This document shows, piece by piece, positions 1 through 64,000 of a DNA stretch of 64,000 bases. The stretch covers positions 67 to 64,066 of the forward strand of contig JAQUKX010000001.1 in assembly GCA_028718865.1 (NCBI GenBank). Reading direction: 5' to 3'. The position numbers and the translations under genes are program-made. The stretch is from Patescibacteria group bacterium (GTDB lineage Bacteria > Patescibacteriota > Patescibacteriia > UBA1558 > GWA2-36-10). Every line of letters starts with the position of its first letter. Position 1 is the first letter of the stretch. A model generated the notes under the pieces. It did not search any database. It was not told where the DNA came from and worked only from the letters and a program-made list of their open reading frames with translations.

Positions 1-455
1 TTGCGATCCTCTTCATCAGTAAACAAACGACGTTGGTCTATTACCGAGCTATCAATATCAATAAAATCTTCAGTAACAGCAAAAATCAAAGGCCGCTTGG
101 TATTGCCTTCCCAAGCCAAAACTTCCTGGGCAGTAATAGCTGAATAAGCCTTGTCTATATAAGGCAAAGCCAAAATATCATGACGGTCTTTTTCCGTCAT
201 TGTAGTAATGACAATGCCCTGCACCTGTCCGACCGCTCCCCCGCTGGAGCTAGGCACTCTTACTTCCGCTTGTATCATATCCGAACCAAAACTGGCCATC
301 TGATCATAGACCAATTTTTCCATGCTTTCACCAGCCGAAATTATAACTGTCACTGAAGAAATACCTATGACCACACCCAAAATAGTAAGCAGAGTTCTTA
401 ACCTGTTTTTCTTCAAAGCCCCAATAGAAATTTTTAAAACATCATTTACTCGCAT
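1..455 (-). CDS. ABC transporter permease, MacB/FtsX family (3' end outside window)
   Basis: Manual translation from ATG at 455: MRVNDVLKISIGALKKNRLRTLLTILGVVIGISSVTVIISAGES..., the typical MacB N-terminal 'RTxLTxLGxxIGI' motif; runs off the left edge. Confidence 0.85.
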   Translation of the reverse strand, partial: MRVNDVLKISIGALKKNRLRTLLTILGVVIGISSVTVIISAGESMEKLVYDQMASFGSDMIQAEVRVPSSSGGAVGQVQGIVITTMTEKDRHDILALPYIDKAYSAITAQEVLAWEGNTKRPLIFAVTEDFIDIDSSVIDQRRLFTDEEDR

Positions 456-460
456 TTTAT

Positions 461-1702
461 TTATTCATAACGCAAGGCGTCTATAGGATCTAACTTGGCT
501 GCTTTTTGCGCCGGATACCAGCCAAAAGCCAAAGCTACCAGCAAAGTAAAGGAAGTGGCTAAAATAATAGAAGATAAAGGAATGATAAATTCCCAGTCAT
601 AGCCCAAAGCTTTGGCTATCACGCTAATTAAAAAAGAAATAAAAATACCGCTAAATATGCCTATTATTCCGCCCAAAGCTGTCAATATCAAAGTCTGGAT
701 AAGAAAATGCCGGCTAATATCCCGACGCCTGGCGCCAACAGCTTTGCGCAAACCAATTTCTCTAGTGCTTTCTGAAACCGACACCAGCATGATATTCATA
801 ATACCAATACCGCCCACCAACAAAGAAATAGCCGCCACTGCCCCCAAAAAATAATTAAGAGCATTGGTAATATCAGTCAAAACATCCAGACCCTGTTCAG
901 CCGAACGCACAGAAAAATCATCATCTTTGGGATCATCAATATTGTGCCGGTCTCTCAAAATCGCCTCTACTTCTGCTACCACCACATCTGCATCGGCTCC
1001 TGGCGCTATTTTGGCGCGGGCAAAACTCAAATAATTGATTCCCAGCATTATTCTCTGGGCAGTGGCTATAGGAATAAAAACCTGATCATCCTGATTTTGA
1101 AAACCGACCATACCCCTTTCTTTCATTACTCCTATTATTCGAAAGGTTTCGTCATTTATCCTTATCCGCTCGCCCAGAGGATTGACATTGCCAAAAAGAT
1201 CAGTAGCCACCAAAGAGCCTATGACCGCTACTCTAGCCAAGCTGCGATCATCTTCTTCAGAAAAAAAATAACCACTGGCTACTTCCGCGCCGGTTTCTAC
1301 TCGAAGATAATTCGGTGAAACGCCCAAAAAACTGCTGTCTCGCGATTTATTTTGCCAGTTCAAAATAGCTACGCCTCGGACATAGCCAGTGGCAGCGATT
1401 ATTTCCGGCACTTGGCTCTCTATGGCTCTGATATCATCATTGACCAAAGTAGTGATGTTTATGCCCATCACTGCAGCCGGCGGACCGCTATCATCGCTAG
1501 CTCCAGGCAAAATACCCAAGAGATCCACCCCTATACCCTCTACCTGCTTAAAAACCAAATTCTGCGCGCCAGCACCGCCAGACATGATAATAATCACTGA
1601 GGAAATGCCAATGATAATGCCCAAAGACGTCAAAAAAGAGCGCATCTTGTGAGCTTTTAGGGTTTTAAAGATTTGAGAATAATAAGACAAATCCAGTAGC
1701 AT
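461..1702 (-). CDS. ABC transporter permease, MacB/FtsX family
   Basis: RSFLTSLGIIIGISSV; VGGIGIMNIMLVSVSESTREIGLRKAVGA; C-terminal PAQKAAKLDPIDALRYE. Confidence 0.95.
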   Translation of the reverse strand: MLLDLSYYSQIFKTLKAHKMRSFLTSLGIIIGISSVIIIMSGGAGAQNLVFKQVEGIGVDLLGILPGASDDSGPPAAVMGINITTLVNDDIRAIESQVPEIIAATGYVRGVAILNWQNKSRDSSFLGVSPNYLRVETGAEVASGYFFSEEDDRSLARVAVIGSLVATDLFGNVNPLGERIRINDETFRIIGVMKERGMVGFQNQDDQVFIPIATAQRIMLGINYLSFARAKIAPGADADVVVAEVEAILRDRHNIDDPKDDDFSVRSAEQGLDVLTDITNALNYFLGAVAAISLLVGGIGIMNIMLVSVSESTREIGLRKAVGARRRDISRHFLIQTLILTALGGIIGIFSGIFISFLISVIAKALGYDWEFIIPLSSIILATSFTLLVALAFGWYPAQKAAKLDPIDALRYE

Positions 1703-1703
1703 G

Positions 1704-2414
1704 CTATTTTAAATTTCCATTTAGAGTCTGGGCGTCAATAATGTCTTTGTTGACTTCATCGCTGATAATCTGGCCGTCTTTTATTTTTATAATCCGATGC
1801 GAATAGCGGGCTGTGGCGTTTTCGTGGGTGACCAAAATCACTGTTTTGCCCATCTTGTTGAGTGAATCCAAAATCGCCATGATTTGAATGCCTGACTTGG
1901 AATCAAGATTGCCCGTTGGCTCATCAGCAAAAATAATCTCCGGATTATTGACCAAAGCGCGAGCAATAGCTACCCGTTGTTTTTCACCGCCTGATAGCTG
2001 ATTGGAAAGATAATCACGCCTATGTTCCAGATCAACGCTTTTGATAGCTTTGTCTACGTCTTTGAAATTGACCTTGTCTCGACTATAGAGCAAAGGCAGA
2101 CGGACATTTTCCCAAACACTGGTTTTGGGCAGTAGATTGAAGCTCTGAAAAACAAAACCGACTTTTTTGTTGCGATAAGAAGCCAAAGTATCATCGTCAA
2201 ATTGACTGACGTCTTTGTTGTCGAAATAATAATGCCCACTGCTAATATTATCCAAAAATCCCAAGATGTGCATCAAAGTAGACTTGCCTGATCCCGACGG
2301 TCCCATAATAGCCAAAAACTCGCCTCTTTTTATTTTGAGATTTATTTTATGCAGGACTTTGGTTACTACTTCACCGCTGACAAACTCCTTGTAAACATCT
2401 TTTAGCTCTATCAT
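1704..2414 (-). CDS. ABC transporter ATP-binding protein (MacB/LolD-like)
   Basis: Walker [10 protein letters not shown], signature [22 protein letters not shown]-loop VTHE. Confidence 0.96.
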
Positions 2415-2455
2415 ATGGCTAATGGCTTATGGCTTATGGCTTATGGCTAATGGCC
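2414..2455. repeat. Heptamer tandem repeat (W)ATGGCT x6
   Basis: tatggct aatggct tatggct tatggct tatggct aatggcc fills the spacer directly in front of the ATPase start codon. Confidence 0.9.
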
Positions 2456-2465
2456 TATAGTAAAT

Positions 2466-4121
2466 TTAATTTCTAATATAAGTAATGACTTCCTCGCCAG
2501 CTTTGACGCCTGAAATTATCTCTACCAAACCGCCATCGCCTCTTAGTCCCACCACCACCTCTTTTTCTGCTAATTGGCCATTTTCCAAAACTTGAATATA
2601 CCTTTTATCTTCTCGGAAAATCACTGAACGGGAAGGAGCCAAAACGACATTTTCTCGGCTGTCAGTCCTGATTCTTAAATCAGCCGTCATGCCTGGCTTG
2701 ATACGCTCGTCTTCTTTGGCAAAGCTAATAGTAGTGCGGAAATAAACTACGCCTTCACTGCGGGTCGAAGCTGGATCAATAAAAGTGACTATACCGGCGA
2801 ATTTTTCCTGACTGGAAAAAGCATCCAAAATGATTTCTACTTCATCGCCAATTTTGAGCTTGACGATGTCCGACTCTGGAACATCTACTCTGATTTCCAT
2901 CTCACTTAGTCCAATGATGGAAATAAAGCTCTGACCAGCCAAAGCTTGCTCACCTCTACTCAAGTCCGCTTTAGTCACTACGCCATCAACCGGTGATCTT
3001 AAAATTGTCTCGTTATAATCGCTGGAAACCCGCGACAGAGATGCTTCGGCTTGCCTGACTCTGGCCTGGGCAGCTTCAATTTGAAAATCCCGTGGCGGCG
3101 ACTTCTTCAGCTCCAAACGCGCCTCAATCAAGTTCATATTCATCAAAGCCAACTCCAGGCTATTTTGCGCATCACTCAAACTATTTTTATAATGCAAATC
3201 CCGACCGCGGATATCGGCGGCAGCAGCGGTGATAGCACTGCTAGCTGCTCCTACAGCCGAACTCTGAACATTGATGCTTGATTTATAATTTTCTATAGCC
3301 GCCGTAGTGTAAACACCATTGACAATAGTTGCCTGCATTACTTCAAAAGTCCTAGACAAAGTAAAAGCCGTACTGTCAGCTGCCTGACCAAGGGCATCCA
3401 AAGCTGTCAAAATATCAAGCTGACTGCGGGTGTTTTGAGCTCGGTCAAAATCTGTCTTGGCTACTTGATACAAGTTGTTGGTATTTTGATAAGCGCTTTT
3501 AGCCTGACTCAGAGCTGTGATATCACTGACATAGAGATCACGCTGGGCATCAGAGCTCAAAATAGCCTGAGAAACCAAATTCAAAGAGTAATTGACTACA
3601 AAAAGCTTATCAGTCAAAACTGCCAAAGCTTTTTGGCGCAAAGTTTCCATTTCCTGATCACGACTTCTCTGTAAATTGCCAATAGAATCTTGGGCAGCCT
3701 GATAAGAAGTCTGCGCACTGGCTAACTCCTGCTCAGTCACCCTTATATCCTCAGCGCTGGCGCCGGCTAAAAGCTCAGCCAAATTAGCCCGAGCCAAAGA
3801 CACATTGGCCTGGGCATCTGCTACTTGAGAAGCAGCTGCTCCGGCTGATAAGCTGGCCAGCACTTGGCCGGCCTCTACTTGATCGCCGACTTTGACATTT
3901 ACTTCCCGCAAAGTGCCGCTACGGCCAAAGCTAAGATTGATTTCTTCAGCTGCTCGGACTGAACCGCTGATTTCCACAGTTTGGGTCAAATCACCGATTA
4001 TTACTTTTTCCGTCACATAATTACTTTCTTCTTTGGCCAGAAAACGAGACAGACCAAAGCCCAAAATAACCAATAAAATCACTGACCAAATCCAAAACTT
4101 TTTCTTTTTGAAAAATTTCAT
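2466..4121 (-). CDS. Efflux RND/MacA-type membrane fusion adaptor
   Basis: N-terminal TM, lipoyl halves (VNVKVGDQVEAGQVLASL; ILRSPVDGVV), long coiled coil, IKPGMTA; adjacent to ABC genes. Confidence 0.9.
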   Translation of the reverse strand: MKFFKKKKFWIWSVILLVILGFGLSRFLAKEESNYVTEKVIIGDLTQTVEISGSVRAAEEINLSFGRSGTLREVNVKVGDQVEAGQVLASLSAGAAASQVADAQANVSLARANLAELLAGASAEDIRVTEQELASAQTSYQAAQDSIGNLQRSRDQEMETLRQKALAVLTDKLFVVNYSLNLVSQAILSSDAQRDLYVSDITALSQAKSAYQNTNNLYQVAKTDFDRAQNTRSQLDILTALDALGQAADSTAFTLSRTFEVMQATIVNGVYTTAAIENYKSSINVQSSAVGAASSAITAAAADIRGRDLHYKNSLSDAQNSLELALMNMNLIEARLELKKSPPRDFQIEAAQARVRQAEASLSRVSSDYNETILRSPVDGVVTKADLSRGEQALAGQSFISIIGLSEMEIRVDVPESDIVKLKIGDEVEIILDAFSSQEKFAGIVTFIDPASTRSEGVVYFRTTISFAKEDERIKPGMTADLRIRTDSRENVVLAPSRSVIFREDKRYIQVLENGQLAEKEVVVGLRGDGGLVEIISGVKAGEEVITYIRN

Positions 4122-4165
4122 AATTATACTTAAACACTGCTAAAAAATATCTTCAATATCCTTAT

Positions 4166-4195
4166 ATTATAGCGCAAATCAGCAAAAATTGCCAA
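4166..4195 (-). promoter_or_regulatory. Putative sigma70 promoter of the ABC exporter operon
   Basis: Minus strand TTGGCA-N18-TATAAT about 45 bp upstream of the adaptor start. Confidence 0.5.
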
Positions 4196-4196
4196 A

Positions 4197-4226
4197 CAAC
4201 CCAGCCCTTCGCGAAGGGCTGGGTTG
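4197..4226 (-). terminator. Intrinsic terminator after the pilin cluster
   Basis: Perfect 30-bp palindrome CAACCCAGCCCTTCGCGAAGGGCTGGGTTG with a T-rich tail on minus. Confidence 0.75.
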
Positions 4227-4254
4227 GGCTAGGTGTTTTCAAAAAAGTTATTTT

Positions 4255-4785
4255 TTAGCGGACAACACTAATAGGATTTGTTGGAGCAGTGCCATAAGTA
4301 GTGCAGGCACCTACTGTTATTACTCCCGTAGAGCTTCTACTAAAATAATAACCTGTGCCTGTGCCTGCTACCAATGTGCCACCACCAGGATCTGTAGGAA
4401 TTTGACCAAGATAACCTTCATCTACCAAATCTTTCAAGTGTACAGAGGCTGTTGTAGTGGCATAACCTGAATTAGCAAAACCGCAATTATTATCAGCAGC
4501 TGCAAAACCATTTGTAATATGATAAATACCGCCATCGGCAACAGCTGCTCCAGTTGTCAGAGTTGTTGTTGGAGCAGAACCGCCATTGTCAGCCACATAC
4601 AGCGCCCAAGCGCTGGCAATAGAGGTCACATCAGCCCATCTCTGGGCATCATTGGCTTCACCAATACGACGAGCCGGGTTAATGGCCACAAAAGTAGCTC
4701 CTGCCAAAAGGGCAATAATAGCTACAACGATGATAAGTTCTATCAAAGTAAAACCTTTTTTATTAAAAGATTTTTTCATAATCAT
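4255..4785 (-). CDS. Type IV pilin (major-pilin-like), copy 3
   Basis: Class III signal KKG/FTLIELIIVVAII with E5; two Cys; YLGQIPTDP motif. Confidence 0.92.
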   Translation of the reverse strand: MIMKKSFNKKGFTLIELIIVVAIIALLAGATFVAINPARRIGEANDAQRWADVTSIASAWALYVADNGGSAPTTTLTTGAAVADGGIYHITNGFAAADNNCGFANSGYATTTASVHLKDLVDEGYLGQIPTDPGGGTLVAGTGTGYYFSRSSTGVITVGACTTYGTAPTNPISVVR

Positions 4786-4811
4786 CTTTATTAATAATTT
4801 AGTTTATATTT

Positions 4812-5300
4812 TTAGCGGGTAACCTGAATAACTACGTTTTCATAACTAACACAAGCGCCTACTTTTATAACTCCATTGGCATCAGCGTATAAATAATAAC
4901 CCGTACTATCCGCTGTAAAACCGCCTAATGGATCAGATGGTATTGCTCCTAAATAACCTTCTGACACTAGAGTGCTCAAATCTAAATAAGCGTCGGTGGT
5001 GGTAGCATGTGGGGTGGCAACTGCGCAATGCGTAGAACCGCTTCCTCCACTAGTTATTTGATAAGTAGTGCCAGGATTAGCTACTGCCGGAGCAGTACCT
5101 CCTTCATCAGCCACATAAAGAGCCCAAGCGCTAGCAATAGAAGTCACATCCGCCCATCTTTGGGCATTATTGGCTTCACCGATACGACGAGCCGGGTTGA
5201 TAGCCACAAAAGTAGCACCTGCCAAGAGGGCAATGATAGCTACCACGATGATAAGCTCTATCAAAGTAAAGCCTTTATTTTTTTTCAAAATTTTTTTCAT
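4812..5300 (-). CDS. Type IV pilin (major-pilin-like), copy 2
   Basis: NKG/FTLIELIIVVAII; YLGAIPSDP; two Cys. Confidence 0.92.
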   Translation of the reverse strand: MKKILKKNKGFTLIELIIVVAIIALLAGATFVAINPARRIGEANNAQRWADVTSIASAWALYVADEGGTAPAVANPGTTYQITSGGSGSTHCAVATPHATTTDAYLDLSTLVSEGYLGAIPSDPLGGFTADSTGYYLYADANGVIKVGACVSYENVVIQVTR

Positions 5301-5334
5301 TTTTCTATACTTAATAATTTATCTATAATATATT

Positions 5335-5814
5335 TTAACGCATGACTTCTATAGGACCGCCAGCATAAGCGCTGGTATAGCAAGCGCCTATTCTCAATAC
5401 TCCATCATCCATGCGCAGATAATAGGCAGTGCGCGGACTAGTGGTGGCCGGATCACTAGGTATCTGGCCAATATAGCCGCCACTAATCAAGGAGCTAAGG
5501 TCTAAATATTGAACAGTGCTGGTAGCATCAGTGCCGTCAACACAATGACTAACCGGACTGGGAGTAATTGCTCCTCTGATTTGATAAACAACACCCGAGC
5601 TTAGAGAGGCTGGAAGCTCTCCGTAATTATCAGTCACATAAAGAGCCCAGGCATTGGCTACAGCCGTGATGTCAGTCCATCTTTGGGCATCATTGGCTTC
5701 ACCAATACGCTTGGCTGGGTTGAGAGCCACAAAAGTAGCGCCCGCCAAGAGGGCAATAATGGCTACCACGATTATAAGTTCTATCAAAGTAAAACCCTGT
5801 CTTTGTTTAATCAT
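5335..5814 (-). CDS. Type IV pilin (major-pilin-like), copy 1
   Basis: RQG/FTLIELIIVVAII; YIGQIPSDP; two Cys. Confidence 0.92.
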   Translation of the reverse strand: MIKQRQGFTLIELIIVVAIIALLAGATFVALNPAKRIGEANDAQRWTDITAVANAWALYVTDNYGELPASLSSGVVYQIRGAITPSPVSHCVDGTDATSTVQYLDLSSLISGGYIGQIPSDPATTSPRTAYYLRMDDGVLRIGACYTSAYAGGPIEVMR

Positions 5815-5876
5815 AAAATATTAACAATTCCAAATTTATCCAAAATATATATAAATATCAAAAAGATTACAGACTG

Positions 5877-5905
5877 ATTATAGCATATTTTACTTTTAGC
5901 GCCAA
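5877..5905 (-). promoter_or_regulatory. Internal sigma70 promoter for the three pilins
   Basis: Minus strand TTGGCG-N17-TATAAT with extended -10 (TGc TATAAT), just after the PilM stop. Confidence 0.6.
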
Positions 5906-7681
5906 CTAATTGGGCAAAACAAGCTGAAAATTGAACAAAGCACCATCAGCCGAAACACTATAATTGAGCAACTCATAAGGCTGCTCGGTCAAACGATTCA
6001 AATCTCCAGCCAAAACTCTCCAGTCAGAATCTAGAACCAATAAATCGGCTAATTTCTCCCAAGAAAACACCAGAAACTGGTAACGAAAAGTAGCCAAGAC
6101 CGTGCTCTGGCCAATGACAAAATCATCTTCCTGGGGATTGGCTTGGACTATCTCATAATCCAAAACCAAAGGCGCCAGGCCGTATTTGCTTTTATCCACA
6201 TAGGCGTCCAGATTGCCCAGAACCTGGCTTCTAGCTTCCTGCTCCATCAAATCCATCAGCTCATAATAATCCGCTTGCGGGTCGCTTTTATATCTATTGA
6301 TACTCACATGATGATATTCTCCCAAAATAAAATTGCTCCGGCTATTGTCAGGATTGCTACCCACAGTAAAATTGAATTGACCGGACGTTGGCGCTGGCCT
6401 GACTGGCTGCTCTAGAGATGGCGCTGGCAACTGGACCAAAGGAGATTTGCTTTGGAAAATAGAATAAATATGATCGCGAAAAACCAAAAGCAAAATTGCC
6501 AAAAGCAGCAAAAGCAAAAAGGCAAAATTGCGCCTTCTCAGCAGCCGGCTTTTGGCTTTTGACCAAAAAGAATCCGCCTGCTTCTGATCATCTAGCTCTT
6601 CATCATCAGTCAAAGCCGAACTGCCTTTTGGCTGGTCGGGCTTAATAACAACAAAAGATAGCTCTGGTTTTTGGTAAGCCAAAACCGCCAAACCCAAAGC
6701 ATTGATATATTTGACAGCAGAGATATCCGAGGGCAAATCTCGACTGTCAATCAAACTGGAGCCGACATAAGCCGGCAAAGATAAATTTTCACCAAAGTAC
6801 TTATCCAAGCCTTTCATCTGAGCCAATCCTCCTATCAAAACCACCTGCTCTATCGGCGCCTGATTTTGGCTATTGTAGTAGGCAATAAAAATCTTGAGCT
6901 CGTCAGCCAAAGGCTGTAGCTGCCCTTGGATAACCAGCATGGTCTGACCATCATCTACAGCTGTCAAGCCAATATTTCTTTTTTTGTCTTCAGCTGTTGT
7001 ATAAGAAACCCCCAATCTGTTGACCAAGGCCTGATTAATGGCATTACCACCGATATTGATATTGATGCTTTCTCTGATGCCATTTTTATTAAAAATACTG
7101 GCAATAGTGGTGCGAGCTCCCAAATCCAAAAGCAAAGTAACGCTCTTTTTATAATCCCCGGCCAAGCCGACAAAAGAGCTGACTGCCTCCGGTACAATTG
7201 ACTCTATAGCCAAGCCCAGCTCGGCAAAGACAGCGGAAAAATCAGCCAGCACATCAGCCGGACAGGCAAAAAATAAAACTTCTTTATTGCCGTTTTTAGC
7301 TGGCAAAAATTTCAAAGCAATTTTCAGCTGATCAAAAGCATAGGGAACAAAACTCTCCGCTTGATTGTAAACCGCGCTGACAATTTCTTTTTCTTTGAGA
7401 TTTTTGGGCAGAGAAAAAACCTTGGAGAAAATTTTGGATTGAGGAATAGATATTATCACCTTATTGTATTTTTCCATTGAAGATAAGCTGGCATTTTTGA
7501 GTAATGCCGCCAGTGCTTCTTTGAGCCGTGCTCTGTCCAAAATCCTACCGTCCTCCACTATCTCGGGTGACAGCCGGAAGCGGGAATAAGTTTTGAGCTT
7601 AAAACCATTTTTTTTCTTATCCAAAACCACCGCTTCTATGGAAAAATCAGAAATATCAATGCCGATAATTTCTTTGGCCAT
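5906..7681 (-). CDS. pilM: PilM-type pilus assembly protein with fused TM helix and C-terminal extracytoplasmic domain
   Basis: Actin-like motifs IGIDISDFSIEAV, LLDLGARTT, VVLIGGLAQMKGL; then TM (FAFLLLLLLAILLLVF) and ~190 further residues. Confidence 0.8.
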   Translation of the reverse strand: MAKEIIGIDISDFSIEAVVLDKKKNGFKLKTYSRFRLSPEIVEDGRILDRARLKEALAALLKNASLSSMEKYNKVIISIPQSKIFSKVFSLPKNLKEKEIVSAVYNQAESFVPYAFDQLKIALKFLPAKNGNKEVLFFACPADVLADFSAVFAELGLAIESIVPEAVSSFVGLAGDYKKSVTLLLDLGARTTIASIFNKNGIRESININIGGNAINQALVNRLGVSYTTAEDKKRNIGLTAVDDGQTMLVIQGQLQPLADELKIFIAYYNSQNQAPIEQVVLIGGLAQMKGLDKYFGENLSLPAYVGSSLIDSRDLPSDISAVKYINALGLAVLAYQKPELSFVVIKPDQPKGSSALTDDEELDDQKQADSFWSKAKSRLLRRRNFAFLLLLLLAILLLVFRDHIYSIFQSKSPLVQLPAPSLEQPVRPAPTSGQFNFTVGSNPDNSRSNFILGEYHHVSINRYKSDPQADYYELMDLMEQEARSQVLGNLDAYVDKSKYGLAPLVLDYEIVQANPQEDDFVIGQSTVLATFRYQFLVFSWEKLADLLVLDSDWRVLAGDLNRLTEQPYELLNYSVSADGALFNFQLVLPN

Positions 7682-7702
7682 AATAAATAATAATTTATAT
7701 CT

Positions 7703-8797
7703 TTATTCTACTACAGTTATATTCAAATACATAGAGTAGTCGCCAGCGTATTCGTAAGATCTGATAGAAAGCTCTCGGCTATAGCCTGCTCCTGGATCTT
7801 CCACACCTATGAGAAATCTGGTTTTGCCGGTCTTGTTGATATAAGCCAATTGGCCTGATGTCAGTTTATAAAAATACCAGCCGGCTGATAAAAAAGTGCC
7901 ATTGTGGATAATATGCCACTGACTACCGGAAAAAACCTGAATATAAAAAGTCTTGGTCGGTTGAGCGGTCTTGGGCGGAGCACCGGTAGTATAATCATGC
8001 AAATATAAATAAAGATCCGCTTCCAAGATAACTGCATCATCTGACAAAGCACTGGTATTGATATCAGCATAAGAAAAAGAAGTGACCGCTGGCTCAAAAA
8101 CGGCATTATAGGTTGCCAATAGCGTTGTGGCATCATCAACTGTTCCTTGAGTAGTGTGCACATACCAATCATCACTGCCAGCAGCTATCTGATAATCATA
8201 GATTGGACACTCGCCGCAATCCTCTGGACAAGTCTGGCAATTTTCCTCTCCATTACAGCTGGCATCGCCGCAATAAGCCGACGATACATAATCAGGCAAG
8301 GCTGCGCGAGCAGTGAGCTCTAGAGCTGTGCCATAGCTCTGGCAGGCGCCAAAGACAATCTGTCTATCCCCTTGACGGCTGATATAATAGCCCGAGTCTA
8401 GAGCTGATTCTTTGCTTGGATCAACTGGCAAGCTGGAGAGATAATTTGTTAAAAAATCACCACTGACCACTACGCAAGACAAGTTCTGACCGTCACAGCT
8501 CAAAGTCGCAGCACTGGAACATAATACCCGCTTTTCTCCTTGAGCCAAGTCTTCCAAATCAAAAAACTCCGGCAGCTCGTCATTGTCTAATTGATAAAGC
8601 TCTATAGCTCGAGAAATTCTGGCCAAGTCTTCGACTCTTTTGGCATCTTGGGCTTTGCCAATTTTATCTTCAGAATTGACTGATAAAAAGACTACTAGGG
8701 AAACAATAGCCAAAATCGCGACTGCCAATACCACCTCCATCAGTCCAAAGGCCTGGCGATTTTCAATTATTTTATTTTTCTTGCTATATTTTTTCAT
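7703..8797 (-). CDS. Pilin-like protein with Cys-rich linker and C-terminal beta-rich domain
   Basis: QA/FGLMEVVLAVAIL prepilin motif; YLSSLPVDP...GYY...GAC as in the major pilins; CGDASCNGEENCQTCPEDCGEC. Confidence 0.8.
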   Translation of the reverse strand: MKKYSKKNKIIENRQAFGLMEVVLAVAILAIVSLVVFLSVNSEDKIGKAQDAKRVEDLARISRAIELYQLDNDELPEFFDLEDLAQGEKRVLCSSAATLSCDGQNLSCVVVSGDFLTNYLSSLPVDPSKESALDSGYYISRQGDRQIVFGACQSYGTALELTARAALPDYVSSAYCGDASCNGEENCQTCPEDCGECPIYDYQIAAGSDDWYVHTTQGTVDDATTLLATYNAVFEPAVTSFSYADINTSALSDDAVILEADLYLYLHDYTTGAPPKTAQPTKTFYIQVFSGSQWHIIHNGTFLSAGWYFYKLTSGQLAYINKTGKTRFLIGVEDPGAGYSRELSIRSYEYAGDYSMYLNITVVE

Positions 8798-8806
8798 ATA
8801 TTTTAT

Positions 8807-9655
8807 TTATAAACATAAATTGGTACAGATAGTACAGCCTTGGCAATATGTTTCACGATTACAACCGACCGGAAAAGTATAACATTGATTGCCCGCGTCA
8901 CTTCCAGTATAATCACAAGTTTCATTTCTAGTAACATAGCCTGAGCAAGTGCTGTTGCAAAAATTGCCGTTCTGTACTATACCGTCTCCGCAAGAGCCGG
9001 CATTTTGTGGTGGATCGCAAACCTCTGGGGCTTGTACTGTACTATCACCGCAAGATCCCTCATAAGGCACGCCTGCCGTACAAGCCATCTCACAGGACTC
9101 ATTGCAGGAAAGAGCGCCTCCCAAAGAACAGCTCCATCCGGACAAGCCGCTGGGGTCAGCTGATCCGTCGCATTCCTCTGTTTGCTCATCCCAAACACCA
9201 TCGCCACAATAGCCGGCCGAACTAGCCGAGGCATAAGCTGATTGATCATTTTTGTAGCTATAGACTGAAATAGGCGTAGAAGAGACATTGATTGTGGCAA
9301 TAACCGAGCTTTGCCAAAAGCCAAGCGAAGAAGTACTGCTGGCTGAAAGCAAAACTTCTTTTAAGCCGGACATTATCTCAGTGGCAATTTCATAATCGCA
9401 GTCTATGCCTATCCCCGCCAAAGAAAAATAACCTGCTTCAGCATAATCCGATGATAAGCGCAGCAGAGCTTCATCCAAACAAGCTGCCAGCTTAGCCTCC
9501 ACCATCGCTCTTTCACTGATCTGATAATCTGCTTGGCTGTCGGAAATATTAATCAAAGAAATAGATACTGCTGCCAGAAGAGTAAGCGCTGTGATCATTA
9601 TCACCATTATCAAAGCAATTGCTCCTTGATTTTTTATTTTTATAAACTCAAGCAT
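8807..9655 (-). CDS. PilX-like minor pilin with Cys-rich (CGDG) repeats
   Basis: NQG/AIALIMVIMI prepilin motif lacking E5 (PilX/GspK trait); repeated CGDG..EeCD units. Confidence 0.75.
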   Translation of the reverse strand: MLEFIKIKNQGAIALIMVIMITALTLLAAVSISLINISDSQADYQISERAMVEAKLAACLDEALLRLSSDYAEAGYFSLAGIGIDCDYEIATEIMSGLKEVLLSASSTSSLGFWQSSVIATINVSSTPISVYSYKNDQSAYASASSAGYCGDGVWDEQTEECDGSADPSGLSGWSCSLGGALSCNESCEMACTAGVPYEGSCGDSTVQAPEVCDPPQNAGSCGDGIVQNGNFCNSTCSGYVTRNETCDYTGSDAGNQCYTFPVGCNRETYCQGCTICTNLCL

Positions 9656-9679
9656 AAGTATATTTATTTGTTTATTTTA

Positions 9680-10990
9680 TCAATAATCACCCGCCGATTG
9701 TAAAGCCGCCAGCTCGGCGTTGCTCAAAGCGCGATTGTAAAAACGAACTTCATCAACAATACCGTGAAAAGCTGTAAGAAAATTAATATAAGGACCATCG
9801 GTTATAGTATTGACCAGCTTGATAATGGGAGTTGAAGCACTGAAATTAACCACCACTCCTGTTCCTACTCTATAAGCATAAGCTTTTAATAATTCCTGCT
9901 CATAATCATAAATGCAAGCCAAAAAATAAGTTTGAGCGGCACCTATGACACTGACATTTGAATAAACTTGCTGGTAAGCATTATCATCATAAATGCGGCA
10001 ATAAAAACGCCCATCTTCTCCATCAATAAACATATGATATCCTCTTTGATTGCCTGTATCTGCTTTAAAAATAATAGAATGCTCGGGATCTTCCAAAACC
10101 TCAGGTTTCACCCAAGCGGTCAAAGAAAAAGCATCGCCAAAATTCAAATCATCGGGATTAGTCGGACTGTCAGGAGCGCAATTGGAAGTATTGCCATCAG
10201 CATAAGGAAAGTCAAGAGCATAACTACTGCCGTCAATCAAGCCGGCAATATAATCAGGGCTCGTGATGCCACTGCAATCAGCGTCATTATCACCTGCGCT
10301 ATCTAAAGCAGTCGTTCCCGAGCCTTCTTCAAAGCGCCACCAAGTCACTGGCCCGCGAGACTGGGCAGCCAAAACAGCTACAGTGCTGGTAGCCGCTGAA
10401 ATATCCTTGAGCTCTGACTGACCAGCTACTAGAGAGCCTAAAGCCAAATAACTGTCTATAGAAATGTAATCACTACTGATAGATGAGCCCTCGGCCAGAG
10501 AAAAATCAAGCCCATTGTCCAAAACTGCCAAGCTGGGCGAGCTAAGATAATAAACATTTTGCGCTGGATAATAACTATCATCGCAATTTTTATGATAGCC
10601 ATTTCCCGGCATATCAGGATGACAACTGATTGCCAATCGCCTATCTTTAAGATTGATTTTGACGCCGCCGCCTGTCCCAACGCAAGCTCCGGGCAAATGC
10701 TCATCATCGGCAAAATAAAGCGCTAACAGCGAAGGCGAAGAGGAAAACTCCGAACAATAACCCAAAGTATCCTGCAAGAGTCCGTCGGAATTTTTTATCA
10801 AATAATCCAGAGCTGCCAAAGACAGGCGGCGGCTGGCGGAGGCTTCTGTTTTGGCTGACAGCTTAGCGTAATTATTTCCCAAGACCAAATTCAAATTTAT
10901 CACTGAGGTAAGTAAAATCGCCACAATGGCCAGATAGACCACTGTCTCTACTAAGGTAAAGCCTGATTTTTTTAATTTTATTTTCCTCAT
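9680..10990 (-). CDS. Minor pilin (PilW-like) with C-terminal LamG/ConA-like domain
   Basis: KSG/FTLVETVVYLAI; WWRFEEGSGTTALDS...FSLTAWVKP...FHGIVDEVRFYNRALS. Confidence 0.85.
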   Translation of the reverse strand: MRKIKLKKSGFTLVETVVYLAIVAILLTSVINLNLVLGNNYAKLSAKTEASASRRLSLAALDYLIKNSDGLLQDTLGYCSEFSSSPSLLALYFADDEHLPGACVGTGGGVKINLKDRRLAISCHPDMPGNGYHKNCDDSYYPAQNVYYLSSPSLAVLDNGLDFSLAEGSSISSDYISIDSYLALGSLVAGQSELKDISAATSTVAVLAAQSRGPVTWWRFEEGSGTTALDSAGDNDADCSGITSPDYIAGLIDGSSYALDFPYADGNTSNCAPDSPTNPDDLNFGDAFSLTAWVKPEVLEDPEHSIIFKADTGNQRGYHMFIDGEDGRFYCRIYDDNAYQQVYSNVSVIGAAQTYFLACIYDYEQELLKAYAYRVGTGVVVNFSASTPIIKLVNTITDGPYINFLTAFHGIVDEVRFYNRALSNAELAALQSAGDY

Positions 10991-12966
10991 CTATAATCTA
11001 TCTTCAAAGAATAAAGCGTCGGCGTATCAGCATTGCCGTTGCAGGCCGTCAAAGTGGCCTTATATCTAAGATAACGATAACCATTTAAAATATCAGGCGT
11101 GCTGCTGGCATAAGAAGAACCGTTATCGCTAAAAGTATGAGCAACCGGACTGGCAAAAGAGCTGCTGTTGTCCGCTTCCAAGTCTACACTCACTGAACAG
11201 CCCGCAGGCACATCTTGGCTCACCGATATGGCTCGCAACTCCTTATCACTGGCGCCCAGATCAAAAATTGAAGAATAAATATAGCCAGGAGAATTGTAAC
11301 CGGACAGACCCATTTCCTCCTCAGCTCCAACCGCAAAAAAAGTGGACGGCGAGCTTTGATTATTATATTCTGTTTTTATCCAATCAACATTTCTAAGTAT
11401 ATTAGAAACTTTTAATTCATCAATTATACCATCAAAAGCCCTATCCGTAGCATTGGAACGATTGCCTATTCTAACACCAGAGGTAGATGTTATTCCCGAC
11501 AAAGCATTAGTAGCCCCAACCGATCCACTTTGCACTCCGTTGATATAAAAAGTAGTAGTGCCATTGGCCGCCACTGTCACTACCACATGATACCAGGTGC
11601 TGCCATTATAATTGATGCTACCGGAAGCCGAAGTTCTAATCAAAGCGCCGGCGGCGGTAAAACTAACATAAGTGCTCTGACAAAAAAGTACCCAACCAGC
11701 TTGAGCTGAAGAGCCGTTGGACTTATCTATTATTCTGCCTGAACTAGCTCCTCCTAAAGTATCCGGCTTCATCCAAACCGATATGGTCATTCCTGAAGTC
11801 AACAATTGGCTAGAATGATGGGGAATATTGACATAATCATTGGAGCCGTCGTAATCTTGAGCCTTACCTATTCTTCCATTTATTTCCACCGGCTCCCCGC
11901 TTGCTTTTTTAGTACCCTGATTATTGGCATTAGCGCTATTTTTTATAGCCGAAGACGATCCATCGGGTTTATGATAAACCATTATATGATAATCATCCCA
12001 AGTATTATAAACATCCTCCTGACTAGTACTAATATCTCCATTTCCATAAAACATATAAATTATCGTATCAGTATTTCCCGGTAAAGCAGGAATTTTTACC
12101 CAAGCAATCAATTCGCCTGTGGCTGGATTATATCTTTCTATTTCATGAGATAATTGATTTGCTCCTTCTTCATCAGAAGTGAAAATAATATCATAGCCGT
12201 TAGCGCTTTCTACTTTACCGCCGTTGGCTGTGCTTTTCAAATAATCCTCAGTCAAAGAAACAAGCATAGGAAAATCAACGTGCGAAAGATCGCCTGACAC
12301 CTTAGTGTTATCTATAGTTATTGTCCGTCTATAATTATAAGATCCAGGAGAAAAAGATAAATCAAGTTGACTGGGAGTAGAAGTGCTCACATTGCTATAA
12401 ACAGTAGAAAACATATCTGCCTCTGACCAAAAAGCTCTGGCGCCATTGCCTGACCAGTCGCTCTGCCGCCAGCTCTGATAAGACCAGTTGCTCAAATAAG
12501 CGCTTAGCACATAATCGCTTATCCCCGGCCCGGAAACTGTCACTATTACTTTGTAAGTATTGAGATCTAAGCTGCCGCCCTCTGAGACGATATTGCCGCT
12601 TTCATCACGATATACATCTTCTATTTCCACTGTCCGGCTCAAAACTCCCAAACTGTCGCTAGTGCCGGCAAACTGCCAGTTTCCCCCGCTGTCTTTGGAC
12701 GCTCCCAGAGCTCCCTGGCCGGCAGCATCTTCTATGGCCTGCCAGCTATTGTCTCTGATGGCTCTGGCTGCTGAGAGTCCTTCCTGAGCAAATTTGGCTA
12801 CCTGCTGCCGGTCGCCGGCGCCAAAAAAATTGCGGTAAGAATTGGTAGCTACATAAAATACTCCCGCGGTTAAAATAGAAAATATTGCCAAGGCAGCTAT
12901 TACTTCCATCAAAGAAAAACCTTTTTGCCCCAGCTGATTTTTATATTTTAATATTTTAAAACTCAT
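10987..12966 (-). CDS. Minor pilin (PilV-like) with DUF2341-like and LamG domains
   Basis: QKG/FSLMEVIAAL; YRRTITIDNTKV...LSHEIERYN...AWVKIP...IYMFYGN; ISVWMKP...FDGIIDELKVS. Confidence 0.82.
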   Translation of the reverse strand: MSFKILKYKNQLGQKGFSLMEVIAALAIFSILTAGVFYVATNSYRNFFGAGDRQQVAKFAQEGLSAARAIRDNSWQAIEDAAGQGALGASKDSGGNWQFAGTSDSLGVLSRTVEIEDVYRDESGNIVSEGGSLDLNTYKVIVTVSGPGISDYVLSAYLSNWSYQSWRQSDWSGNGARAFWSEADMFSTVYSNVSTSTPSQLDLSFSPGSYNYRRTITIDNTKVSGDLSHVDFPMLVSLTEDYLKSTANGGKVESANGYDIIFTSDEEGANQLSHEIERYNPATGELIAWVKIPALPGNTDTIIYMFYGNGDISTSQEDVYNTWDDYHIMVYHKPDGSSSAIKNSANANNQGTKKASGEPVEINGRIGKAQDYDGSNDYVNIPHHSSQLLTSGMTISVWMKPDTLGGASSGRIIDKSNGSSAQAGWVLFCQSTYVSFTAAGALIRTSASGSINYNGSTWYHVVVTVAANGTTTFYINGVQSGSVGATNALSGITSTSGVRIGNRSNATDRAFDGIIDELKVSNILRNVDWIKTEYNNQSSPSTFFAVGAEEEMGLSGYNSPGYIYSSIFDLGASDKELRAISVSQDVPAGCSVSVDLEADNSSSFASPVAHTFSDNGSSYASSTPDILNGYRYLRYKATLTACNGNADTPTLYSLKIDYR

Positions 12967-12970
12967 AATT

Positions 12971-14029
12971 TTAATAATCTTTTAGACACCTGACCGACAG
13001 GCCGTAGCTCTTGTCCAAGTTGGCGCTGTTGAAATTAGCGTCGTTTTCATTGTAATAATAAACTGCCTGACTGCCGTCATACTGACTGGAAGTCCAAAAA
13101 AAAGCTTTGCTGCCATTATCGGCAAAAGCGCCGCCGCCACTAGTATTTCTCTGTCCGGCCAAAAGCAGATTGAATCCCGACTGGCCGCCTATAGCCAACT
13201 CATTGCCCGGCAAAGCATAAAGCCCGGCTAAGGCTGCCCATTGAGCGCTAGTGGGCAGATGCCAGCCGGCCGGACAAATGCCTCGGGCTCCTTCGCCAGT
13301 ACCATAAGCCATCAATTCATCCCAGCTATACAAACCGCCATAGATATCGCAATTAGCTTCGCTATTACCATAGCACCATTTTTCTAAAATATCATTATCA
13401 CTAGGATTACTTATAGCGCTTTCTAGCATCTGACCGCTATTGAGATTTTCCGCCAGCCAGCAATTGTCAGCTATTTCCACAGTATTATAAGCCTGACCTT
13501 GACTGTCATAGGCTTTGCTCTGGCCGCAGGTAAAAACATAAGCCAAGCCGCTGGGCAAAACCCGGACGCTTTTTTTCAGGCCAAAATTGCTCTCCAGAGC
13601 AATATCTTCCTCCTCACCGCTAGATAGCCAGCCGCTGCCAAAAGTAAAATAAAATTCCCGCTCCTGATTATCAGCCAAGTAAACGCCGGAATTGCGCTCG
13701 CCAAAATTCAATTGGCGATCAAAAGCACTATCCCTATCATCATAAAAATTGCCTTTGAACAAAATCAAACAATCCCCGTCCGACGAGCAATCGTCGCTCT
13801 GCGACAAAACCTTTATACCCCAGACATCGCCCATGTAGCCGCTGCGGGAATAATTCTGAGCGCGGCTGACAATGTCAGCTACTTCTCTGGCTTTGGCGTC
13901 AATATCATCTTCAAAAACTCGCGAATTCAAAACCGTAAAAGCGCCGGCCAAAATAATCAAAAAAACCGCTACTATCAAAAGCACTTCCACCAAAGTAAAG
14001 GCTCTTTGTTGTTTGCAAAAAAATATCAT
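12971..14029 (-). CDS. Minor pilin (FimT/GspH-like) with FISUMP (Fib_succ_major) domain
   Basis: QRA/FTLVEVLL; YNTVEIADNCWLAENL, YGGLYSW, GICPAGWHLPT, FWTSS, GLSVRCLKD. Confidence 0.85.
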   Translation of the reverse strand: MIFFCKQQRAFTLVEVLLIVAVFLIILAGAFTVLNSRVFEDDIDAKAREVADIVSRAQNYSRSGYMGDVWGIKVLSQSDDCSSDGDCLILFKGNFYDDRDSAFDRQLNFGERNSGVYLADNQEREFYFTFGSGWLSSGEEEDIALESNFGLKKSVRVLPSGLAYVFTCGQSKAYDSQGQAYNTVEIADNCWLAENLNSGQMLESAISNPSDNDILEKWCYGNSEANCDIYGGLYSWDELMAYGTGEGARGICPAGWHLPTSAQWAALAGLYALPGNELAIGGQSGFNLLLAGQRNTSGGGAFADNGSKAFFWTSSQYDGSQAVYYYNENDANFNSANLDKSYGLSVRCLKDY

Positions 14030-15231
14030 TACCTTCCTAGTTCTCCGGTTAAATTATAAATTGGATTAATAATAGACATGGCGGCAAAGGCCACAGACAA
14101 GCCAATAATCACCAAAAGCACCGGCTCCAGCATAGTGGAAAGATTTTTGGTAATTACATCCACTTCATTTTCATAAAAATCCGCCAGATAATCCAAGGTC
14201 TCGCTCAGCTGTCCGGAATTCTCCCCTACTCGCGTCATCCGTGAAACCAGCGAGGGAAAATAAGAGCGGCCGGCCAAGGCATCAGCCAAAGACATGCCTT
14301 TGAGTATTTTGTGATAGACCAAAATCACCTCTCTTTTATAAACTTCGTTGCCAAGAGTCTGGGAAACTATCTGCAGAGCCCTGTCTATGCTGATACCGCT
14401 ATCCAGTAAAGATGCAATAGTGCGGCAAAACAAAGCCAAGTTCATCTGTCTGTCTAACTTGCCCAAAATAGGCAATCTTAAAATAAAGCTATGAATAAAA
14501 TAACGGCTATTTTTAAATTTAAGTAATATTTGCCAAGCTACAAATATTCCAAAAATAACCCCCAAAACCGCCAGCCAATTTTCCGCCATAAAACGGGATA
14601 TAACTATCATCATTCTAGTAGTCAAAGGCAAAGTCACATTGAGAGAATCAAAAAAGCCGATTATTTTGGGCAGAACATAAGCGGAAATCAAAGCTCCCAA
14701 GGCAATCACTGCCAGTAGTACCACTGTCGGATACATAGAGGCGGCCTTGAGCTTGCTTCTCAGTTCATAGGATTTTTTTTGCTGGCTAGCCACTATAGCC
14801 AAATTTTTGGCCAAAGTGCCGCCCTCTTCACCGACCGCTACCATGTTGATAAACATTTTATCAAAATCTTTGGGGTGCTTGGCCAGAGCCGCTGACAGCG
14901 AATGGCCCTTTCTGACATCAACCAAAACTTCATTAAGCCTTTTGTTGAGCACTGACGAAGAATTATCAGCCAGAGTTTCCAAAGCCGCGTCTATGGTCAT
15001 ACCTGCTTTTATCATCACTGACAAATGCTGCGCCAGCATTACTTTTTCCACCAGTCTTACTCGGCCTATTATTATACCGCCAGCCTTTTTTTTCTCACCA
15101 GCCATTTTCAGAGAAATCAGAGTACCGGGCTGCAAAGCCAAACGATTTCTAGCTTCTTTGGCGCTAGCTGCTTCTATGGTTCCTTGGCTGATTTTGCCTT
15201 GGCTGTCGCTTATTTGATAATGAAAAATCAT
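14029..15231 (-). CDS. pilC: Type IV pilus platform protein PilC (T2SSF family)
   Basis: Two T2SSF repeats (MVAVGEEGGTL; MTRVGENSGQL), MYPTVV, LEPVLLVIIG. Confidence 0.93.
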   Translation of the reverse strand: MIFHYQISDSQGKISQGTIEAASAKEARNRLALQPGTLISLKMAGEKKKAGGIIIGRVRLVEKVMLAQHLSVMIKAGMTIDAALETLADNSSSVLNKRLNEVLVDVRKGHSLSAALAKHPKDFDKMFINMVAVGEEGGTLAKNLAIVASQQKKSYELRSKLKAASMYPTVVLLAVIALGALISAYVLPKIIGFFDSLNVTLPLTTRMMIVISRFMAENWLAVLGVIFGIFVAWQILLKFKNSRYFIHSFILRLPILGKLDRQMNLALFCRTIASLLDSGISIDRALQIVSQTLGNEVYKREVILVYHKILKGMSLADALAGRSYFPSLVSRMTRVGENSGQLSETLDYLADFYENEVDVITKNLSTMLEPVLLVIIGLSVAFAAMSIINPIYNLTGELGR

Positions 15232-15243
15232 ATTTTATAAAAA

Positions 15244-16929
15244 TTATTGCTTAGTGGCTCTAAATATTTCTTCCAAAGTGGTTTTGCCGGAAATCGCCTT
15301 GTTGAAACCGTCTTCAAACATAGTGGTCATGCCATTTGCCATAGCTTTCTTTTTTATCTGATCAGCATCAGCTCTGGCCATGATTAGTTCTTTGATATCA
15401 TCGCTGATTTCCAAAACCTCAAAAATTCCAATACGGCCGCTGTAACCGCTTTGATTACAGCTATCGCAACCCTTGCCTTTATAGAATCTGATTTCTTTGA
15501 CTCTATCTACATCAAAAAACTTACTCAGATCAACTTCCGAGCTCAAATCACGGATTTCTTTTTCCGCCAACGTATAGCTGACTATGCATTTCATGCAGAT
15601 TTTTCTCAACAGTCTTTGGGCAATAATTACATTGACAGTAGACGAGACCAAAAAAGGCTCTACTTTCATGTCCAAAAGCCGCGGTAAGGCAGTAGCCGCA
15701 TCATTGGTATGGAGAGTGGACAAAACCAAGTGCCCAGTCATAGCCGAATTGACGGCAATGCCGGCTGTTTCCTTGTCTCTGATTTCTCCGACCATGATGA
15801 TGTCTGGATCTTGCCGGAGCAAAGACCGCAGTCCTTCGGCAAAAGTAAGGTTGGTCTTGGGATTGACCTGAATCTGATTGACGCCTTCCAGGTCATACTC
15901 CACTGGATCCTCGATTGTGCAAATATTGACATCGCGGCTATTGAGCAGCTTAATCAAAGCATACAAGCTAGTAGTTTTGCCCGAGCCTGTCGGACCAGTA
16001 GCCAATATCATGCCATAAGGCCGCTTGGCTGCCCGCTGGACTATCTTGAGGTCTTTTTCTACCATGCCCAAATCTTCCAAGCTGAATTGCTGGCCTTTGG
16101 AGGACAAAAGTCGCATGACCACTTTTTCGCCATGGGTAGTGGGTACAGCCGAAACACGGACATCTACTTTTTCCCCTTCCACAGTGGTGATGATTTTTCC
16201 ATCTTGAGCTGCCCGGCTTTCATCAGTCCTAAGATGAGCCAATATTTTTATTCTGGTAACAATCAAATCCAAAACTCCTTTGGGCAGAGACAAAACATCG
16301 TATAATATGCCGTCTATTCTGAATCTGATTTTTATTTCTTTTTCTTCGGGGTCAATATGGACATCGGAAGCATGGTTGCTATAAGCATAGCTAAACAGAT
16401 CGTCCACCAGCTTGACCGCTGACAGGCTCTCGGCCTCACCGCCTTGAGCTTTGATGGCTTGCTTCTGGATGCTGGCAGCATACTCCTGCTCAATTGATTT
16501 GCGGTAAAGGGAAAAATTATTTTCAATATCATAGACCGTGGCATAATAAGGCACGACTTTATCCCCGGCCTTTTTCTCCAGCATTTTTATCATCTGATAG
16601 TCAAAAGGATTGGCCATAGCCACCTTGATGCCTTCTTGATCCCTTTTGAAGACTATCATTTTCTGCTTGCGCGCCACTATTTCCGGCAAGAGATTGAGCA
16701 CCTCCGGCGGGATTTTTTCTTTTTTGAGATCGACGAATTTGACATGGAGATTATTGGCTATCAGCTGGCCGATCTCCTCTGATTTGATCAAATCCTGCTT
16801 GATCAAAAAAGTAGTAAAATCCTTTTTCTTTTCCTGAGCGGTTTTTATGGCCTGATCCAAAACCTCGGGCTTAATCAGTCCTATTTTGCTGATGATTTTA
16901 TAAATTTTGACGTCGCTTATAAGTTCCAT
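15244..16929 (-). CDS. pilB: Type IV pilus extension ATPase PilB (GspE/PulE family)
   Basis: ASDVHIDP, GPTGSGKTT, TIEDPVEY, LRQDPDIIMVGEIRD, TGHLVLSTLHTN, tetra-Cys motif; ATG at 16929 preferred over 16968 because it avoids overlap with the upstream regulator. Confidence 0.95.
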   Translation of the reverse strand: MELISDVKIYKIISKIGLIKPEVLDQAIKTAQEKKKDFTTFLIKQDLIKSEEIGQLIANNLHVKFVDLKKEKIPPEVLNLLPEIVARKQKMIVFKRDQEGIKVAMANPFDYQMIKMLEKKAGDKVVPYYATVYDIENNFSLYRKSIEQEYAASIQKQAIKAQGGEAESLSAVKLVDDLFSYAYSNHASDVHIDPEEKEIKIRFRIDGILYDVLSLPKGVLDLIVTRIKILAHLRTDESRAAQDGKIITTVEGEKVDVRVSAVPTTHGEKVVMRLLSSKGQQFSLEDLGMVEKDLKIVQRAAKRPYGMILATGPTGSGKTTSLYALIKLLNSRDVNICTIEDPVEYDLEGVNQIQVNPKTNLTFAEGLRSLLRQDPDIIMVGEIRDKETAGIAVNSAMTGHLVLSTLHTNDAATALPRLLDMKVEPFLVSSTVNVIIAQRLLRKICMKCIVSYTLAEKEIRDLSSEVDLSKFFDVDRVKEIRFYKGKGCDSCNQSGYSGRIGIFEVLEISDDIKELIMARADADQIKKKAMANGMTTMFEDGFNKAISGKTTLEEIFRATKQ

Positions 16930-16933
16930 AAAA

Positions 16934-17377
16934 TTAACTTTCAATATTATTGGCCGGAATATGGCCATTGCCGTTTCTGGCCTGCTTGCTCATAGTAGTG
17001 GAGTTGAGATAGCGGCTTATTTTCTCCACCAAAGTAGCCAAAGTAATATTATCTTTTACTAGATAATCCACTGCTCCCAAGTCTATGCCTTTTTTGACAT
17101 CATCTTCCTGGCCCAGATTGGACAAGATAATCACCGGTACGGCGGCGGTAGCCGGGTCACTGCGCAGCTCAGTCAAAACCTCAAAGCCGTTTTTCTCCGG
17201 CATTATCATATCCAAAATAATCAAATCTGGATCATTTATACGCGCCTGCTCCAAGCCTTCCTGGCCGTTGGCGGCCAAAAACACTTCATAGCCTCTTTCT
17301 GATAACTCGGCCTGATAGACTTTGCGCAAAAAATTGTCGTCATCTACAAAAAGAATTTTTGGTTTGCCTTCTGCCAT
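16934..17377 (-). CDS. Single-domain response regulator (CheY/PilH-like)
   Basis: ILFVDDD, DLIILDMIMP (phospho-acceptor Asp), VIILSN, DYLVK; no output domain. Confidence 0.92.
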   Translation of the reverse strand: MAEGKPKILFVDDDNFLRKVYQAELSERGYEVFLAANGQEGLEQARINDPDLIILDMIMPEKNGFEVLTELRSDPATAAVPVIILSNLGQEDDVKKGIDLGAVDYLVKDNITLATLVEKISRYLNSTTMSKQARNGNGHIPANNIES

Positions 17378-17383
17378 AAAAAT

Positions 17384-18934
17384 CTAAAATAAATTATTAA
17401 TATCTAATACCAGCACTGGCCGGCCTTTGGAAGAAATAGCCGCGCCTTTGAAATATTTCTGCCCTAGCATGACGCTGGGAGTTTTTTTCATCACCAATTC
17501 GCTTTCGGAAATATTGCCATAAACCGGCAAGGCCAATTTTAACTTGCCTCTTTTGACCAGCAAAAGATAACGATAAGAGGCCGGCAAATTTTGTTTCAGA
17601 GCCAAACGATCCAATAGCTTGACTGAGAAAACATGATTGTCGTGCCGAAAAGTCTTGGTTTGAGAAAAATCCTTTTCCTGCTCCAGCTTGACTACCTTAT
17701 CCACATAAGCCAAAGGCAAAGCCAGCCGATAATCTTTGATTCTGATTATAAGAGCCCGAAAAACCGACAAAGGCAGAGGAAAATCCACGACGAATTTGGC
17801 GCCTTTGCCTTTTTCGCTCACTATATCAATACTGCCGCTTAGCTCTTCCACTTTGCTTTTGACCAAATTGAGGCCTATGCCCCGGCCCGAGCTGAAGGTG
17901 AGGCCTATGCCTTTGGAAATACCGGCAACAAAAATCAAATTTTTGATTTCCGCTATGGTCATTTTTTTGGCTTTTACCGGACTGACTATTTTGTTTTTGA
18001 CTGCCAAAGATAATATTTCCTGCCAATCTATGCCTTGGCCATTGTCAGACACACTGATTATCATCCTATCGTCTCTAAGAGCAGTTGACAGCACTATCCG
18101 GCCGTTTAGCTGTCCTTTGGCTATGCCGTGGGCTGCCGCATTTTTGAGCAGCTGTATGACTATTTCCATCAACTCATCAAGTATCGCCTTATCCAAAGAA
18201 AAATCATTGTCTTCAATTACCAACTCTATTTTTTTGCCTTCAGCGTTGGCGATTTCTCTGACCAAATAAGGCAAAGAGGAAAAAACCTGCTTCAAGGGTA
18301 CTATTCTGATTTTCTCCAAATCACGCCGCATATCCCCTAGGATCTTCTCTGCTGCCAAATATTTGGCCAAAAATCCCGTATCACCGCTTTTTTCCGCCAA
18401 AAGCTTGGTTTCCAAAATATTTATCAGCAGATCTTCCAAATAATTTTGGATTTTATCCAGCTTGTAAGTAGGCACGGTAATTTCCGCTACTGACGGCAGG
18501 CTGCTCAAGATGTGTTTTTCTTTGACGGTTTTTTTATCGGCCTTGGTTTTTTTGGCTTTGACGCTCAAGAAATCCGCTAGACGCTGGCTTTGCCCCAGCA
18601 GATTGATTTCTCGATTTTTTTTGTCTATGGATTCAATATTTTGTTTGAGAATATCTAGGGTAGAAAAAAACAATTCCAAGCCTTTTTTGTCCAGCTTGAT
18701 ATCGCCGCTATAAGCGCTGTCAATGATATTTTCCAAAAGATGTAGCAGTTTGACGGTTTTTTTGTAGGCCATGGCCGCGGCCGCGCCCTTCATAGAGTGA
18801 ATCAAGCGAAAAATATTTTCTATCAAATTCTGATTTTGAGGCTTTTTTTCCAGATAAAGCAAAAATGTAGAGAGTTTTTTTAACTGCTCCCGACTGGTAG
18901 AGAGATAAAGGTCTTTGTATTTACTGCTGATCAT
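17384..18934 (-). CDS. cheA: CheA-like chemosensory histidine kinase (Hpt-HATPase-CheW, no P2)
   Basis: Hpt IFRLIHSMKGAAAAM; N-box QLLKNAAAHGI; G1 VSDNGQGID; G2 SGRGIGLNLVK; FPLPLSV leading into a CheW-like P5 ending GRPVLVLDI. Confidence 0.88.
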   Translation of the reverse strand: MISSKYKDLYLSTSREQLKKLSTFLLYLEKKPQNQNLIENIFRLIHSMKGAAAAMAYKKTVKLLHLLENIIDSAYSGDIKLDKKGLELFFSTLDILKQNIESIDKKNREINLLGQSQRLADFLSVKAKKTKADKKTVKEKHILSSLPSVAEITVPTYKLDKIQNYLEDLLINILETKLLAEKSGDTGFLAKYLAAEKILGDMRRDLEKIRIVPLKQVFSSLPYLVREIANAEGKKIELVIEDNDFSLDKAILDELMEIVIQLLKNAAAHGIAKGQLNGRIVLSTALRDDRMIISVSDNGQGIDWQEILSLAVKNKIVSPVKAKKMTIAEIKNLIFVAGISKGIGLTFSSGRGIGLNLVKSKVEELSGSIDIVSEKGKGAKFVVDFPLPLSVFRALIIRIKDYRLALPLAYVDKVVKLEQEKDFSQTKTFRHDNHVFSVKLLDRLALKQNLPASYRYLLLVKRGKLKLALPVYGNISESELVMKKTPSVMLGQKYFKGAAISSKGRPVLVLDINNLF

Positions 18935-19338
18935 AAGCCCAATTGCTCAAAAATTTTCTCCGGCTCCAAAATATAAAATTTTTCCTTATTATGCTTGATA
19001 TAATTTTTAAAAATCTTAGCTTTGGCATCTTTGAAAACCTGACGGATTTTTATTATCTGACCGCCTTCATCAACTGCCAGCGCAAACAATTCTTCTTCTT
19101 TTTTGAAAACTAGATAAAGCTCGGACTGGGTTTTGGTTTTGCCCGACAATAGCTGATGACCAGACAAAACAGTGATCAACTGGCCGTTTTGGTAAGCCAA
19201 GCCAAGCACTATAGGCAGCAAAGCTGGCAAAGGCAATACCCTGTCATAGCGGACAAAAGAAAGAGTTGCTGGCAAAGGCATCAGATACCAAGCTCCGGAA
19301 ATAGCAAAGGAAATATATTTTTTATCTGCTGGCGGCAT
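18931..19338 (-). CDS. cheW: CheW-like coupling protein
   Basis: YISFAISGAWYLMPL...VLPLPALLPIVLGLAYQNGQLITVL...FALAVDE; sits between MCP and CheA; ATG at 19338 preferred. Confidence 0.72.
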   Translation of the reverse strand: MPPADKKYISFAISGAWYLMPLPATLSFVRYDRVLPLPALLPIVLGLAYQNGQLITVLSGHQLLSGKTKTQSELYLVFKKEEELFALAVDEGGQIIKIRQVFKDAKAKIFKNYIKHNKEKFYILEPEKIFEQLGL

Positions 19339-19339
19339 T

Positions 19340-20494
19340 CTATTTTCTTTCTCCCAATAAATCATCCAGAGATTTGACCACTTCTGTCAAAGCAAAAGAA
19401 GAGCGATTGAGTGCCCTAGTTACCACTAACTGGCGATGGACTATGGTAGTAACATCATCGGTTTTTTGCACCATAGCCTTGGCTTCTTTGCTGATGTTTT
19501 TGATCATTGCTGAGATATTTTCCGCTCCGGCCTTACTCTGGCTGCTTTCTTTGTCTATTGTCTTGATGTCTTTGGACAGAACAGAAATATCGCCAAGAAT
19601 ATTATTCAAAAACACCAGAGTTTCTCCCAGCACGCGGATGCTTTTTTCCGTTTCCTTCCACTCATAGACTGACGACTGCCGCGCCTGCTTTATCTGCCTT
19701 TGCATATCCGAAGCCAGAAGATCTACGCCGGCGGCGGCCTGCTTGCTGCTAGCATTGAGCTCGCGGATTTGCGCCACCAAAGAAGAAAATTCCTCACTGA
19801 AGTCTGTTTTATTGGCTTCTATAGAGACATTGAGGCTCAAAAAGCGAGCCAAATCCGCCAAAGCTGACATTTTTTCCGCCAATTCCCTGGTTTTGACTGT
19901 ATAGTTATCAAGAGCTTGGTTTAATTTTTGGTTTTCCGTTGCCAGATTTTTTATCAGCACCAGGCCATCTAGCGCTGCCTGGGAACGCTTGGCTCCTTCA
20001 CTGGCCGACTGATCAATATTACTGCTATAGGCAGCCGAGCTCTGAGTTTTTTTGCTGATTTTTTTCAAAGAAGAAGCCAGAGATACCACGGCGCTATTTC
20101 CTTCTTTTATCCCCCTTTCCTGCTCTTGGCTGCTTAGAAGTAAAAATCCTGACAATTGGCTGCTGCTTTGGCTGATGTCAGACAGGCTTTGGATTGATTT
20201 GAAAAGCTCATCAGTCACTTTGAGAAGTTCAGCAGCTGATTTTTGAATAGGCTTGACAATCACCCGCGCCAGGCGCCGAGCTGCAATCAAGGAAAACATA
20301 AAAACCAGAGCTAGAGAAATCAAAACTCCGAAAATTATCGCCTGCCGCAAGCCAACATCAACGATCAGCGAAGAATCTTTTTCAAAAAAATAAACGGCAA
20401 CAAATAGGCCGCAAAGAGGCAACAAAGAAACCAGAATAAACCAGGAAATAAATTTGAAATAAATTTTGGTTTCAAATAGTTTCACAAAAATCAA
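19340..20494 (-). CDS. Divergent methyl-accepting chemotaxis protein (MCP)-like receptor
   Basis: Two N-terminal TMs, long heptad coiled coil, hairpin tip LARFLSLNVSIEANK..FSSLVAQIREL (cf. TNLLALNAAIEAAR..FAVVADEVRKL); start is TTG/GTG and uncertain. Confidence 0.75.
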   Translation of the reverse strand: MIFVKLFETKIYFKFISWFILVSLLPLCGLFVAVYFFEKDSSLIVDVGLRQAIIFGVLISLALVFMFSLIAARRLARVIVKPIQKSAAELLKVTDELFKSIQSLSDISQSSSQLSGFLLLSSQEQERGIKEGNSAVVSLASSLKKISKKTQSSAAYSSNIDQSASEGAKRSQAALDGLVLIKNLATENQKLNQALDNYTVKTRELAEKMSALADLARFLSLNVSIEANKTDFSEEFSSLVAQIRELNASSKQAAAGVDLLASDMQRQIKQARQSSVYEWKETEKSIRVLGETLVFLNNILGDISVLSKDIKTIDKESSQSKAGAENISAMIKNISKEAKAMVQKTDDVTTIVHRQLVVTRALNRSSFALTEVVKSLDDLLGERK

Positions 20495-20528
20495 ATTTTA
20501 TTTTTATTTTAGAATTTATCTATTGTAA

Positions 20529-20557
20529 ATTATAACATATTTCACCTCTAGAAACAA
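20529..20557 (-). promoter_or_regulatory. Putative promoter of the Che-T4P operon
   Basis: Minus strand TTGTTT-N17-TATAAT with extended -10 TG. Confidence 0.55.
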
Positions 20558-20579
20558 ACCCGACGGGTTGATTTTCGGT

Positions 20580-20609
20580 TTGACAAAAACTAATATTTCT
20601 TATTATAAT
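20580..20609 (+). promoter_or_regulatory. Consensus sigma70 promoter of the sugar transferase
   Basis: TTGACA-N18-TATAAT, 25 bp before the ATG at 20635. Confidence 0.75.
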
Positions 20610-20634
20610 ATACAATATTATTAATTAAGCATCG

Positions 20635-21999
20635 ATGAAAAAATTTATTCTGCTTCTGGGCGATATTGTTATACTATACTTGAGCTTGGCTCTTACTCTC
20701 TTGGTTCGCTTCAGACGTTTAGATCAAGAGCTATGGTCCAGTCATCTGGGACCTTTTTCAGTTATATTTGCTCTCTGGATCATGGTTTTTTTCATCAATG
20801 GCTTGTACGAAATAAACAAGCTGGCGCGCGGCTTTAGATTTTTCGGACAACTGCTGCAAAATCTAGCCATCAACGCTCTGCTTTCCTTTTCTTTCTTTTA
20901 TTTTATTTTGGACAAATTCACCAACCTCAAGCCCCAGACTGTTCTTTTGCTCCTACTGCTGATATTTGCCTTGCTCTTTTTGGCTTGGCGGCGGCTGTTC
21001 TTCCAGCTTATCTCCAGTGACAAGCTTGGTAGCAATTTGGCCATTATTGGTATCAATGCCGAATCCCTGGCCTTGGCTCAAGAAATCATCACCAAGCCCC
21101 AGCTGGGCTACAAGCTCAAACTGCTGGTCAATCCCGACAATACTCCTATACCGGAAAAATTCCAAATCGCGGAAATCAGCAAAGATCTAGCTGGCCTAAA
21201 AAATCAACTGATAAAATACAAAATAAATGCTGTGGTAGCGCTCAATAACCCTCTCTACGGCGCCGAAGTAGCCCGCTATCTTTTTGAAAGCATAGACCTC
21301 AAAATCAGCTACTACAATCTGACTGACTTCTATGAAAAAGTCAGTGGCAAAATTCCTCTGGCAGCTTTGGAAAGAAATTGGTTTTTGGAAAACGCCACTC
21401 AGAAAAACAAACGCCTCTTGGCTCTAGCCAAAAGACTGATTGATCTTTTCTTTGCTTTATTTTTTGGCTTCTTGTCTTTAGTGCTTTTGCCTTTTTTGGC
21501 TCTGGCTATCAAGCTGGAATCAAAAGGCCCCTTGATTTATAAGCAAAAAAGAGTGGGGTTGGCTGGTAAGATATTTACTGTTTACAAATTCCGCTCCATG
21601 ACTCAAGACGCCGAAAAACACGGCGCTCAGTGGGCTCAAGAAGGCGACCAGCGCATTACCCGCGTCGGACGCTTTATCCGCAAAACCAGAATTGATGAAA
21701 TCCCTCAATTTGTAAACATCATCAAGGGTAATATGAGCTTTGTTGGTCCTCGTCCAGAAAGACCGGAATTTGTGGAAGAATTAAAAAAAGAAATCCCTTT
21801 TTATAACGAAAGACATTTGATCAAGCCAGGCCTCAGTGGCTGGGCGCAGATCAATTACCCTTATGGCGCCAGCATAAGCGATGCCAAAGAAAAATTGCAG
21901 TACGATTTATTTTATATCAAAAACCAATCCATTGCTCTGGACATTTCCATTATCCTCAAAACCATCAATACTGTTTTCAATAAAAGTTTGGGAAGGTAA
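20635..21999 (+). CDS. Polyprenyl-phosphate glycosylphosphotransferase (priming sugar transferase, WcaJ/WbaP family)
   Basis: N-terminal TMs; KFRSM, DQRITRVGRFIRKTRIDEIPQ, MSFVGPRPE, KPGLSGWAQ, YDLFYI. Confidence 0.93.
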   Translation: MKKFILLLGDIVILYLSLALTLLVRFRRLDQELWSSHLGPFSVIFALWIMVFFINGLYEINKLARGFRFFGQLLQNLAINALLSFSFFYFILDKFTNLKPQTVLLLLLLIFALLFLAWRRLFFQLISSDKLGSNLAIIGINAESLALAQEIITKPQLGYKLKLLVNPDNTPIPEKFQIAEISKDLAGLKNQLIKYKINAVVALNNPLYGAEVARYLFESIDLKISYYNLTDFYEKVSGKIPLAALERNWFLENATQKNKRLLALAKRLIDLFFALFFGFLSLVLLPFLALAIKLESKGPLIYKQKRVGLAGKIFTVYKFRSMTQDAEKHGAQWAQEGDQRITRVGRFIRKTRIDEIPQFVNIIKGNMSFVGPRPERPEFVEELKKEIPFYNERHLIKPGLSGWAQINYPYGASISDAKEKLQYDLFYIKNQSIALDISIILKTINTVFNKSLGR

Positions 22000-22005
22000 T
22001 TTAAC

Positions 22006-22207
22006 TGTCATTACGAGGAATCCTGAGTCTGCCATTCTGGAGCGAGCGTAGCGAGCGATAGAATCCACTTGTCATTCTGGAGCGAGCGTAGCGAGCGATA
22101 GAATCTACCATTATTCCTTCCTCAGAGCATCGAGCGATAGAATCTACCATTGCAACCGCCTTCTTAGATTCTATCAGTCGTCGCTAGCTCCTCCTTCCAC
22201 AATGACA
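22006..22207 (+). repeat. REP-like repeat cluster 1 (TGTCATT-tagged hairpins, with one inverted copy)
   Basis: Copies at 22030 and 22070, a degenerate unit, and an inverted variant at 22166-22207. Confidence 0.9.
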
Positions 22208-22248
22208 AAACAAAAAAACCTTACAACCATAATACTAATCACCAACTA

Positions 22249-23226
22249 ATGCCCCAAAGCCAAAACAACAAAACCATCCTAGTCACCGGCAGTGCCGGCT
22301 TTATTGGTTTCCACACCACTCTAGCTCTTCTAAAGCAAGGCCACACTGTCATTGGTCTGGACAACCTCAACCCCTACTACGACCCCAGTCTCAAAAAAGC
22401 CCGCAACAAAATCCTCAAGAAATACCCTAATTACCACTTTTATCAAGGCGACCTGATTGATTTGCCTTTTATCAAAAAAGTCCTAGTCAAACACAAAATA
22501 GACCAAATCTGCCATCTAGCCGCCCAAGCTGGCGTACGCTACAGCCTGACTCATCCTCACAGCTACATCCAAAGCAACCTAGTCGGCTTTACCCATCTGT
22601 TAGATGAAACCAAAAACCACAAGATCAAGGATTTTATTTATGCCTCCTCCAGCTCAGTTTACGGCCAAAATGAAAAACTGCCTTTTGCTGTCAATGATCC
22701 AGTAGATAGACCTGCTTCTCTTTATGCTGCTAGCAAAAAAGCCAATGAGCTCATTGCTTACACCTATCATCACTTGTACGGCCTCAATTGTACTGGTCTG
22801 CGTTTTTTTACAGTTTATGGTCCTTATGGACGACCGGACATGGCTTTATTTTTGTTTACTCAGGCTATTTTGGCTGATCAAACAATCAAAGTATTTAATC
22901 ACGGCAAAATGCAGAGAGATTTTACCTACATAGATGACATAGTAGCCGGCATCCTAGCCAGCCTTGACCGAGCCTATCCTTACGAAATATTCAATCTAGG
23001 CAATCATCAGCCAGTGGAGCTGGAATATTTCATAGAGCTGATAGAAAAAAATCTAGGCAAAAAAGCCAAAAAGGAATTTCTGCCTTTACAAGCTGGTGAT
23101 GTGAGAGCCACTTATGCTGATATAACCAGTAGCCAACAAAAACTCAATTGGCAACCAACTACTGCTATTGAAACCGGTGTTGCCAAGTTTATCAAATGGT
23201 ATAAGGAGTATTATAAAATAAAATGA
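22249..23226 (+). CDS. NAD-dependent epimerase (UDP-glucuronate 4-epimerase/CapI-like)
   Basis: GSAGFIG, HLAAQAGVRYS, ASSSSVYG, YAASKKANE, RFFTVYGPYGRPDMA. Confidence 0.93.
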   Translation: MPQSQNNKTILVTGSAGFIGFHTTLALLKQGHTVIGLDNLNPYYDPSLKKARNKILKKYPNYHFYQGDLIDLPFIKKVLVKHKIDQICHLAAQAGVRYSLTHPHSYIQSNLVGFTHLLDETKNHKIKDFIYASSSSVYGQNEKLPFAVNDPVDRPASLYAASKKANELIAYTYHHLYGLNCTGLRFFTVYGPYGRPDMALFLFTQAILADQTIKVFNHGKMQRDFTYIDDIVAGILASLDRAYPYEIFNLGNHQPVELEYFIELIEKNLGKKAKKEFLPLQAGDVRATYADITSSQQKLNWQPTTAIETGVAKFIKWYKEYYKIK

Positions 23227-24500
23227 TAAGCAAAATAAAAAATAAAATTTATTCACTTTTACGCCGTAGTGAAAAATATACCAAGACTGATATGGTTTAT
23301 TTGGCTAGCGGTGGATTTTGGTTGACTTCCGGACAGATCGTATCTAGCGCCGCTGCTTTTCTCTTGGCTATTGCTTTTGCCAATCTTTTACCCAAAGAAA
23401 CTTATGGTGTTTACAAATATGTTTTATCTATAGCCGGCATGCTGGCTATTCCCACTTTGTGGGGCATGGGGACAGCCATTTCCCAAGCAGCCGCCCGAGG
23501 ATATGATAATGTTCTTGCTCCGGCAGTAAAAACCCAGATAAAATGGGGGCTATGGGGCGGACTATTAGGAATAGGCACAGGATTTTATTATTATCTAAAT
23601 AATAATCCTTTACTATCATTGAGCTTCTTCGCTATCTCCATCTTTATTCCTTTTATGGATCCGCTCAACTCTTATACTTCTTTGCTCTTAGGTAAAAAAC
23701 TCTTTAAAAAAGCCAATAAATATGAAATCATTGCTCGGATAAGCGCTACCATTTTAATTATCGCCGCACTTTTACTTACTAAAAATATTATTTTGTTATT
23801 GTTAGTTTATTTCGGCTCTCACACTCTATTGAGATTGATATTTTTTTATCTGACTCTTAAACAAGAATCAGGCAAACAGAAAGAAGATAAAGAAGTTATA
23901 AAATATGGCAAACACCTAAGTCTAGTAAAAGGCATCAATCTAGCAGCTGGTAATATTAGCAATATTTTTCTTTTTCATTTTATCGGCAGCGCCAGTCTGG
24001 CTATTTATTCTTTTGCTATTGCCCCGATGGAACAATTGCGGACTCTGATAAAAATCGCTGATCAGATAATTTTCCCCAAAATCGCCAAAGACAACTGGTC
24101 AATTTACTCTTTCAATTTTTTTATAAAAAAAATCAGCCCATTTATAATTATCTTATCACTAATCTCTTTAACTTATATTTTTATTGCCCCTTTATTTTTT
24201 AAATTATTTTTCCCCCAATATATTGAATCCGTTTTTTATTCTCAGTTATACGCTCTGACTATACCACTTACCGGAATCAATTCTATCCAAGATACAATTC
24301 TCAAAGCAAAAAGAGAAACCAAAAAAATATATTTGGTCAATATAATCAACTCAATCAGCGTATTTATTATCTATTTACCAATGATTTATCTGTGGGGAAT
24401 TTTAGGATTAGTCTGGGCAGTGATTATTGGTAAAATTATTGAATTCATAACTTACTCAGTACTTGTTTTTAGAATAAGCTCTGCTGAAAAAACGGAATAA
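23223..24500 (+). CDS. Oligosaccharide flippase (Wzx/MOP family)
   Basis: About 12 hydrophobic segments; ANLLPKETYGVY; position in a glycan locus. Confidence 0.8.
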   Translation: MISKIKNKIYSLLRRSEKYTKTDMVYLASGGFWLTSGQIVSSAAAFLLAIAFANLLPKETYGVYKYVLSIAGMLAIPTLWGMGTAISQAAARGYDNVLAPAVKTQIKWGLWGGLLGIGTGFYYYLNNNPLLSLSFFAISIFIPFMDPLNSYTSLLLGKKLFKKANKYEIIARISATILIIAALLLTKNIILLLLVYFGSHTLLRLIFFYLTLKQESGKQKEDKEVIKYGKHLSLVKGINLAAGNISNIFLFHFIGSASLAIYSFAIAPMEQLRTLIKIADQIIFPKIAKDNWSIYSFNFFIKKISPFIIILSLISLTYIFIAPLFFKLFFPQYIESVFYSQLYALTIPLTGINSIQDTILKAKRETKKIYLVNIINSISVFIIYLPMIYLWGILGLVWAVIIGKIIEFITYSVLVFRISSAEKTE

Positions 24501-25379
24501 ATAATGGGAAAATGGTAAAAAAGTAAAGACCCAAAAAAGAAAAAATTTTTTTCTGCCCACACTAGCAAACTTCCAAGACTCCTGAGCATAGTAAATTGCT
24601 CGTTTTTTTTCGCCCAACAAAAGTAAGCCTACAGCCGCGCCATAAGCTGTACCTGCATACCTATTGGGTGAATTTTTTATAAAAAAATCTCTGGTGTTTT
24701 CAAGTAAATACTCCAAACCCTTTGCTCTTTTTATTGATAGATCGGGATGAAAAGATTTTCTTTTTTTTGTTTCTGAAAGATGATCTGAATGCAAATAAAC
24801 CTTTCCCAAAGATTCGTTAAGGTGGTATATTTTTTTATTTTCAGAAAACAAAAAATAAAAAGAAAAATCAATATTGGGACCCAAAAAATCTAAGCCGCTC
24901 CTAACGCTTGATCTTAAAAAAATTACCGCATCATTTTTGGGGATTTTGCCGGAAAAAAGATCGGCTCTATCGGCAAAACCGCTGTCTCTATGCTGAAAAT
25001 CTAATATCTTCTGCCCATCAAAAAAATCCGTAGGAGCATAAAGCATGTCTATCTCCGGATATTTTTTTAAAATATCACTTGCCTTTTCAAGGGCATGATT
25101 GTATAACTCATCGTCACTATCCCAAATAATAAAATAATCACCCCTCATCACTTCCATACCTTTGTTTCGGGCAACAAAAGCGCCGGAATTTTTTTCTAAT
25201 TGAAAATATTGAATTCTTTGATCTTTTACCCCCAACACCATCTGAGTAGTTCCATCACTAGAACCATCATCTACTATTATCAATTCGAAATTAGTAAAAG
25301 ACTGCCTTAAAATACTATTTATAGTCCTTCTCAACAAATCTTTTCTATTGTAAGTTGCAATAATAATACTAAAAAACAT
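24456..25379 (-). CDS. Glycosyltransferase family 2
   Basis: FSIIIATYNR, IIVDDGSSDGT, ARNKG, WDSDD. Confidence 0.92.
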   Translation of the reverse strand: MFFSIIIATYNRKDLLRRTINSILRQSFTNFELIIVDDGSSDGTTQMVLGVKDQRIQYFQLEKNSGAFVARNKGMEVMRGDYFIIWDSDDELYNHALEKASDILKKYPEIDMLYAPTDFFDGQKILDFQHRDSGFADRADLFSGKIPKNDAVIFLRSSVRSGLDFLGPNIDFSFYFLFSENKKIYHLNESLGKVYLHSDHLSETKKRKSFHPDLSIKRAKGLEYLLENTRDFFIKNSPNRYAGTAYGAAVGLLLLGEKKRAIYYAQESWKFASVGRKKFFLFWVFTFLPFSHYLFRFFSRAYSKNKY

Positions 25380-25387
25380 AAATCAAT

Positions 25388-26152
25388 TTATTTTATTCTC
25401 ATTATTTTCGCTTTCAAAAACAAAAATATTTTCCAGATTTTCTCCAAAAAAATTACTTTCTTATTTTTATAAACATAAGTATAATCATCGGTGATTCTTC
25501 CGCCAAATCCCAACTTGAATCTATCAATACCTGCTTTAGCCGGATCTTGCAAATTGACATAAGCCAAATCCACTCCTCCAAAGCCATGCTCCGAGGCAAA
25601 AAGACATATTTCCCAAATAATGCGGCGGGAAGCGGCGCTGATTATTTTTATTATTTCTTTATCTGATTTATTTTTGCGCAAAGAGCTGAAATTCTTAATA
25701 CGCAGAACACTTTTAGCCTTGTAAACCGCCGAGCAAGCCAACACTTCGCCTTTAAAAGAGGCTCCAAAAAAAATAAACTCTTTGAAATTCCCTATCCTGT
25801 CTGGCAAACGGCCTTGAGATATTTCATGTTTTTTATAGACAATATAGCAATCCTTAAAAAAATTTTCACCAAACTTAGTTTGAAAAAAAGACAAGTCTTT
25901 ATTTTTATAAGTCCTGTTTACTTCATTTCTGGTCGTATCATTAAAATTTTTAAAAATCCTATCTTTATCTGGAAAAATATCAATTATACTTGTTTTCTTT
26001 TTTCTCAACTCAAAATCTTTTTTATCGCTTATTTCCCTGTCTGTAATAATAGCAATATAATCATACTTGTTTTTTAGCTCCTGCAAATCACCAAAAGGCT
26101 CTAAGATAAAAAAAACTTTTTTGATAAAAAAATTATTTTTTTCCACTATCAT
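25388..26152 (-). CDS. FemABX-like (GNAT-fold) aminoacyl/acyl transferase
   Basis: IFKNFNDTTRNEVNRT and GIDRFKLGFGG resemble FemAB-family motifs; ATG at 26152 preferred over 26287. Confidence 0.6.
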   Translation of the reverse strand: MIVEKNNFFIKKVFFILEPFGDLQELKNKYDYIAIITDREISDKKDFELRKKKTSIIDIFPDKDRIFKNFNDTTRNEVNRTYKNKDLSFFQTKFGENFFKDCYIVYKKHEISQGRLPDRIGNFKEFIFFGASFKGEVLACSAVYKAKSVLRIKNFSSLRKNKSDKEIIKIISAASRRIIWEICLFASEHGFGGVDLAYVNLQDPAKAGIDRFKLGFGGRITDDYTYVYKNKKVIFLEKIWKIFLFLKAKIMRIK

Positions 26153-26831
26153 AATTTTTTCTTGGCTGAGTACAGATAAAATAAATTGATTTACTAAAAA
26201 ATGGTAAAATTTTATATACCATATCTTTCCAATTTGATCCTCGCCATGGCTGTAAAGATATTCTATAAATAATTTTGACTTTTTCAAAATATTTTTTCAG
26301 ACCCAACAAACTATCAAACCAGGCCATCCTATAAAGTTTTATCCCCTGATAATCTGCATATCTTCCAGAAAATAGAAAATTAATCCTTTTTATAAAAAAA
26401 ATATTATGGCTATTAAAAATAAATGCCCCGCCTGGTTTTAATACTCTTCTTGCTTCAGAAACGCACTGATATATATCAGGATAAATACAATCTATGCCAT
26501 GAAAAGGAAAAAAAACATAATCAAAAGAATTATCTTCAAATTTTAAATCAGTGGCGTCCATCTCCAGAATTTTGATATTCATTCCTTTGATCTTGGCCGC
26601 TGATTTTTCCACCATTTCAGGCACTATGTCTATAGCCGTAATATCAAATCCTTTTTTATAAAGAGGTAAAAGCGTACGACCAGCGCCGCAGCCCAAAACT
26701 AAAAGTTTTGCTTTTTTATCTTTAAAATACTTCTCTATTAAAAACTCCTCATCGAATCGCCAATAATCCTGTTTATCATAATCAGCGGCCTGCTGGGCAA
26801 AAATTTTTCTATTCTGCTCAATCATCATCAA
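26133..26831 (-). CDS. Class I SAM-dependent methyltransferase
   Basis: LLVLGCGAGR, IDIVPEMVE, FEDNSFDYV, RVLKPGG. Confidence 0.9.
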   Translation of the reverse strand: MMMIEQNRKIFAQQAADYDKQDYWRFDEEFLIEKYFKDKKAKLLVLGCGAGRTLLPLYKKGFDITAIDIVPEMVEKSAAKIKGMNIKILEMDATDLKFEDNSFDYVFFPFHGIDCIYPDIYQCVSEARRVLKPGGAFIFNSHNIFFIKRINFLFSGRYADYQGIKLYRMAWFDSLLGLKKYFEKVKIIYRISLQPWRGSNWKDMVYKILPFFSKSIYFICTQPRKNYDSGKK

Positions 26832-26848
26832 AAAAATTAATTATAAAA

Positions 26849-27550
26849 TTATTTTAAATACCCTTTTATTTTCCAAGGAATCTTTTTCAACATCAACCTA
26901 AACTTAAAATTACTGATATTTTTATTTATAATAATCCGCGGCAAATTATATTTATCAATATTTTTATTATCCAATATTACTCCATTACCACCAAAAGCAA
27001 ACTGATAATAACGAGCTGTCATTTTCCTGACTTCTTCATTACTATCTGCTTTGGGATACGCAAAAAAATCTCCTTTTTCTCCAAAAATACCTTGGATTAA
27101 TTCTTTCGACAGTTTAAGATTCTTTTCCAAATCAACTTCGCCCAAAGAGGTCATTTTTTTATGATCCAAGCCATGACTGGCAAAATTTACCAAACCACTG
27201 GCCTGCATTTCTTTTATTTTTTCCAAATCCATTATTTCTAGCTCCCTATCTGGAATGAATATTTTTTTACCTATTAAATTTGGCGGTATAAAAACAGTTA
27301 TTGGCACTTTCAATTCTTTTATAACCGGCAAAACATTAAAATAATTATCTGCCAACCCATCATCGAAAGTAACTATTGCTATTTTATTTTTATTAAAATC
27401 TGGATGACTAAGATAATCTTTTAATTGCTCTAGCCTAATTATTTTAAAACTAGATTTAATCCAAGATAGCTGTTTATAAAAAACGCTTTTACTTACAGAG
27501 TAAAAATAATCCGAATCATCTACTGAATGATAATTAAAAATGGCAATCAT
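26849..27550 (-). CDS. Polysaccharide deacetylase (CE4/NodB)
   Basis: YHSV, VTFDDG, FASHGLDH, FAYP, LPRI. Confidence 0.9.
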   Translation of the reverse strand: MIAIFNYHSVDDSDYFYSVSKSVFYKQLSWIKSSFKIIRLEQLKDYLSHPDFNKNKIAIVTFDDGLADNYFNVLPVIKELKVPITVFIPPNLIGKKIFIPDRELEIMDLEKIKEMQASGLVNFASHGLDHKKMTSLGEVDLEKNLKLSKELIQGIFGEKGDFFAYPKADSNEEVRKMTARYYQFAFGGNGVILDNKNIDKYNLPRIIINKNISNFKFRLMLKKIPWKIKGYLK

Positions 27551-28296
27551 CTTTTTTTACAAACAGCAATTAAGCGTCGGCTTTTATCAGTTGAGCATTG
27601 GTTGAAAAATCGTGGCCAAATTTTATTATTATAATATTTTCTCAAAATTTTCAAATCCCAATATCTATTATCCAAAAATTTATAAAAAACCTTAAATATA
27701 TGAAATCCTGTCTTGTCCTGTCCAAGCATTTTTTCTACTACAAAAAAATTATCAACCGTGGATTTGAGTGATTCAGCCGAAAAATGTTGATAATGCTTGC
27801 TCTCTGGCGTTGGCTCACCATTAAATAAAGACGGAACAGTAATGATCAATTGGCCATCTTTTTTCAAAACCCGATTCAACTCCCCTAAAACATTATCAAT
27901 GTTATCAGGAATGATATGCTCTAGAGTCTCTATCAAATACACAAAATCATAAGTTTCACTTTCAAAGGGTAATTTTACTAAATCGGCTACGACAAAATTT
28001 ACTTCCGGTAAAAGCAACTTGGCAAAAGACACTGCCTTTTGAGAATAATCAACGCCTGTTACTTTACACTTTTTTGTAGCAACAAGCTCTTTGCAAAATC
28101 TTCCATCACCACAACCAGCGTCCATTACATTAAGATCGCTTCTGGAATCGGCATCTAAAAATGATTGGCAAATTGATAAATATCCGAAATATAGACGCCC
28201 ATCATCCGTATCCTTTTCTTTAAACCAATGATAAGGACCTATGTTGTAATCATTTTCTTGCTCCCATTGTTTATCTGTGAGATTCAACATATACAA
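27547..28296 (-). CDS. Class I SAM-dependent methyltransferase
   Basis: VMDAGCGDGR, GVDYS, ETLEHI, RVLKKDGQLIITVP. Confidence 0.9.
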   Translation of the reverse strand: MYMLNLTDKQWEQENDYNIGPYHWFKEKDTDDGRLYFGYLSICQSFLDADSRSDLNVMDAGCGDGRFCKELVATKKCKVTGVDYSQKAVSFAKLLLPEVNFVVADLVKLPFESETYDFVYLIETLEHIIPDNIDNVLGELNRVLKKDGQLIITVPSLFNGEPTPESKHYQHFSAESLKSTVDNFFVVEKMLGQDKTGFHIFKVFYKFLDNRYWDLKILRKYYNNKIWPRFFNQCSTDKSRRLIAVCKKR

Positions 28297-28299
28297 AAA

Positions 28300-29451
28300 T
28301 TATATTTTTACAAAATTAATTATATTGTTTACTCTGCTTCCCCAACTATACTCTTTTACTTTACAATAAGCTCCAGCAGCTAATTTTTCGCTTGAATTCT
28401 GATTATTGTACAAGTATAATATTTTTTCCGCTAAATTACTAGGATTATCCGGCTGGCAAAATAAACAATTTTCTTCATCTAGTATTTCTTTAATTGCCGG
28501 CAAATCAGAAGCTATTATCGGTCTATAGCTAGCCATATACTCAAACATCTTTAGAGGTGACATATAATAAGCATAATGCTGACTATAGGGGAAAGGCATA
28601 AGCAAAATATCAAAAGCTTTTTGATAAATAGGCAAATCAATAATACTCACTTTGGTAAGTAGTTTAATCTGATCAACCACCCCTTCTTCTTTGGCTAAAT
28701 TTTCATAAAAATCAATATCTGCTTGACTACCGCCTACTGCCCAAAAATAAATCTCTTGTTTTTTATCTTGCAAAATTCTTATAGCTTTAATTATGTCAGT
28801 TATTCCCTTATCTTCTCCCATGGTCTTAAAACTTCCAGTATAAGCGACTATTTTCAGATCTTGCCTAATCCCTAGTTTTTTTCTGGCTTCGTCTTTGCTC
28901 ATTTCAATATCAAATATTTTCAAATCTACTCCATCATGGGCTACCAAAATTTTCCCGGACGAAAAACCATTTTTAATAAATATATTTTTTAAATAATTTG
29001 TGGTTGTAACAATATAATCCGATTTTTTAGCCAAAAATTTAAAAAACCAAGTTTTGTTAATAGGCCAAGAATGACACTCATAAACGGTTTTATGCCCTCT
29101 AAGAGAAAATAGAAAAACAATTTCTGCACCTCTGCTAAAAACAAGATTGTCTTTCGGCAATCTAACAAAAAACAACCTGATTAAATAAAATAAATTTTGC
29201 AAATAAACCGCAAATTTACCAAATATGCTGTTATAATTTATAAAATCAAAACTTTTCAGGTATTTTATTTTAAAATTTTTGTCTAAACCATAAAAAGAAA
29301 AAAGGTCTTCTTTTATTTCATTTTTTCTAGTCGGCACTATTAGCTCTACCTCATGTCCGGCTCGGGCAAATTCCTCGCACATTTTAGCTATCTGGTAGCC
29401 ATGAGCTTTTTCCGTGGGAATCCTGATATTTGTTATATAGCTTATTTTCAT
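28300..29451 (-). CDS. Glycosyltransferase family 4
   Basis: HDGVD, SPLKMFEYMASYRPIIASDLP. Confidence 0.9.
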   Translation of the reverse strand: MKISYITNIRIPTEKAHGYQIAKMCEEFARAGHEVELIVPTRKNEIKEDLFSFYGLDKNFKIKYLKSFDFINYNSIFGKFAVYLQNLFYLIRLFFVRLPKDNLVFSRGAEIVFLFSLRGHKTVYECHSWPINKTWFFKFLAKKSDYIVTTTNYLKNIFIKNGFSSGKILVAHDGVDLKIFDIEMSKDEARKKLGIRQDLKIVAYTGSFKTMGEDKGITDIIKAIRILQDKKQEIYFWAVGGSQADIDFYENLAKEEGVVDQIKLLTKVSIIDLPIYQKAFDILLMPFPYSQHYAYYMSPLKMFEYMASYRPIIASDLPAIKEILDEENCLFCQPDNPSNLAEKILYLYNNQNSSEKLAAGAYCKVKEYSWGSRVNNIINFVKI

Positions 29452-29457
29452 GGATTT

Positions 29458-31299
29458 TTATTTAAATAGCTTATACCAAATCTGAAAAGTAATCAATGAC
29501 CAAATAGTATTGAGAGCATATTCTTTTTTCTCCATATGATTATCCAAAATTAGCTTTATTTCATCAAAATCAAAAAAATCTCTAGTGTCGGGATTATAAT
29601 CTGGCGACAATATTTCATAAGCCGTTTCTTTTAATCCTGTTCTAAGCCATTTGGCAGCTGGAGAAAACCAACCGGTCTTAGGCTTATTATATAAATAATC
29701 AGGTAAATATTCCCTTACTGCCTCCTTAAAAATCCTTTTACCTTGCTCTTTAGTGCCCAACTTATACTTAGCGGGAATAGAAAAAGCCAAATCTACCAAC
29801 TCTTTATCCAAAAAAGGTACTCTTTGCTCCAGCGCAAAAGCCATTGACAGTTTATCAGATTTGGCAAAAGATTCATCAGTCAGCCAGGTGCTAAGATCTA
29901 CTCTCATCAAATAGTCAGCATAATTCTTAAAAGGTCGCCCAAAATGCCTCTGGTTTATAATCTCCCTGCTTTTAGACAAATTATTGATATCTGCTTTCAA
30001 AAATCTTTTTACCATTTCCTCTTTTTGAGCACTAAACTGCCAAAACAAATCCAAACCACTTTGAGCATTGAGTTTCTTATACTCCTTTTCCTTATTCAAG
30101 CTTCTAGCCAAAGATTCCGCTAGCTTATTTTCTCTTATTATTTTTGGCAACTTTTGCCAGCTATCCACTAAGTTATAAAAATAATATCTCTGATAACCGC
30201 CGAATAATTCATCGCCGCCATCACCACCTAAAACAACGTCAACCTGCTTTTTAGCCTCTTTGGATAAAAGATAAGTGGCTACTTGCGTATGGTTGGACAC
30301 GAGTTCATCCATTTGATAAACCACTTTTTCTATATTTTCCGCCACATCCTTGGCCGAAACCAATAATTCATAATGCTCTGTCTGATAATATTGGCTATTC
30401 TTCCTAGCCAGCTGGCTATCTGCATTGAATTTTTCCTCTTCTAGATCAATATCAAATTTGACAGTAAAAGTTTTTATTTTATGACTCACTATTTTAGACA
30501 TTGAGCCCAAAATAGCAGTAGAGTCAACTCCACCACTTAGAAACAAGCCCAAAGGCCTGTCAGATATCAATTGTCTTTTGACTGCTGCATCAAATTTCTC
30601 TCTAATTGTTTTTTTGGCTTGATCATAAGAATAATTGGCTATCTCCGGTAATTGATAATAATTTTTGATAAATAATTTTCCTTTTTCCAAAATCAAATAA
30701 TTTCCAGCGGACAATTTCTTTATATGCTTAAACATTGTCAAAGGAGCGCTGATATACAAAAATCTAAAATAAAGATTAAGAGCGTCAAAATCCAAATCCT
30801 TTTCTATTTTATGCTCCAAAATTGCTTTTATTTCTGAAGAGAAAATAAATTTGCCATTTTTAAAATAATAAAAAAACGGCTTTATTCCAAAATGATCACG
30901 AGCGGCAAAAAGCTTATTTCTTTTTTTATCCCAAATAGCCAAAGCAAAAATGCCATTAAATTTTTGCAAACAGCTTTCGCCATAAGCAATATAAGCGTTT
31001 AAAATAACCTCCGTATCTGTATTGGAAAAAAAATTATAACCCTTGTCTAAAAGGTCTTTTTTTATTTCCTGAAAATTATAAAGCTCGCCATTATAGGTAA
31101 TAATATAATTGCCATCTTTACTTATCATAGGTTGATGCCCGGAAGAGGACAAATCTATTATGGATAATCTATTGTGCCCCAAAGATATCCCTTTATCTAT
31201 GAAAACACCCTGGTCATCAGGACCGCGATATTTGATTTTTTCATTCATCCGCTCTATCAATCCTTGGTCGGCAAAATTAAATCCGTTTACTCCGCACAT
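29458..31299 (-). CDS. asnB: Asparagine synthase (glutamine-hydrolysing)-family amidotransferase
   Basis: N-terminal MCG, RGPDD, RLSIIDL, NGELYN, LSGGVDS, GDGGDELFGGY, RVPFLD. Confidence 0.93.
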   Translation of the reverse strand: MCGVNGFNFADQGLIERMNEKIKYRGPDDQGVFIDKGISLGHNRLSIIDLSSSGHQPMISKDGNYIITYNGELYNFQEIKKDLLDKGYNFFSNTDTEVILNAYIAYGESCLQKFNGIFALAIWDKKRNKLFAARDHFGIKPFFYYFKNGKFIFSSEIKAILEHKIEKDLDFDALNLYFRFLYISAPLTMFKHIKKLSAGNYLILEKGKLFIKNYYQLPEIANYSYDQAKKTIREKFDAAVKRQLISDRPLGLFLSGGVDSTAILGSMSKIVSHKIKTFTVKFDIDLEEEKFNADSQLARKNSQYYQTEHYELLVSAKDVAENIEKVVYQMDELVSNHTQVATYLLSKEAKKQVDVVLGGDGGDELFGGYQRYYFYNLVDSWQKLPKIIRENKLAESLARSLNKEKEYKKLNAQSGLDLFWQFSAQKEEMVKRFLKADINNLSKSREIINQRHFGRPFKNYADYLMRVDLSTWLTDESFAKSDKLSMAFALEQRVPFLDKELVDLAFSIPAKYKLGTKEQGKRIFKEAVREYLPDYLYNKPKTGWFSPAAKWLRTGLKETAYEILSPDYNPDTRDFFDFDEIKLILDNHMEKKEYALNTIWSLITFQIWYKLFK

Positions 31300-31923
31300 T
31301 TATTTTTTCTTTAAAATAAAAAAATGATGGTAAGGGGACTCAAAAGCAATATTGTCTTTTACTAGCTCCAGACCAGCTTTTTGGATATGCTTTTTTATTC
31401 TTTTAAGCGGATAATTTTTTTTTCCTATTTCCCAATAATGCTCCCCTCTGAACTGATGAGCAATGGGTTTTTTATCAAACTTGTATTGCCATTTTTTGTA
31501 GCCAATTTTTGGAAGAAAAATTTTAAAGGAAAAATGACGCCCCCAATGCGGCAAGCTTAACAGTATATATTTTTTACTTACTCTTTTAAGTTCCGCTATA
31601 GCCTGATCAAAATCTTCAAAGGGTAAATGCTCTAGTACTTCAAAAGCACAGACCAAATCAAAACTATTATCAGCCAACGGTAATTTTCTTACATCTCCCA
31701 AAATATCCGGCGATAAATCTTCAGCTATATCTACGTTTTTATAATTTATCGTAGTGTTGTTTTTCAAATAGCTAGCCAAAACTTTATCGCCTACACCTAT
31801 TTCCAAAACTTCAGCCGGCTGCAAAGCTAGAATTTCTTTGATCTGATACCAATAGCTACTCCATCTATCCAAAGTAACATAAGAAGAAAAATTATAATGC
31901 TCTTTATCTACTTGCTTATTCAT
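31300..31923 (-). CDS. Class I SAM-dependent methyltransferase (type 11)
   Basis: VLEIGVG, LPLADNSFDLV, EVLEHLP. Confidence 0.88.
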   Translation of the reverse strand: MNKQVDKEHYNFSSYVTLDRWSSYWYQIKEILALQPAEVLEIGVGDKVLASYLKNNTTINYKNVDIAEDLSPDILGDVRKLPLADNSFDLVCAFEVLEHLPFEDFDQAIAELKRVSKKYILLSLPHWGRHFSFKIFLPKIGYKKWQYKFDKKPIAHQFRGEHYWEIGKKNYPLKRIKKHIQKAGLELVKDNIAFESPYHHFFILKKK

Positions 31924-32981
31924 TTATATTCTTTTAATATTTTTTCCACCAAAATTCCTATTTCATGGTTATTGGCCACTAGCTCCCTCAATTTCTTCCC
32001 CAATAATCTTCTTTCTTTTTTATCTTTGTTGATAAGAAAAATAATTTTGTCAGCCAGTCCCATTATATCATCTTTTTCATAACCCAGATAATCTTTATAA
32101 TCCGACAAAACATCATTTTTAACTGCATCATTATTTGACAAAACCAAGGTGCCACAAGCCATTGCCTCTAAAGACACTTTGTCCAAACCCCCTTCTTGGC
32201 ACATATGGACCAACAAATTTGCTCCTCTGAAATATTTTACCACTTGATCATTACTCACCGGCCCGACAAAAGAAACAATGTCTGACAATCCTTTTTCTCT
32301 GGCCATTGTTTTTATTTGCTCAAAATAATTTTCATCTGCCGTCATAACTGGGCCGCCGACAATATTAACAAAAATTTTCTTATTTATTTTTCTTTGCTTG
32401 ATTATTACCAAAGCTTCTATTAATTGTTCATATTTTTTTATCGGCGATATTCTGCCAACTGTCAAAATATTAAAAACATCATTGTCTTCAACTTGCTTGT
32501 CTTTTGGACTGAATTTTTCCGTATCTATGCCATGACCCATTACTTTTAATTTTTTGCTTTGCAAACGAAAACTACTATCTGAAGCGCTAAAAATAATATC
32601 CGTCAATTTTTCCGCTAGCTTCAAACTATTATTTATATTTTTATGGGTATACCACAAGCCGATTTTTTTGTGCATAATTTTCCAAAACCAAGCTCCCAAA
32701 ATCACATAAACCTGATTCATATGCACAAAAACATTTTCGTATTCTTTTCTGTATTGCCAGATGTATTTATAAAACCTAAAAATATATTTTATCCTTGATA
32801 CTCCGCTTTCTTTGCCCAGAGACAAAACTCGGACATTGTCCGGCAAATCATAATCTCCTTTATAAAGACAAATAACTATCACTTGCGAACAATGCTTGGC
32901 AAATTCTTTGAGCCAATAATGGAAAAATCCCAGTATTGGATCGTCTTTATCAACTTTTTGAGTCAAGATCAAAAGTTTCAT
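31920..32981 (-). CDS. Glycosyltransferase family 4
   Basis: HGIDT, VGRISPIK, LEAMACG; ATG at 32981 gives an ATGA overlap with the upstream stop. Confidence 0.9.
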   Translation of the reverse strand: MKLLILTQKVDKDDPILGFFHYWLKEFAKHCSQVIVICLYKGDYDLPDNVRVLSLGKESGVSRIKYIFRFYKYIWQYRKEYENVFVHMNQVYVILGAWFWKIMHKKIGLWYTHKNINNSLKLAEKLTDIIFSASDSSFRLQSKKLKVMGHGIDTEKFSPKDKQVEDNDVFNILTVGRISPIKKYEQLIEALVIIKQRKINKKIFVNIVGGPVMTADENYFEQIKTMAREKGLSDIVSFVGPVSNDQVVKYFRGANLLVHMCQEGGLDKVSLEAMACGTLVLSNNDAVKNDVLSDYKDYLGYEKDDIMGLADKIIFLINKDKKERRLLGKKLRELVANNHEIGILVEKILKEYK

Positions 32982-34057
32982 AAAATACTTTGCCAATTAT
33001 TTATAGTTGCTTCTCTTAGCTCCTCTCGGCTAGCAATCTTTTGGACAAAAAATTGAGTATTAGCCCCTAGCTTAGCAATCAGAACTCTATCTTTGACTAC
33101 TCTTTCCATAGCTTGAGTCAAAAGATCTAGGTTTCCTACTGGCACTATCAAGGCGTTTTTTTCATTTTCCGTTAGATAGCCGGCACAGCCCACATCCGTC
33201 ATTATCACCGGTAAACCAGCTACTACTGCTTCCGCTACAGCCACCCCATAACCCTCACTATCGGAACTAAGCAAAAAACAATCAGCTGTCTGATAAAATC
33301 CGGCCAAATTCTCCTGCCACAGAGCAAATTCAATTCTATCTTTGACTCTCAATTTTACAGCCAATTCCATCAGTTCCTGTCTTTGCGGTCCATCGCCCAC
33401 TATTACTAATTTTACTTTTTCCTCTTTGGGCAATTTAGCCAAAGCTTGAATTTGTAAAGCAATATTTTTGACTGGCACTAGCCGAGAAACAGTTAAAAAA
33501 ATAAAATGACCAGGATATTTTTGTTTTAAATCAATCTCAATTTTTTCTTTAACTATTCTTTCTCTATCCACAAAAACCGGCAAAACATAAATTTTATTTT
33601 TGTCTATTTTATAATCCTCTGTCAATTGGTGGGCTAGACGATGACTGACTGTCCTTATTTTATCCGCCTGCTTGATTGCCCGCTTAAATAAATATCTACG
33701 TAAAAAATTATTTTTTTCAAAGCCGTGTACCTGAATTTCCAATTTCAAGCCAAAACGCTTAGCAATCATGCCTCCCAAACAAGCCAAATAGGCCGTATCC
33801 TGAACTGTTAGTAAATCAAATTTTTCTTTTTTTAATATTTTGTTTAAAAAATTATAGATATTTTTCCAAGCCAAAAACTTATTGGCTCCGCTTATTCCTA
33901 TTGATCTTACTTTGGAGGCCAGTTGAGTTTCATTATTTTTTCCTGGCACTACTATCAAATATTTTTCCAATCTTTCCCCAACAAAAATAGCTCGCTTAGC
34001 TACTGCCGAGCCAGCATCAAGAATTCTATTGTCTAGTCCTAAAGATAAAACTTTCAT
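32978..34057 (-). CDS. Glycosyltransferase family 4
   Basis: VSRLVPVKN, IVGDGP, EGYGVAVAEA...PVIMTDVG. Confidence 0.9.
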   Translation of the reverse strand: MKVLSLGLDNRILDAGSAVAKRAIFVGERLEKYLIVVPGKNNETQLASKVRSIGISGANKFLAWKNIYNFLNKILKKEKFDLLTVQDTAYLACLGGMIAKRFGLKLEIQVHGFEKNNFLRRYLFKRAIKQADKIRTVSHRLAHQLTEDYKIDKNKIYVLPVFVDRERIVKEKIEIDLKQKYPGHFIFLTVSRLVPVKNIALQIQALAKLPKEEKVKLVIVGDGPQRQELMELAVKLRVKDRIEFALWQENLAGFYQTADCFLLSSDSEGYGVAVAEAVVAGLPVIMTDVGCAGYLTENEKNALIVPVGNLDLLTQAMERVVKDRVLIAKLGANTQFFVQKIASREELREATINNWQSIL

Positions 34058-35169
34058 AATTGGGAAAATATTTTTATAGTATCCAGCCCCGCTTTTTGAT
34101 AATCATAATCATAATTAAGGCTGCTAATTGTTTTTTGATAATCATCATAATTATTCTTATCCAAAAGATATTCTATTTTCTCGCTCATTTCTCTGATATT
34201 TTTGGGATCAAAAGTGATGATTTTATCTACCAGCCAATCAAAACCAATTTCTTGAGAGCTGATAAAAGGAATCTGACTGTCTAGACATTCCAACATAGTG
34301 TTGGGACTAATATCCGTCAGACTAGGAAAAACAACCAAATAAGCACTAGCCAGTCTTTGCCTGAGATCTAAGCGCGACAGCTTGCCTTCTAGGCGAATGT
34401 TTTTTATAGCCAGTCGGCTGATTATTTCCTCTATTTTTTCTTGCAAAGGCCCCTCACCTATCAAAACCAGCTGATAATCTTTATCTTTTATATTAGTAAA
34501 TGCTGCTATCAAATTTATAATATTATTTTTATTGATAAAACGACCAGCGAAAATAATTTCTTTGTTGGGCTCTTCTTTTTTGACAATGGCATTAATAATA
34601 GATGGCGGATTGGGTACCACAAAAAGTCTCTTGGAGTCTAGCTGATAGAACTTGGCAAATATTTCTTTTTGAAAATTAGTGGTAAAGATAATACCTTGAG
34701 CTCTACGCAAAACCCATTTGATTATTTTGAGTCTTATTTTTTGTTTTTTATAAATCCCCTTTTCATAAAACTCCCGCAAAGTCAGCATCTCCTGACTCTC
34801 ATCTAGATACTTTTCCCAAAGAAAATCACCACCCGTTCTGATAAATAGCGTCTTTTTGTAAAAACGACAAAATAAAACAGCTGGCAGTCCAGCGCTCAAA
34901 TAATCAAAAGCATATATTATATCCGCGTCTTTGGCTGTTTTAACCAAAGCTTTATAATACCTGAAATAATTCAAAATTTTATTACTCCGCTTGATTCTAA
35001 AAAGCGGATAAGTAAGCCCTTTATCAAAATCATATTTATCTTTATCAGAATAAGTCAAAACACTGACTCGGTGGCCAAGTTTGATAAATTCTTGAGCAAT
35101 GTTGGGAGCATAAGTAGCTGGCCCACCTAGCTCAGGAATAAATATACCTGTAGCAATAATTATTTTCAT
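34054..35169 (-). CDS. Glycosyltransferase family 4
   Basis: PELGGPATY, FAGRF, IGEGP, PSLTDISPNTMLE. Confidence 0.88.
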   Translation of the reverse strand: MKIIIATGIFIPELGGPATYAPNIAQEFIKLGHRVSVLTYSDKDKYDFDKGLTYPLFRIKRSNKILNYFRYYKALVKTAKDADIIYAFDYLSAGLPAVLFCRFYKKTLFIRTGGDFLWEKYLDESQEMLTLREFYEKGIYKKQKIRLKIIKWVLRRAQGIIFTTNFQKEIFAKFYQLDSKRLFVVPNPPSIINAIVKKEEPNKEIIFAGRFINKNNIINLIAAFTNIKDKDYQLVLIGEGPLQEKIEEIISRLAIKNIRLEGKLSRLDLRQRLASAYLVVFPSLTDISPNTMLECLDSQIPFISSQEIGFDWLVDKIITFDPKNIREMSEKIEYLLDKNNYDDYQKTISSLNYDYDYQKAGLDTIKIFSQL

Positions 35170-35195
35170 ATTTTATATAATTTTATCATTCCTTT

Positions 35196-35427
35196 TGTCA
35201 TTCTGGAGCGAGCGTAGCGAGCGATAGAATCTACCATTGTCCTTACCTCAAAGCATCGAGCGATAGAATCCTTCTGTCATTCCCGATTTTTTATGTCATT
35301 CCCGCGAAAGCGGGAATCTACTTTGAGATGAGTAAGAGCTAGATTCCGGCTCGGGGGCCGGAATGACAAGAAAAAAACCTGTCATTCCCGTCCCCGCCTT
35401 CGCGGGGATAAACTCCAGCGGGAATCT
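35196..35427 (+). repeat. REP-like repeat cluster 2 (mosaic of hairpin subfamilies)
   Basis: G.A-type copy at 35196; TGTCATTCCCGCGAAAGCGGGAATCT at 35294; inverted AGATTCCGGCTCGGGGGCCGGAATGACA at 35341; nested variant at 35380-35427. Confidence 0.9.
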
Positions 35428-36529
35428 ACGCCCTCTCATACAACTCCCTAACTTGATCAATTATTGGCTGCCAATCATATTTCCGAACACTGACACTAGC
35501 TCTGGCTGACAATTGTTTTCTCAACTCCTCATCTTTGAGTAATTTAACTATCGCCTCTGTTATTTGCTCAGAATTCTTTGCTTCCACCAAGAGCCCATTT
35601 TCATTGTCCTGTATTACATCGGGAATACCACCCACTCTGGTGCCTATTACCGGCGCTCCACAAGCTTGAGCTTCTATAAACACTATCCCCAATCCTTCAG
35701 CCAAAGACGGGCAAATAAATACTTCAGCGCTGGCCAACTGTTCTAGAGCTTCTTGATGAGGCAAGGCACCTTTTAACTCTACGCTTCCAGCTATATTCAA
35801 CTCTTTGATCAGATCTTCTATTTCCTTTCTTTTGTCCCCTTCTCCTACCAAAACCAATTTAGCTTCCGGTACTTGTGAAATTACTCCTGGCCAAGCCTTG
35901 ACCAAATAATCCAGTCCTTTTTCCCAAGACAAGCGCGCCAGACAAACCACCTTGTTTTTTTCCTGAATTATGCCTTGAGGCACTTTGGAAAAATCAACAC
36001 CGTTGGGTATCAGCTGAATTTTTTCATCCGCTACTCCCAATCGTCTAGCTCTGTCGGCCAAAAAACTACTAATAGCAGTAATCCTATCCGGGCTTTTGTG
36101 AATACTTTTCCAAAAAAACCGAATAAGAAACTTTTTTTGTTTCTTGGGATCATCTAGATCACCACTTTGCAAAGTCAATATTCGCTTGGCTTTTTTATAA
36201 AAATATTTACTAAAAACCAAAGCAATGCCAGCATAACTTTCCATAATGGCATGAATTATCTTTGGTTTTATTTTTATAATCGGCCGATTAGCCAAAAGCG
36301 GAAACAAGGCCTTGTCTATCTGTTTATGGCCTATGCCTACGCGGATTATTTTAAAATTTTTCCGCTCTTCTTCTTTGGGCAAATTTTTATCTAATCTGGC
36401 TGTCACCAAGCTAATCTCATAAACATCTCCTAATCTTTCTACTAGCTCCTTGACCATTTGTTCGGCGCCAGAAATAAAAGGATCATAGAAAGCCGACAAA
36501 ACAACGATTTTAGTTTTGCTTACTGGCAT
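35426..36529 (-). CDS. Glycosyltransferase family 4
   Basis: SGAE, IPNGVD, ARLSWEKG, EGLGIVFIEAQACGAPVIGTRVGG. Confidence 0.93.
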   Translation of the reverse strand: MPVSKTKIVVLSAFYDPFISGAEQMVKELVERLGDVYEISLVTARLDKNLPKEEERKNFKIIRVGIGHKQIDKALFPLLANRPIIKIKPKIIHAIMESYAGIALVFSKYFYKKAKRILTLQSGDLDDPKKQKKFLIRFFWKSIHKSPDRITAISSFLADRARRLGVADEKIQLIPNGVDFSKVPQGIIQEKNKVVCLARLSWEKGLDYLVKAWPGVISQVPEAKLVLVGEGDKRKEIEDLIKELNIAGSVELKGALPHQEALEQLASAEVFICPSLAEGLGIVFIEAQACGAPVIGTRVGGIPDVIQDNENGLLVEAKNSEQITEAIVKLLKDEELRKQLSARASVSVRKYDWQPIIDQVRELYERA

Positions 36530-37496
36530 AATATTGATAGACTTTTTTTAGATTCTCATCTAGATTATCTTCTATTTTTTCACCCAGTAGTTTTTCCATT
36601 TTACTGACATCTGGACTGCGATATTTGATTTCATAGCCGCGCTCAGGCAAAAACTCCGGCTTGAGATCTTTTCCCCCTATTTTGATAATTTTTTGCGCCA
36701 GTTCCAAGATAGTAGTCTGCCGACCCAAGCCTATATTTATCACCTGGCCGTTGGCCTGATCGCTTAGTAGCGCTTTGACAGCCAAACGGACATTGTCTTT
36801 GACATAGATAAAGTCCCTAGTTTGATACCCTGTGCCAAAAATTATCGGTGGCTGGTTCTGTAAAACTTTTTGGATAAAAATGCCAATGACAAAGCCATAG
36901 TCGGAAGATTCTTGTCTTTCTCCAAAGACATTAAAAAATCGCAAGGAGCAAGTCGGTATGCCATATTGATCATTGTAAACTTTCATCATCTTCTCGCCCA
37001 TCAGTTTGACCAAGGCGTACAAGCTGGTGCTATGGGTCTGATAAGCCAGCTCTTTGCCGTTGTCTTCAGTTAGCGGCATTTCATTGAGAGTGCCGTAGGC
37101 TTCTGAGGAAGAAGCAAAAACCACTTTTTTGATAGCGAACTCTTTGGCCAGAGACAAAATATTTTTAATGCCGACTATGTCATCTAAGACCAAAAGCGGT
37201 TGTTCCATCACCCGTTTTACTCCCAAAACTGCCGCATAGTGAAAAATATAATCAAATTTGTATTTGGCAAAAATCTGATGCAATTCCTCAAAATTATTAA
37301 CATCGCCTTTGATAAATTCAAAGTTGCCAGTAGCTTTGGCTTGCGCCAAATTTTCTTCTTTACCAGTAGAGAGATTGTCTAGAGCCACCACCCTGGCGCC
37401 TTCAGCCAAAAGCTCATCGCAAAGGTGCGAACCGATAAACCCTGCTCCGCCTGTGACCAAAATACTAGCATTTTTCAATTTGTCCATTTTTTCCAT
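36510..37496 (-). CDS. NAD-dependent epimerase/dehydratase
   Basis: VTGGAGFIGSH, ASSSEAYG, YALVK (YxxxK), RFFNVFG, TRDFIYV; ATG at 37496 preferred. Confidence 0.92.
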   Translation of the reverse strand: MEKMDKLKNASILVTGGAGFIGSHLCDELLAEGARVVALDNLSTGKEENLAQAKATGNFEFIKGDVNNFEELHQIFAKYKFDYIFHYAAVLGVKRVMEQPLLVLDDIVGIKNILSLAKEFAIKKVVFASSSEAYGTLNEMPLTEDNGKELAYQTHSTSLYALVKLMGEKMMKVYNDQYGIPTCSLRFFNVFGERQESSDYGFVIGIFIQKVLQNQPPIIFGTGYQTRDFIYVKDNVRLAVKALLSDQANGQVINIGLGRQTTILELAQKIIKIGGKDLKPEFLPERGYEIKYRSPDVSKMEKLLGEKIEDNLDENLKKVYQYYASKQN

Positions 37497-37604
37497 ATTT
37501 TTATGTATTTTATAGCTATAAAACATAATAACAATACAATAAAAAGGCAGAAAAATCAACTAAACAAACATTGAATCCGCCTAGGGAAAAATAAGCAAAA
37601 TATC

Positions 37605-37633
37605 TTGCTTTTAATTGTTTTATTCTATAAAAT
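37605..37633 (+). promoter_or_regulatory. Putative sigma70 promoter
   Basis: TTGCTT-N17-TAAAAT upstream of the gene at 37695. Confidence 0.45.
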
Positions 37634-37694
37634 TATAACAACAATAAAATAATAAATCAATTATTAAATAAGCCAAAATTAGCTAAAAAATAAA

Positions 37695-38882
37695 ATGAAA
37701 AAAGAGTTAAAAGGCAAAAAAATCCTCTATCTTATTACCCAGAGCAAATGGGGCGGCGCCCAGAAATATGTCATTGACCTGGCTCGTCATTTTAGCCAAA
37801 AAAATGAAGTCCATATTGCCTATGGTGAAAGCCGCCAGCTTGACCCTTATTTTGCCCAAGAATGCCAAAAGCTAAAAGTCAAAACTATCCCCCTGCCTTA
37901 CCTTTGCCGCAACATAGATCTGGGCAAGGATTATCTAGCAATGATTGATTTGAGCAAGCTCTTTGGCAAAGAAAGTTATGATTTGATTCATCTCAACAGC
38001 TCCAAAGCCGGCCTGCTGGGCAGTCTGGCCGCCAAATACTATGGTCTCAATTTGCTAAACGCCAAACTGCGCCTGATCTATACTGCTCACGGCTTTGTCT
38101 TCAATGAACCGCTTTCCAAATTCAGAAAAAAAATCTACAAGCTATCGGAAACTTTTTCTACAACTATTCAGCATTTGATTATCGCCGTCTCCGATGCTGA
38201 CCGCCAAAGCGCCATTGAAAATAAAATAACTCATCCCGCCAAAATTTTTACTGTCCACAATGGCTTGGATTTTTCCCAATATGATTTTTATCCAACTGAC
38301 CAAGCCCGACAAAAACTTGGTCTGGAAAAAGATCAAATATACTTCGGTACTATCGCCAGCTTCTACCTTACCAAAGGCCATACTTATCTGCTAGATGCTG
38401 TCAAAGAGCTACGCACTACAAACTGGCCGCTGTTTGACAAATCCGCCTGGGTATTTATCGGCGACGGGCCGGAAAAAGAAAATATCAGCCAAAAAATAAA
38501 AGCCGCGGATTTGCAAGACAAGATAAAAGTTTTTGACCCTTCGCCGGAAGGTGACCACAAATACCTCAAAGCTTTTGATTATTTTATCCTGCCTTCAGTC
38601 AAAGAAGGTTTGCCTTATACTATTTTGGAAGCCGGACTGGCTCAAGTGCCTGTTGTTGCTACCCGAGTCGGTGGCCTGCCAGAGATAATCACTGACAAAA
38701 AAAACGGCCTACTGGCCACTGCTGCCAATCCCCTTTCTCTGGCTGACAAGATAAAAAAAATCAGCGCTGATCAAAAAATGTCGTCAGCTCTGGCTCAGGC
38801 AAATTATCAAAACATCAAAAGCAACTTTTCTCTAGACAAAACCCTATCTCAGACCGAAGAGCTTTATCTGAAGCTGTTTTAA
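37695..38882 (+). CDS. Glycosyltransferase family 4
   Basis: WGGAQ, HLNSSKAG, TAHG, VHNG, EGLPYTILEA...VATRVGG. Confidence 0.93.
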   Translation: MKKELKGKKILYLITQSKWGGAQKYVIDLARHFSQKNEVHIAYGESRQLDPYFAQECQKLKVKTIPLPYLCRNIDLGKDYLAMIDLSKLFGKESYDLIHLNSSKAGLLGSLAAKYYGLNLLNAKLRLIYTAHGFVFNEPLSKFRKKIYKLSETFSTTIQHLIIAVSDADRQSAIENKITHPAKIFTVHNGLDFSQYDFYPTDQARQKLGLEKDQIYFGTIASFYLTKGHTYLLDAVKELRTTNWPLFDKSAWVFIGDGPEKENISQKIKAADLQDKIKVFDPSPEGDHKYLKAFDYFILPSVKEGLPYTILEAGLAQVPVVATRVGGLPEIITDKKNGLLATAANPLSLADKIKKISADQKMSSALAQANYQNIKSNFSLDKTLSQTEELYLKLF

Positions 38883-38959
38883 TTAAGCAAGGTCACAACC
38901 AACGACCAAAAATAAGTAAAATTAAGAAGAAAAACCGCCCAGAGGGCGACAAAAAAGCG

Positions 38960-39250
38960 ATGAACAAACAATACTTTGTTTATATTTTAGCTAGCTATAA
39001 ACACGGAACCTTGTATACAGGAATAATAAGTGATTTAAGTAAACGAATATTACAGCATAAAGAAAAATTCTATCCTCAATCTTTTACTGCTAAATACAAT
39101 ATAAATAAACTGGTTTATTATGAAATACATGAAGATCCTTATGAGGCAATATCCAGAGAAAAACAAATTAAAAACTTATTACGGATTAAAAAAATAAAAT
39201 TAATTGAAGAAAAAAATCCTAACTGGCAAGATCTACATAATGAGCTATAA
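38960..39250 (+). CDS. Small stand-alone GIY-YIG nuclease (UPF0213-like)
   Basis: FVYILAS...TLYTG...DLSKRILQHK...FTAKY...LVYYE...AISREKQIK...NPNWQDL; conserved Arg and Glu present. Confidence 0.9.
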   Translation: MNKQYFVYILASYKHGTLYTGIISDLSKRILQHKEKFYPQSFTAKYNINKLVYYEIHEDPYEAISREKQIKNLLRIKKIKLIEEKNPNWQDLHNEL

Positions 39251-39253
39251 GCC

Positions 39254-39296
39254 TGTCCTTCTGGAGCGAGCGTAGCGAGCGATAGAACCTACCATT
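39254..39296 (+). repeat. REP-like G.A-hairpin copy abutting the GIY-YIG stop codon
   Basis: TGTCCTTCTGGAGCGAGCGTAGCGAGCGATAGAACCTACCATT, separated from the TAA stop by only 3 bp. Confidence 0.9.
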
Positions 39297-39311
39297 ATTC
39301 CTTATTAAATC

Positions 39312-39341
39312 AAAAACCAGCCCATATCGGCCGGTTTTTTT
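39312..39341. terminator. Possible bidirectional terminator between convergent genes
   Basis: AAAAACCAGCC-catatc-GGCCGGTTTTTTT, an imperfect hairpin with A and T tails. Confidence 0.5.
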
Positions 39342-39344
39342 AGT

Positions 39345-41528
39345 TTAACTCCCTTCTTTCAACTCCTCCAAATGCCTGACATAATCCCCTAAAGTATCAA
39401 TCCAATCCGGATGTTCTATAAGCAAATCACTTACATAATCAATCGCTCTTTGATAATCGCCCCGAAACTCATAAATAGAAGCCAGGGAAATATGCGCCCG
39501 GATATTCAAAGGATCCAAGGGTATAGCTCTGTTTAGTAAAATCGCTTCTGCCGACTCTTCCTGATCAGCCATAAAATAATACTGCCCCAAACGCCGATAA
39601 TCCTCGGAACTAAGCGGCCCGAGCCTGGCCTCCATCTCGGCAATATAATAATTCATCTTGTCTATGTTCTTTATTCGCGCGCTGATATTGATGACATTAA
39701 AATAATCTTCCTGCCTGTTTTGAGTCAGAGACAAAATCTTTTCCAAATACTCCAAACTTTTGCCAAAATCATTTTTCAAAAAATAACTCTGTCCTAGAAG
39801 ATTATAAATTTCCACTCGCATTGGATAAAGATCAGCCACTTCTTCTAGGATGTCTATGGACTCCTGGATATAAAAGGTATTAAACCTGGCATAGGCCTGA
39901 TAGGTCTGTACCAAAAAGAAACGAGTCCTAAGCTCTCTGGGATCTTTGGCTAGTATATCTTTGAGCCGTTTTTCAGTTTCTTCAAAAATCTCATTTTGAA
40001 ACTGCAAGTCAAAATCCGGATGCTCCAATACCTGCAGAGTGTATCTGGCCAGCTGATGGGCAATTTCTACATTGCCGTAAGTATTCATATCCAAAGATTG
40101 GCGATAATAACCCAAGGTTTTGACTGGATCCACATTGTAATTTTTTATAGCCTCAATTCCCAAAATACTGGCTCGAGCCGGCCGGATAATAACGCTATAA
40201 GTGGTCAAAACCGCCAAAACCATCATCAAGCTCAAAACAATATAATAATTTTTGGCCAAAAAATTTGGCCAGCGGCAATTGTCGCTGTTGGCTGACGGCC
40301 AGAGAAAATAAGCAAAAGCCAAAAAGGGTATTAGCAAAACCCAACTGTTTAAAGTATCAAAAGCAAACAAATTGCTAACCAAATAAGCTGTCAGTAATCC
40401 TAAGCTCAAGGCCGCCAAGCCGTATTCTTCTTTGCGCCTTTTCCAAATCAAAACTCCGGCTGTCAAAAATACTCCCAAATAAGCTGCTAGCCCCAAAAAT
40501 CCCGACGACCCCAAATAGTCAAAAATAAAGCTATGTGCCCTATCAAACCACTGCTCAGTAATATCAGGGTTAAAATGCTTGTTTATGCCATAACTGATAT
40601 TTTCCGGGCCATAGCCCAAAATCGGTCTATCTTGAGCTGCCTGCCAAGTCACTTCCCAAGTAAGCAGACGATTGTTGGCACTGGAATCTTCTCGAGAAAT
40701 TGTAGTCAAGCGATTTAAAAAGAAAATATTGGAAACCAGCGGACTGTCTTTTTGCCAAAAAGCCAAACCACCCAGTACCAAAATTAAAACACTGGCTGTA
40801 TAAAAAATCTGTTTGAATTTTTTGCTGGCCTGAAAGCTATAAACCAAGGCTGCCAAAAATCCCCCTGCCAGTAGCCCCAAAATACTGCCGCGGGAAGCAT
40901 TGGCCAAAAGCACTATCAAAAATAAAGCAGCCGAGGCCAGATAAAACATCTGCCATTTTCTCTGTCTATCCCAATAGTACAAAATCAAAGCCAGAAAAAT
41001 ATTGATCATCAAATAAGAACCCAGAAAAACCGTATTGCCTACGGTGCTGGCATTGTTGAAAAAATCCGCTCTCACCCCCCAGCGATAAAATAAAGTAAAC
41101 AAAGCTATCAAATTAGCTGCTATCAAGCCCGCTCGCCAAAACCAAAGCCAAGCGCTCTTTTCTTTCAGGATCATCAACAGCGTCCAAAAATACAAAGTCA
41201 AAAACAAAAAATGGGACAAGCCGTCCATGCGCTCATAGTTGCCCCAAAAGCTATTGTAAAAATTGACGCCAAATATTGAGGCCAAGGCCTGCACTAGGAC
41301 AAAAACCAGCCAAGCTCCAAATATATAATTCTTTTTTCTTATTCCTTCTTGTGCTCGCAAACCCCAAGCCAGTGCCAGCAAAAAAACTATCAAGACCAAG
41401 GCTCTAAAAACAAAATTCTTAAAACCAATGTAGGGAAAAATAAAACTGGAACTCACCAGTAACGGCGTAAACAAAATCAAACACAACCCCACCTTAGCCA
41501 ACCACTGTTCTTTATTTACTATTTTCAT
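39345..41528 (-). CDS. O-antigen ligase/Wzy_C family membrane protein with C-terminal TPR-like region (candidate protein O-oligosaccharyltransferase)
   Basis: About 12 TMs; STVGN, ASRGSILGL, RLLTW, RPILGYGPEN, FDRAHS (conserved His); helical TPR-like tail. Confidence 0.85.
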   Translation of the reverse strand: MKIVNKEQWLAKVGLCLILFTPLLVSSSFIFPYIGFKNFVFRALVLIVFLLALAWGLRAQEGIRKKNYIFGAWLVFVLVQALASIFGVNFYNSFWGNYERMDGLSHFLFLTLYFWTLLMILKEKSAWLWFWRAGLIAANLIALFTLFYRWGVRADFFNNASTVGNTVFLGSYLMINIFLALILYYWDRQRKWQMFYLASAALFLIVLLANASRGSILGLLAGGFLAALVYSFQASKKFKQIFYTASVLILVLGGLAFWQKDSPLVSNIFFLNRLTTISREDSSANNRLLTWEVTWQAAQDRPILGYGPENISYGINKHFNPDITEQWFDRAHSFIFDYLGSSGFLGLAAYLGVFLTAGVLIWKRRKEEYGLAALSLGLLTAYLVSNLFAFDTLNSWVLLIPFLAFAYFLWPSANSDNCRWPNFLAKNYYIVLSLMMVLAVLTTYSVIIRPARASILGIEAIKNYNVDPVKTLGYYRQSLDMNTYGNVEIAHQLARYTLQVLEHPDFDLQFQNEIFEETEKRLKDILAKDPRELRTRFFLVQTYQAYARFNTFYIQESIDILEEVADLYPMRVEIYNLLGQSYFLKNDFGKSLEYLEKILSLTQNRQEDYFNVINISARIKNIDKMNYYIAEMEARLGPLSSEDYRRLGQYYFMADQEESAEAILLNRAIPLDPLNIRAHISLASIYEFRGDYQRAIDYVSDLLIEHPDWIDTLGDYVRHLEELKEGS

Positions 41529-41546
41529 AACTTAATTTATTTTACT

Positions 41547-41727
41547 TGTCATTGCCGAGCGAGGCGGGCGTATGCTCATCCACTTGTCATTCTGGAGCGA
41601 GCGTAGCGAGCGATAGAATCCACCATTGTCATTCTGGAGCGAGCGTAGCGAGCGATAGAATCCACCATTGTCATTCTGGAGCGAGCGTAGCGAGCGATAG
41701 AACCTACCATTGCCCTTACCTCAAAGC
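41547..41727 (+). repeat. REP-like repeat cluster 4: three head-to-tail 42-bp units
   Basis: Units start at 41585, 41627 and 41669 with no spacers; degenerate units on both flanks. Confidence 0.92.
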
Positions 41728-41740
41728 ACAAACAAAACCC

Positions 41741-42511
41741 CTACTCCAAATCCAAAAGCATCTGCAAACGATCTATTTCCTGTTGCTCTAGACTGCCCAC
41801 TACCTTTTCATACTCCCGCCACATTTCCACTGCCCTTGAATAATCCTGCTTAGTTCTTTCCAGATAATAAGCATATTCTTTATAAATATTCCTTCTGGTA
41901 GCCGAATTTTTGATGCCTGTCTGATAAATATCATCAGCCTTGAGCGGATCATTGGAATAACTGACATACAGACTAGCCAGTCGTGTATAAGTCTGCTCCT
42001 CATTAGGATAAAGCTCCAGCGCTCTATAGAGATGTTTAGCTGACTCCTGATATTGCCCCATCATTACATAAAGCGTGGATAAACTAATTATAGTTTTATA
42101 ATCTTCCGGCCATTTTTCCAGCAAGCGGAAATAATGCTCCTCAGCCAGAGCATTTTGCCCCAGCAAATAATAATTATAAGCGATCATATAATAATCCTCT
42201 TTGAGATCAGTAAACTGGGGCTGGGAAGGCTCATTGCTCTCTATTGCTGCCTCTGACTTGGCGATTTCCGCCATGACCATAGCCTTGAAATCTTCCGGCG
42301 GCTCTACTGCCCCTACCTCTATTCTCTCTGGATTATTTTCGAAATATTTTTGAGCATCAGCTGAGTCAAAAAACGCCTCTTGTTGGCTGTCTTGAGCTCT
42401 CTGATAGCTGTTATAAGCCCAAATTATGCCAATAGCGAGTATAATGGCCAAAACCAACAACCAAATGCCTTTTGGTCTGTTTTTTGCCTGATTTATTTCA
42501 TTACTTTCCAT
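41741..42511 (-). CDS. Membrane-anchored tetratricopeptide repeat protein
   Basis: N-terminal TM; TPR-like units (YYLLGQNALAEEHY, YVMMGQYQESAKHLYRALELYP). Confidence 0.8.
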   Translation of the reverse strand: MESNEINQAKNRPKGIWLLVLAIILAIGIIWAYNSYQRAQDSQQEAFFDSADAQKYFENNPERIEVGAVEPPEDFKAMVMAEIAKSEAAIESNEPSQPQFTDLKEDYYMIAYNYYLLGQNALAEEHYFRLLEKWPEDYKTIISLSTLYVMMGQYQESAKHLYRALELYPNEEQTYTRLASLYVSYSNDPLKADDIYQTGIKNSATRRNIYKEYAYYLERTKQDYSRAVEMWREYEKVVGSLEQQEIDRLQMLLDLE

Positions 42512-42577
42512 ATTTTTTACTTCAATAATTTCTTAATTTCACTGCTACAATATATCAAAAATAACACCATTAGGCAA

Positions 42578-42772
42578 TGTCATTAAGCCTGTCATTCTGG
42601 AGGGAGTCGGGCGTATGCCCGACGACCGATAGAATCCACCATCTGTCATTCTGGAGCGAACGCAGTGAGCGATAGAATCTACTTGTCATTCTGGAGCGAA
42701 CGCAGTGAGCGATAGAATCCACCATTGTCTCTGCCTCAAAGTATCGAGTAATAAAACCCGTCTGTCATCCCG
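42578..42772 (+). repeat. REP-like repeat cluster 5
   Basis: Long-stem variant at 42590, two GAACGCAGTGA variants at 42644 and 42684, plus partial units. Confidence 0.9.
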
Positions 42773-42780
42773 CCCCAAAA

Positions 42781-42818
42781 ACAAAGCCCAGCCTCTCGCG
42801 AGAGGCTGGGTACTTTGT
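42781..42818 (-). terminator. Intrinsic terminator of the large surface-protein gene
   Basis: Palindrome CCCAGCCTCTCGCGAGAGGCTGGG (42787-42810) followed on minus by CTTTGTTTTT. Confidence 0.8.
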
Positions 42819-42860
42819 CTTCCTTAACTAAGTCAGGAAATACCTTACTAGCTCAAACTA

Positions 42861-45800
42861 TTACAGAGTAACTGCAATTGTTTGGGTGTCGGTTGGTAAG
42901 TTCTTGACATAAGTGGAATCTAGCCAGTCTGAAGATGTTCCGTCTGCCAAGTGAGGCACAGCAGAACGATCAGACCAGATAAAGCCAGTTTCGTAAAGGC
43001 TGATTAGAGTATAAGTAGTAGAAGTACCAGCTGTAGCTGCGGCTGCTGAAGCATTGATATAAGTACTCAATTGCTTATAACCTGATCCATCTAAGCCAAT
43101 ACCTGCCTTCAATTCATAGGTCTGGCTAGCGCCAGCAGCAATAGTCTGCTCCTGGGTAGTAGTGACAGTAATCAAGCTACCGCTTGGTGTCCAGCTGACA
43201 TTTGACTCGTTCAAAGCTGAGGAGTCTCCCTGTTTGTACAACTTGACGCTATTGGCATCAATAGTCACGCCAATTGAGGAAGCTGTAGTAAAGGAAATTT
43301 GTCTCCAGCTTAGAGGAGCTACGGCATCAGCCGTGACGGTAAAGCGGGAAATAGTCTGAGTGCCTCCAGCCAAAATAGTGGTAGGCAAAGCGGCCAAGGT
43401 AATAGTTGGCTTAGTAGCTCTCACTATCATGGAATTACCATTAACGGGACCTCCCGTGTAAGTATATCCTGTCACACCAGATGACTCGCCCTGGGCACTA
43501 AAGACAGTGGCACTGCCAGTAGAAGCCACTAGGTCTAATCTAGCTGAATTACCTGATACTCCGCCTTGGTTGGCAATAGTGGTCAAGTCAGCTTTGACGG
43601 TTAATACCGCTGTGCTGTCTTTAGCCACATACATACCTAGATTGTAGAACTGAGCTACTCCACTTCCGTCCAAGTATCCATAAGCAGTGGCCGTACCGGT
43701 CTTAGTTGGGTATTCTAGTACTACTCTAGAAATTGTGGCTGCTACACCACTAGCACCGGTAATCTGCAAAGTGTTGATGAAATGCGCTTCGTTTGTAGCG
43801 CTAAATTCAACAGCATTGAGAGTAACGGCTGGCAATCCAGCTACCACAATAGTAGCATCTGGTCGGCTGCCAGCAGCATTAGCTGTAACAGCTCCAGCAG
43901 CAATTGCCATGGTCTGCAAAGTATCTCCGGCGGCAACCTGATTAGTGTTGGTCACTTTAGAAGTACCCTCACCAGCTACTACCAAAGTAATAACAGCTGA
44001 TGGTAGTCCTGATTTGACATCTGCATAGACATCCACCACTTTACTCTGACCAGCATTGAGCGACAGCTTATTGCCGACATTGAAGGTAGTAGTGCCTGAA
44101 GTAGGCATAGTCACGCGGGTAGCCAATTCAGTAGTACCCTGCATCAATTTGACATTGGATACTTCGCCAGAAGTAGCTCCGCTTAGGTAAATGACATTGA
44201 CGTCAATACCTTCAGTAGCACCAGCGCTCACAGTAAATGCGCCAATTCTGGCATTGAGAGCTGGCGAAGTTACATTTTGGTTACCATAAGCAGCAAACTT
44301 AGCCATAGACAATGCTGATTCAGTAACAGTCAAGGTATTACCTTCTGCTCCAGGCACAGTGACTGTCTGCAAGGAAACTTGTCCTTGAGCGTCATTGCCA
44401 GCACTGATTTCTACTTTTACCAATCCACTGGTAATGTCTACACCAGTAGCTGTCTTGATATCCGCATAGATATCCAGCATTTTGGCTGTACCAGCTGGCA
44501 CAATCAAGCTAGAGCCAAAAGTAAAGTTGACATCGGTATCTTCAGTCAAGTTCCTAGTAGAACCAACTTGTACACCATCAAAATAAACTTTACCGTTTTG
44601 TAAACCGCCATTAAGAGCAATAGAAGTAGTGGCTTTTACATTCAAGCTCCTAACTCTTACATCCTCACCAGAAGCCTCTACCTTAAAGGTAGCCAATTTT
44701 ACATTGGTGGCCTTAGCTGCTACTTGTCCGCTAGGAGAAGTATTGTCTCTGACTATGGACAAAGTACCAGCTTGGATTTCAAATTGTCCAGAAGCAGTCA
44801 AAGCTGACCATGAAGTGCTGCCAGAAGTAAATGACTGGGTAAACACTCCATAACCCATGTCTTTGACTATGATGTCAGAAGCATCTCGGACATCAAATTT
44901 AAATGTTCGAGTAGATCCTTTGACAATGTCAATTACCATGGACAAGGTGCGAGTATTGCCTTTGGCAATAGCATAAGGAGAATTGGACAAGTCAAAGAAA
45001 ACCTCTCCGTCCGCATTCATAGTAGCTGTGCCAATAGTAACACCGGCTACTTGCAAGCGGAAATTATCCACATCACCTACGCCAATACTGCCGATTTTGG
45101 TCAAACGCAATCCATGTAAGTGAAGATCCTGATCAGTAGCAGTTAAGCTGATTTTGAAAGCTTCAAAATCTTTTTCATCGGAATTAACCTCAACTGTTCC
45201 AGTTGGGATCATAGTACCGGTGATAACTGCATAGCCAAGATCAGTTGCTTGAGCAGTGCTCATCACATTACCGACCAAAGGATAAGAGCCGGATAGTGAA
45301 GAAGCATTGCTTACTACTTCAGTCAAGTTAAAACCAATGGTCTTACTGGCTGAAGTTGGAACTTCCAAATCAGCTTTTAGCCAGACAGTTCTGGTAGCTC
45401 CAGCTGGAATGGTGATAATACCACTAGCTGAAGTGTCATTGAAGGTCAAAATCTTGGAAGATAGCGAACCTCCTTCTACCAATCTTTCACTGCCATAATA
45501 CAAATAGGCATTGCGAATGTCGCTGTCAGCGGAAATGCCTGTTCTCTCAAATTTCATTTGAGTGACCCTGACACTGCCAGCTGAAGAAGCAGTCAAGTTC
45601 ACTGCCAAAAATGGCACTAAAGCTTGAGCAGTGTTACTATCATCAGAAATGATAGTGGCTGACACTGGGTTGTTGGCTGACATAGATAGAGTCAAGCCAC
45701 CAGCTGGTGTAACCGGAGTAGAGCCTTCGGCCGGCATAAATCCGGACAAAGCTACTTCCTCACCAGTGATGGATGATCCCATGCTCCAGCCGGAAACATT

Positions 45801-46418
45801 GGGCACGCTGATGACATTGCTGTATTTGAAGCCATTGACTTCAAAAGCATCGGCATCGGCAAATGGCCTTACCTGGCTGCTGCTGGAGACATAGTAAATG
45901 TCTGAACCAACCTGCAACAAGGTTCCGATTGGGTGGGTGCTTCCCAAATCAGATCCAGCTACATAGCTGGATGAGAAATAGCCCGGAATTACATCCATTA
46001 CTCTGGAAGCCCAGTTGGCTCCATAGAGATTTGAGGCTACTTCAGCTGTAGGAATCCAGCGGATGACTCCGCCCGGCTCCACAGCGTAAACGCGAGCTGT
46101 ATTCTCGTGGGTAATCAATTTGGTACCAGCACGATAGGTGACAGCTCCGCCGTCTGGATACATATCCAGCTCGGCTACGCTTACTCTGACTACGTCATTG
46201 AAGTTCTCATACCAAGTGAAATAAGTCTTGGCATCAGGAAAGACATATTTCCTTCCATCAGAACCAATGTAGTAGACAGCTGCATCCTTAGCGCCTTGTA
46301 GAGCAAGCAAAGATCCTGCTCCATAGCTACCAGCTGCATCTACTTTTAGTCCTCCAAGGGACCATAGGACAGTGGTAAGCATCAAAGCGAAAACAAGAAA
46401 TCTTTTTGTTAAATTCAT
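42861..46418 (-). CDS. Large secreted S-layer-like surface protein
   Basis: Signal peptide ending VDAA; three N-terminal ~60-aa repeats (VYYIGSDGRKYVF, VYAVEPGGVIRWI, IYYVSSSSQVRPF); then Thr/Ser/Gly/Ala-rich beta-sandwich-like repeats; no Cys. S-layer role is inferred. Confidence 0.65.
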   Translation of the reverse strand: MNLTKRFLVFALMLTTVLWSLGGLKVDAAGSYGAGSLLALQGAKDAAVYYIGSDGRKYVFPDAKTYFTWYENFNDVVRVSVAELDMYPDGGAVTYRAGTKLITHENTARVYAVEPGGVIRWIPTAEVASNLYGANWASRVMDVIPGYFSSSYVAGSDLGSTHPIGTLLQVGSDIYYVSSSSQVRPFADADAFEVNGFKYSNVISVPNVSGWSMGSSITGEEVALSGFMPAEGSTPVTPAGGLTLSMSANNPVSATIISDDSNTAQALVPFLAVNLTASSAGSVRVTQMKFERTGISADSDIRNAYLYYGSERLVEGGSLSSKILTFNDTSASGIITIPAGATRTVWLKADLEVPTSASKTIGFNLTEVVSNASSLSGSYPLVGNVMSTAQATDLGYAVITGTMIPTGTVEVNSDEKDFEAFKISLTATDQDLHLHGLRLTKIGSIGVGDVDNFRLQVAGVTIGTATMNADGEVFFDLSNSPYAIAKGNTRTLSMVIDIVKGSTRTFKFDVRDASDIIVKDMGYGVFTQSFTSGSTSWSALTASGQFEIQAGTLSIVRDNTSPSGQVAAKATNVKLATFKVEASGEDVRVRSLNVKATTSIALNGGLQNGKVYFDGVQVGSTRNLTEDTDVNFTFGSSLIVPAGTAKMLDIYADIKTATGVDITSGLVKVEISAGNDAQGQVSLQTVTVPGAEGNTLTVTESALSMAKFAAYGNQNVTSPALNARIGAFTVSAGATEGIDVNVIYLSGATSGEVSNVKLMQGTTELATRVTMPTSGTTTFNVGNKLSLNAGQSKVVDVYADVKSGLPSAVITLVVAGEGTSKVTNTNQVAAGDTLQTMAIAAGAVTANAAGSRPDATIVVAGLPAVTLNAVEFSATNEAHFINTLQITGASGVAATISRVVLEYPTKTGTATAYGYLDGSGVAQFYNLGMYVAKDSTAVLTVKADLTTIANQGGVSGNSARLDLVASTGSATVFSAQGESSGVTGYTYTGGPVNGNSMIVRATKPTITLAALPTTILAGGTQTISRFTVTADAVAPLSWRQISFTTASSIGVTIDANSVKLYKQGDSSALNESNVSWTPSGSLITVTTTQEQTIAAGASQTYELKAGIGLDGSGYKQLSTYINASAAAATAGTSTTYTLISLYETGFIWSDRSAVPHLADGTSSDWLDSTYVKNLPTDTQTIAVTL

Positions 46419-46745
46419 TTTGTCTTCTTTTGTTAACTTGTTCGCTAAACCATGTTTTTCCTTCTATTTTATGGACATCTGCTTGCCTCGGGCAAGCTGA
46501 CTAAAACCATCGCGCCAGGTCCCTCGGAAAAATCCGAGCCGACCTTTCAGGCCCCTGGACCGACAGGCCCAAAAAACGAGGGGGAAAAGCAAAATGTTTA
46601 GGAACATTAATTAGATCCCGCAAGCAAAGCACCGCTTTCTGCCTTCTTAAGTAAAGCTTTGGCGGCGACCTTGTCCTTTTTGGACAAAATCTTACGGGGA
46701 TAACCCCTAAATCGCGCGCGATTAAGCGATAAGTTAGGGATATTA
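46419..46745 (-). ncRNA. Candidate structured cis-leader RNA upstream of the surface protein
   Basis: GC-richer than surroundings, at least six hairpins with G.U pairs that only work on minus; no known RNA family recognised. Confidence 0.45.
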
Positions 46746-46750
46746 GCTTT

Positions 46751-46959
46751 TGTCATTCTGGAGCGAGCGTAGCGACCATCTGTCATTCTGGAGCGAGCGT
46801 AGCGAGCGATAGAATCTACCATTGTCTCTGCCTCAAAGCACCGAGCGATAGAATCTACAGACCGTTCCTTTCAGTCATTCCCGTCCCCGCCTTCGCGGGG
46901 ATAAACTCCAGCGGGAATCTACTTTGAGATAAAGAGAATCGATAGAATCCACTTGTCAT
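46751..46959 (+). repeat. REP-like repeat cluster 6
   Basis: Truncated copy at 46751, full copy at 46781, degenerate unit, nested ATTCCCG unit at 46873. Confidence 0.9.
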
Positions 46960-47043
46960 CAGACAAATCCAGACAAAAACTCATACCCTCAACCTAACGC
47001 TTCTGGCGTGACTAGCGCCAATCGCGTCTGTTAAGAGGTTTGT

Positions 47044-47072
47044 ATTATAAATTATTAAATAACTATTATCAT
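47044..47072 (-). promoter_or_regulatory. Putative sigma70 promoter for the surface-protein leader
   Basis: Minus strand ATGATA-N17-TATAAT, followed within a few nt by a long hairpin. Confidence 0.5.
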
Positions 47073-47084
47073 TGCGATGCCAAT

Positions 47085-47356
47085 CGTAGCGACCACCTGT
47101 CATTCTGGAGCGAGCGTAGCGAGCGATAGAATCTACCATTGTCTCTGCCTCAAAGCACCGAGCGATAGAATCTACCATTGTCTCTGCCTCAAAGCACCGA
47201 GCGATAGAATCTACAGACCATTCCTTTCAGTCATTCCCGTCCCCGCCTTCGCGGGGATAAACTCCAGCGACCTTCTTTTCAGTCATTCCCGCGAAAGCGG
47301 GAATCTACTTTGAGATAAAGAGAATCGATAGAATCTACCATTGTCTCTGCCTCAAA
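47085..47356 (+). repeat. REP-like repeat cluster 7 (near-duplicate of cluster 6)
   Basis: Same module order as 46768-46949, with two internal expansions. Confidence 0.9.
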
Positions 47357-47370
47357 TATAACCCACTCTC

Positions 47371-48708
47371 TTATTCCGGCAATTTAGCCGGCACACTAGA
47401 AGCCGACACTTGCCCTACCTCCGCGCTCAAATCATCAATAATATTAGGATCTATAGTATCGTGGCTTTGAATGGCTTTTCTTAACTCTTCCAAAATTGCA
47501 TCTGCCTTGTCATAACTTTCTTTGATCTGATAAATCTTTTCAAAAGCATCTCGCAAAAATCCTTCTTCCATCAGCTCTTTTGCTTCTTGCAAAATCCGAA
47601 CTTCTTCCGCTGATTCTTTGATGCCTTGGACATCCTTGATTCTCTCGCCGATATTATTGAGCTGTATTGGCTCTTTTTCCAAAACAACTGGCTGAGTGCT
47701 GGAAGCAGCTTCACTGGATACTACTTCAGCTCTTTGCTTCATCTCGTCTATCTTAGAGCCAGCATCAGCGATTTCCGATTCTACTATTTCCCTGACCAAT
47801 TTGTTCAATTTCTCCAAATCACTATTGCCCAAGCCCATTTTCTTTATCATTTCTGCCGTACTGGTCTCATTGATTATCTGCCTAGCGATCTCATTGGTGT
47901 CAGGCTGATTATCGGCTGATTGTCCGGCAACCAGAGCTGCCAGAAGCGCTTCTTCTTGTATTTTTATAGCCAGACCGACTGCCGAACGCTTGACTCCCTC
48001 ACTCACTTCTCTAGCTCCAGATAAAGTCAGTTGTATTTCCGGATTATTGACTGCCTGAATCGCCTTGGCTTTGGCATCTAAAGAAGATGACACTTGTTTG
48101 CTGGATTGAGCTATTTTTTTGATAAGCTCTACCGCTTCTACGGGAGATTTTTGCTCTTTGACAATCTGTAGCGAACTATCTACCGCTGTGACATCTCTTT
48201 CTAAGTGCCTAACCGCTTCTCTGATGGCTTTTTCTTTTCTTTCGCTTTTCTGCTCGCTGTTGTTTTCTGTCTGTAGAATTTTGTCTATCTCACTCAATCT
48301 TTCATTGACATGTTTGAAATAAATTTCTGCTTCCTGACTGGAGCTGCGAGCCAGAGAAAGCTCTACCTTTTCCATAGAGCGCTTGACCGGCCAAAGCGGC
48401 TGTCCGGGCACTGATGCCTGCGCTCCCAGTCGCAATCCAAAGCCCAAGCTCAAAACCAAAAATACTGCCACCACCCGAGTAAAGGAAAATGACAGTCTGC
48501 TCAAAAATGACGTAAAAAATAAATCAGCCTTTTGGGAAAAAGGAGTTTCTGCTTGGCGCATCAGCTTGCTTTGGGAAGCAATCTCTGACAGCAGCTCATA
48601 TTTTGTTTTGGCTGCCCAGTTTTTATCCGGCTGAAGCTCCGGCATATTTTTCAACTGGGAAATTTTTCTAGTCAAACTCATTTTGAGTTGTTTATTGCTT
48701 TTGATCAA
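47371..48708 (-). CDS. Putative anti-sigma factor with DUF5667-like domain
   Basis: Directly downstream of and overlapping the ECF sigma gene; one TM then AQASVPGQPLWPVKRSMEK...ERLSE; alternative start ATG 48681. Confidence 0.65.
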   Translation of the reverse strand: MIKSNKQLKMSLTRKISQLKNMPELQPDKNWAAKTKYELLSEIASQSKLMRQAETPFSQKADLFFTSFLSRLSFSFTRVVAVFLVLSLGFGLRLGAQASVPGQPLWPVKRSMEKVELSLARSSSQEAEIYFKHVNERLSEIDKILQTENNSEQKSERKEKAIREAVRHLERDVTAVDSSLQIVKEQKSPVEAVELIKKIAQSSKQVSSSLDAKAKAIQAVNNPEIQLTLSGAREVSEGVKRSAVGLAIKIQEEALLAALVAGQSADNQPDTNEIARQIINETSTAEMIKKMGLGNSDLEKLNKLVREIVESEIADAGSKIDEMKQRAEVVSSEAASSTQPVVLEKEPIQLNNIGERIKDVQGIKESAEEVRILQEAKELMEEGFLRDAFEKIYQIKESYDKADAILEELRKAIQSHDTIDPNIIDDLSAEVGQVSASSVPAKLPE

Positions 48709-49249
48709 TTAAGCTCTTGAGTTTATTAAGGGCTCTATGGAGAGTAACGCTGATATTATTTTTTTCTTTTTGCATAATATCGGCTATCTCCTCTATACTC
48801 AATCCTTCCAAATAGCGCAGGAGCAACACTTCTTGATAGTCCGGATTGAGTTGTTTTATTTTTTCCAAAAGAACCTGACTGTCTATTTTTTTATCCAGAG
48901 CCGCGCCCTGGTCAGTGGCAGTAGCATCTTCTTTTTCCTCTATATATTCTAGCGGCAATTCCTGATTATTGTTTTGGCGGTAGTGATCAACTACGGAGTT
49001 ATAAGCTATTCTGAAGATAAAGGCCTGAAAGCTTTTGATTTCCTTTTTGTCTACCAAATGCTGCCAGGTTTTTAGAAAAATCTCCTGCGTCAAATCCTCA
49101 GCTACTTGCTTATCCGATACTTTTATTAAGACAAAACGGTAAATGTTATCTACATATTTATCATAAAAAAATGCAAAGGCATCAGAGTCGCCGGCTTTGA
49201 GCTTTAGAAAAGCTATTTTTTCTTTTAAACTACTTTTTACACTCTTCAT
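48692..49249 (-). CDS. ECF (sigma-70 family) RNA polymerase sigma factor
   Basis: GDSDAF..FYDKY..IYRF, AEDLTQEIFLKTW, FIFRIAYNSVVDHYR, region 4 LRYLEGLSIEEIADIM. Confidence 0.95.
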   Translation of the reverse strand: MKSVKSSLKEKIAFLKLKAGDSDAFAFFYDKYVDNIYRFVLIKVSDKQVAEDLTQEIFLKTWQHLVDKKEIKSFQAFIFRIAYNSVVDHYRQNNNQELPLEYIEEKEDATATDQGAALDKKIDSQVLLEKIKQLNPDYQEVLLLRYLEGLSIEEIADIMQKEKNNISVTLHRALNKLKSLIDQKQ

Positions 49250-49256
49250 AAATACA

Positions 49257-49282
49257 GACGGGAAATTGCCTAAAATATTACA
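49257..49282 (-). promoter_or_regulatory. Putative ECF autoregulatory promoter
   Basis: Minus strand TGTAAT-N16-CGTC, 7 nt before the sigma ATG. Confidence 0.55.
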
Positions 49283-49385
49283 CTTTTACGAGCTAAATTA
49301 CAATTGACTATTTATTGGCTAACCTTAAATAAATAAAAAAACGTGATTACGCTTTTGTTTTAACCCCTGATTACAAAGTCAGCAA

Positions 49386-49414
49386 ATTATAACATTTTCA
49401 TTCATGAATGTAAA
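49386..49414 (-). promoter_or_regulatory. Putative sigma70 promoter of the ECF operon
   Basis: Minus strand TTTACA-N17-TATAAT with extended -10 TG. Confidence 0.65.
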
Positions 49415-49433
49415 GAAAAAGCTTATTGTTTTC

Positions 49434-49560
49434 TGTCATTCTGGAGGGAGTCGGGCACGTGCCCGACGACCGATAGAATCTACTTGTCATTCTGGAGCGA
49501 ACGCAGTGAGCGATAGAATCCACCATTGTCCCTACCTCAAAGCATCAAGCGATAGAATCC
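49434..49560 (+). repeat. REP-like repeat cluster 8
   Basis: Long-stem variant at 49434 (GTCGGGCACGTGCCCGAC), GCA-loop variant at 49485, degenerate unit. Confidence 0.9.
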
Positions 49561-49580
49561 CTTTGTAATTCCCTCTTTAT

Positions 49581-49609
49581 TTGCTTAAAGGTGTAGAATA
49601 GTCTATACT
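49581..49609 (+). promoter_or_regulatory. Putative sigma70 promoter of the HTH gene
   Basis: TTGCTT-N17-TATACT. Confidence 0.55.
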
Positions 49610-49640
49610 TAAATCTTATTTTATAAATAAAAAACAAAAA

Positions 49641-49931
49641 ATGGAAAATATAATCAGAGTATCAGTATCAGAAGCCGCTCGGCTTTTTGGCGTATCTAGC
49701 AAAACCATCCGTCAAGCCATCAAAGACCAAAAGCTAAAATATATAGTGGTATCTGGCCGCTATAAAATAAACTTTTCTTCTTTGCTAAGCTGGTCGCAAA
49801 ACTCAAGCCGCCGCCGTAATCTCCTAAAAAATCAAGGCCTAGGGCAATATGTAGATAAGTGGGAGATAAAAAATAAAAAATATAGTCCTGATATCCGGCT
49901 AGCTGCTAAAAATAAGCAGCTGCCAAAATAG
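49641..49931 (+). CDS. Helix-turn-helix DNA-binding protein (excisionase/HTH_17-like)
   Basis: VSVSEAARLFGVSSKTIRQAIKDQKL...GRYKI. Confidence 0.8.
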   Translation: MENIIRVSVSEAARLFGVSSKTIRQAIKDQKLKYIVVSGRYKINFSSLLSWSQNSSRRRNLLKNQGLGQYVDKWEIKNKKYSPDIRLAAKNKQLPK

Positions 49932-49935
49932 AAAA

Positions 49936-51039
49936 TTACAAAGCTACTTCCAAATCCATTTCCGTATTATTGCGCAAAATCTTGATAATCACTTTGTCGC
50001 CCGGACGATAATTTTGCAGTAATGCGGTCAGAGACCGGCTAGGCGCAATCAAATCATTATTGACTGCCAAGACCACGTCCCCTGCTCTTATTCCAGCTCG
50101 AGCCCCCGGCAAATTGGCTTCCACTGATCTAAGCTGGGGACGGAAAATCAAATTGCCTTTTCTGTCATCAAAACTACTGTTGTTTTCCATGTCCACGTAA
50201 CGCAAGCCTAATTTCGGCCTATCAATATCATTGAGCAAATTGCGCACTGCTTGGCGCAAATAAGGCGCCGGAATCAAGGCTGTTTTTTGATTGGGCAGAC
50301 GATAAACTACGCCCACAAGATAGCCATCAAGGTTGAAATAAGGAGCTGCCAAAGCATCAGCTGACTGGCCGCTAAAATAAGCTATCTGCAAATAATAATC
50401 TAATTTGTCCGAGTACAAATATCTATCCGGATAATAATTCTTGTTTTGCAGAAAAGCCAAATCCAATGAATGTTCCAAACTGTTAGCCAAATCTCGCCAG
50501 CCAAAAATCTTTTCTCCAGCATAAACATTATCGCTAAGCTGAAAATTGAGAGGCAACAAAGAATCAGCACCTATTTTGGCAAAAACCGCCCCGCTAAAAT
50601 CATCTTTTTTTATCTGTTCTATGGCATGAATCTTGCCATTTAAGGCTATTCTTTCTGTGCCGTCTTTGATGACCTGATCACTGCTCAATAGCCAGCCATC
50701 GGAAGTAATCACTGAAGCTGACCCTAAAAAATCGTCAGCTGACAAGAGCTCCTGCCCCAATCCGGCCACTGGAGAACTTATTTTGTAGACACCGGCAATG
50801 CTTTTTTGGTTTTTATTGACCAAATGAACCAAGGGCTGATCTACAACTATGCGCACGCTCTCCGGAGCATTGATAAAATTAAAAGAGCCGGACTGATCTG
50901 GAGATAGCAATAATTTGCCCAAAAAAGCACCGCTCAGACCAGCGATAATCGCCACCGCCACTATCAATAAATACATATTCAATGAAAAAGGCGGCTGCTC
51001 ATTGGTCGGTCTCTCAAAATGTGATTTTCTCTCTTCCAT
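49936..51039 (-). CDS. HtrA-like trypsin-fold + PDZ protein, catalytic triad degenerate
   Basis: TM; GSASVITSDGWLLS; PYFNLDGYLVGV; PDZ PGARAGIRAGDVVLAVN. Confidence 0.8.
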   Translation of the reverse strand: MEERKSHFERPTNEQPPFSLNMYLLIVAVAIIAGLSGAFLGKLLLSPDQSGSFNFINAPESVRIVVDQPLVHLVNKNQKSIAGVYKISSPVAGLGQELLSADDFLGSASVITSDGWLLSSDQVIKDGTERIALNGKIHAIEQIKKDDFSGAVFAKIGADSLLPLNFQLSDNVYAGEKIFGWRDLANSLEHSLDLAFLQNKNYYPDRYLYSDKLDYYLQIAYFSGQSADALAAPYFNLDGYLVGVVYRLPNQKTALIPAPYLRQAVRNLLNDIDRPKLGLRYVDMENNSSFDDRKGNLIFRPQLRSVEANLPGARAGIRAGDVVLAVNNDLIAPSRSLTALLQNYRPGDKVIIKILRNNTEMDLEVAL

Positions 51040-51049
51040 AATATTTTAT

Positions 51050-51772
51050 TTAAAAAATAGAGCTAACTAATAATACTATAAAGCTAAGCAAAAATAAACC
51101 CAAATACCAGCGAAATAAAGACAAGCGCCCCAAAAGGCTCTCTAGGATAAAAAACATAAAAATTGTCAAAGTCGTACCCAGAACATAGAAGCTAAGTGGC
51201 AGCAAATAAATAGCACTAGCTGCCTGCAAGAGCAAAAAAGACGTAAACAAGGCCGGCAACAAGACCCCGCCTTCCCTCAATTTTATTATTTCTCTAGCCC
51301 AGAAAAAAGCCGCTAAAGAAAAAATCAACAAAGCATTGAAAATGGAAAAATTGAGAAAGAAAACAAAAGAATAAAAAGCAACCGACAAAAACCAAAACGA
51401 TAAATAATAAAAAAACTTGTTGAAAGAAAGATATTCGCGGTTTTCCATCACTCGCCGGCTGTCAAAATGCTTTTTTAAAAACCACCAAAGTACCAGCCAT
51501 AAAAAAGCAAAAATCAAAGCTAGCCAATAACGCAAAGCAACCGAGCTCAAAAGCAGTAGAAATAAAAGCTGGGATAAATAAGCTAAAGACAAGTTTAACC
51601 AAAGATTTTTGAAGCTAAAAAAATAATGCCTGGCAATTATTTGGCCGCTTAGCAAAATTACTATTAAAGAAAAACCTAAAACCCACCAAAAACCGGTCCG
51701 GCTATAGAAAAAAAACCAAAAAGCGGACAAAAGTAATAAGGGATTAATAAAAATTACCAAATATCTAGTCAT
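51050..51772 (-). CDS. Hypothetical polytopic membrane protein
   Basis: About 8-9 hydrophobic segments; co-oriented with 4-10 bp spacing. Confidence 0.7.
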   Translation of the reverse strand: MTRYLVIFINPLLLLSAFWFFFYSRTGFWWVLGFSLIVILLSGQIIARHYFFSFKNLWLNLSLAYLSQLLFLLLLSSVALRYWLALIFAFLWLVLWWFLKKHFDSRRVMENREYLSFNKFFYYLSFWFLSVAFYSFVFFLNFSIFNALLIFSLAAFFWAREIIKLREGGVLLPALFTSFLLLQAASAIYLLPLSFYVLGTTLTIFMFFILESLLGRLSLFRWYLGLFLLSFIVLLVSSIF

Positions 51773-51776
51773 TTTT

Positions 51777-52097
51777 TTATTGAAACAAAGATTCGCCTTC
51801 TAGCTTGTGCCAGTCATCAGCACTATCTGACCATTGCCAAAGCTCCAAATAACTGACTGTCTCATCAGGCGAATAAACATAATCCACCTTGACGCCCGAA
51901 CCGGCCCGATTGGAATACATGGTTTTTTTATCCAGTAGCTTGGGCTTGGTGATGAATTTGAGCTTGATCTTGCCCTGCGGACCGACAAACTCCAGAACCT
52001 CAGCTGCGCCTGGATCAAGCTCTTCTTGATACTGGTCAATAATTTTAAAATTATTTTTGACCTGTATTTTTATTTCCTGCCAACGCTCTTTGGTCAT
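51777..52097 (-). CDS. Hypothetical protein
   Basis: ATG-started ORF that fits exactly between its neighbours. Confidence 0.7.
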   Translation of the reverse strand: MTKERWQEIKIQVKNNFKIIDQYQEELDPGAAEVLEFVGPQGKIKLKFITKPKLLDKKTMYSNRAGSGVKVDYVYSPDETVSYLELWQWSDSADDWHKLEGESLFQ

Positions 52098-52114
52098 GGC
52101 TTTATAATTAATAA

Positions 52115-52594
52115 TTATTTTATCATACGATAATCTAAACCCTTTAAATTTATTATATCACCTTTTTCAATATTGAGCCTGTCAATTGTTCCAGCCACTA
52201 CTTCCAAAACCAGATTAACTGGCACTGGCGAAACATATCTCTCCAGGTCATCTTCGTTTGTACCTTGAGCCGGTGGCTGGATATTTTTGGCAAAGCCTAC
52301 TACCTGATTATCTGCCAGCCATAAAATATCAATAGCAAAATTCATATCTTTCATCCAAAAACTCCTCACTTGATAATCAGGAAAAACAAAGAGCATGGCC
52401 TGATCAGGCGCCAAAGCCGGCCGACCGGATAAGCCTATAGACCATTGCCCAGGATCACTGGCAATGACCAAATCAAAGATCTGACCCTTTATTTCCGCTC
52501 TGGCCTCCGATGGCGACTGCCACTGCAAGCCAAGCCAAAAAAACAATAAAAACAGCAATAAAGCCAGTATTAATATTTTAAGGAATTTTTTCAT
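52115..52594 (-). CDS. DUF192 family protein
   Basis: GLSGR, MLFVF, FWMKDMNFAIDILW, VLEVVAG; ATG at 52594 preferred. Confidence 0.88.
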   Translation of the reverse strand: MKKFLKILILALLLFLLFFWLGLQWQSPSEARAEIKGQIFDLVIASDPGQWSIGLSGRPALAPDQAMLFVFPDYQVRSFWMKDMNFAIDILWLADNQVVGFAKNIQPPAQGTNEDDLERYVSPVPVNLVLEVVAGTIDRLNIEKGDIINLKGLDYRMIK

Positions 52595-53660
52595 GTGGTT
52601 TTCGTAGCTTCCGATTAAGCCAGATATTGAGACCAAGCATAAAAATCAGCAACAATGCCAAGGCGCTGATTTTGGTCTTGGTGGTAAGCAAAAGTGCTGT
52701 CAGGCCAAAGCACAAGCTAATAGCACTCATAAAAAGCACTGAGCGGCGCTGGCCTAGACCAGCTCGCAACAGGCGAAAATGCAGATGCTCGTTGTCCCCT
52801 TGCCAAATCGGCCGGCCCTGCTGCCAGCGCCGCACCATTACCCAGACAATATCCAAAACCGGCAAGCCCATCACCAGCAAAGCAGTAGCGATTTTTGAGC
52901 CAGAAACTATGGCCAATACTGCCAAGGAAAAACCAATAAAAGTACTACCCCCTTCTCCTAAAAAAATATTGGCTGGGTGCCAATTGAGAAGTAAAAATCC
53001 CAAAATAGCCCCCGCCAAAGCCAGAGACAAAACAGAAGTGGTAGAACCAACCACATCCCAGGATAAACTGACAAAAAATATAACCAAAGCAGCAATAGTG
53101 CCTATACTGCCTACTAAGCCGTCTAAGCCGTCTAAAAGCTTGGTGGTATAAGTCATGCCCAAAAGCCAAAAAAAGGTCAAAAACAAAGGAATAAGAGCCG
53201 ATAAAAAGCTACCAGAGGCAAAGATCTTGTCCAAATAAAGCACGCCTCCGTCCGGGTGGGTAATGTAACTGATTTTCAAACCAGAAGCCATGACTATCCC
53301 TACTGCTGATAAGGGTCCCAAAATACTCCACTTAGGGGTCAATTTATATTTGTCGTCCAAAAAACCGCTAAAAATCAAAACTGCTCCCGCCACAAAAAAC
53401 CAAAATATCAACCAAGGGTCAATGCGAGAATCCAGCAAAAAACCTCTTTGCCACATGAAAACAGCAGCCAAAAGTAAAGTCGAATAAATCGCCAAACCGC
53501 CCAGCAAAGGCACGGGCTTTTTGTGTATTTTGATGTTAAAATCCGGCTGGTCAAAAATCTTCAATTTGGCCGCCAGATAAATAACCAACTTGGTAAGTAA
53601 AAATGACAAAACAACACTAAGCAGAAAAATCAAAATCAAATTGGGATAATTGCTAATCAT
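52578..53660 (-). CDS. MraY/WecA (TagO)-family polyprenyl-phosphate HexNAc-1-P transferase
   Basis: KIHKKPVPLLGGLAI, GFLDD, LDGLDGL, NWHPANIFLGEGGS, HLHFRL. Confidence 0.9.
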   Translation of the reverse strand: MISNYPNLILIFLLSVVLSFLLTKLVIYLAAKLKIFDQPDFNIKIHKKPVPLLGGLAIYSTLLLAAVFMWQRGFLLDSRIDPWLIFWFFVAGAVLIFSGFLDDKYKLTPKWSILGPLSAVGIVMASGLKISYITHPDGGVLYLDKIFASGSFLSALIPLFLTFFWLLGMTYTTKLLDGLDGLVGSIGTIAALVIFFVSLSWDVVGSTTSVLSLALAGAILGFLLLNWHPANIFLGEGGSTFIGFSLAVLAIVSGSKIATALLVMGLPVLDIVWVMVRRWQQGRPIWQGDNEHLHFRLLRAGLGQRRSVLFMSAISLCFGLTALLLTTKTKISALALLLIFMLGLNIWLNRKLRKPHEKIP

Positions 53661-54039
53661 TTTTACTCAAAAAAGAATCCAAAATAGCTGCGGCCGCATG
53701 CTTATCAATGTCTTTTTTTACATTTTGCCGCTGATAAAGGCGGGAACTAAACTGCTCATTGACAGTTTCCACTGGCAAGTCAAAATTGTCTTTGAGCCAA
53801 GCCAAAAAATCAACTGTAATACGATAACGCTCATTTTCCTTGCCAGACAAAGACAAGGGCAGACCCAAAACCAAACGGCTGATGTTATTTTCTTTGATTA
53901 TTTCTTTGATTTGTTTGAGTAAATCTTGACGGCCGCGATTGCCAATCACCTTGTAAGGCAAAGCTAAACTGCCTACCTCGGCCAAAGCCAGACCAATACG
54001 CTTGTCGCCATAATCAATTCCTAAAATATTTTCTCTCAT
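53653..54039 (-). CDS. ruvX: YqgF/RuvX family nuclease (pre-16S rRNA processing)
   Basis: ILGIDYGDKRIGLA, VLGLP, NEQFSS, DKHAAAAIL. Confidence 0.92.
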   Translation of the reverse strand: MRENILGIDYGDKRIGLALAEVGSLALPYKVIGNRGRQDLLKQIKEIIKENNISRLVLGLPLSLSGKENERYRITVDFLAWLKDNFDLPVETVNEQFSSRLYQRQNVKKDIDKHAAAAILDSFLSKND

Positions 54040-54042
54040 AAG

Positions 54043-54792
54043 TTACTTTTGAGTCAATATCAGACAGCCATTTTCGGTCACTGCTACTGAATGCTCAAAG
54101 TGAGCTGTCAGGCTGCCGTCTCTGGCTTTGATATCCCAATTATTTTCTGCTGTAAGCACTCGATAATCGCCGCCCAAGGTTATCATTGGCTCAATTGCCA
54201 AAACCATTCCGGCAAACATTTTTGCCGTCTTAGAGCGAGTATCATAATTGGGCACAGTTGGATTTTCATGTATAGCTCGACCCACGCCATGCCCGGCTAA
54301 ATCCCTTACTATACCATAGCCAAGCGGCTGGATAAATTTCTCTATAGCTCGGCCTATGTCGCCGATTTCCTTACCTGGTTTTATTTGGGATAGGCCTATA
54401 CTCAAAGCTTTTTTGGCTGCCAGCAAAAGATCCTGAGCAGCTTGGCTGATGTTTCCCACTCCCACAGTCAAAGCCATATCAGTATAAAGACCTTTGTACT
54501 CCAAGCCCAAATCTAGACCAACCAAATCCCCCTCTTGAAAAGGTTTATCACTAGGTATGCCATGCACCACTGTATCATTGACCGAAACGCAAAGGGTACT
54601 GGGAAAGCCCTTATAATTTTTAAAAGCTGGTCGGCCGCCGGCCTGCTTGATACAGCTTTCGGCCAGCTCATCTAACTCTTGGCCGCTGATACCCGGCTCA
54701 ACTCTAGCGGCCAATTTATGCAAAATGGAAGCCAGAATCGCTCCGCCCTCCTGCAAAATCTCTATTTCTTTGGCTGATTTTTTATCCAGCAT
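54043..54792 (-). CDS. map: Methionine aminopeptidase, type I
   Basis: CVSVNDTVVHGIP, GHGVGRAIHE, AIEPM, AHFEHS. Confidence 0.96.
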   Translation of the reverse strand: MLDKKSAKEIEILQEGGAILASILHKLAARVEPGISGQELDELAESCIKQAGGRPAFKNYKGFPSTLCVSVNDTVVHGIPSDKPFQEGDLVGLDLGLEYKGLYTDMALTVGVGNISQAAQDLLLAAKKALSIGLSQIKPGKEIGDIGRAIEKFIQPLGYGIVRDLAGHGVGRAIHENPTVPNYDTRSKTAKMFAGMVLAIEPMITLGGDYRVLTAENNWDIKARDGSLTAHFEHSVAVTENGCLILTQK

Positions 54793-55429
54793 TTTCTTGC
54801 AAATAACTTACTATATCATGGTTGATAGCGGCTATGCTCTTTTCTCCGTTGAAAAAAACCAATTTGCCTTGCCGGCTGTAGTGTTCTATCAATTGACTGC
54901 TCTGCTCTCTGTATATAGCTAGACGCTTTTTTATAACTTCTTCTTTATCGTCTTCTCGCTGAAATAATTTTGCGCCGCAGACATCACAAAGCTCTCCTTT
55001 GCTTGAAGGCTGATAAACCTGATGAAAGACGTGCCCACTGTCACAAATACGCCGACCGCTAATGCGCCGGACTGCTTCCTGATCGGAAATCTCAATGTTG
55101 AAAACTTTGTCTACCCCACAAGCCAAATCCAAGGCTTCGGCTTGAGCCAAGCTGCGAGGAAAACCATCCAGTAAAAACCCTTTGGAAAAACGCGAGGTTT
55201 TGAGCTCTTCTAAAACCAAAGCAATCACTTGCGGGTCGGGAATAAGCTGGCCTTTGGCCATTTGTTCTTTTATCTGTTGACCCAGAGTGCTGCCTTGTTT
55301 GATAAAATCTTTGAGCACTTGGCTGGCGCTGATAAACTCAATGCCCAAAAAATCAATAATGACTTTGGCTTGAGTGCTTTTGCCCGATCCCTGCGGTCCA
55401 AATAAAACGATTTTTCTGATTTTTTCCAT
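54782..55429 (-). CDS. adk: Adenylate kinase
   Basis: GPQGSGKSTQA, LLDGFPR, LID RRIC...CDVC...QREDD; ATG at 55429 preferred. Confidence 0.94.
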   Translation of the reverse strand: MEKIRKIVLFGPQGSGKSTQAKVIIDFLGIEFISASQVLKDFIKQGSTLGQQIKEQMAKGQLIPDPQVIALVLEELKTSRFSKGFLLDGFPRSLAQAEALDLACGVDKVFNIEISDQEAVRRISGRRICDSGHVFHQVYQPSSKGELCDVCGAKLFQREDDKEEVIKKRLAIYREQSSQLIEHYSRQGKLVFFNGEKSIAAINHDIVSYLQENAG

Positions 55430-55444
55430 AATTTTTACCAATAA

Positions 55445-55473
55445 ATTATAGCAAATCACCCTCTTAAAATCAA
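55445..55473 (-). promoter_or_regulatory. Putative promoter for adk-map-ruvX
   Basis: Minus strand TTGATT-N17-TATAAT with extended -10 TG. Confidence 0.6.
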
Positions 55474-55509
55474 AAGCCCCTTGACATATATATATCTTGG
55501 GGGTTTTGA
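55470..55509 (-). terminator. Possible terminator after secY
   Basis: TCAAAAGCCCC...GGGGGTTTTGA inverted repeat around an (AT)n loop. Confidence 0.45.
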
Positions 55510-55534
55510 AAAAAATAAAAATAAAATAACAGCC

Positions 55535-56812
55535 TTAAAATCCTTCGTAATCGCGCATTACCAGCTGGGCGTCTATTTGCTTGACTGTTTCTATAGCTAC
55601 CGAGACTGTAATCAACAAGCTGGTACCGCCTATGCTCATAGTAACTATACCGGTAGCCGGTCCGATGATAAAAGGCAAAACCGCTATCAAGCCTAAGAAG
55701 ATAGCGCCGGCGAAAATAATCCTATTCATGACAAAATTGAGATAGCCGGAAGTGTGGCTGCCCGGCCTGATGCCGGGTACAAAGCCTCCCTGTTTTTGCA
55801 GATTTTCGGCAATCTGATCGGGCTTGAAAATAACCGAAGTGTAAAAATAAGTAAAAAATACCACCATTAAAAAATAAATCGCTCCGTAAAAAATCTGATT
55901 TTGAAAAATATCAATTATCCATTGGGAAGAGCTGGCTATCCAATAAGTGTCGGAGCGTAAGAAAAATTGAGCGACCATGGGCGGGAAAATAATCACGGAA
56001 ATAGCAAAGATAATAGGAATAACTCCCGCTTGATTAACCCGCAAAGGCAAATGAGTACTAACTCCACCAACGCTCTTTTGCCCGACCACATGACGAGCAT
56101 AAGAAACCGGAATATTTCTGGTGCCTTCAGTCATTATCACAATAGCGGCAATGGTTATCAAAGCAATGATGCCAAAAATAAGCAAATTAAGAACCATGGT
56201 ATTATCAAAAGCAATCAAGGTATTTCTAATTGACTGGGGTAGTCCGGAAACAATACCGGCAAAAATGATCAAGGAAACACCGTTGCCTATTTTTTTCTCA
56301 CTGATAAGCTCTCCCAGCCACATCAAAAATATTGTACCAGCCGTGATAATCACTAAGGTAGCGGCCAACTGAAAAGAAGTCATGTCGCCCAAAAGGCGTC
56401 CTTGAGTCTGGCTAGATAATATTCGCAAAAAACCGTAGCCGTTGACAAGAGCCAAAGGCACGGTCAATAATCTGGTATATTGATTTATTTTCTGGCGTCC
56501 ATACTCGCCTTCCTTAGACAAAGCCTCCAGCTTGGGCACTATCATTACCAAAAGCTGAAAAATAATGGAAGCAGTGATGTAAGGACCGACTCCAAGCATT
56601 ACTACTGAAAAATTCTGCATTGCGCCGCCGGAAAAAAGATTGAGCAGTCCCAAAACCTGATTACTCTGAAAATATTCTCTCAAATCCCCGACATTGATGC
56701 CCGGGATAGGGATATGAGCAGCTATTCTAAAAATAATCAAAAGAGCCAAAACATATAAAATGCTGTTTCGGACATCTTTGGCCTTCCAAACTTGCTGTAA
56801 TTTGGCTAACAT
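55535..56812 (-). CDS. secY: Preprotein translocase subunit SecY
   Basis: HIPIPG, LGVGPYITASII, WLGELI, IGNGVSLIIFAGI, AGVIPIIFA, VPGIRPG. Confidence 0.98.
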   Translation of the reverse strand: MLAKLQQVWKAKDVRNSILYVLALLIIFRIAAHIPIPGINVGDLREYFQSNQVLGLLNLFSGGAMQNFSVVMLGVGPYITASIIFQLLVMIVPKLEALSKEGEYGRQKINQYTRLLTVPLALVNGYGFLRILSSQTQGRLLGDMTSFQLAATLVIITAGTIFLMWLGELISEKKIGNGVSLIIFAGIVSGLPQSIRNTLIAFDNTMVLNLLIFGIIALITIAAIVIMTEGTRNIPVSYARHVVGQKSVGGVSTHLPLRVNQAGVIPIIFAISVIIFPPMVAQFFLRSDTYWIASSSQWIIDIFQNQIFYGAIYFLMVVFFTYFYTSVIFKPDQIAENLQKQGGFVPGIRPGSHTSGYLNFVMNRIIFAGAIFLGLIAVLPFIIGPATGIVTMSIGGTSLLITVSVAIETVKQIDAQLVMRDYEGF

Positions 56813-56815
56813 AAT

Positions 56816-57328
56816 TTATTTTTTATTGACAATTTTTTCTTTTTTGTCTTTGGCGTCTTGGCCTTTGGGCTGGCTCTTTTTAAAATTTTTCAATACTGCT
56901 TGGCCGCCGCTGGCTTCTATTTTTTTAACTGCTTCTTTGGAAAAAGCATTGGCTTCTATTATCAAGCCTTTTTTGGCCAACTGACCGGCTGATAACACTT
57001 TTAGTCCGTTTTCAGTTGTTTTTATAAGACCAGCCTTGACTAGCTCTCTGGCATTTATAGTAGCGCCGTCGGCAAATATATTCAAGTTGCCGATATTAAC
57101 CACGGCCATTTGCGAATGCAAAGACTGAAAACCCCTTACTTTGGGAATGCGCAACAAATAACCCTTGATGCTGCGACCAGCTAAACCAGATCGACCGCCA
57201 GAACGAGCTCTTTGCCCCTTCATGCCTCGAGTGGAATAATTACCGCGGCCCGAAGCATTACCTCTACCTCTTCTTTTGGCTTTCTTGATTTTGCCTTTGG
57301 GTTTTGTCAAATTATTCAATGCCAACAT
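56816..57328 (-). CDS. rplO: 50S ribosomal protein L15
   Basis: RRGRGNASGRG...RGMKGQRARSG; operon position. Confidence 0.96.
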   Translation of the reverse strand: MLALNNLTKPKGKIKKAKRRGRGNASGRGNYSTRGMKGQRARSGGRSGLAGRSIKGYLLRIPKVRGFQSLHSQMAVVNIGNLNIFADGATINARELVKAGLIKTTENGLKVLSAGQLAKKGLIIEANAFSKEAVKKIEASGGQAVLKNFKKSQPKGQDAKDKKEKIVNKK

Positions 57329-57346
57329 AATTGTAAATATTAAGCT

Positions 57347-57997
57347 TTATTTTTTAGTTGCCGCAAGCGCTTCAGCTGGCTTGTTCTTAATCACTGGCGA
57401 CAAAGGTCGTGATTTGGGTAAAAATGAATTCAAAGCCAATACTGCTGCTTTGGCATTGTTGACTTTGTTGTTGGTACCCAAAATCTTGGCCACTACATCT
57501 CTGATACCAGCCAATTCCAAAACTATACGCAATACTCCGCCGGCTTTGATACCGCTACCTTGTCTGGCAGGCTTGATCATTATTTTGGCCGACTTCAGCT
57601 TGACCGTCACTGCATGGGGAATAGTACCATCAATCACCGGCACTTCAATCAATTCTTTCTTGGCTTTGGATACAGCTTTGGCAATGGCTGCTGATACATC
57701 AGCTCCTTTGGCAATGCCTACTCCCACGCGGCTTTTTTTATCACCGATAATCATACAAGCTCTGAATTTCATACGCTTGCCGCCAGCCATTACTCTGGTG
57801 ACGCGAGCCAAGTCCACTATTTTTTGTTCAAATTCCTCGGCCGGCTTATCTGATCTTTTACGACTAGACTTCCTAAACCCGCCGCGTCCCTTGCGATTTT
57901 CCCGATTATCGGAAGAAAAGCTTCTTGTTCTTGCTTTGGGAACAAATTTTCCCTCCGTGGAACTGGTCTGGTCTTTTGCTGTTTTTTTATCTTCCAT
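57347..57997 (-). CDS. rpsE: 30S ribosomal protein S5
   Basis: RVTRVMAGGKRMKF, GTIPH, GIKAGG. Confidence 0.97.
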   Translation of the reverse strand: MEDKKTAKDQTSSTEGKFVPKARTRSFSSDNRENRKGRGGFRKSSRKRSDKPAEEFEQKIVDLARVTRVMAGGKRMKFRACMIIGDKKSRVGVGIAKGADVSAAIAKAVSKAKKELIEVPVIDGTIPHAVTVKLKSAKIMIKPARQGSGIKAGGVLRIVLELAGIRDVVAKILGTNNKVNNAKAAVLALNSFLPKSRPLSPVIKNKPAEALAATKK

Positions 57998-58000
57998 ATA

Positions 58001-58357
58001 TTAAAAAATTACTCCTGCTTTTCTCATGCCCTCGGCCAAGGCTTTTACCCGGCCATGGTATTTATAAGCACCGCGATCAAAAAATATACTGCTGATTTTT
58101 TTATCCAGCAATTTTCTGCCCATTGCTTCGCCGACCAAAGCTGCTTTATCTGTCTTATTGCCCTTGGTTTTTATTTCTTTATCAGAAGCAGCAACAATAG
58201 TGGTCCGCTTATTGTCATCTATGGCTTGCACATAAATATGAGACAAGCTCCTAAATACGGACACACGAGGCTTGCCGGCAATGCCAAACATTTTACTTCT
58301 GGTTCTGACTGCCCGGCGCTGGGCTTTTACCCGTTTAAATTTTTTCTTATCTTTCAT
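58001..58357 (-). CDS. rplR: 50S ribosomal protein L18
   Basis: PRVSVFRSLSHIYVQAIDD, FDRGAYKYHGRVKA. Confidence 0.97.
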   Translation of the reverse strand: MKDKKKFKRVKAQRRAVRTRSKMFGIAGKPRVSVFRSLSHIYVQAIDDNKRTTIVAASDKEIKTKGNKTDKAALVGEAMGRKLLDKKISSIFFDRGAYKYHGRVKALAEGMRKAGVIF

Positions 58358-58373
58358 ATTTTTGCTTTGCTAA

Positions 58374-58934
58374 TTAAGCCGATTTGACGACTTTGCCGGC
58401 TTTTCTACGGATTTGTTCGTCAATATACTTGATGCCTTTGCCTTTGTAAGGCTCGGGCTTTTTGATGCTTCTTATTTCTGCAGCGGTCTGACCGACTAAT
58501 TGCTTGTCAATACCAAAAATCTTAATATTATTTTTATCCACTTCGGCATTGATGCCCTCGGGCAAGGCATATTCTACTGGATGAGAAAAACCAACATTGA
58601 GAACCAGTTTTTTGCCTTGTAAAGCTGCTTTGAAACCGACACCGTTAATTTCCAGTTCTTTGCTAAAGCCTTGACTAACGCCAACAATAGCATTGTTGAC
58701 CAAAGTGCGCGCCAATCCCCAAAAAGCTCTTTCTTTGACATTTTGCTCATCGGCTACGGCAAAAACCAACTTGCCATCCTCCTGTTTGAGGCTAACACCG
58801 GCCGGCAAAGACAAAGACAACTGGCCTTTGCTGCCTTTAACCCCTACTTTCTGAATTTGACTAGTAGCATCAGTCTCCAATTTGACTTCAATGCCTTGGG
58901 GTACAATTATCGGTTTTTTTCCAACTCTGGACAT
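58374..58934 (-). CDS. rplF: 50S ribosomal protein L6
   Basis: MSRVGKKPI, GFSHPV, PEPYKGKGI. Confidence 0.97.
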   Translation of the reverse strand: MSRVGKKPIIVPQGIEVKLETDATSQIQKVGVKGSKGQLSLSLPAGVSLKQEDGKLVFAVADEQNVKERAFWGLARTLVNNAIVGVSQGFSKELEINGVGFKAALQGKKLVLNVGFSHPVEYALPEGINAEVDKNNIKIFGIDKQLVGQTAAEIRSIKKPEPYKGKGIKYIDEQIRRKAGKVVKSA

Positions 58935-59004
58935 ATGTTTGTTTATGGCTTATGACCGCTTTGCTGTATAAGCACTTATAACTTAATTTATCAATTAATC
59001 TAAT

Positions 59005-59394
59005 TTACCAAATTTCACAGACCAATTCGCCGCCGACTTTTTTCTGCCAAGCCTGCTTGTTGCTAAGCATGCCGGAAGAAGTGGAAATAATAGCCAAACC
59101 ATAGCCATCCAAGACTTTTGGCAATTCTTTTTTAGATACATAAATCCTTTGCCCTGGCTTGGAAATACGCTTAATATGCCTGATGGCCGGACCTTTATCT
59201 GTATATTTCAAGCTGATTTTCAGCTCGGAAAAAACACCGTTATTCACTTTTTCCACCTTATCAACATAAGCCTCTTCTTCCAGAATTTTGGCAATATTAT
59301 ACTTGGCCTTGGAAAAAGGCATCAGTACCTCTGGCTTTTTGACGGCCACGGCGTTTCTAATTCTTGTTAGCATGTCCGCAATAGGATCTGTCAT
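59005..59394 (-). CDS. rpsH: 30S ribosomal protein S8
   Basis: MTDPIADMLTRIRNA, ISKPGQRIY, GGELVC. Confidence 0.98.
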   Translation of the reverse strand: MTDPIADMLTRIRNAVAVKKPEVLMPFSKAKYNIAKILEEEAYVDKVEKVNNGVFSELKISLKYTDKGPAIRHIKRISKPGQRIYVSKKELPKVLDGYGLAIISTSSGMLSNKQAWQKKVGGELVCEIW

Positions 59395-59493
59395 AATTTT
59401 GCTAATGGCTTATAACCTGCTAGCCCTGTCTATTTGGCTCTTAGCTATATAGCCGCTTATAATTTATAAATTTATTATATACTAATTTATCAT

Positions 59494-59679
59494 CTACCAG
59501 CTGGATTTTTTGACTCCGGGAATCTCCCCCTTGTCAGCCAACTCTCGAAAACAAATACGGCACAAATCAAACTTCCGCATATAAGAGCGCTGTTTGCCGC
59601 AACGCCAGCAGCGGCGTACTATCCTGGTAGAATATTTCGGCTTCTTTTTTGATTTTGCTATTTTGGCTTCTGTTGCCAT
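59494..59679 (-). CDS. rpsN: 30S ribosomal protein S14, short Zn-binding (type Z)
   Basis: 61 aa; RCWRCG...LCRICFRE...PGVKKSSW. Confidence 0.97.
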
Positions 59680-59715
59680 ACTTTTAATCCTTTATAGAAA
59701 ATAATTATTATATGC

Positions 59716-60270
59716 TTATTTTTTGGCTTCTTTTTTGAAAGGAAATCCCAAGGCAGTCAAAAGAGCTAGAGCTTGAGCCTTGTCCTTGGCCGTACTGACT
59801 ACAGTCACTTCCAAGCCATGCGTCTTTTCCACATCAGCCAATCCGATTTCTGGAAAAACAATATGCTCTTTAAAACCAATGGTATAGTTTCCTAATTTAT
59901 CAAAACCTTTCTTGGGATCCAATCCATAAAAATCGCGTAAGCGGGGCAAAGTGATATTTACCAATTTCTCCAAAAAATCATACATCCTTTGGCCGCGCAA
60001 AGTCACTTTACTGCCGACTACCATGCCTTCTCTGATTTTAAAATTGGAAATAGCTTTTCTAGCTTTGGTATTTACCGGCTTCTGACCGCTTATTCTCTCC
60101 AAAATTGAATTGGCCAAATCAACCCACTGCTTGTCTGTCAGTGATTTGCCCAAGCCAATATTTAAGACAACCTTTTCCACTTGGGGGACAGCCATGATAT
60201 TTGACAAACCCAATTCCTCTTTGAGCTTGGCTCGCAATTCCTTTTTGTATTTCTGCGCTAATTTGTTCAT
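59716..60270 (-). CDS. rplE: 50S ribosomal protein L5
   Basis: ISGQKP, FKIREG, VTLRG, LPRLRDF. Confidence 0.97.
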   Translation of the reverse strand: MNKLAQKYKKELRAKLKEELGLSNIMAVPQVEKVVLNIGLGKSLTDKQWVDLANSILERISGQKPVNTKARKAISNFKIREGMVVGSKVTLRGQRMYDFLEKLVNITLPRLRDFYGLDPKKGFDKLGNYTIGFKEHIVFPEIGLADVEKTHGLEVTVVSTAKDKAQALALLTALGFPFKKEAKK

Positions 60271-60293
60271 ATTCTTAAAATTATAGTGAAAAA

Positions 60294-60620
60294 CTAATCA
60301 ATCGCCTCTTTACACTTCTTACAAATTCTAGACTTGGCGGTTTTTTTGCCTTCAATCCCTGCTTTAGCTTTGATGCCAATCTTGACTGGCTGAGAGCACT
60401 TGGGACAAAGCAAAAGAACATTGCTAGCAGAAATCGGTCCATTGAATTGCACTCGCTGACCTTTTTCACCGCTTTTTCTGGGACGAATATGCTTATACAT
60501 GATATTTATCCCCTCCACCACCAGCTGATTGCTAGTTGGCAAAATCTGCACTACTTTGCCTGACTTGCCTTTATCTTTACCGACGGCGATTTTTACTTTG
60601 TCGTTAACTTTGATTTTCAT
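60294..60620 (-). CDS. rplX: 50S ribosomal protein L24
   Basis: GKDKGKSGKV, VVEGIN, PISASNV. Confidence 0.96.
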   Translation of the reverse strand: MKIKVNDKVKIAVGKDKGKSGKVVQILPTSNQLVVEGINIMYKHIRPRKSGEKGQRVQFNGPISASNVLLLCPKCSQPVKIGIKAKAGIEGKKTAKSRICKKCKEAID

Positions 60621-60627
60621 AATATTA

Positions 60628-60999
60628 TTATAAAACTTCCGGCGCTAAAGAAACTAATTTATTATAACCTTTAGCTCTCAATTCTCTGGCCACTGGACCA
60701 AAAATGCGGGTGGCTTTGATTTCTTTATTATTTTTATCAACAATCACCACGGCATTTTCATCAAAACGAATATAAATACCGTTTGGTCGTCTGATTTCTT
60801 TTCTCTGCCTGACTATCACAGCATGAACCACTTGGCCTTTTTTGATAGCTGTATGAGGCTGAGCTGATTTGACAGCCACAGTGATAATATCGCCCACTCT
60901 GGCGTATCTTTTTTTGTAGCCGCCCAAAACCCTGATGCACTGCACTAGCTTGGCACCAGAATTATCCGCGACTCTTAACATTGACCTGTGTTGTATCAT
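60628..60999 (-). CDS. rplN: 50S ribosomal protein L14
   Basis: [27 protein letters not shown]. Confidence 0.98.
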
Positions 61000-61032
61000 A
61001 TATTTGCTTATGGCTTATGGCTGGACTGATTT

Positions 61033-61287
61033 TTATTTGTTATTAACCACCTTGATTACCCGCCAGCGCTTGTCTTTGGACAAAGGGCGGCATTCTTGTA
61101 TTACCACAAAATCACCGACTTTGTACTGATTTTTTTCATCGTGGGCTTTGTACTTTTTGGAAGACTTATATCTCTTTTTATACTTAGAGTGAACTTTTAA
61201 GGCAGTCACTTCGACAACGACTGTTTTGTCCATCTTGTCGCTGACCACGGTTCCTTCCAATTTTCTTTTACTTACTTGTTTTTCCAT
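61033..61287 (-). CDS. rpsQ: 30S ribosomal protein S17
   Basis: [28 protein letters not shown]. Confidence 0.97.
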
Positions 61288-61299
61288 TTTATCTATTGA

Positions 61300-61542
61300 T
61301 TATTTTTCTTGTTTGGCGATAGCTTCTTTTTTATCAGAGCCAGCGTTCTCTCTGCCTAGTCTCTGCTGGTTCAAAATAGTGATAATCTTGGCGATGGTTT
61401 TTTTCACCTCTCTCAGCTCGCGGACATCTTTGAGCTGATTATTGGCAATAGAAAACCTAAGCTCGCGGCTTTTGTTTCTCAATTCCGTCAGTTTATCTGT
61501 CAGTTTATCTGCTGATAATTTTCGCAATTCTTTTATCTTCAT
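61300..61542 (-). CDS. rpmC: 50S ribosomal protein L29
   Basis: KELRKLS...LRF...VKKTIAKIITIL; operon position. Confidence 0.93.
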   Translation of the reverse strand: MKIKELRKLSADKLTDKLTELRNKSRELRFSIANNQLKDVRELREVKKTIAKIITILNQQRLGRENAGSDKKEAIAKQEK

Positions 61543-61565
61543 TGCCTTAAATTAATTTATCATTA

Positions 61566-61982
61566 TTAAACCAAATCTCTGCTTACAAATTTTGTTTTCA
61601 CAGACAATTTATGTCCGGCTAGCTTCAAAGCTTTTTGCGCCATTTCTCGGCTAATGCCTTTCATTTCAAAAAGTACTGTACCCGGTTTGACCACCGCCAC
61701 ATAATGATCGACTGCGCCTTTACCCTTACCCATGGGCATTTCACTGCCTTTGGCGGTAATGGGCTTATCGGGAAAAATACGGATAAAAATGTCGCCGCCT
61801 CTTTCCACATGACCGACTATAGCCCGACGAGCAGACTCAATCTGGCGAGCGCTGATCCAACCGGCCTGCAAACTTTTAAGACCATATTCGCCAAAAGCGA
61901 CTTGGTTCATTCTGCCGGCTTTGCCTTTGATTTGATCGCCGCGCTGCCACTTTCTATGTTTTTCTTTTTTTTGTGCCAACAT
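61566..61982 (-). CDS. rplP: 50S ribosomal protein L16
   Basis: FGEYGL, RQIESAR, IRIFPDKP, MGKGKG. Confidence 0.97.
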   Translation of the reverse strand: MLAQKKEKHRKWQRGDQIKGKAGRMNQVAFGEYGLKSLQAGWISARQIESARRAIVGHVERGGDIFIRIFPDKPITAKGSEMPMGKGKGAVDHYVAVVKPGTVLFEMKGISREMAQKALKLAGHKLSVKTKFVSRDLV

Positions 61983-61986
61983 AATA

Positions 61987-62769
61987 TTAACTCTTAGCTT
62001 TTACTTTGCTGGTTTTTACTTCTTTGGCAGGAGCTGTTTGACTGCCTACTGTCTGTTTAGCCAGTCCTTCAGCGGAAAAAAGCTTAGCGGTCTTAGCTGC
62101 CGGAGCTTGTTTTTTCTCTTTATTTTCCTTTTTATCAAAATACTCTCCTTTATAAATCCAGACCTTGATGCCAATAACCCCATAGATAGTCTGGGCATGG
62201 CCGCGACTGTAGTTTATATTTGAGCGCAAAGTCTGTAAGGGGATTTTTCCGTCCACTAGCTTCTCCTCACGAGCAATGTCCGCTCCGTTTAGGCGGCCAG
62301 AAACAATGATTTTGACCCCTTTGGCGCCGGCTTTCATGGTACGATCAATATTCTGCTTCATTACTCGGCGAAAAGGAATACGCTTTTCCAAATCGTTTTT
62401 GATACTTTCTAAAACCACACTAGCTGACAAGAAAGGTACGGAAACTTCGGAAATATTTATTTTTAACTTGGTATCTTTATCCAAAAACTTCTTTTGCAAC
62501 TTGCCTTTTAACTCCTCAATGCCACTGCCTCCTCGGCCGATGATAATACCCGGCTTAGCGGCAACCACGTTGATAGTTATTTCTCCTCTATTTCTTTCTA
62601 TTTCTATCCTATCAACACTGGCATCCTTCAAAGCGCCGGCCAGATATTTGCGTATAGAAATATCCTGCTGCAAAAACTTGGCAAAATCACGAGGACCGGC
62701 ATACCAGCGCGATCTCCATTTTTCGCTCAATCCCAGACGGAATACTATCGGATTTATTTTTTTACCCAT
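61987..62769 (-). CDS. rpsC: 30S ribosomal protein S3
   Basis: MGKKINP, KPGIIIGRGG, SGRLNGADIAR, YGVIGIKVWI. Confidence 0.98.
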   Translation of the reverse strand: MGKKINPIVFRLGLSEKWRSRWYAGPRDFAKFLQQDISIRKYLAGALKDASVDRIEIERNRGEITINVVAAKPGIIIGRGGSGIEELKGKLQKKFLDKDTKLKINISEVSVPFLSASVVLESIKNDLEKRIPFRRVMKQNIDRTMKAGAKGVKIIVSGRLNGADIAREEKLVDGKIPLQTLRSNINYSRGHAQTIYGVIGIKVWIYKGEYFDKKENKEKKQAPAAKTAKLFSAEGLAKQTVGSQTAPAKEVKTSKVKAKS

Positions 62770-62774
62770 ATAAT

Positions 62775-63290
62775 TTACTGCTTATTTTTATCAGCGTTTT
62801 TTTTACCAGCTGACTGTTTTGGCTCATCTTTGACTTTGTCTTTTTTGACAGACTTAGATTTGATAGGCTCTTCCTTTTTTTCTTTTGTTATTTTGGTCAA
62901 ATCAACTGTCTCTATCTCTGGAGTCGCTTTTTCTTTTACTGTCGGCTTGACGCCTTCTTTAGCTACCAAAACTATCTCAATATGAGAAGCATGCTTATAG
63001 TAGGGGTGAGCGCGACCAAAAGCAGCTGGACTAAAACGCTTTAAATCTTTGCCCTTATTGACCAAAATGCTTTTGATTTTCAAATCTTGCGCCCCCAATT
63101 CATATTTGTCAGTCATATTGGCTACAGCGCTTTTCAACAACTTCTCAATAATCGGCGATGATTTTTTAAAAATAATCGGCAAGCGGTCCAAAGCATCAAC
63201 AACATCCAGACCACGAATGGCATCAGCTACCAAACGAGCTTTTTTGGGAGAAATTCTCACGTGTTTCAATTTTGCTCTTGATTCAATCAT
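62775..63290 (-). CDS. rplV: 50S ribosomal protein L22 (Lys/Glu-rich C-terminal extension)
   Basis: RISPKKARLVADAIRG, LLKSAVAN, SHIEIVL. Confidence 0.96.
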   Translation of the reverse strand: MIESRAKLKHVRISPKKARLVADAIRGLDVVDALDRLPIIFKKSSPIIEKLLKSAVANMTDKYELGAQDLKIKSILVNKGKDLKRFSPAAFGRAHPYYKHASHIEIVLVAKEGVKPTVKEKATPEIETVDLTKITKEKKEEPIKSKSVKKDKVKDEPKQSAGKKNADKNKQ

Positions 63291-63310
63291 ATTGATAAAT
63301 TAACTGACAA

Positions 63311-63598
63311 TTATTTGCCGCCTTTGGCCTGATCTTTGGCCATCTTACCGCCATGGGAAATAAACTTCTTGGTAGGAGAGAATTCCCCCAGACGATGCCC
63401 AACCATGTTTTCTACCACATAGACATTGAGATGCTCTTTGCCATTGTGGACACCAAAAGTAAAACCAACCATCTCTGGACTAATAACCGAGGAGCGAGAC
63501 CAGGTTTTTATCACTTTGGCATTTTCTGGTTTTAACCCAGCTATTTTCTTGAGTAGCTTAGGGTCAGTATAAGGGCCTTTTTTTAAACTTCTTGACAT
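63311..63598 (-). CDS. rpsS: 30S ribosomal protein S19
   Basis: [30 protein letters not shown]. Confidence 0.98.
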
Positions 63599-63601
63599 AA
63601 T

Positions 63602-63643
63602 TATTGCTTATGGCTTGTTGCTTATGGCTTATTGTTTATAATT
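63602..63643. repeat. Degenerate heptamer tandem repeat (TATGGCT family)
   Basis: tattgct tatggct tgttgct tatggct tattgtt tataatt fills the rplB-rpsS spacer. Confidence 0.7.
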
Positions 63644-64000
63644 TATACTTTTCTTCTAGTCTTTGACGGGCGGCGCTGGATAATAAGACGATTGGAAAAT
63701 TTCTTGTTTTTTCTGGTTTTGATACCGTAGGCCTTTTTACCCTTGAAAGTCTTGGGCTGTTTCATACCAATAGGATTGGAACCTTCGCCACCGCCGTGCG
63801 GGTGATCCACTGGATTCATGGCTTTACCGCGAACTGTCGGCTTGATACCCATGTGACGCTTGCGGCCAGCTTTGCCGATACGAATATTTCTGTGTTCAGA
63901 ATTGGATGGAATGCCGACAGTAGCCAAACAATCTTCTGGTACTAGCCGAATCTCACCACTAGGCATCTTAAGCTGAGCAAAACCATTGGCCAAAGAAGAC
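63643..64000 (-). CDS. rplB: 50S ribosomal protein L2 (C-terminal part; 5' end outside window)
   Basis: [30 protein letters not shown]. Confidence 0.98.

Follow-up and report, generated by a model that had tools for sequence, protein, structure and literature searches.

Tagged hairpins with predicted tandem G·A pairs are likely targets of an Ssn-type nuclease at a patescibacterial surface-polysaccharide locus

In the study that describes them (PMC11893778), Ssn proteins (cd10448), such as SsnA of Neisseria meningitidis, are small single-domain GIY-YIG enzymes whose genes adjoin tagged NTS/SRM hairpins, and Ssn homologues cut single-stranded DNA beside hairpins tagged with TGTC or CGTC. The CGTC-tagged REP families 1-4 have 8-9 bp near-perfect stems and 4-5 nt loops according to PMC3733652, where head-to-tail dimers were called negligible and most repeats whose stems had two or more mismatches were left out; its consensus sequences may include families with a single GA step. 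GTAG REPs with their RAYT and the subterminal hairpins of IS200/IS605 also combine a strand-specific single-stranded DNA hairpin, a 4-nt tag, a nearby nuclease as reader and dispersed non-autonomous copies. CGAG blocks and GCGNAGC mini-hairpins are described as isolated motifs (PMC10085684; PMC13037366, phage N4 promoter and G4 origin).

When the repeats of a 64-kb stretch of DNA from a Patescibacteria group bacterium (the window; Table 1) are compared with these systems, they belong with the CGTC/NTS (Ssn) repeats rather than with GTAG/RAYT REPs, and the label REP-like given in a preliminary description is replaced. They share with the NTS/SRM repeats (PMC11893778) a GTC tag, an AT-initiated stem, a C directly after the stem, one-strand directionality and clustering at surface genes, but their stems are broken by GA/GA steps and are longer (31-42 nt). 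The CGTC families (PMC3733652) resemble them in the TGTC variant of the tag, AT first pairs, a CCA-like tail, intergenic position, dimers and clusters, whereas the window repeats run through six pairs into GA/GA steps and a 3-nt loop, and head-to-tail dimers dominate. GTAG REPs/RAYT and IS200/IS605 carry another tag and an HUH transposase, in contrast to the TGTC tag and GIY-YIG nuclease of the window, where no RAYT adjoins the repeats. In the main variant GCGTAGC caps a CGAG/CGAG block; each of the two is stable by NMR or melting and here forms part of a dispersed, nuclease-linked family, and the outer G-GA-G/C-GA-T step differs from the pyrimidine-GA-purine context that has been studied (PMC10085684, PMC13037366).

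The window holds 15 full copies, in agreement with the earlier count, 14 on the forward strand and one on the reverse (22167-22207), and the eight intergenic sites reported before are eight clusters within only seven intergenic regions, two clusters sharing 46.4-47.4 kb. Nine copies have the main interior, three the AC-GCA-GT interior (42644, 42684, 49485), two the long one (42590, 49434) and one is inverted, just as first described. Two generalizations of that description are narrowed: the GNA triloop occurs in 12 of 15 copies and is missing from the two long copies and the inverted one, and a TGTC-like tag is carried by 14, with TGCC at 22030. An uncompensated outer-stem change is found in three copies (39254, 41669, 22167), and eight further units consist of the 3' half only. 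A search with the outer-arm pattern gives 11 hits in the window and none in 200 shuffles. Perfect Watson-Crick hairpins with the same tag as the G·A copies are also present (35294, 47281, 35340-35368), and like the half units they are absent from the preliminary description; two copies are of NTS type and both match the published degenerate SRM pattern, which matches none of the 15 GA copies. Head-to-tail arrangements make up 34 of 104 family pairs, and the arrays and half units of the window suggest local duplication, which explains its strand skew better than replication-strand bias does; the latter (14/15 copies on the C-rich strand in the window) was rejected as a general property (43:30, p 0.16).

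Table 1. Coordinates of features in the window
Position	Strand	Feature	Domain match
20635..41528		Surface-polysaccharide gene cluster: sugar transferase, epimerases, flippase, glycosyltransferases, Wzy_C ligase	
22030..22105	+	Two full copies (main variant), head-to-tail, then a 3'-half unit ending at 22144	
22167..22207	-	Inverted copy; three GA/GA steps, no GNA triloop	
35196..35270	+	Full copy (35196-35231) and 3'-half unit	
35294..35429		Watson-Crick hairpins with shared tag: NTS-type 35294 (+), second type 35340-35368 (-), composite 35380-35429 (+)	
38960..39250	+	ssn-type gene, 96-aa single-domain GIY-YIG nuclease (by sequence)	PF01541, E 1.5e-11
39170..39193	+	Codons for residues 71-78 (KNLLRIKK), segment predicting hairpin class	
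39254..39289	+	Full copy immediately 3' of the ssn gene; outermost pair with two changes	
41585..41704	+	Three full copies, head-to-tail, period 42	
42590..42719	+	Long variant (42590-42636) and AC-GCA-GT variants at 42644 and 42684	
46751..46949	+	Truncated copy, full copy (46781-46816), half units, composite Watson-Crick hairpin (46874-46922)	
47098..47335	+	Full copy (47098-47133), half units, NTS-type copy at 47281	
49434..49559	+	Long variant (49434-49480), AC-GCA-GT variant (49485-49520), half unit	

From its 4-nt tag each hairpin runs into an outer stem of six pairs, the last of them G·T, and a tandem GA/GA step; the inner hairpin, which is free, combines Watson-Crick pairs with more GA/GA or GNA/GNA steps, in most cases has a GNA triloop, and is followed by the C tail. 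The window alone offers just a handful of distinct interiors; covariation is evident from other genomes. The sequence is genuinely constrained at the G·A steps. At loci near related nuclease genes, picked by protein and not by repeat, GA/GA accounts for 53 of 81 2x2 stem mismatches, with AG/AG found once and TC/TC never, against 1.5 GA/GA loops in shuffles (maximum 5); GNA/GNA likewise makes up 33 of 70 3x3 loops, with no TNC/TNC. The strand-specific constraint proposed in the preliminary description is thus borne out, as is covariation of the intervening pairs (52 compensatory changes, 15 in shuffles). The two pairs inside the outer GA/GA step are Watson-Crick in 142/147 and 132/147 cases (shuffles 103 and 57). 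That every GA step is kept, as had been claimed, is true of the outer step, retained in 34 of 37 matches from seven relatives with the interior left free, but not of the inner step, which is optional and alternates with Watson-Crick pairs (12/26). The DNA model of ViennaRNA gives the main variant -2.5 kcal/mol, no better than shuffles (z 0.82) and with little difference between strands, and lends the short variants no folding support; we treat this as weak counter-evidence because DNA energy models fail on GNA mini-hairpins (PMC13037366). Sequence statistics and the NMR data published for CGAG blocks and GNA loops suggest that only the tagged DNA strand is likely to fold into hairpins, with G·A pairs predicted to be sheared.

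A gene absent from the list of open reading frames behind the preliminary description runs to a stop codon 3 nt short of the repeat at 39254 and is, by its sequence, that of an Ssn-type nuclease. The 96-aa product contains PF01541 as its only domain, in keeping with the definition of Ssn proteins (one GIY-YIG domain, <150 aa), and has Y8, Y19, R29, H33 and E67 intact, the catalytic residues being invariant in 47 homologues; Y8, Y19 and E67 were matched to Y6, Y17 and E64 of SsnA by spacing, not by alignment. Its structure model reaches a pLDDT of 94 and retrieves GIY-YIG folds at the top of a fold search (a single-sequence structure with a pLDDT of 55 was discarded), the sole match in a PDB sequence search is 1zg2 (E 1e-3), and NCBIfam assigns the protein to no family. 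It is the only Ssn-like gene of the genome; tagged hairpins are absent from the vicinity of UvrC and of three further small GIY-YIG genes. No tagged hairpin lies within 1.5 kb upstream of it, and its close relatives have tagged hairpins on both sides. The earlier suggestion of a protein reader acting on single-stranded DNA gains support from this cognate gene abutting one copy and from the balanced orientation of the repeats, which are likely recognition sites of the encoded nuclease.

Across phyla, ssn genes are bracketed by these hairpins: each of the best 30 ssn loci of repeat-bearing genomes has a tagged hairpin no more than 500 nt away, and at 19 loci the hairpins are of the window's class. 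An ssn match was found in 33 of 50 repeat-bearing genomes and none in the other 17, and among relatives the association stood at 6/7 versus 11/33. NTS matches flank homologues at 50-64% identity, a proxy for cd10448/SsnA membership, at 18 of 97 loci. The published SRM pattern misses 55 of the 76 hairpin-flanked ssn loci in our sample, and the target range of the family has therefore been underestimated.

Residues 71-78 form the loop after the catalytic-Glu helix and the start of the next helix, and they predict in 87 of 88 cases which of four hairpin classes flanks the gene (all Watson-Crick; 5 pairs + GA/GA; 6 pairs + GA/GA; 5 pairs + asymmetric purine loop). In a held-out test that included only three proteins of the window's class, 78 of 79 predictions were correct (28 when shuffled). 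KN[LM][LV]R goes with the window's class (6 pairs + GA/GA), and there are exceptions (loci L151, L457 and L405); KN[LM][LV]R.KK occurs in 19/32 repeat-bearing genomes versus 2/40 in a phylum sample. One near-identical gene pair diverges exactly at residues 71-78, and the downstream hairpin class differs too. This correlation, which is new here, points to a swappable recognition code in which these residues would contact the hairpin. We lean, by a little, toward a compact exchangeable code: the eight residues after the catalytic helix would read non-canonical stem geometry, and cassettes would switch specificity by recombining just before this segment, with the matching downstream hairpin carried along.

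The hairpins and the Ssn link could be real while the enzyme reads only tag and outer stem, the motif-class match then reflecting a few cassette lineages inherited as blocks. The motif does lie <100 nt from the downstream repeat, and at loci whose upstream and downstream hairpins are of different classes (L150, L153, L197, L209) it goes with the downstream one; the genome, with its single ssn gene, also holds hairpins of the GA and of the Watson-Crick kind. Well-supported branches yield few independent contrasts, 2-4 per class, which fall short of significance; pair tests are underpowered, and a whole-protein tree does not cleanly separate the hairpin classes. However, the class of the nearest upstream hairpin, which lies at least ~200 nt away from the motif, agrees with it too (71/73 held-out); a tree of residues 1-70 (167 rows, poorly resolved) requires 50 changes of the motif, with the class following; and no other column separates the window's class as sharply from the rest. 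We consider inheritance as blocks unlikely.

Tandem G·A pairs are common in RNA too, and the elements might act there by stabilizing mRNA hairpins that affect termination or decay. The copies are intergenic, and RNA roles for tagged repeats are proposed in PMC3733652, but between co-directional genes we found no sense bias (30:29 sense to antisense; 16:17 counted per region), and most window copies are antisense to neighboring genes. Among 148 loops, 61 are GNA triloops (52 closed by C-G) and 8 are GNRA, with no TTCG; moreover, a DNA 8-mer melts at 76.5 °C and its RNA counterpart at 39 °C (PMC13037366), and SsnA shows no RNA binding. A reading as RNA is already disfavoured and seems to us very improbable. 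We give equally little credence to REP-like non-autonomous elements spread by an HUH/RAYT transposase, or to neutral recombination anchors, with the nuclease gene as a passenger: 76 of 80 repeat loci lie far from any ssn gene (only 4 have one within 3 kb), local duplication is suggested as noted above and the genome has one weak Y1_Tnp match, but that gene, on another contig, has no tagged hairpin nearby, the tag is not GTAG, hairpins bracket ssn genes in several phyla, and neutral anchors would not prefer GA/GA to TC/TC (53:0).

We judge it quite probable that the TGTC-tagged, strand-specific G·A hairpins are Ssn sites, with residues 71-78 selecting among stem shapes, mobile cassettes spreading them and the uptake of surface genes being tuned. 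On single-stranded DNA the tagged strand would fold and the other would carry TC/TC mismatches; the nuclease would bind tag, stem and tail and, by homology to SsnA, cut a few bases 5' of the tag. Residues 71-78 would set the stem geometry that is accepted, KN[LM][LV]R serving the class with six pairs and GA/GA, and gene-plus-hairpin cassettes may move, recombine between genomes and leave dispersed copies. The repeats sit in a surface-polysaccharide locus, positions 24456-37559 have 34% GC against 41-43% elsewhere, and the genome encodes ComEC and DprA. For the host, cutting incoming single-stranded DNA would tune how its variable genes for surface polysaccharide are replaced; the analogy is with SsnA, which acts in this way on transforming DNA in Neisseria, and the proposed role in transformation is borrowed from one species.

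What is known of sheared G·A pairs in DNA comes largely from synthetic oligonucleotides, with a few origins and promoters besides. In this repeat family, represented in records from several phyla, such pairs act like an element under selection. If the code is true, they would be a selected, protein-read signal in a genomic system, and the four classes would provide a four-way orthogonal single-stranded DNA nuclease toolkit. The match of residues to hairpins offers a testable answer to a question that the 2025 Ssn paper left open, namely what makes a single domain of 95 aa specific; the text and supplements of PMC11893778 name neither G·A pairing nor specificity residues, and our literature search turned up no later work on how Ssn proteins gain specificity or on G·A pairing in repeats of this type. 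The system is also a candidate control on DNA uptake at the surface-polysaccharide loci of ultra-small bacteria.

An Rfam search returned no matches at the gathering score. Contigs break at the repeats, and no informative joints were seen. In viral contigs nearly all hits of the loose outer-arm pattern were attributable to chance, and three protein scans of these contigs found 0, 0 and 5 loci, two of the last being full-length.

The copy positions in the preliminary description were confirmed, and the full inventory of the window comprises 15 complete copies in eight clusters, 14 of them on the plus strand, together with eight units retaining the 3′ arm only. The outer-arm pattern matched at 11 places in the window, against no match at all across 200 shuffles. 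The GNA triloop attributed to the family holds in 12 of the 15 copies and fails in the others, and three of the 15 carry an uncompensated outer-stem change. In the rest of the host genome (877 kb, 24 contigs, 98% complete) only three further copies of this type were found, so nearly all of the repeat cluster falls within or next to a surface-polysaccharide locus, whose core has 34% GC versus 41–43% around it. A common spacer of about 25 nt precedes each 3′-half unit and is partly reverse-complementary to the spacer downstream of the NTS-type copies (those resembling the published hairpin of Ssn nucleases); judged from sequence, this would fit template switching inside what were once head-to-head dimers.

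To analyze the G·A steps, 156 distinct tagged hairpins were drawn from 108 loci chosen by protein similarity, with a GTCAT tag, five outer pairs and at least half of the bases paired, using a fold scorer that favours no mismatch. Their 81 2×2 internal loops included 53 GA/GA, one AG/AG and no TC/TC, the form expected on the other strand, in agreement with the strand-specific G·A pairing first described; because related sequences are non-independent, these tallies and those that follow are counts and not probabilities. Shuffled interiors gave a mean of 1.5 GA/GA (maximum 5, 60 rounds), and the step was found after 18 different outer stems. Among the 3×3 loops of all 436 distinct elements, 33 of 70 were GNA/GNA and none TNC/TNC. 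An interior-free search of 41 related genomes returned 37 matches in seven other genomes, with an outer GA/GA step in 34 of the 37 as listed. Of the two pairs inside the outer step, one is Watson-Crick in 142 of 147 family members and the other in 132, versus 103 and 57 in shuffles; among the 42 inner 2×2 loops, 36 are again GA/GA. A covariation check on 26 equal-length members found 52 compensatory-change cells against 15 in shuffles. That every GA step is kept is true of the outer step only, since the inner one is two ordinary pairs in 12 of these 26 and non-standard, mostly GA/GA, in 14; GA/GA thus takes the place of two base pairs without shifting the register, with the outer step retained and the inner optional.

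The loops of 148 family members comprise 61 GNA triloops (52 closed by C-G), eight GNRA tetraloops and no TTCG loop. Excerpts of PMC13037366 report that GNA alone of 64 triloops forms a stable DNA mini-hairpin, and that an 8-mer melts at 39 °C as RNA versus 76.5 °C as DNA. NMR shows sheared pairing in CGAG/CGAG blocks, one of which the main variant contains (PMC10085684, in part). With a standard DNA energy model the main variant folds no better than shuffles (z 0.82) and the strands are barely separated. Where the flanking genes are co-directional, the tagged strand is sense in 30 cases and antisense in 29 (16 and 17 per region), a count from crude gene calls with 32 copies inside called ORFs; replication-strand bias is not general (43:30, p 0.16).

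A GIY-YIG profile search of the genome revealed a gene below the 100-aa listing limit, ssn, whose stop codon is separated by 3 nt from the downstream copy at 39254. Its product is a single domain of 96 aa, in which Y8, Y19, R29, H33 and E67 are invariant across 47 homologues and correspond to the five residues given as catalytic in SLX1 by the consulted part of PMC8287910. The alignment-based structure model (pLDDT 94) finds its best fold matches in GIY-YIG proteins, and no other gene of this kind in the genome reaches E≤1e-10. The six bases before the tag at the end of ssn recur before the 42590 copy, perhaps as the trace of a second cassette end. Three more stand-alone small GIY-YIG genes belong to a different subfamily and lack tagged hairpins.

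According to excerpts of PMC11893778, the small GIY-YIG Ssn proteins bind their tagged hairpin only as ssDNA, on one strand and not as RNA, and cleave just 5′ of it. The likeness to our system is in mode of working, whereas the window repeats fail the stem definition in those excerpts, and the SRM pattern given there matches none of the 15 G·A copies. Similarly, they fit the broad CGTC superfamily but fail the stem definition in the consulted part of PMC3733652. Neither the G·A pairing nor specificity residues were found in term searches of the text and supplement of PMC11893778, nor in literature searches covering few subscription papers. All-Watson-Crick NTS-type hairpins are also numerous in the host genome, where no ssn gene with the corresponding W..W motif was found; these hairpins may have been left behind by a lost cassette, or may be cross-recognised.

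An ssn-like gene occurs in 6 of 7 relatives with the repeat versus 11 of 33 without. A species-genome scan gave at least 129 stretches, the matches listed including records titled Patescibacteria, Fibrobacter, Clostridia, Bacteroidota, Gammaproteobacteria and one archaeon, although bin titles may be wrong; an ssn-like gene was matched in 33 of 50 repeat-bearing genomes, the other 17 giving none. Tagged hairpins lie within 500 nt of all 30 best ssn loci examined (19 of the window's class) and of 76 of 97 distinct ssn loci, 55 of the 76 without an SRM match. Most copies are dispersed, with ssn within 3 kb in only 4 of 80 repeat loci. Near-identical ssn proteins with the window's hairpin class occur in bins titled Alistipes and archaeon (L399, L402), reflecting either recent transfer or mis-binning.

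The value of these observations rests mostly on a proposed, testable residue–hairpin code. Four classes emerged when residues 71–78 were cross-tabulated against the hairpins lying no more than 200 nt away: the motif K.W.R.WK accompanies all-Watson-Crick stems, K.W.R.(not W)K five pairs and GA/GA, K.G.R five pairs and an asymmetric purine loop, and KN[LM][LV]R six pairs and GA/GA, the class of this window, whose proteins share N72, L73, L/V74 and K77. The rule-setting set of 139 loci yielded 119 distinct proteins (11 duplicates and 9 broken or short sequences dropped); setting aside 23 without a classed hairpin and 8 without a classed motif, the motif predicts the class in 87 of 88. The rules were then applied unchanged to 89 proteins from 91 new loci; with 7 lacking a hairpin and 3 having an unclassed motif, 78 of 79 fit versus 27.7 with shuffled labels (maximum 44), the window's class contributing only three proteins. 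Taken separately, the nearest hairpin upstream fits in 71 of 73 cases and the nearest one downstream in 70 of 71. Of 32 repeat-bearing genomes, 19 carry the window-class motif, versus 2 among 40 genomes sampled from the phylum without selection; one of these two appears identical to a genome of the first set. In the model, residues 71–78 span the loop that follows the catalytic-Glu helix and the first part of the helix after it; in SLX1, residues of the corresponding helix and following loop touch DNA (PMC8287910, in part), a position only roughly analogous. Motifs KNLSR, KNYSR, KNY.R and K.Y.R accompany further hairpin subtypes (L212, L244, L235, L239, L255, L406, L412, L507), so the code may have more entries.

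Two ssn loci, L153 and L216, share an identical stretch of 806 nt that runs up to the codon following N72, beyond which they diverge. L216 has the W..W motif and a Watson-Crick hairpin upstream; L153 shares this upstream hairpin, but its motif is KNLVR and the hairpins downstream are of the G·A kind, an organization recurring in L183 and L184, with a mixed layout also in L150, L197 and L209. Linkage of motif and hairpin without direct reading by residues 71–78 nevertheless remains a live rival, because L216 is a single short metagenome contig and possibly an assembly chimera, the tree of residues 1–70 (50 motif changes needed among 167 rows) is poorly resolved, and well-supported independent pairs number two to four per class, too few for significance, although none contradicts the code.

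Beyond the observed anatomy, G·A bias, covariation, gene adjacency and motif–class correlation, we propose that the tagged hairpins would fold through sheared G·A pairs, that the nuclease would bind them and cut 5′ of the tag, and that residues 71–78 would read the hairpin directly. At surface-glycan genes, the role may be to trim incoming ssDNA; the host genome encodes ComEC and DprA. Of all steps, the spread of copies has the weakest support; local duplication is suggested by the tandem arrays and half units. The window also holds tandem paralogues, short-period repeats and a long gene between repeat clusters.

Coordinates of the repeats, nuclease genes and other features in the window and the host genome
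Feature	Location	Remark
ssn gene	window 38960-39250	
3′-half units	window 22135, 35261, 46846, 46940, 47163, 47202, 47326, 49550	
Further copies of the same type	host C1:108.4-108.6 kb; C3	two; one, degenerate
SRM-pattern matches	window 35294, 47281	two copies
NTS-type hairpins	window 35294-35429, 46874-46922, 47230-47308; host C3:36-41 kb, C10:20.3 kb, C12:670	
Identical six bases before tag	window 39248-39257, 42584-42593	
Other small GIY-YIG genes	host C12:6431-6655, C5:46830-47039, C14:945-1157	
Tandem paralogous genes	window 4255-5814	three; 194-nt stretches 78-88% identical
7-nt-period repeats	window 2408-2473, 63603-63640	short; the one at 2.4 kb intergenic
Long gene	window 42861-46418	1185 aa; no Pfam match at 1e-5
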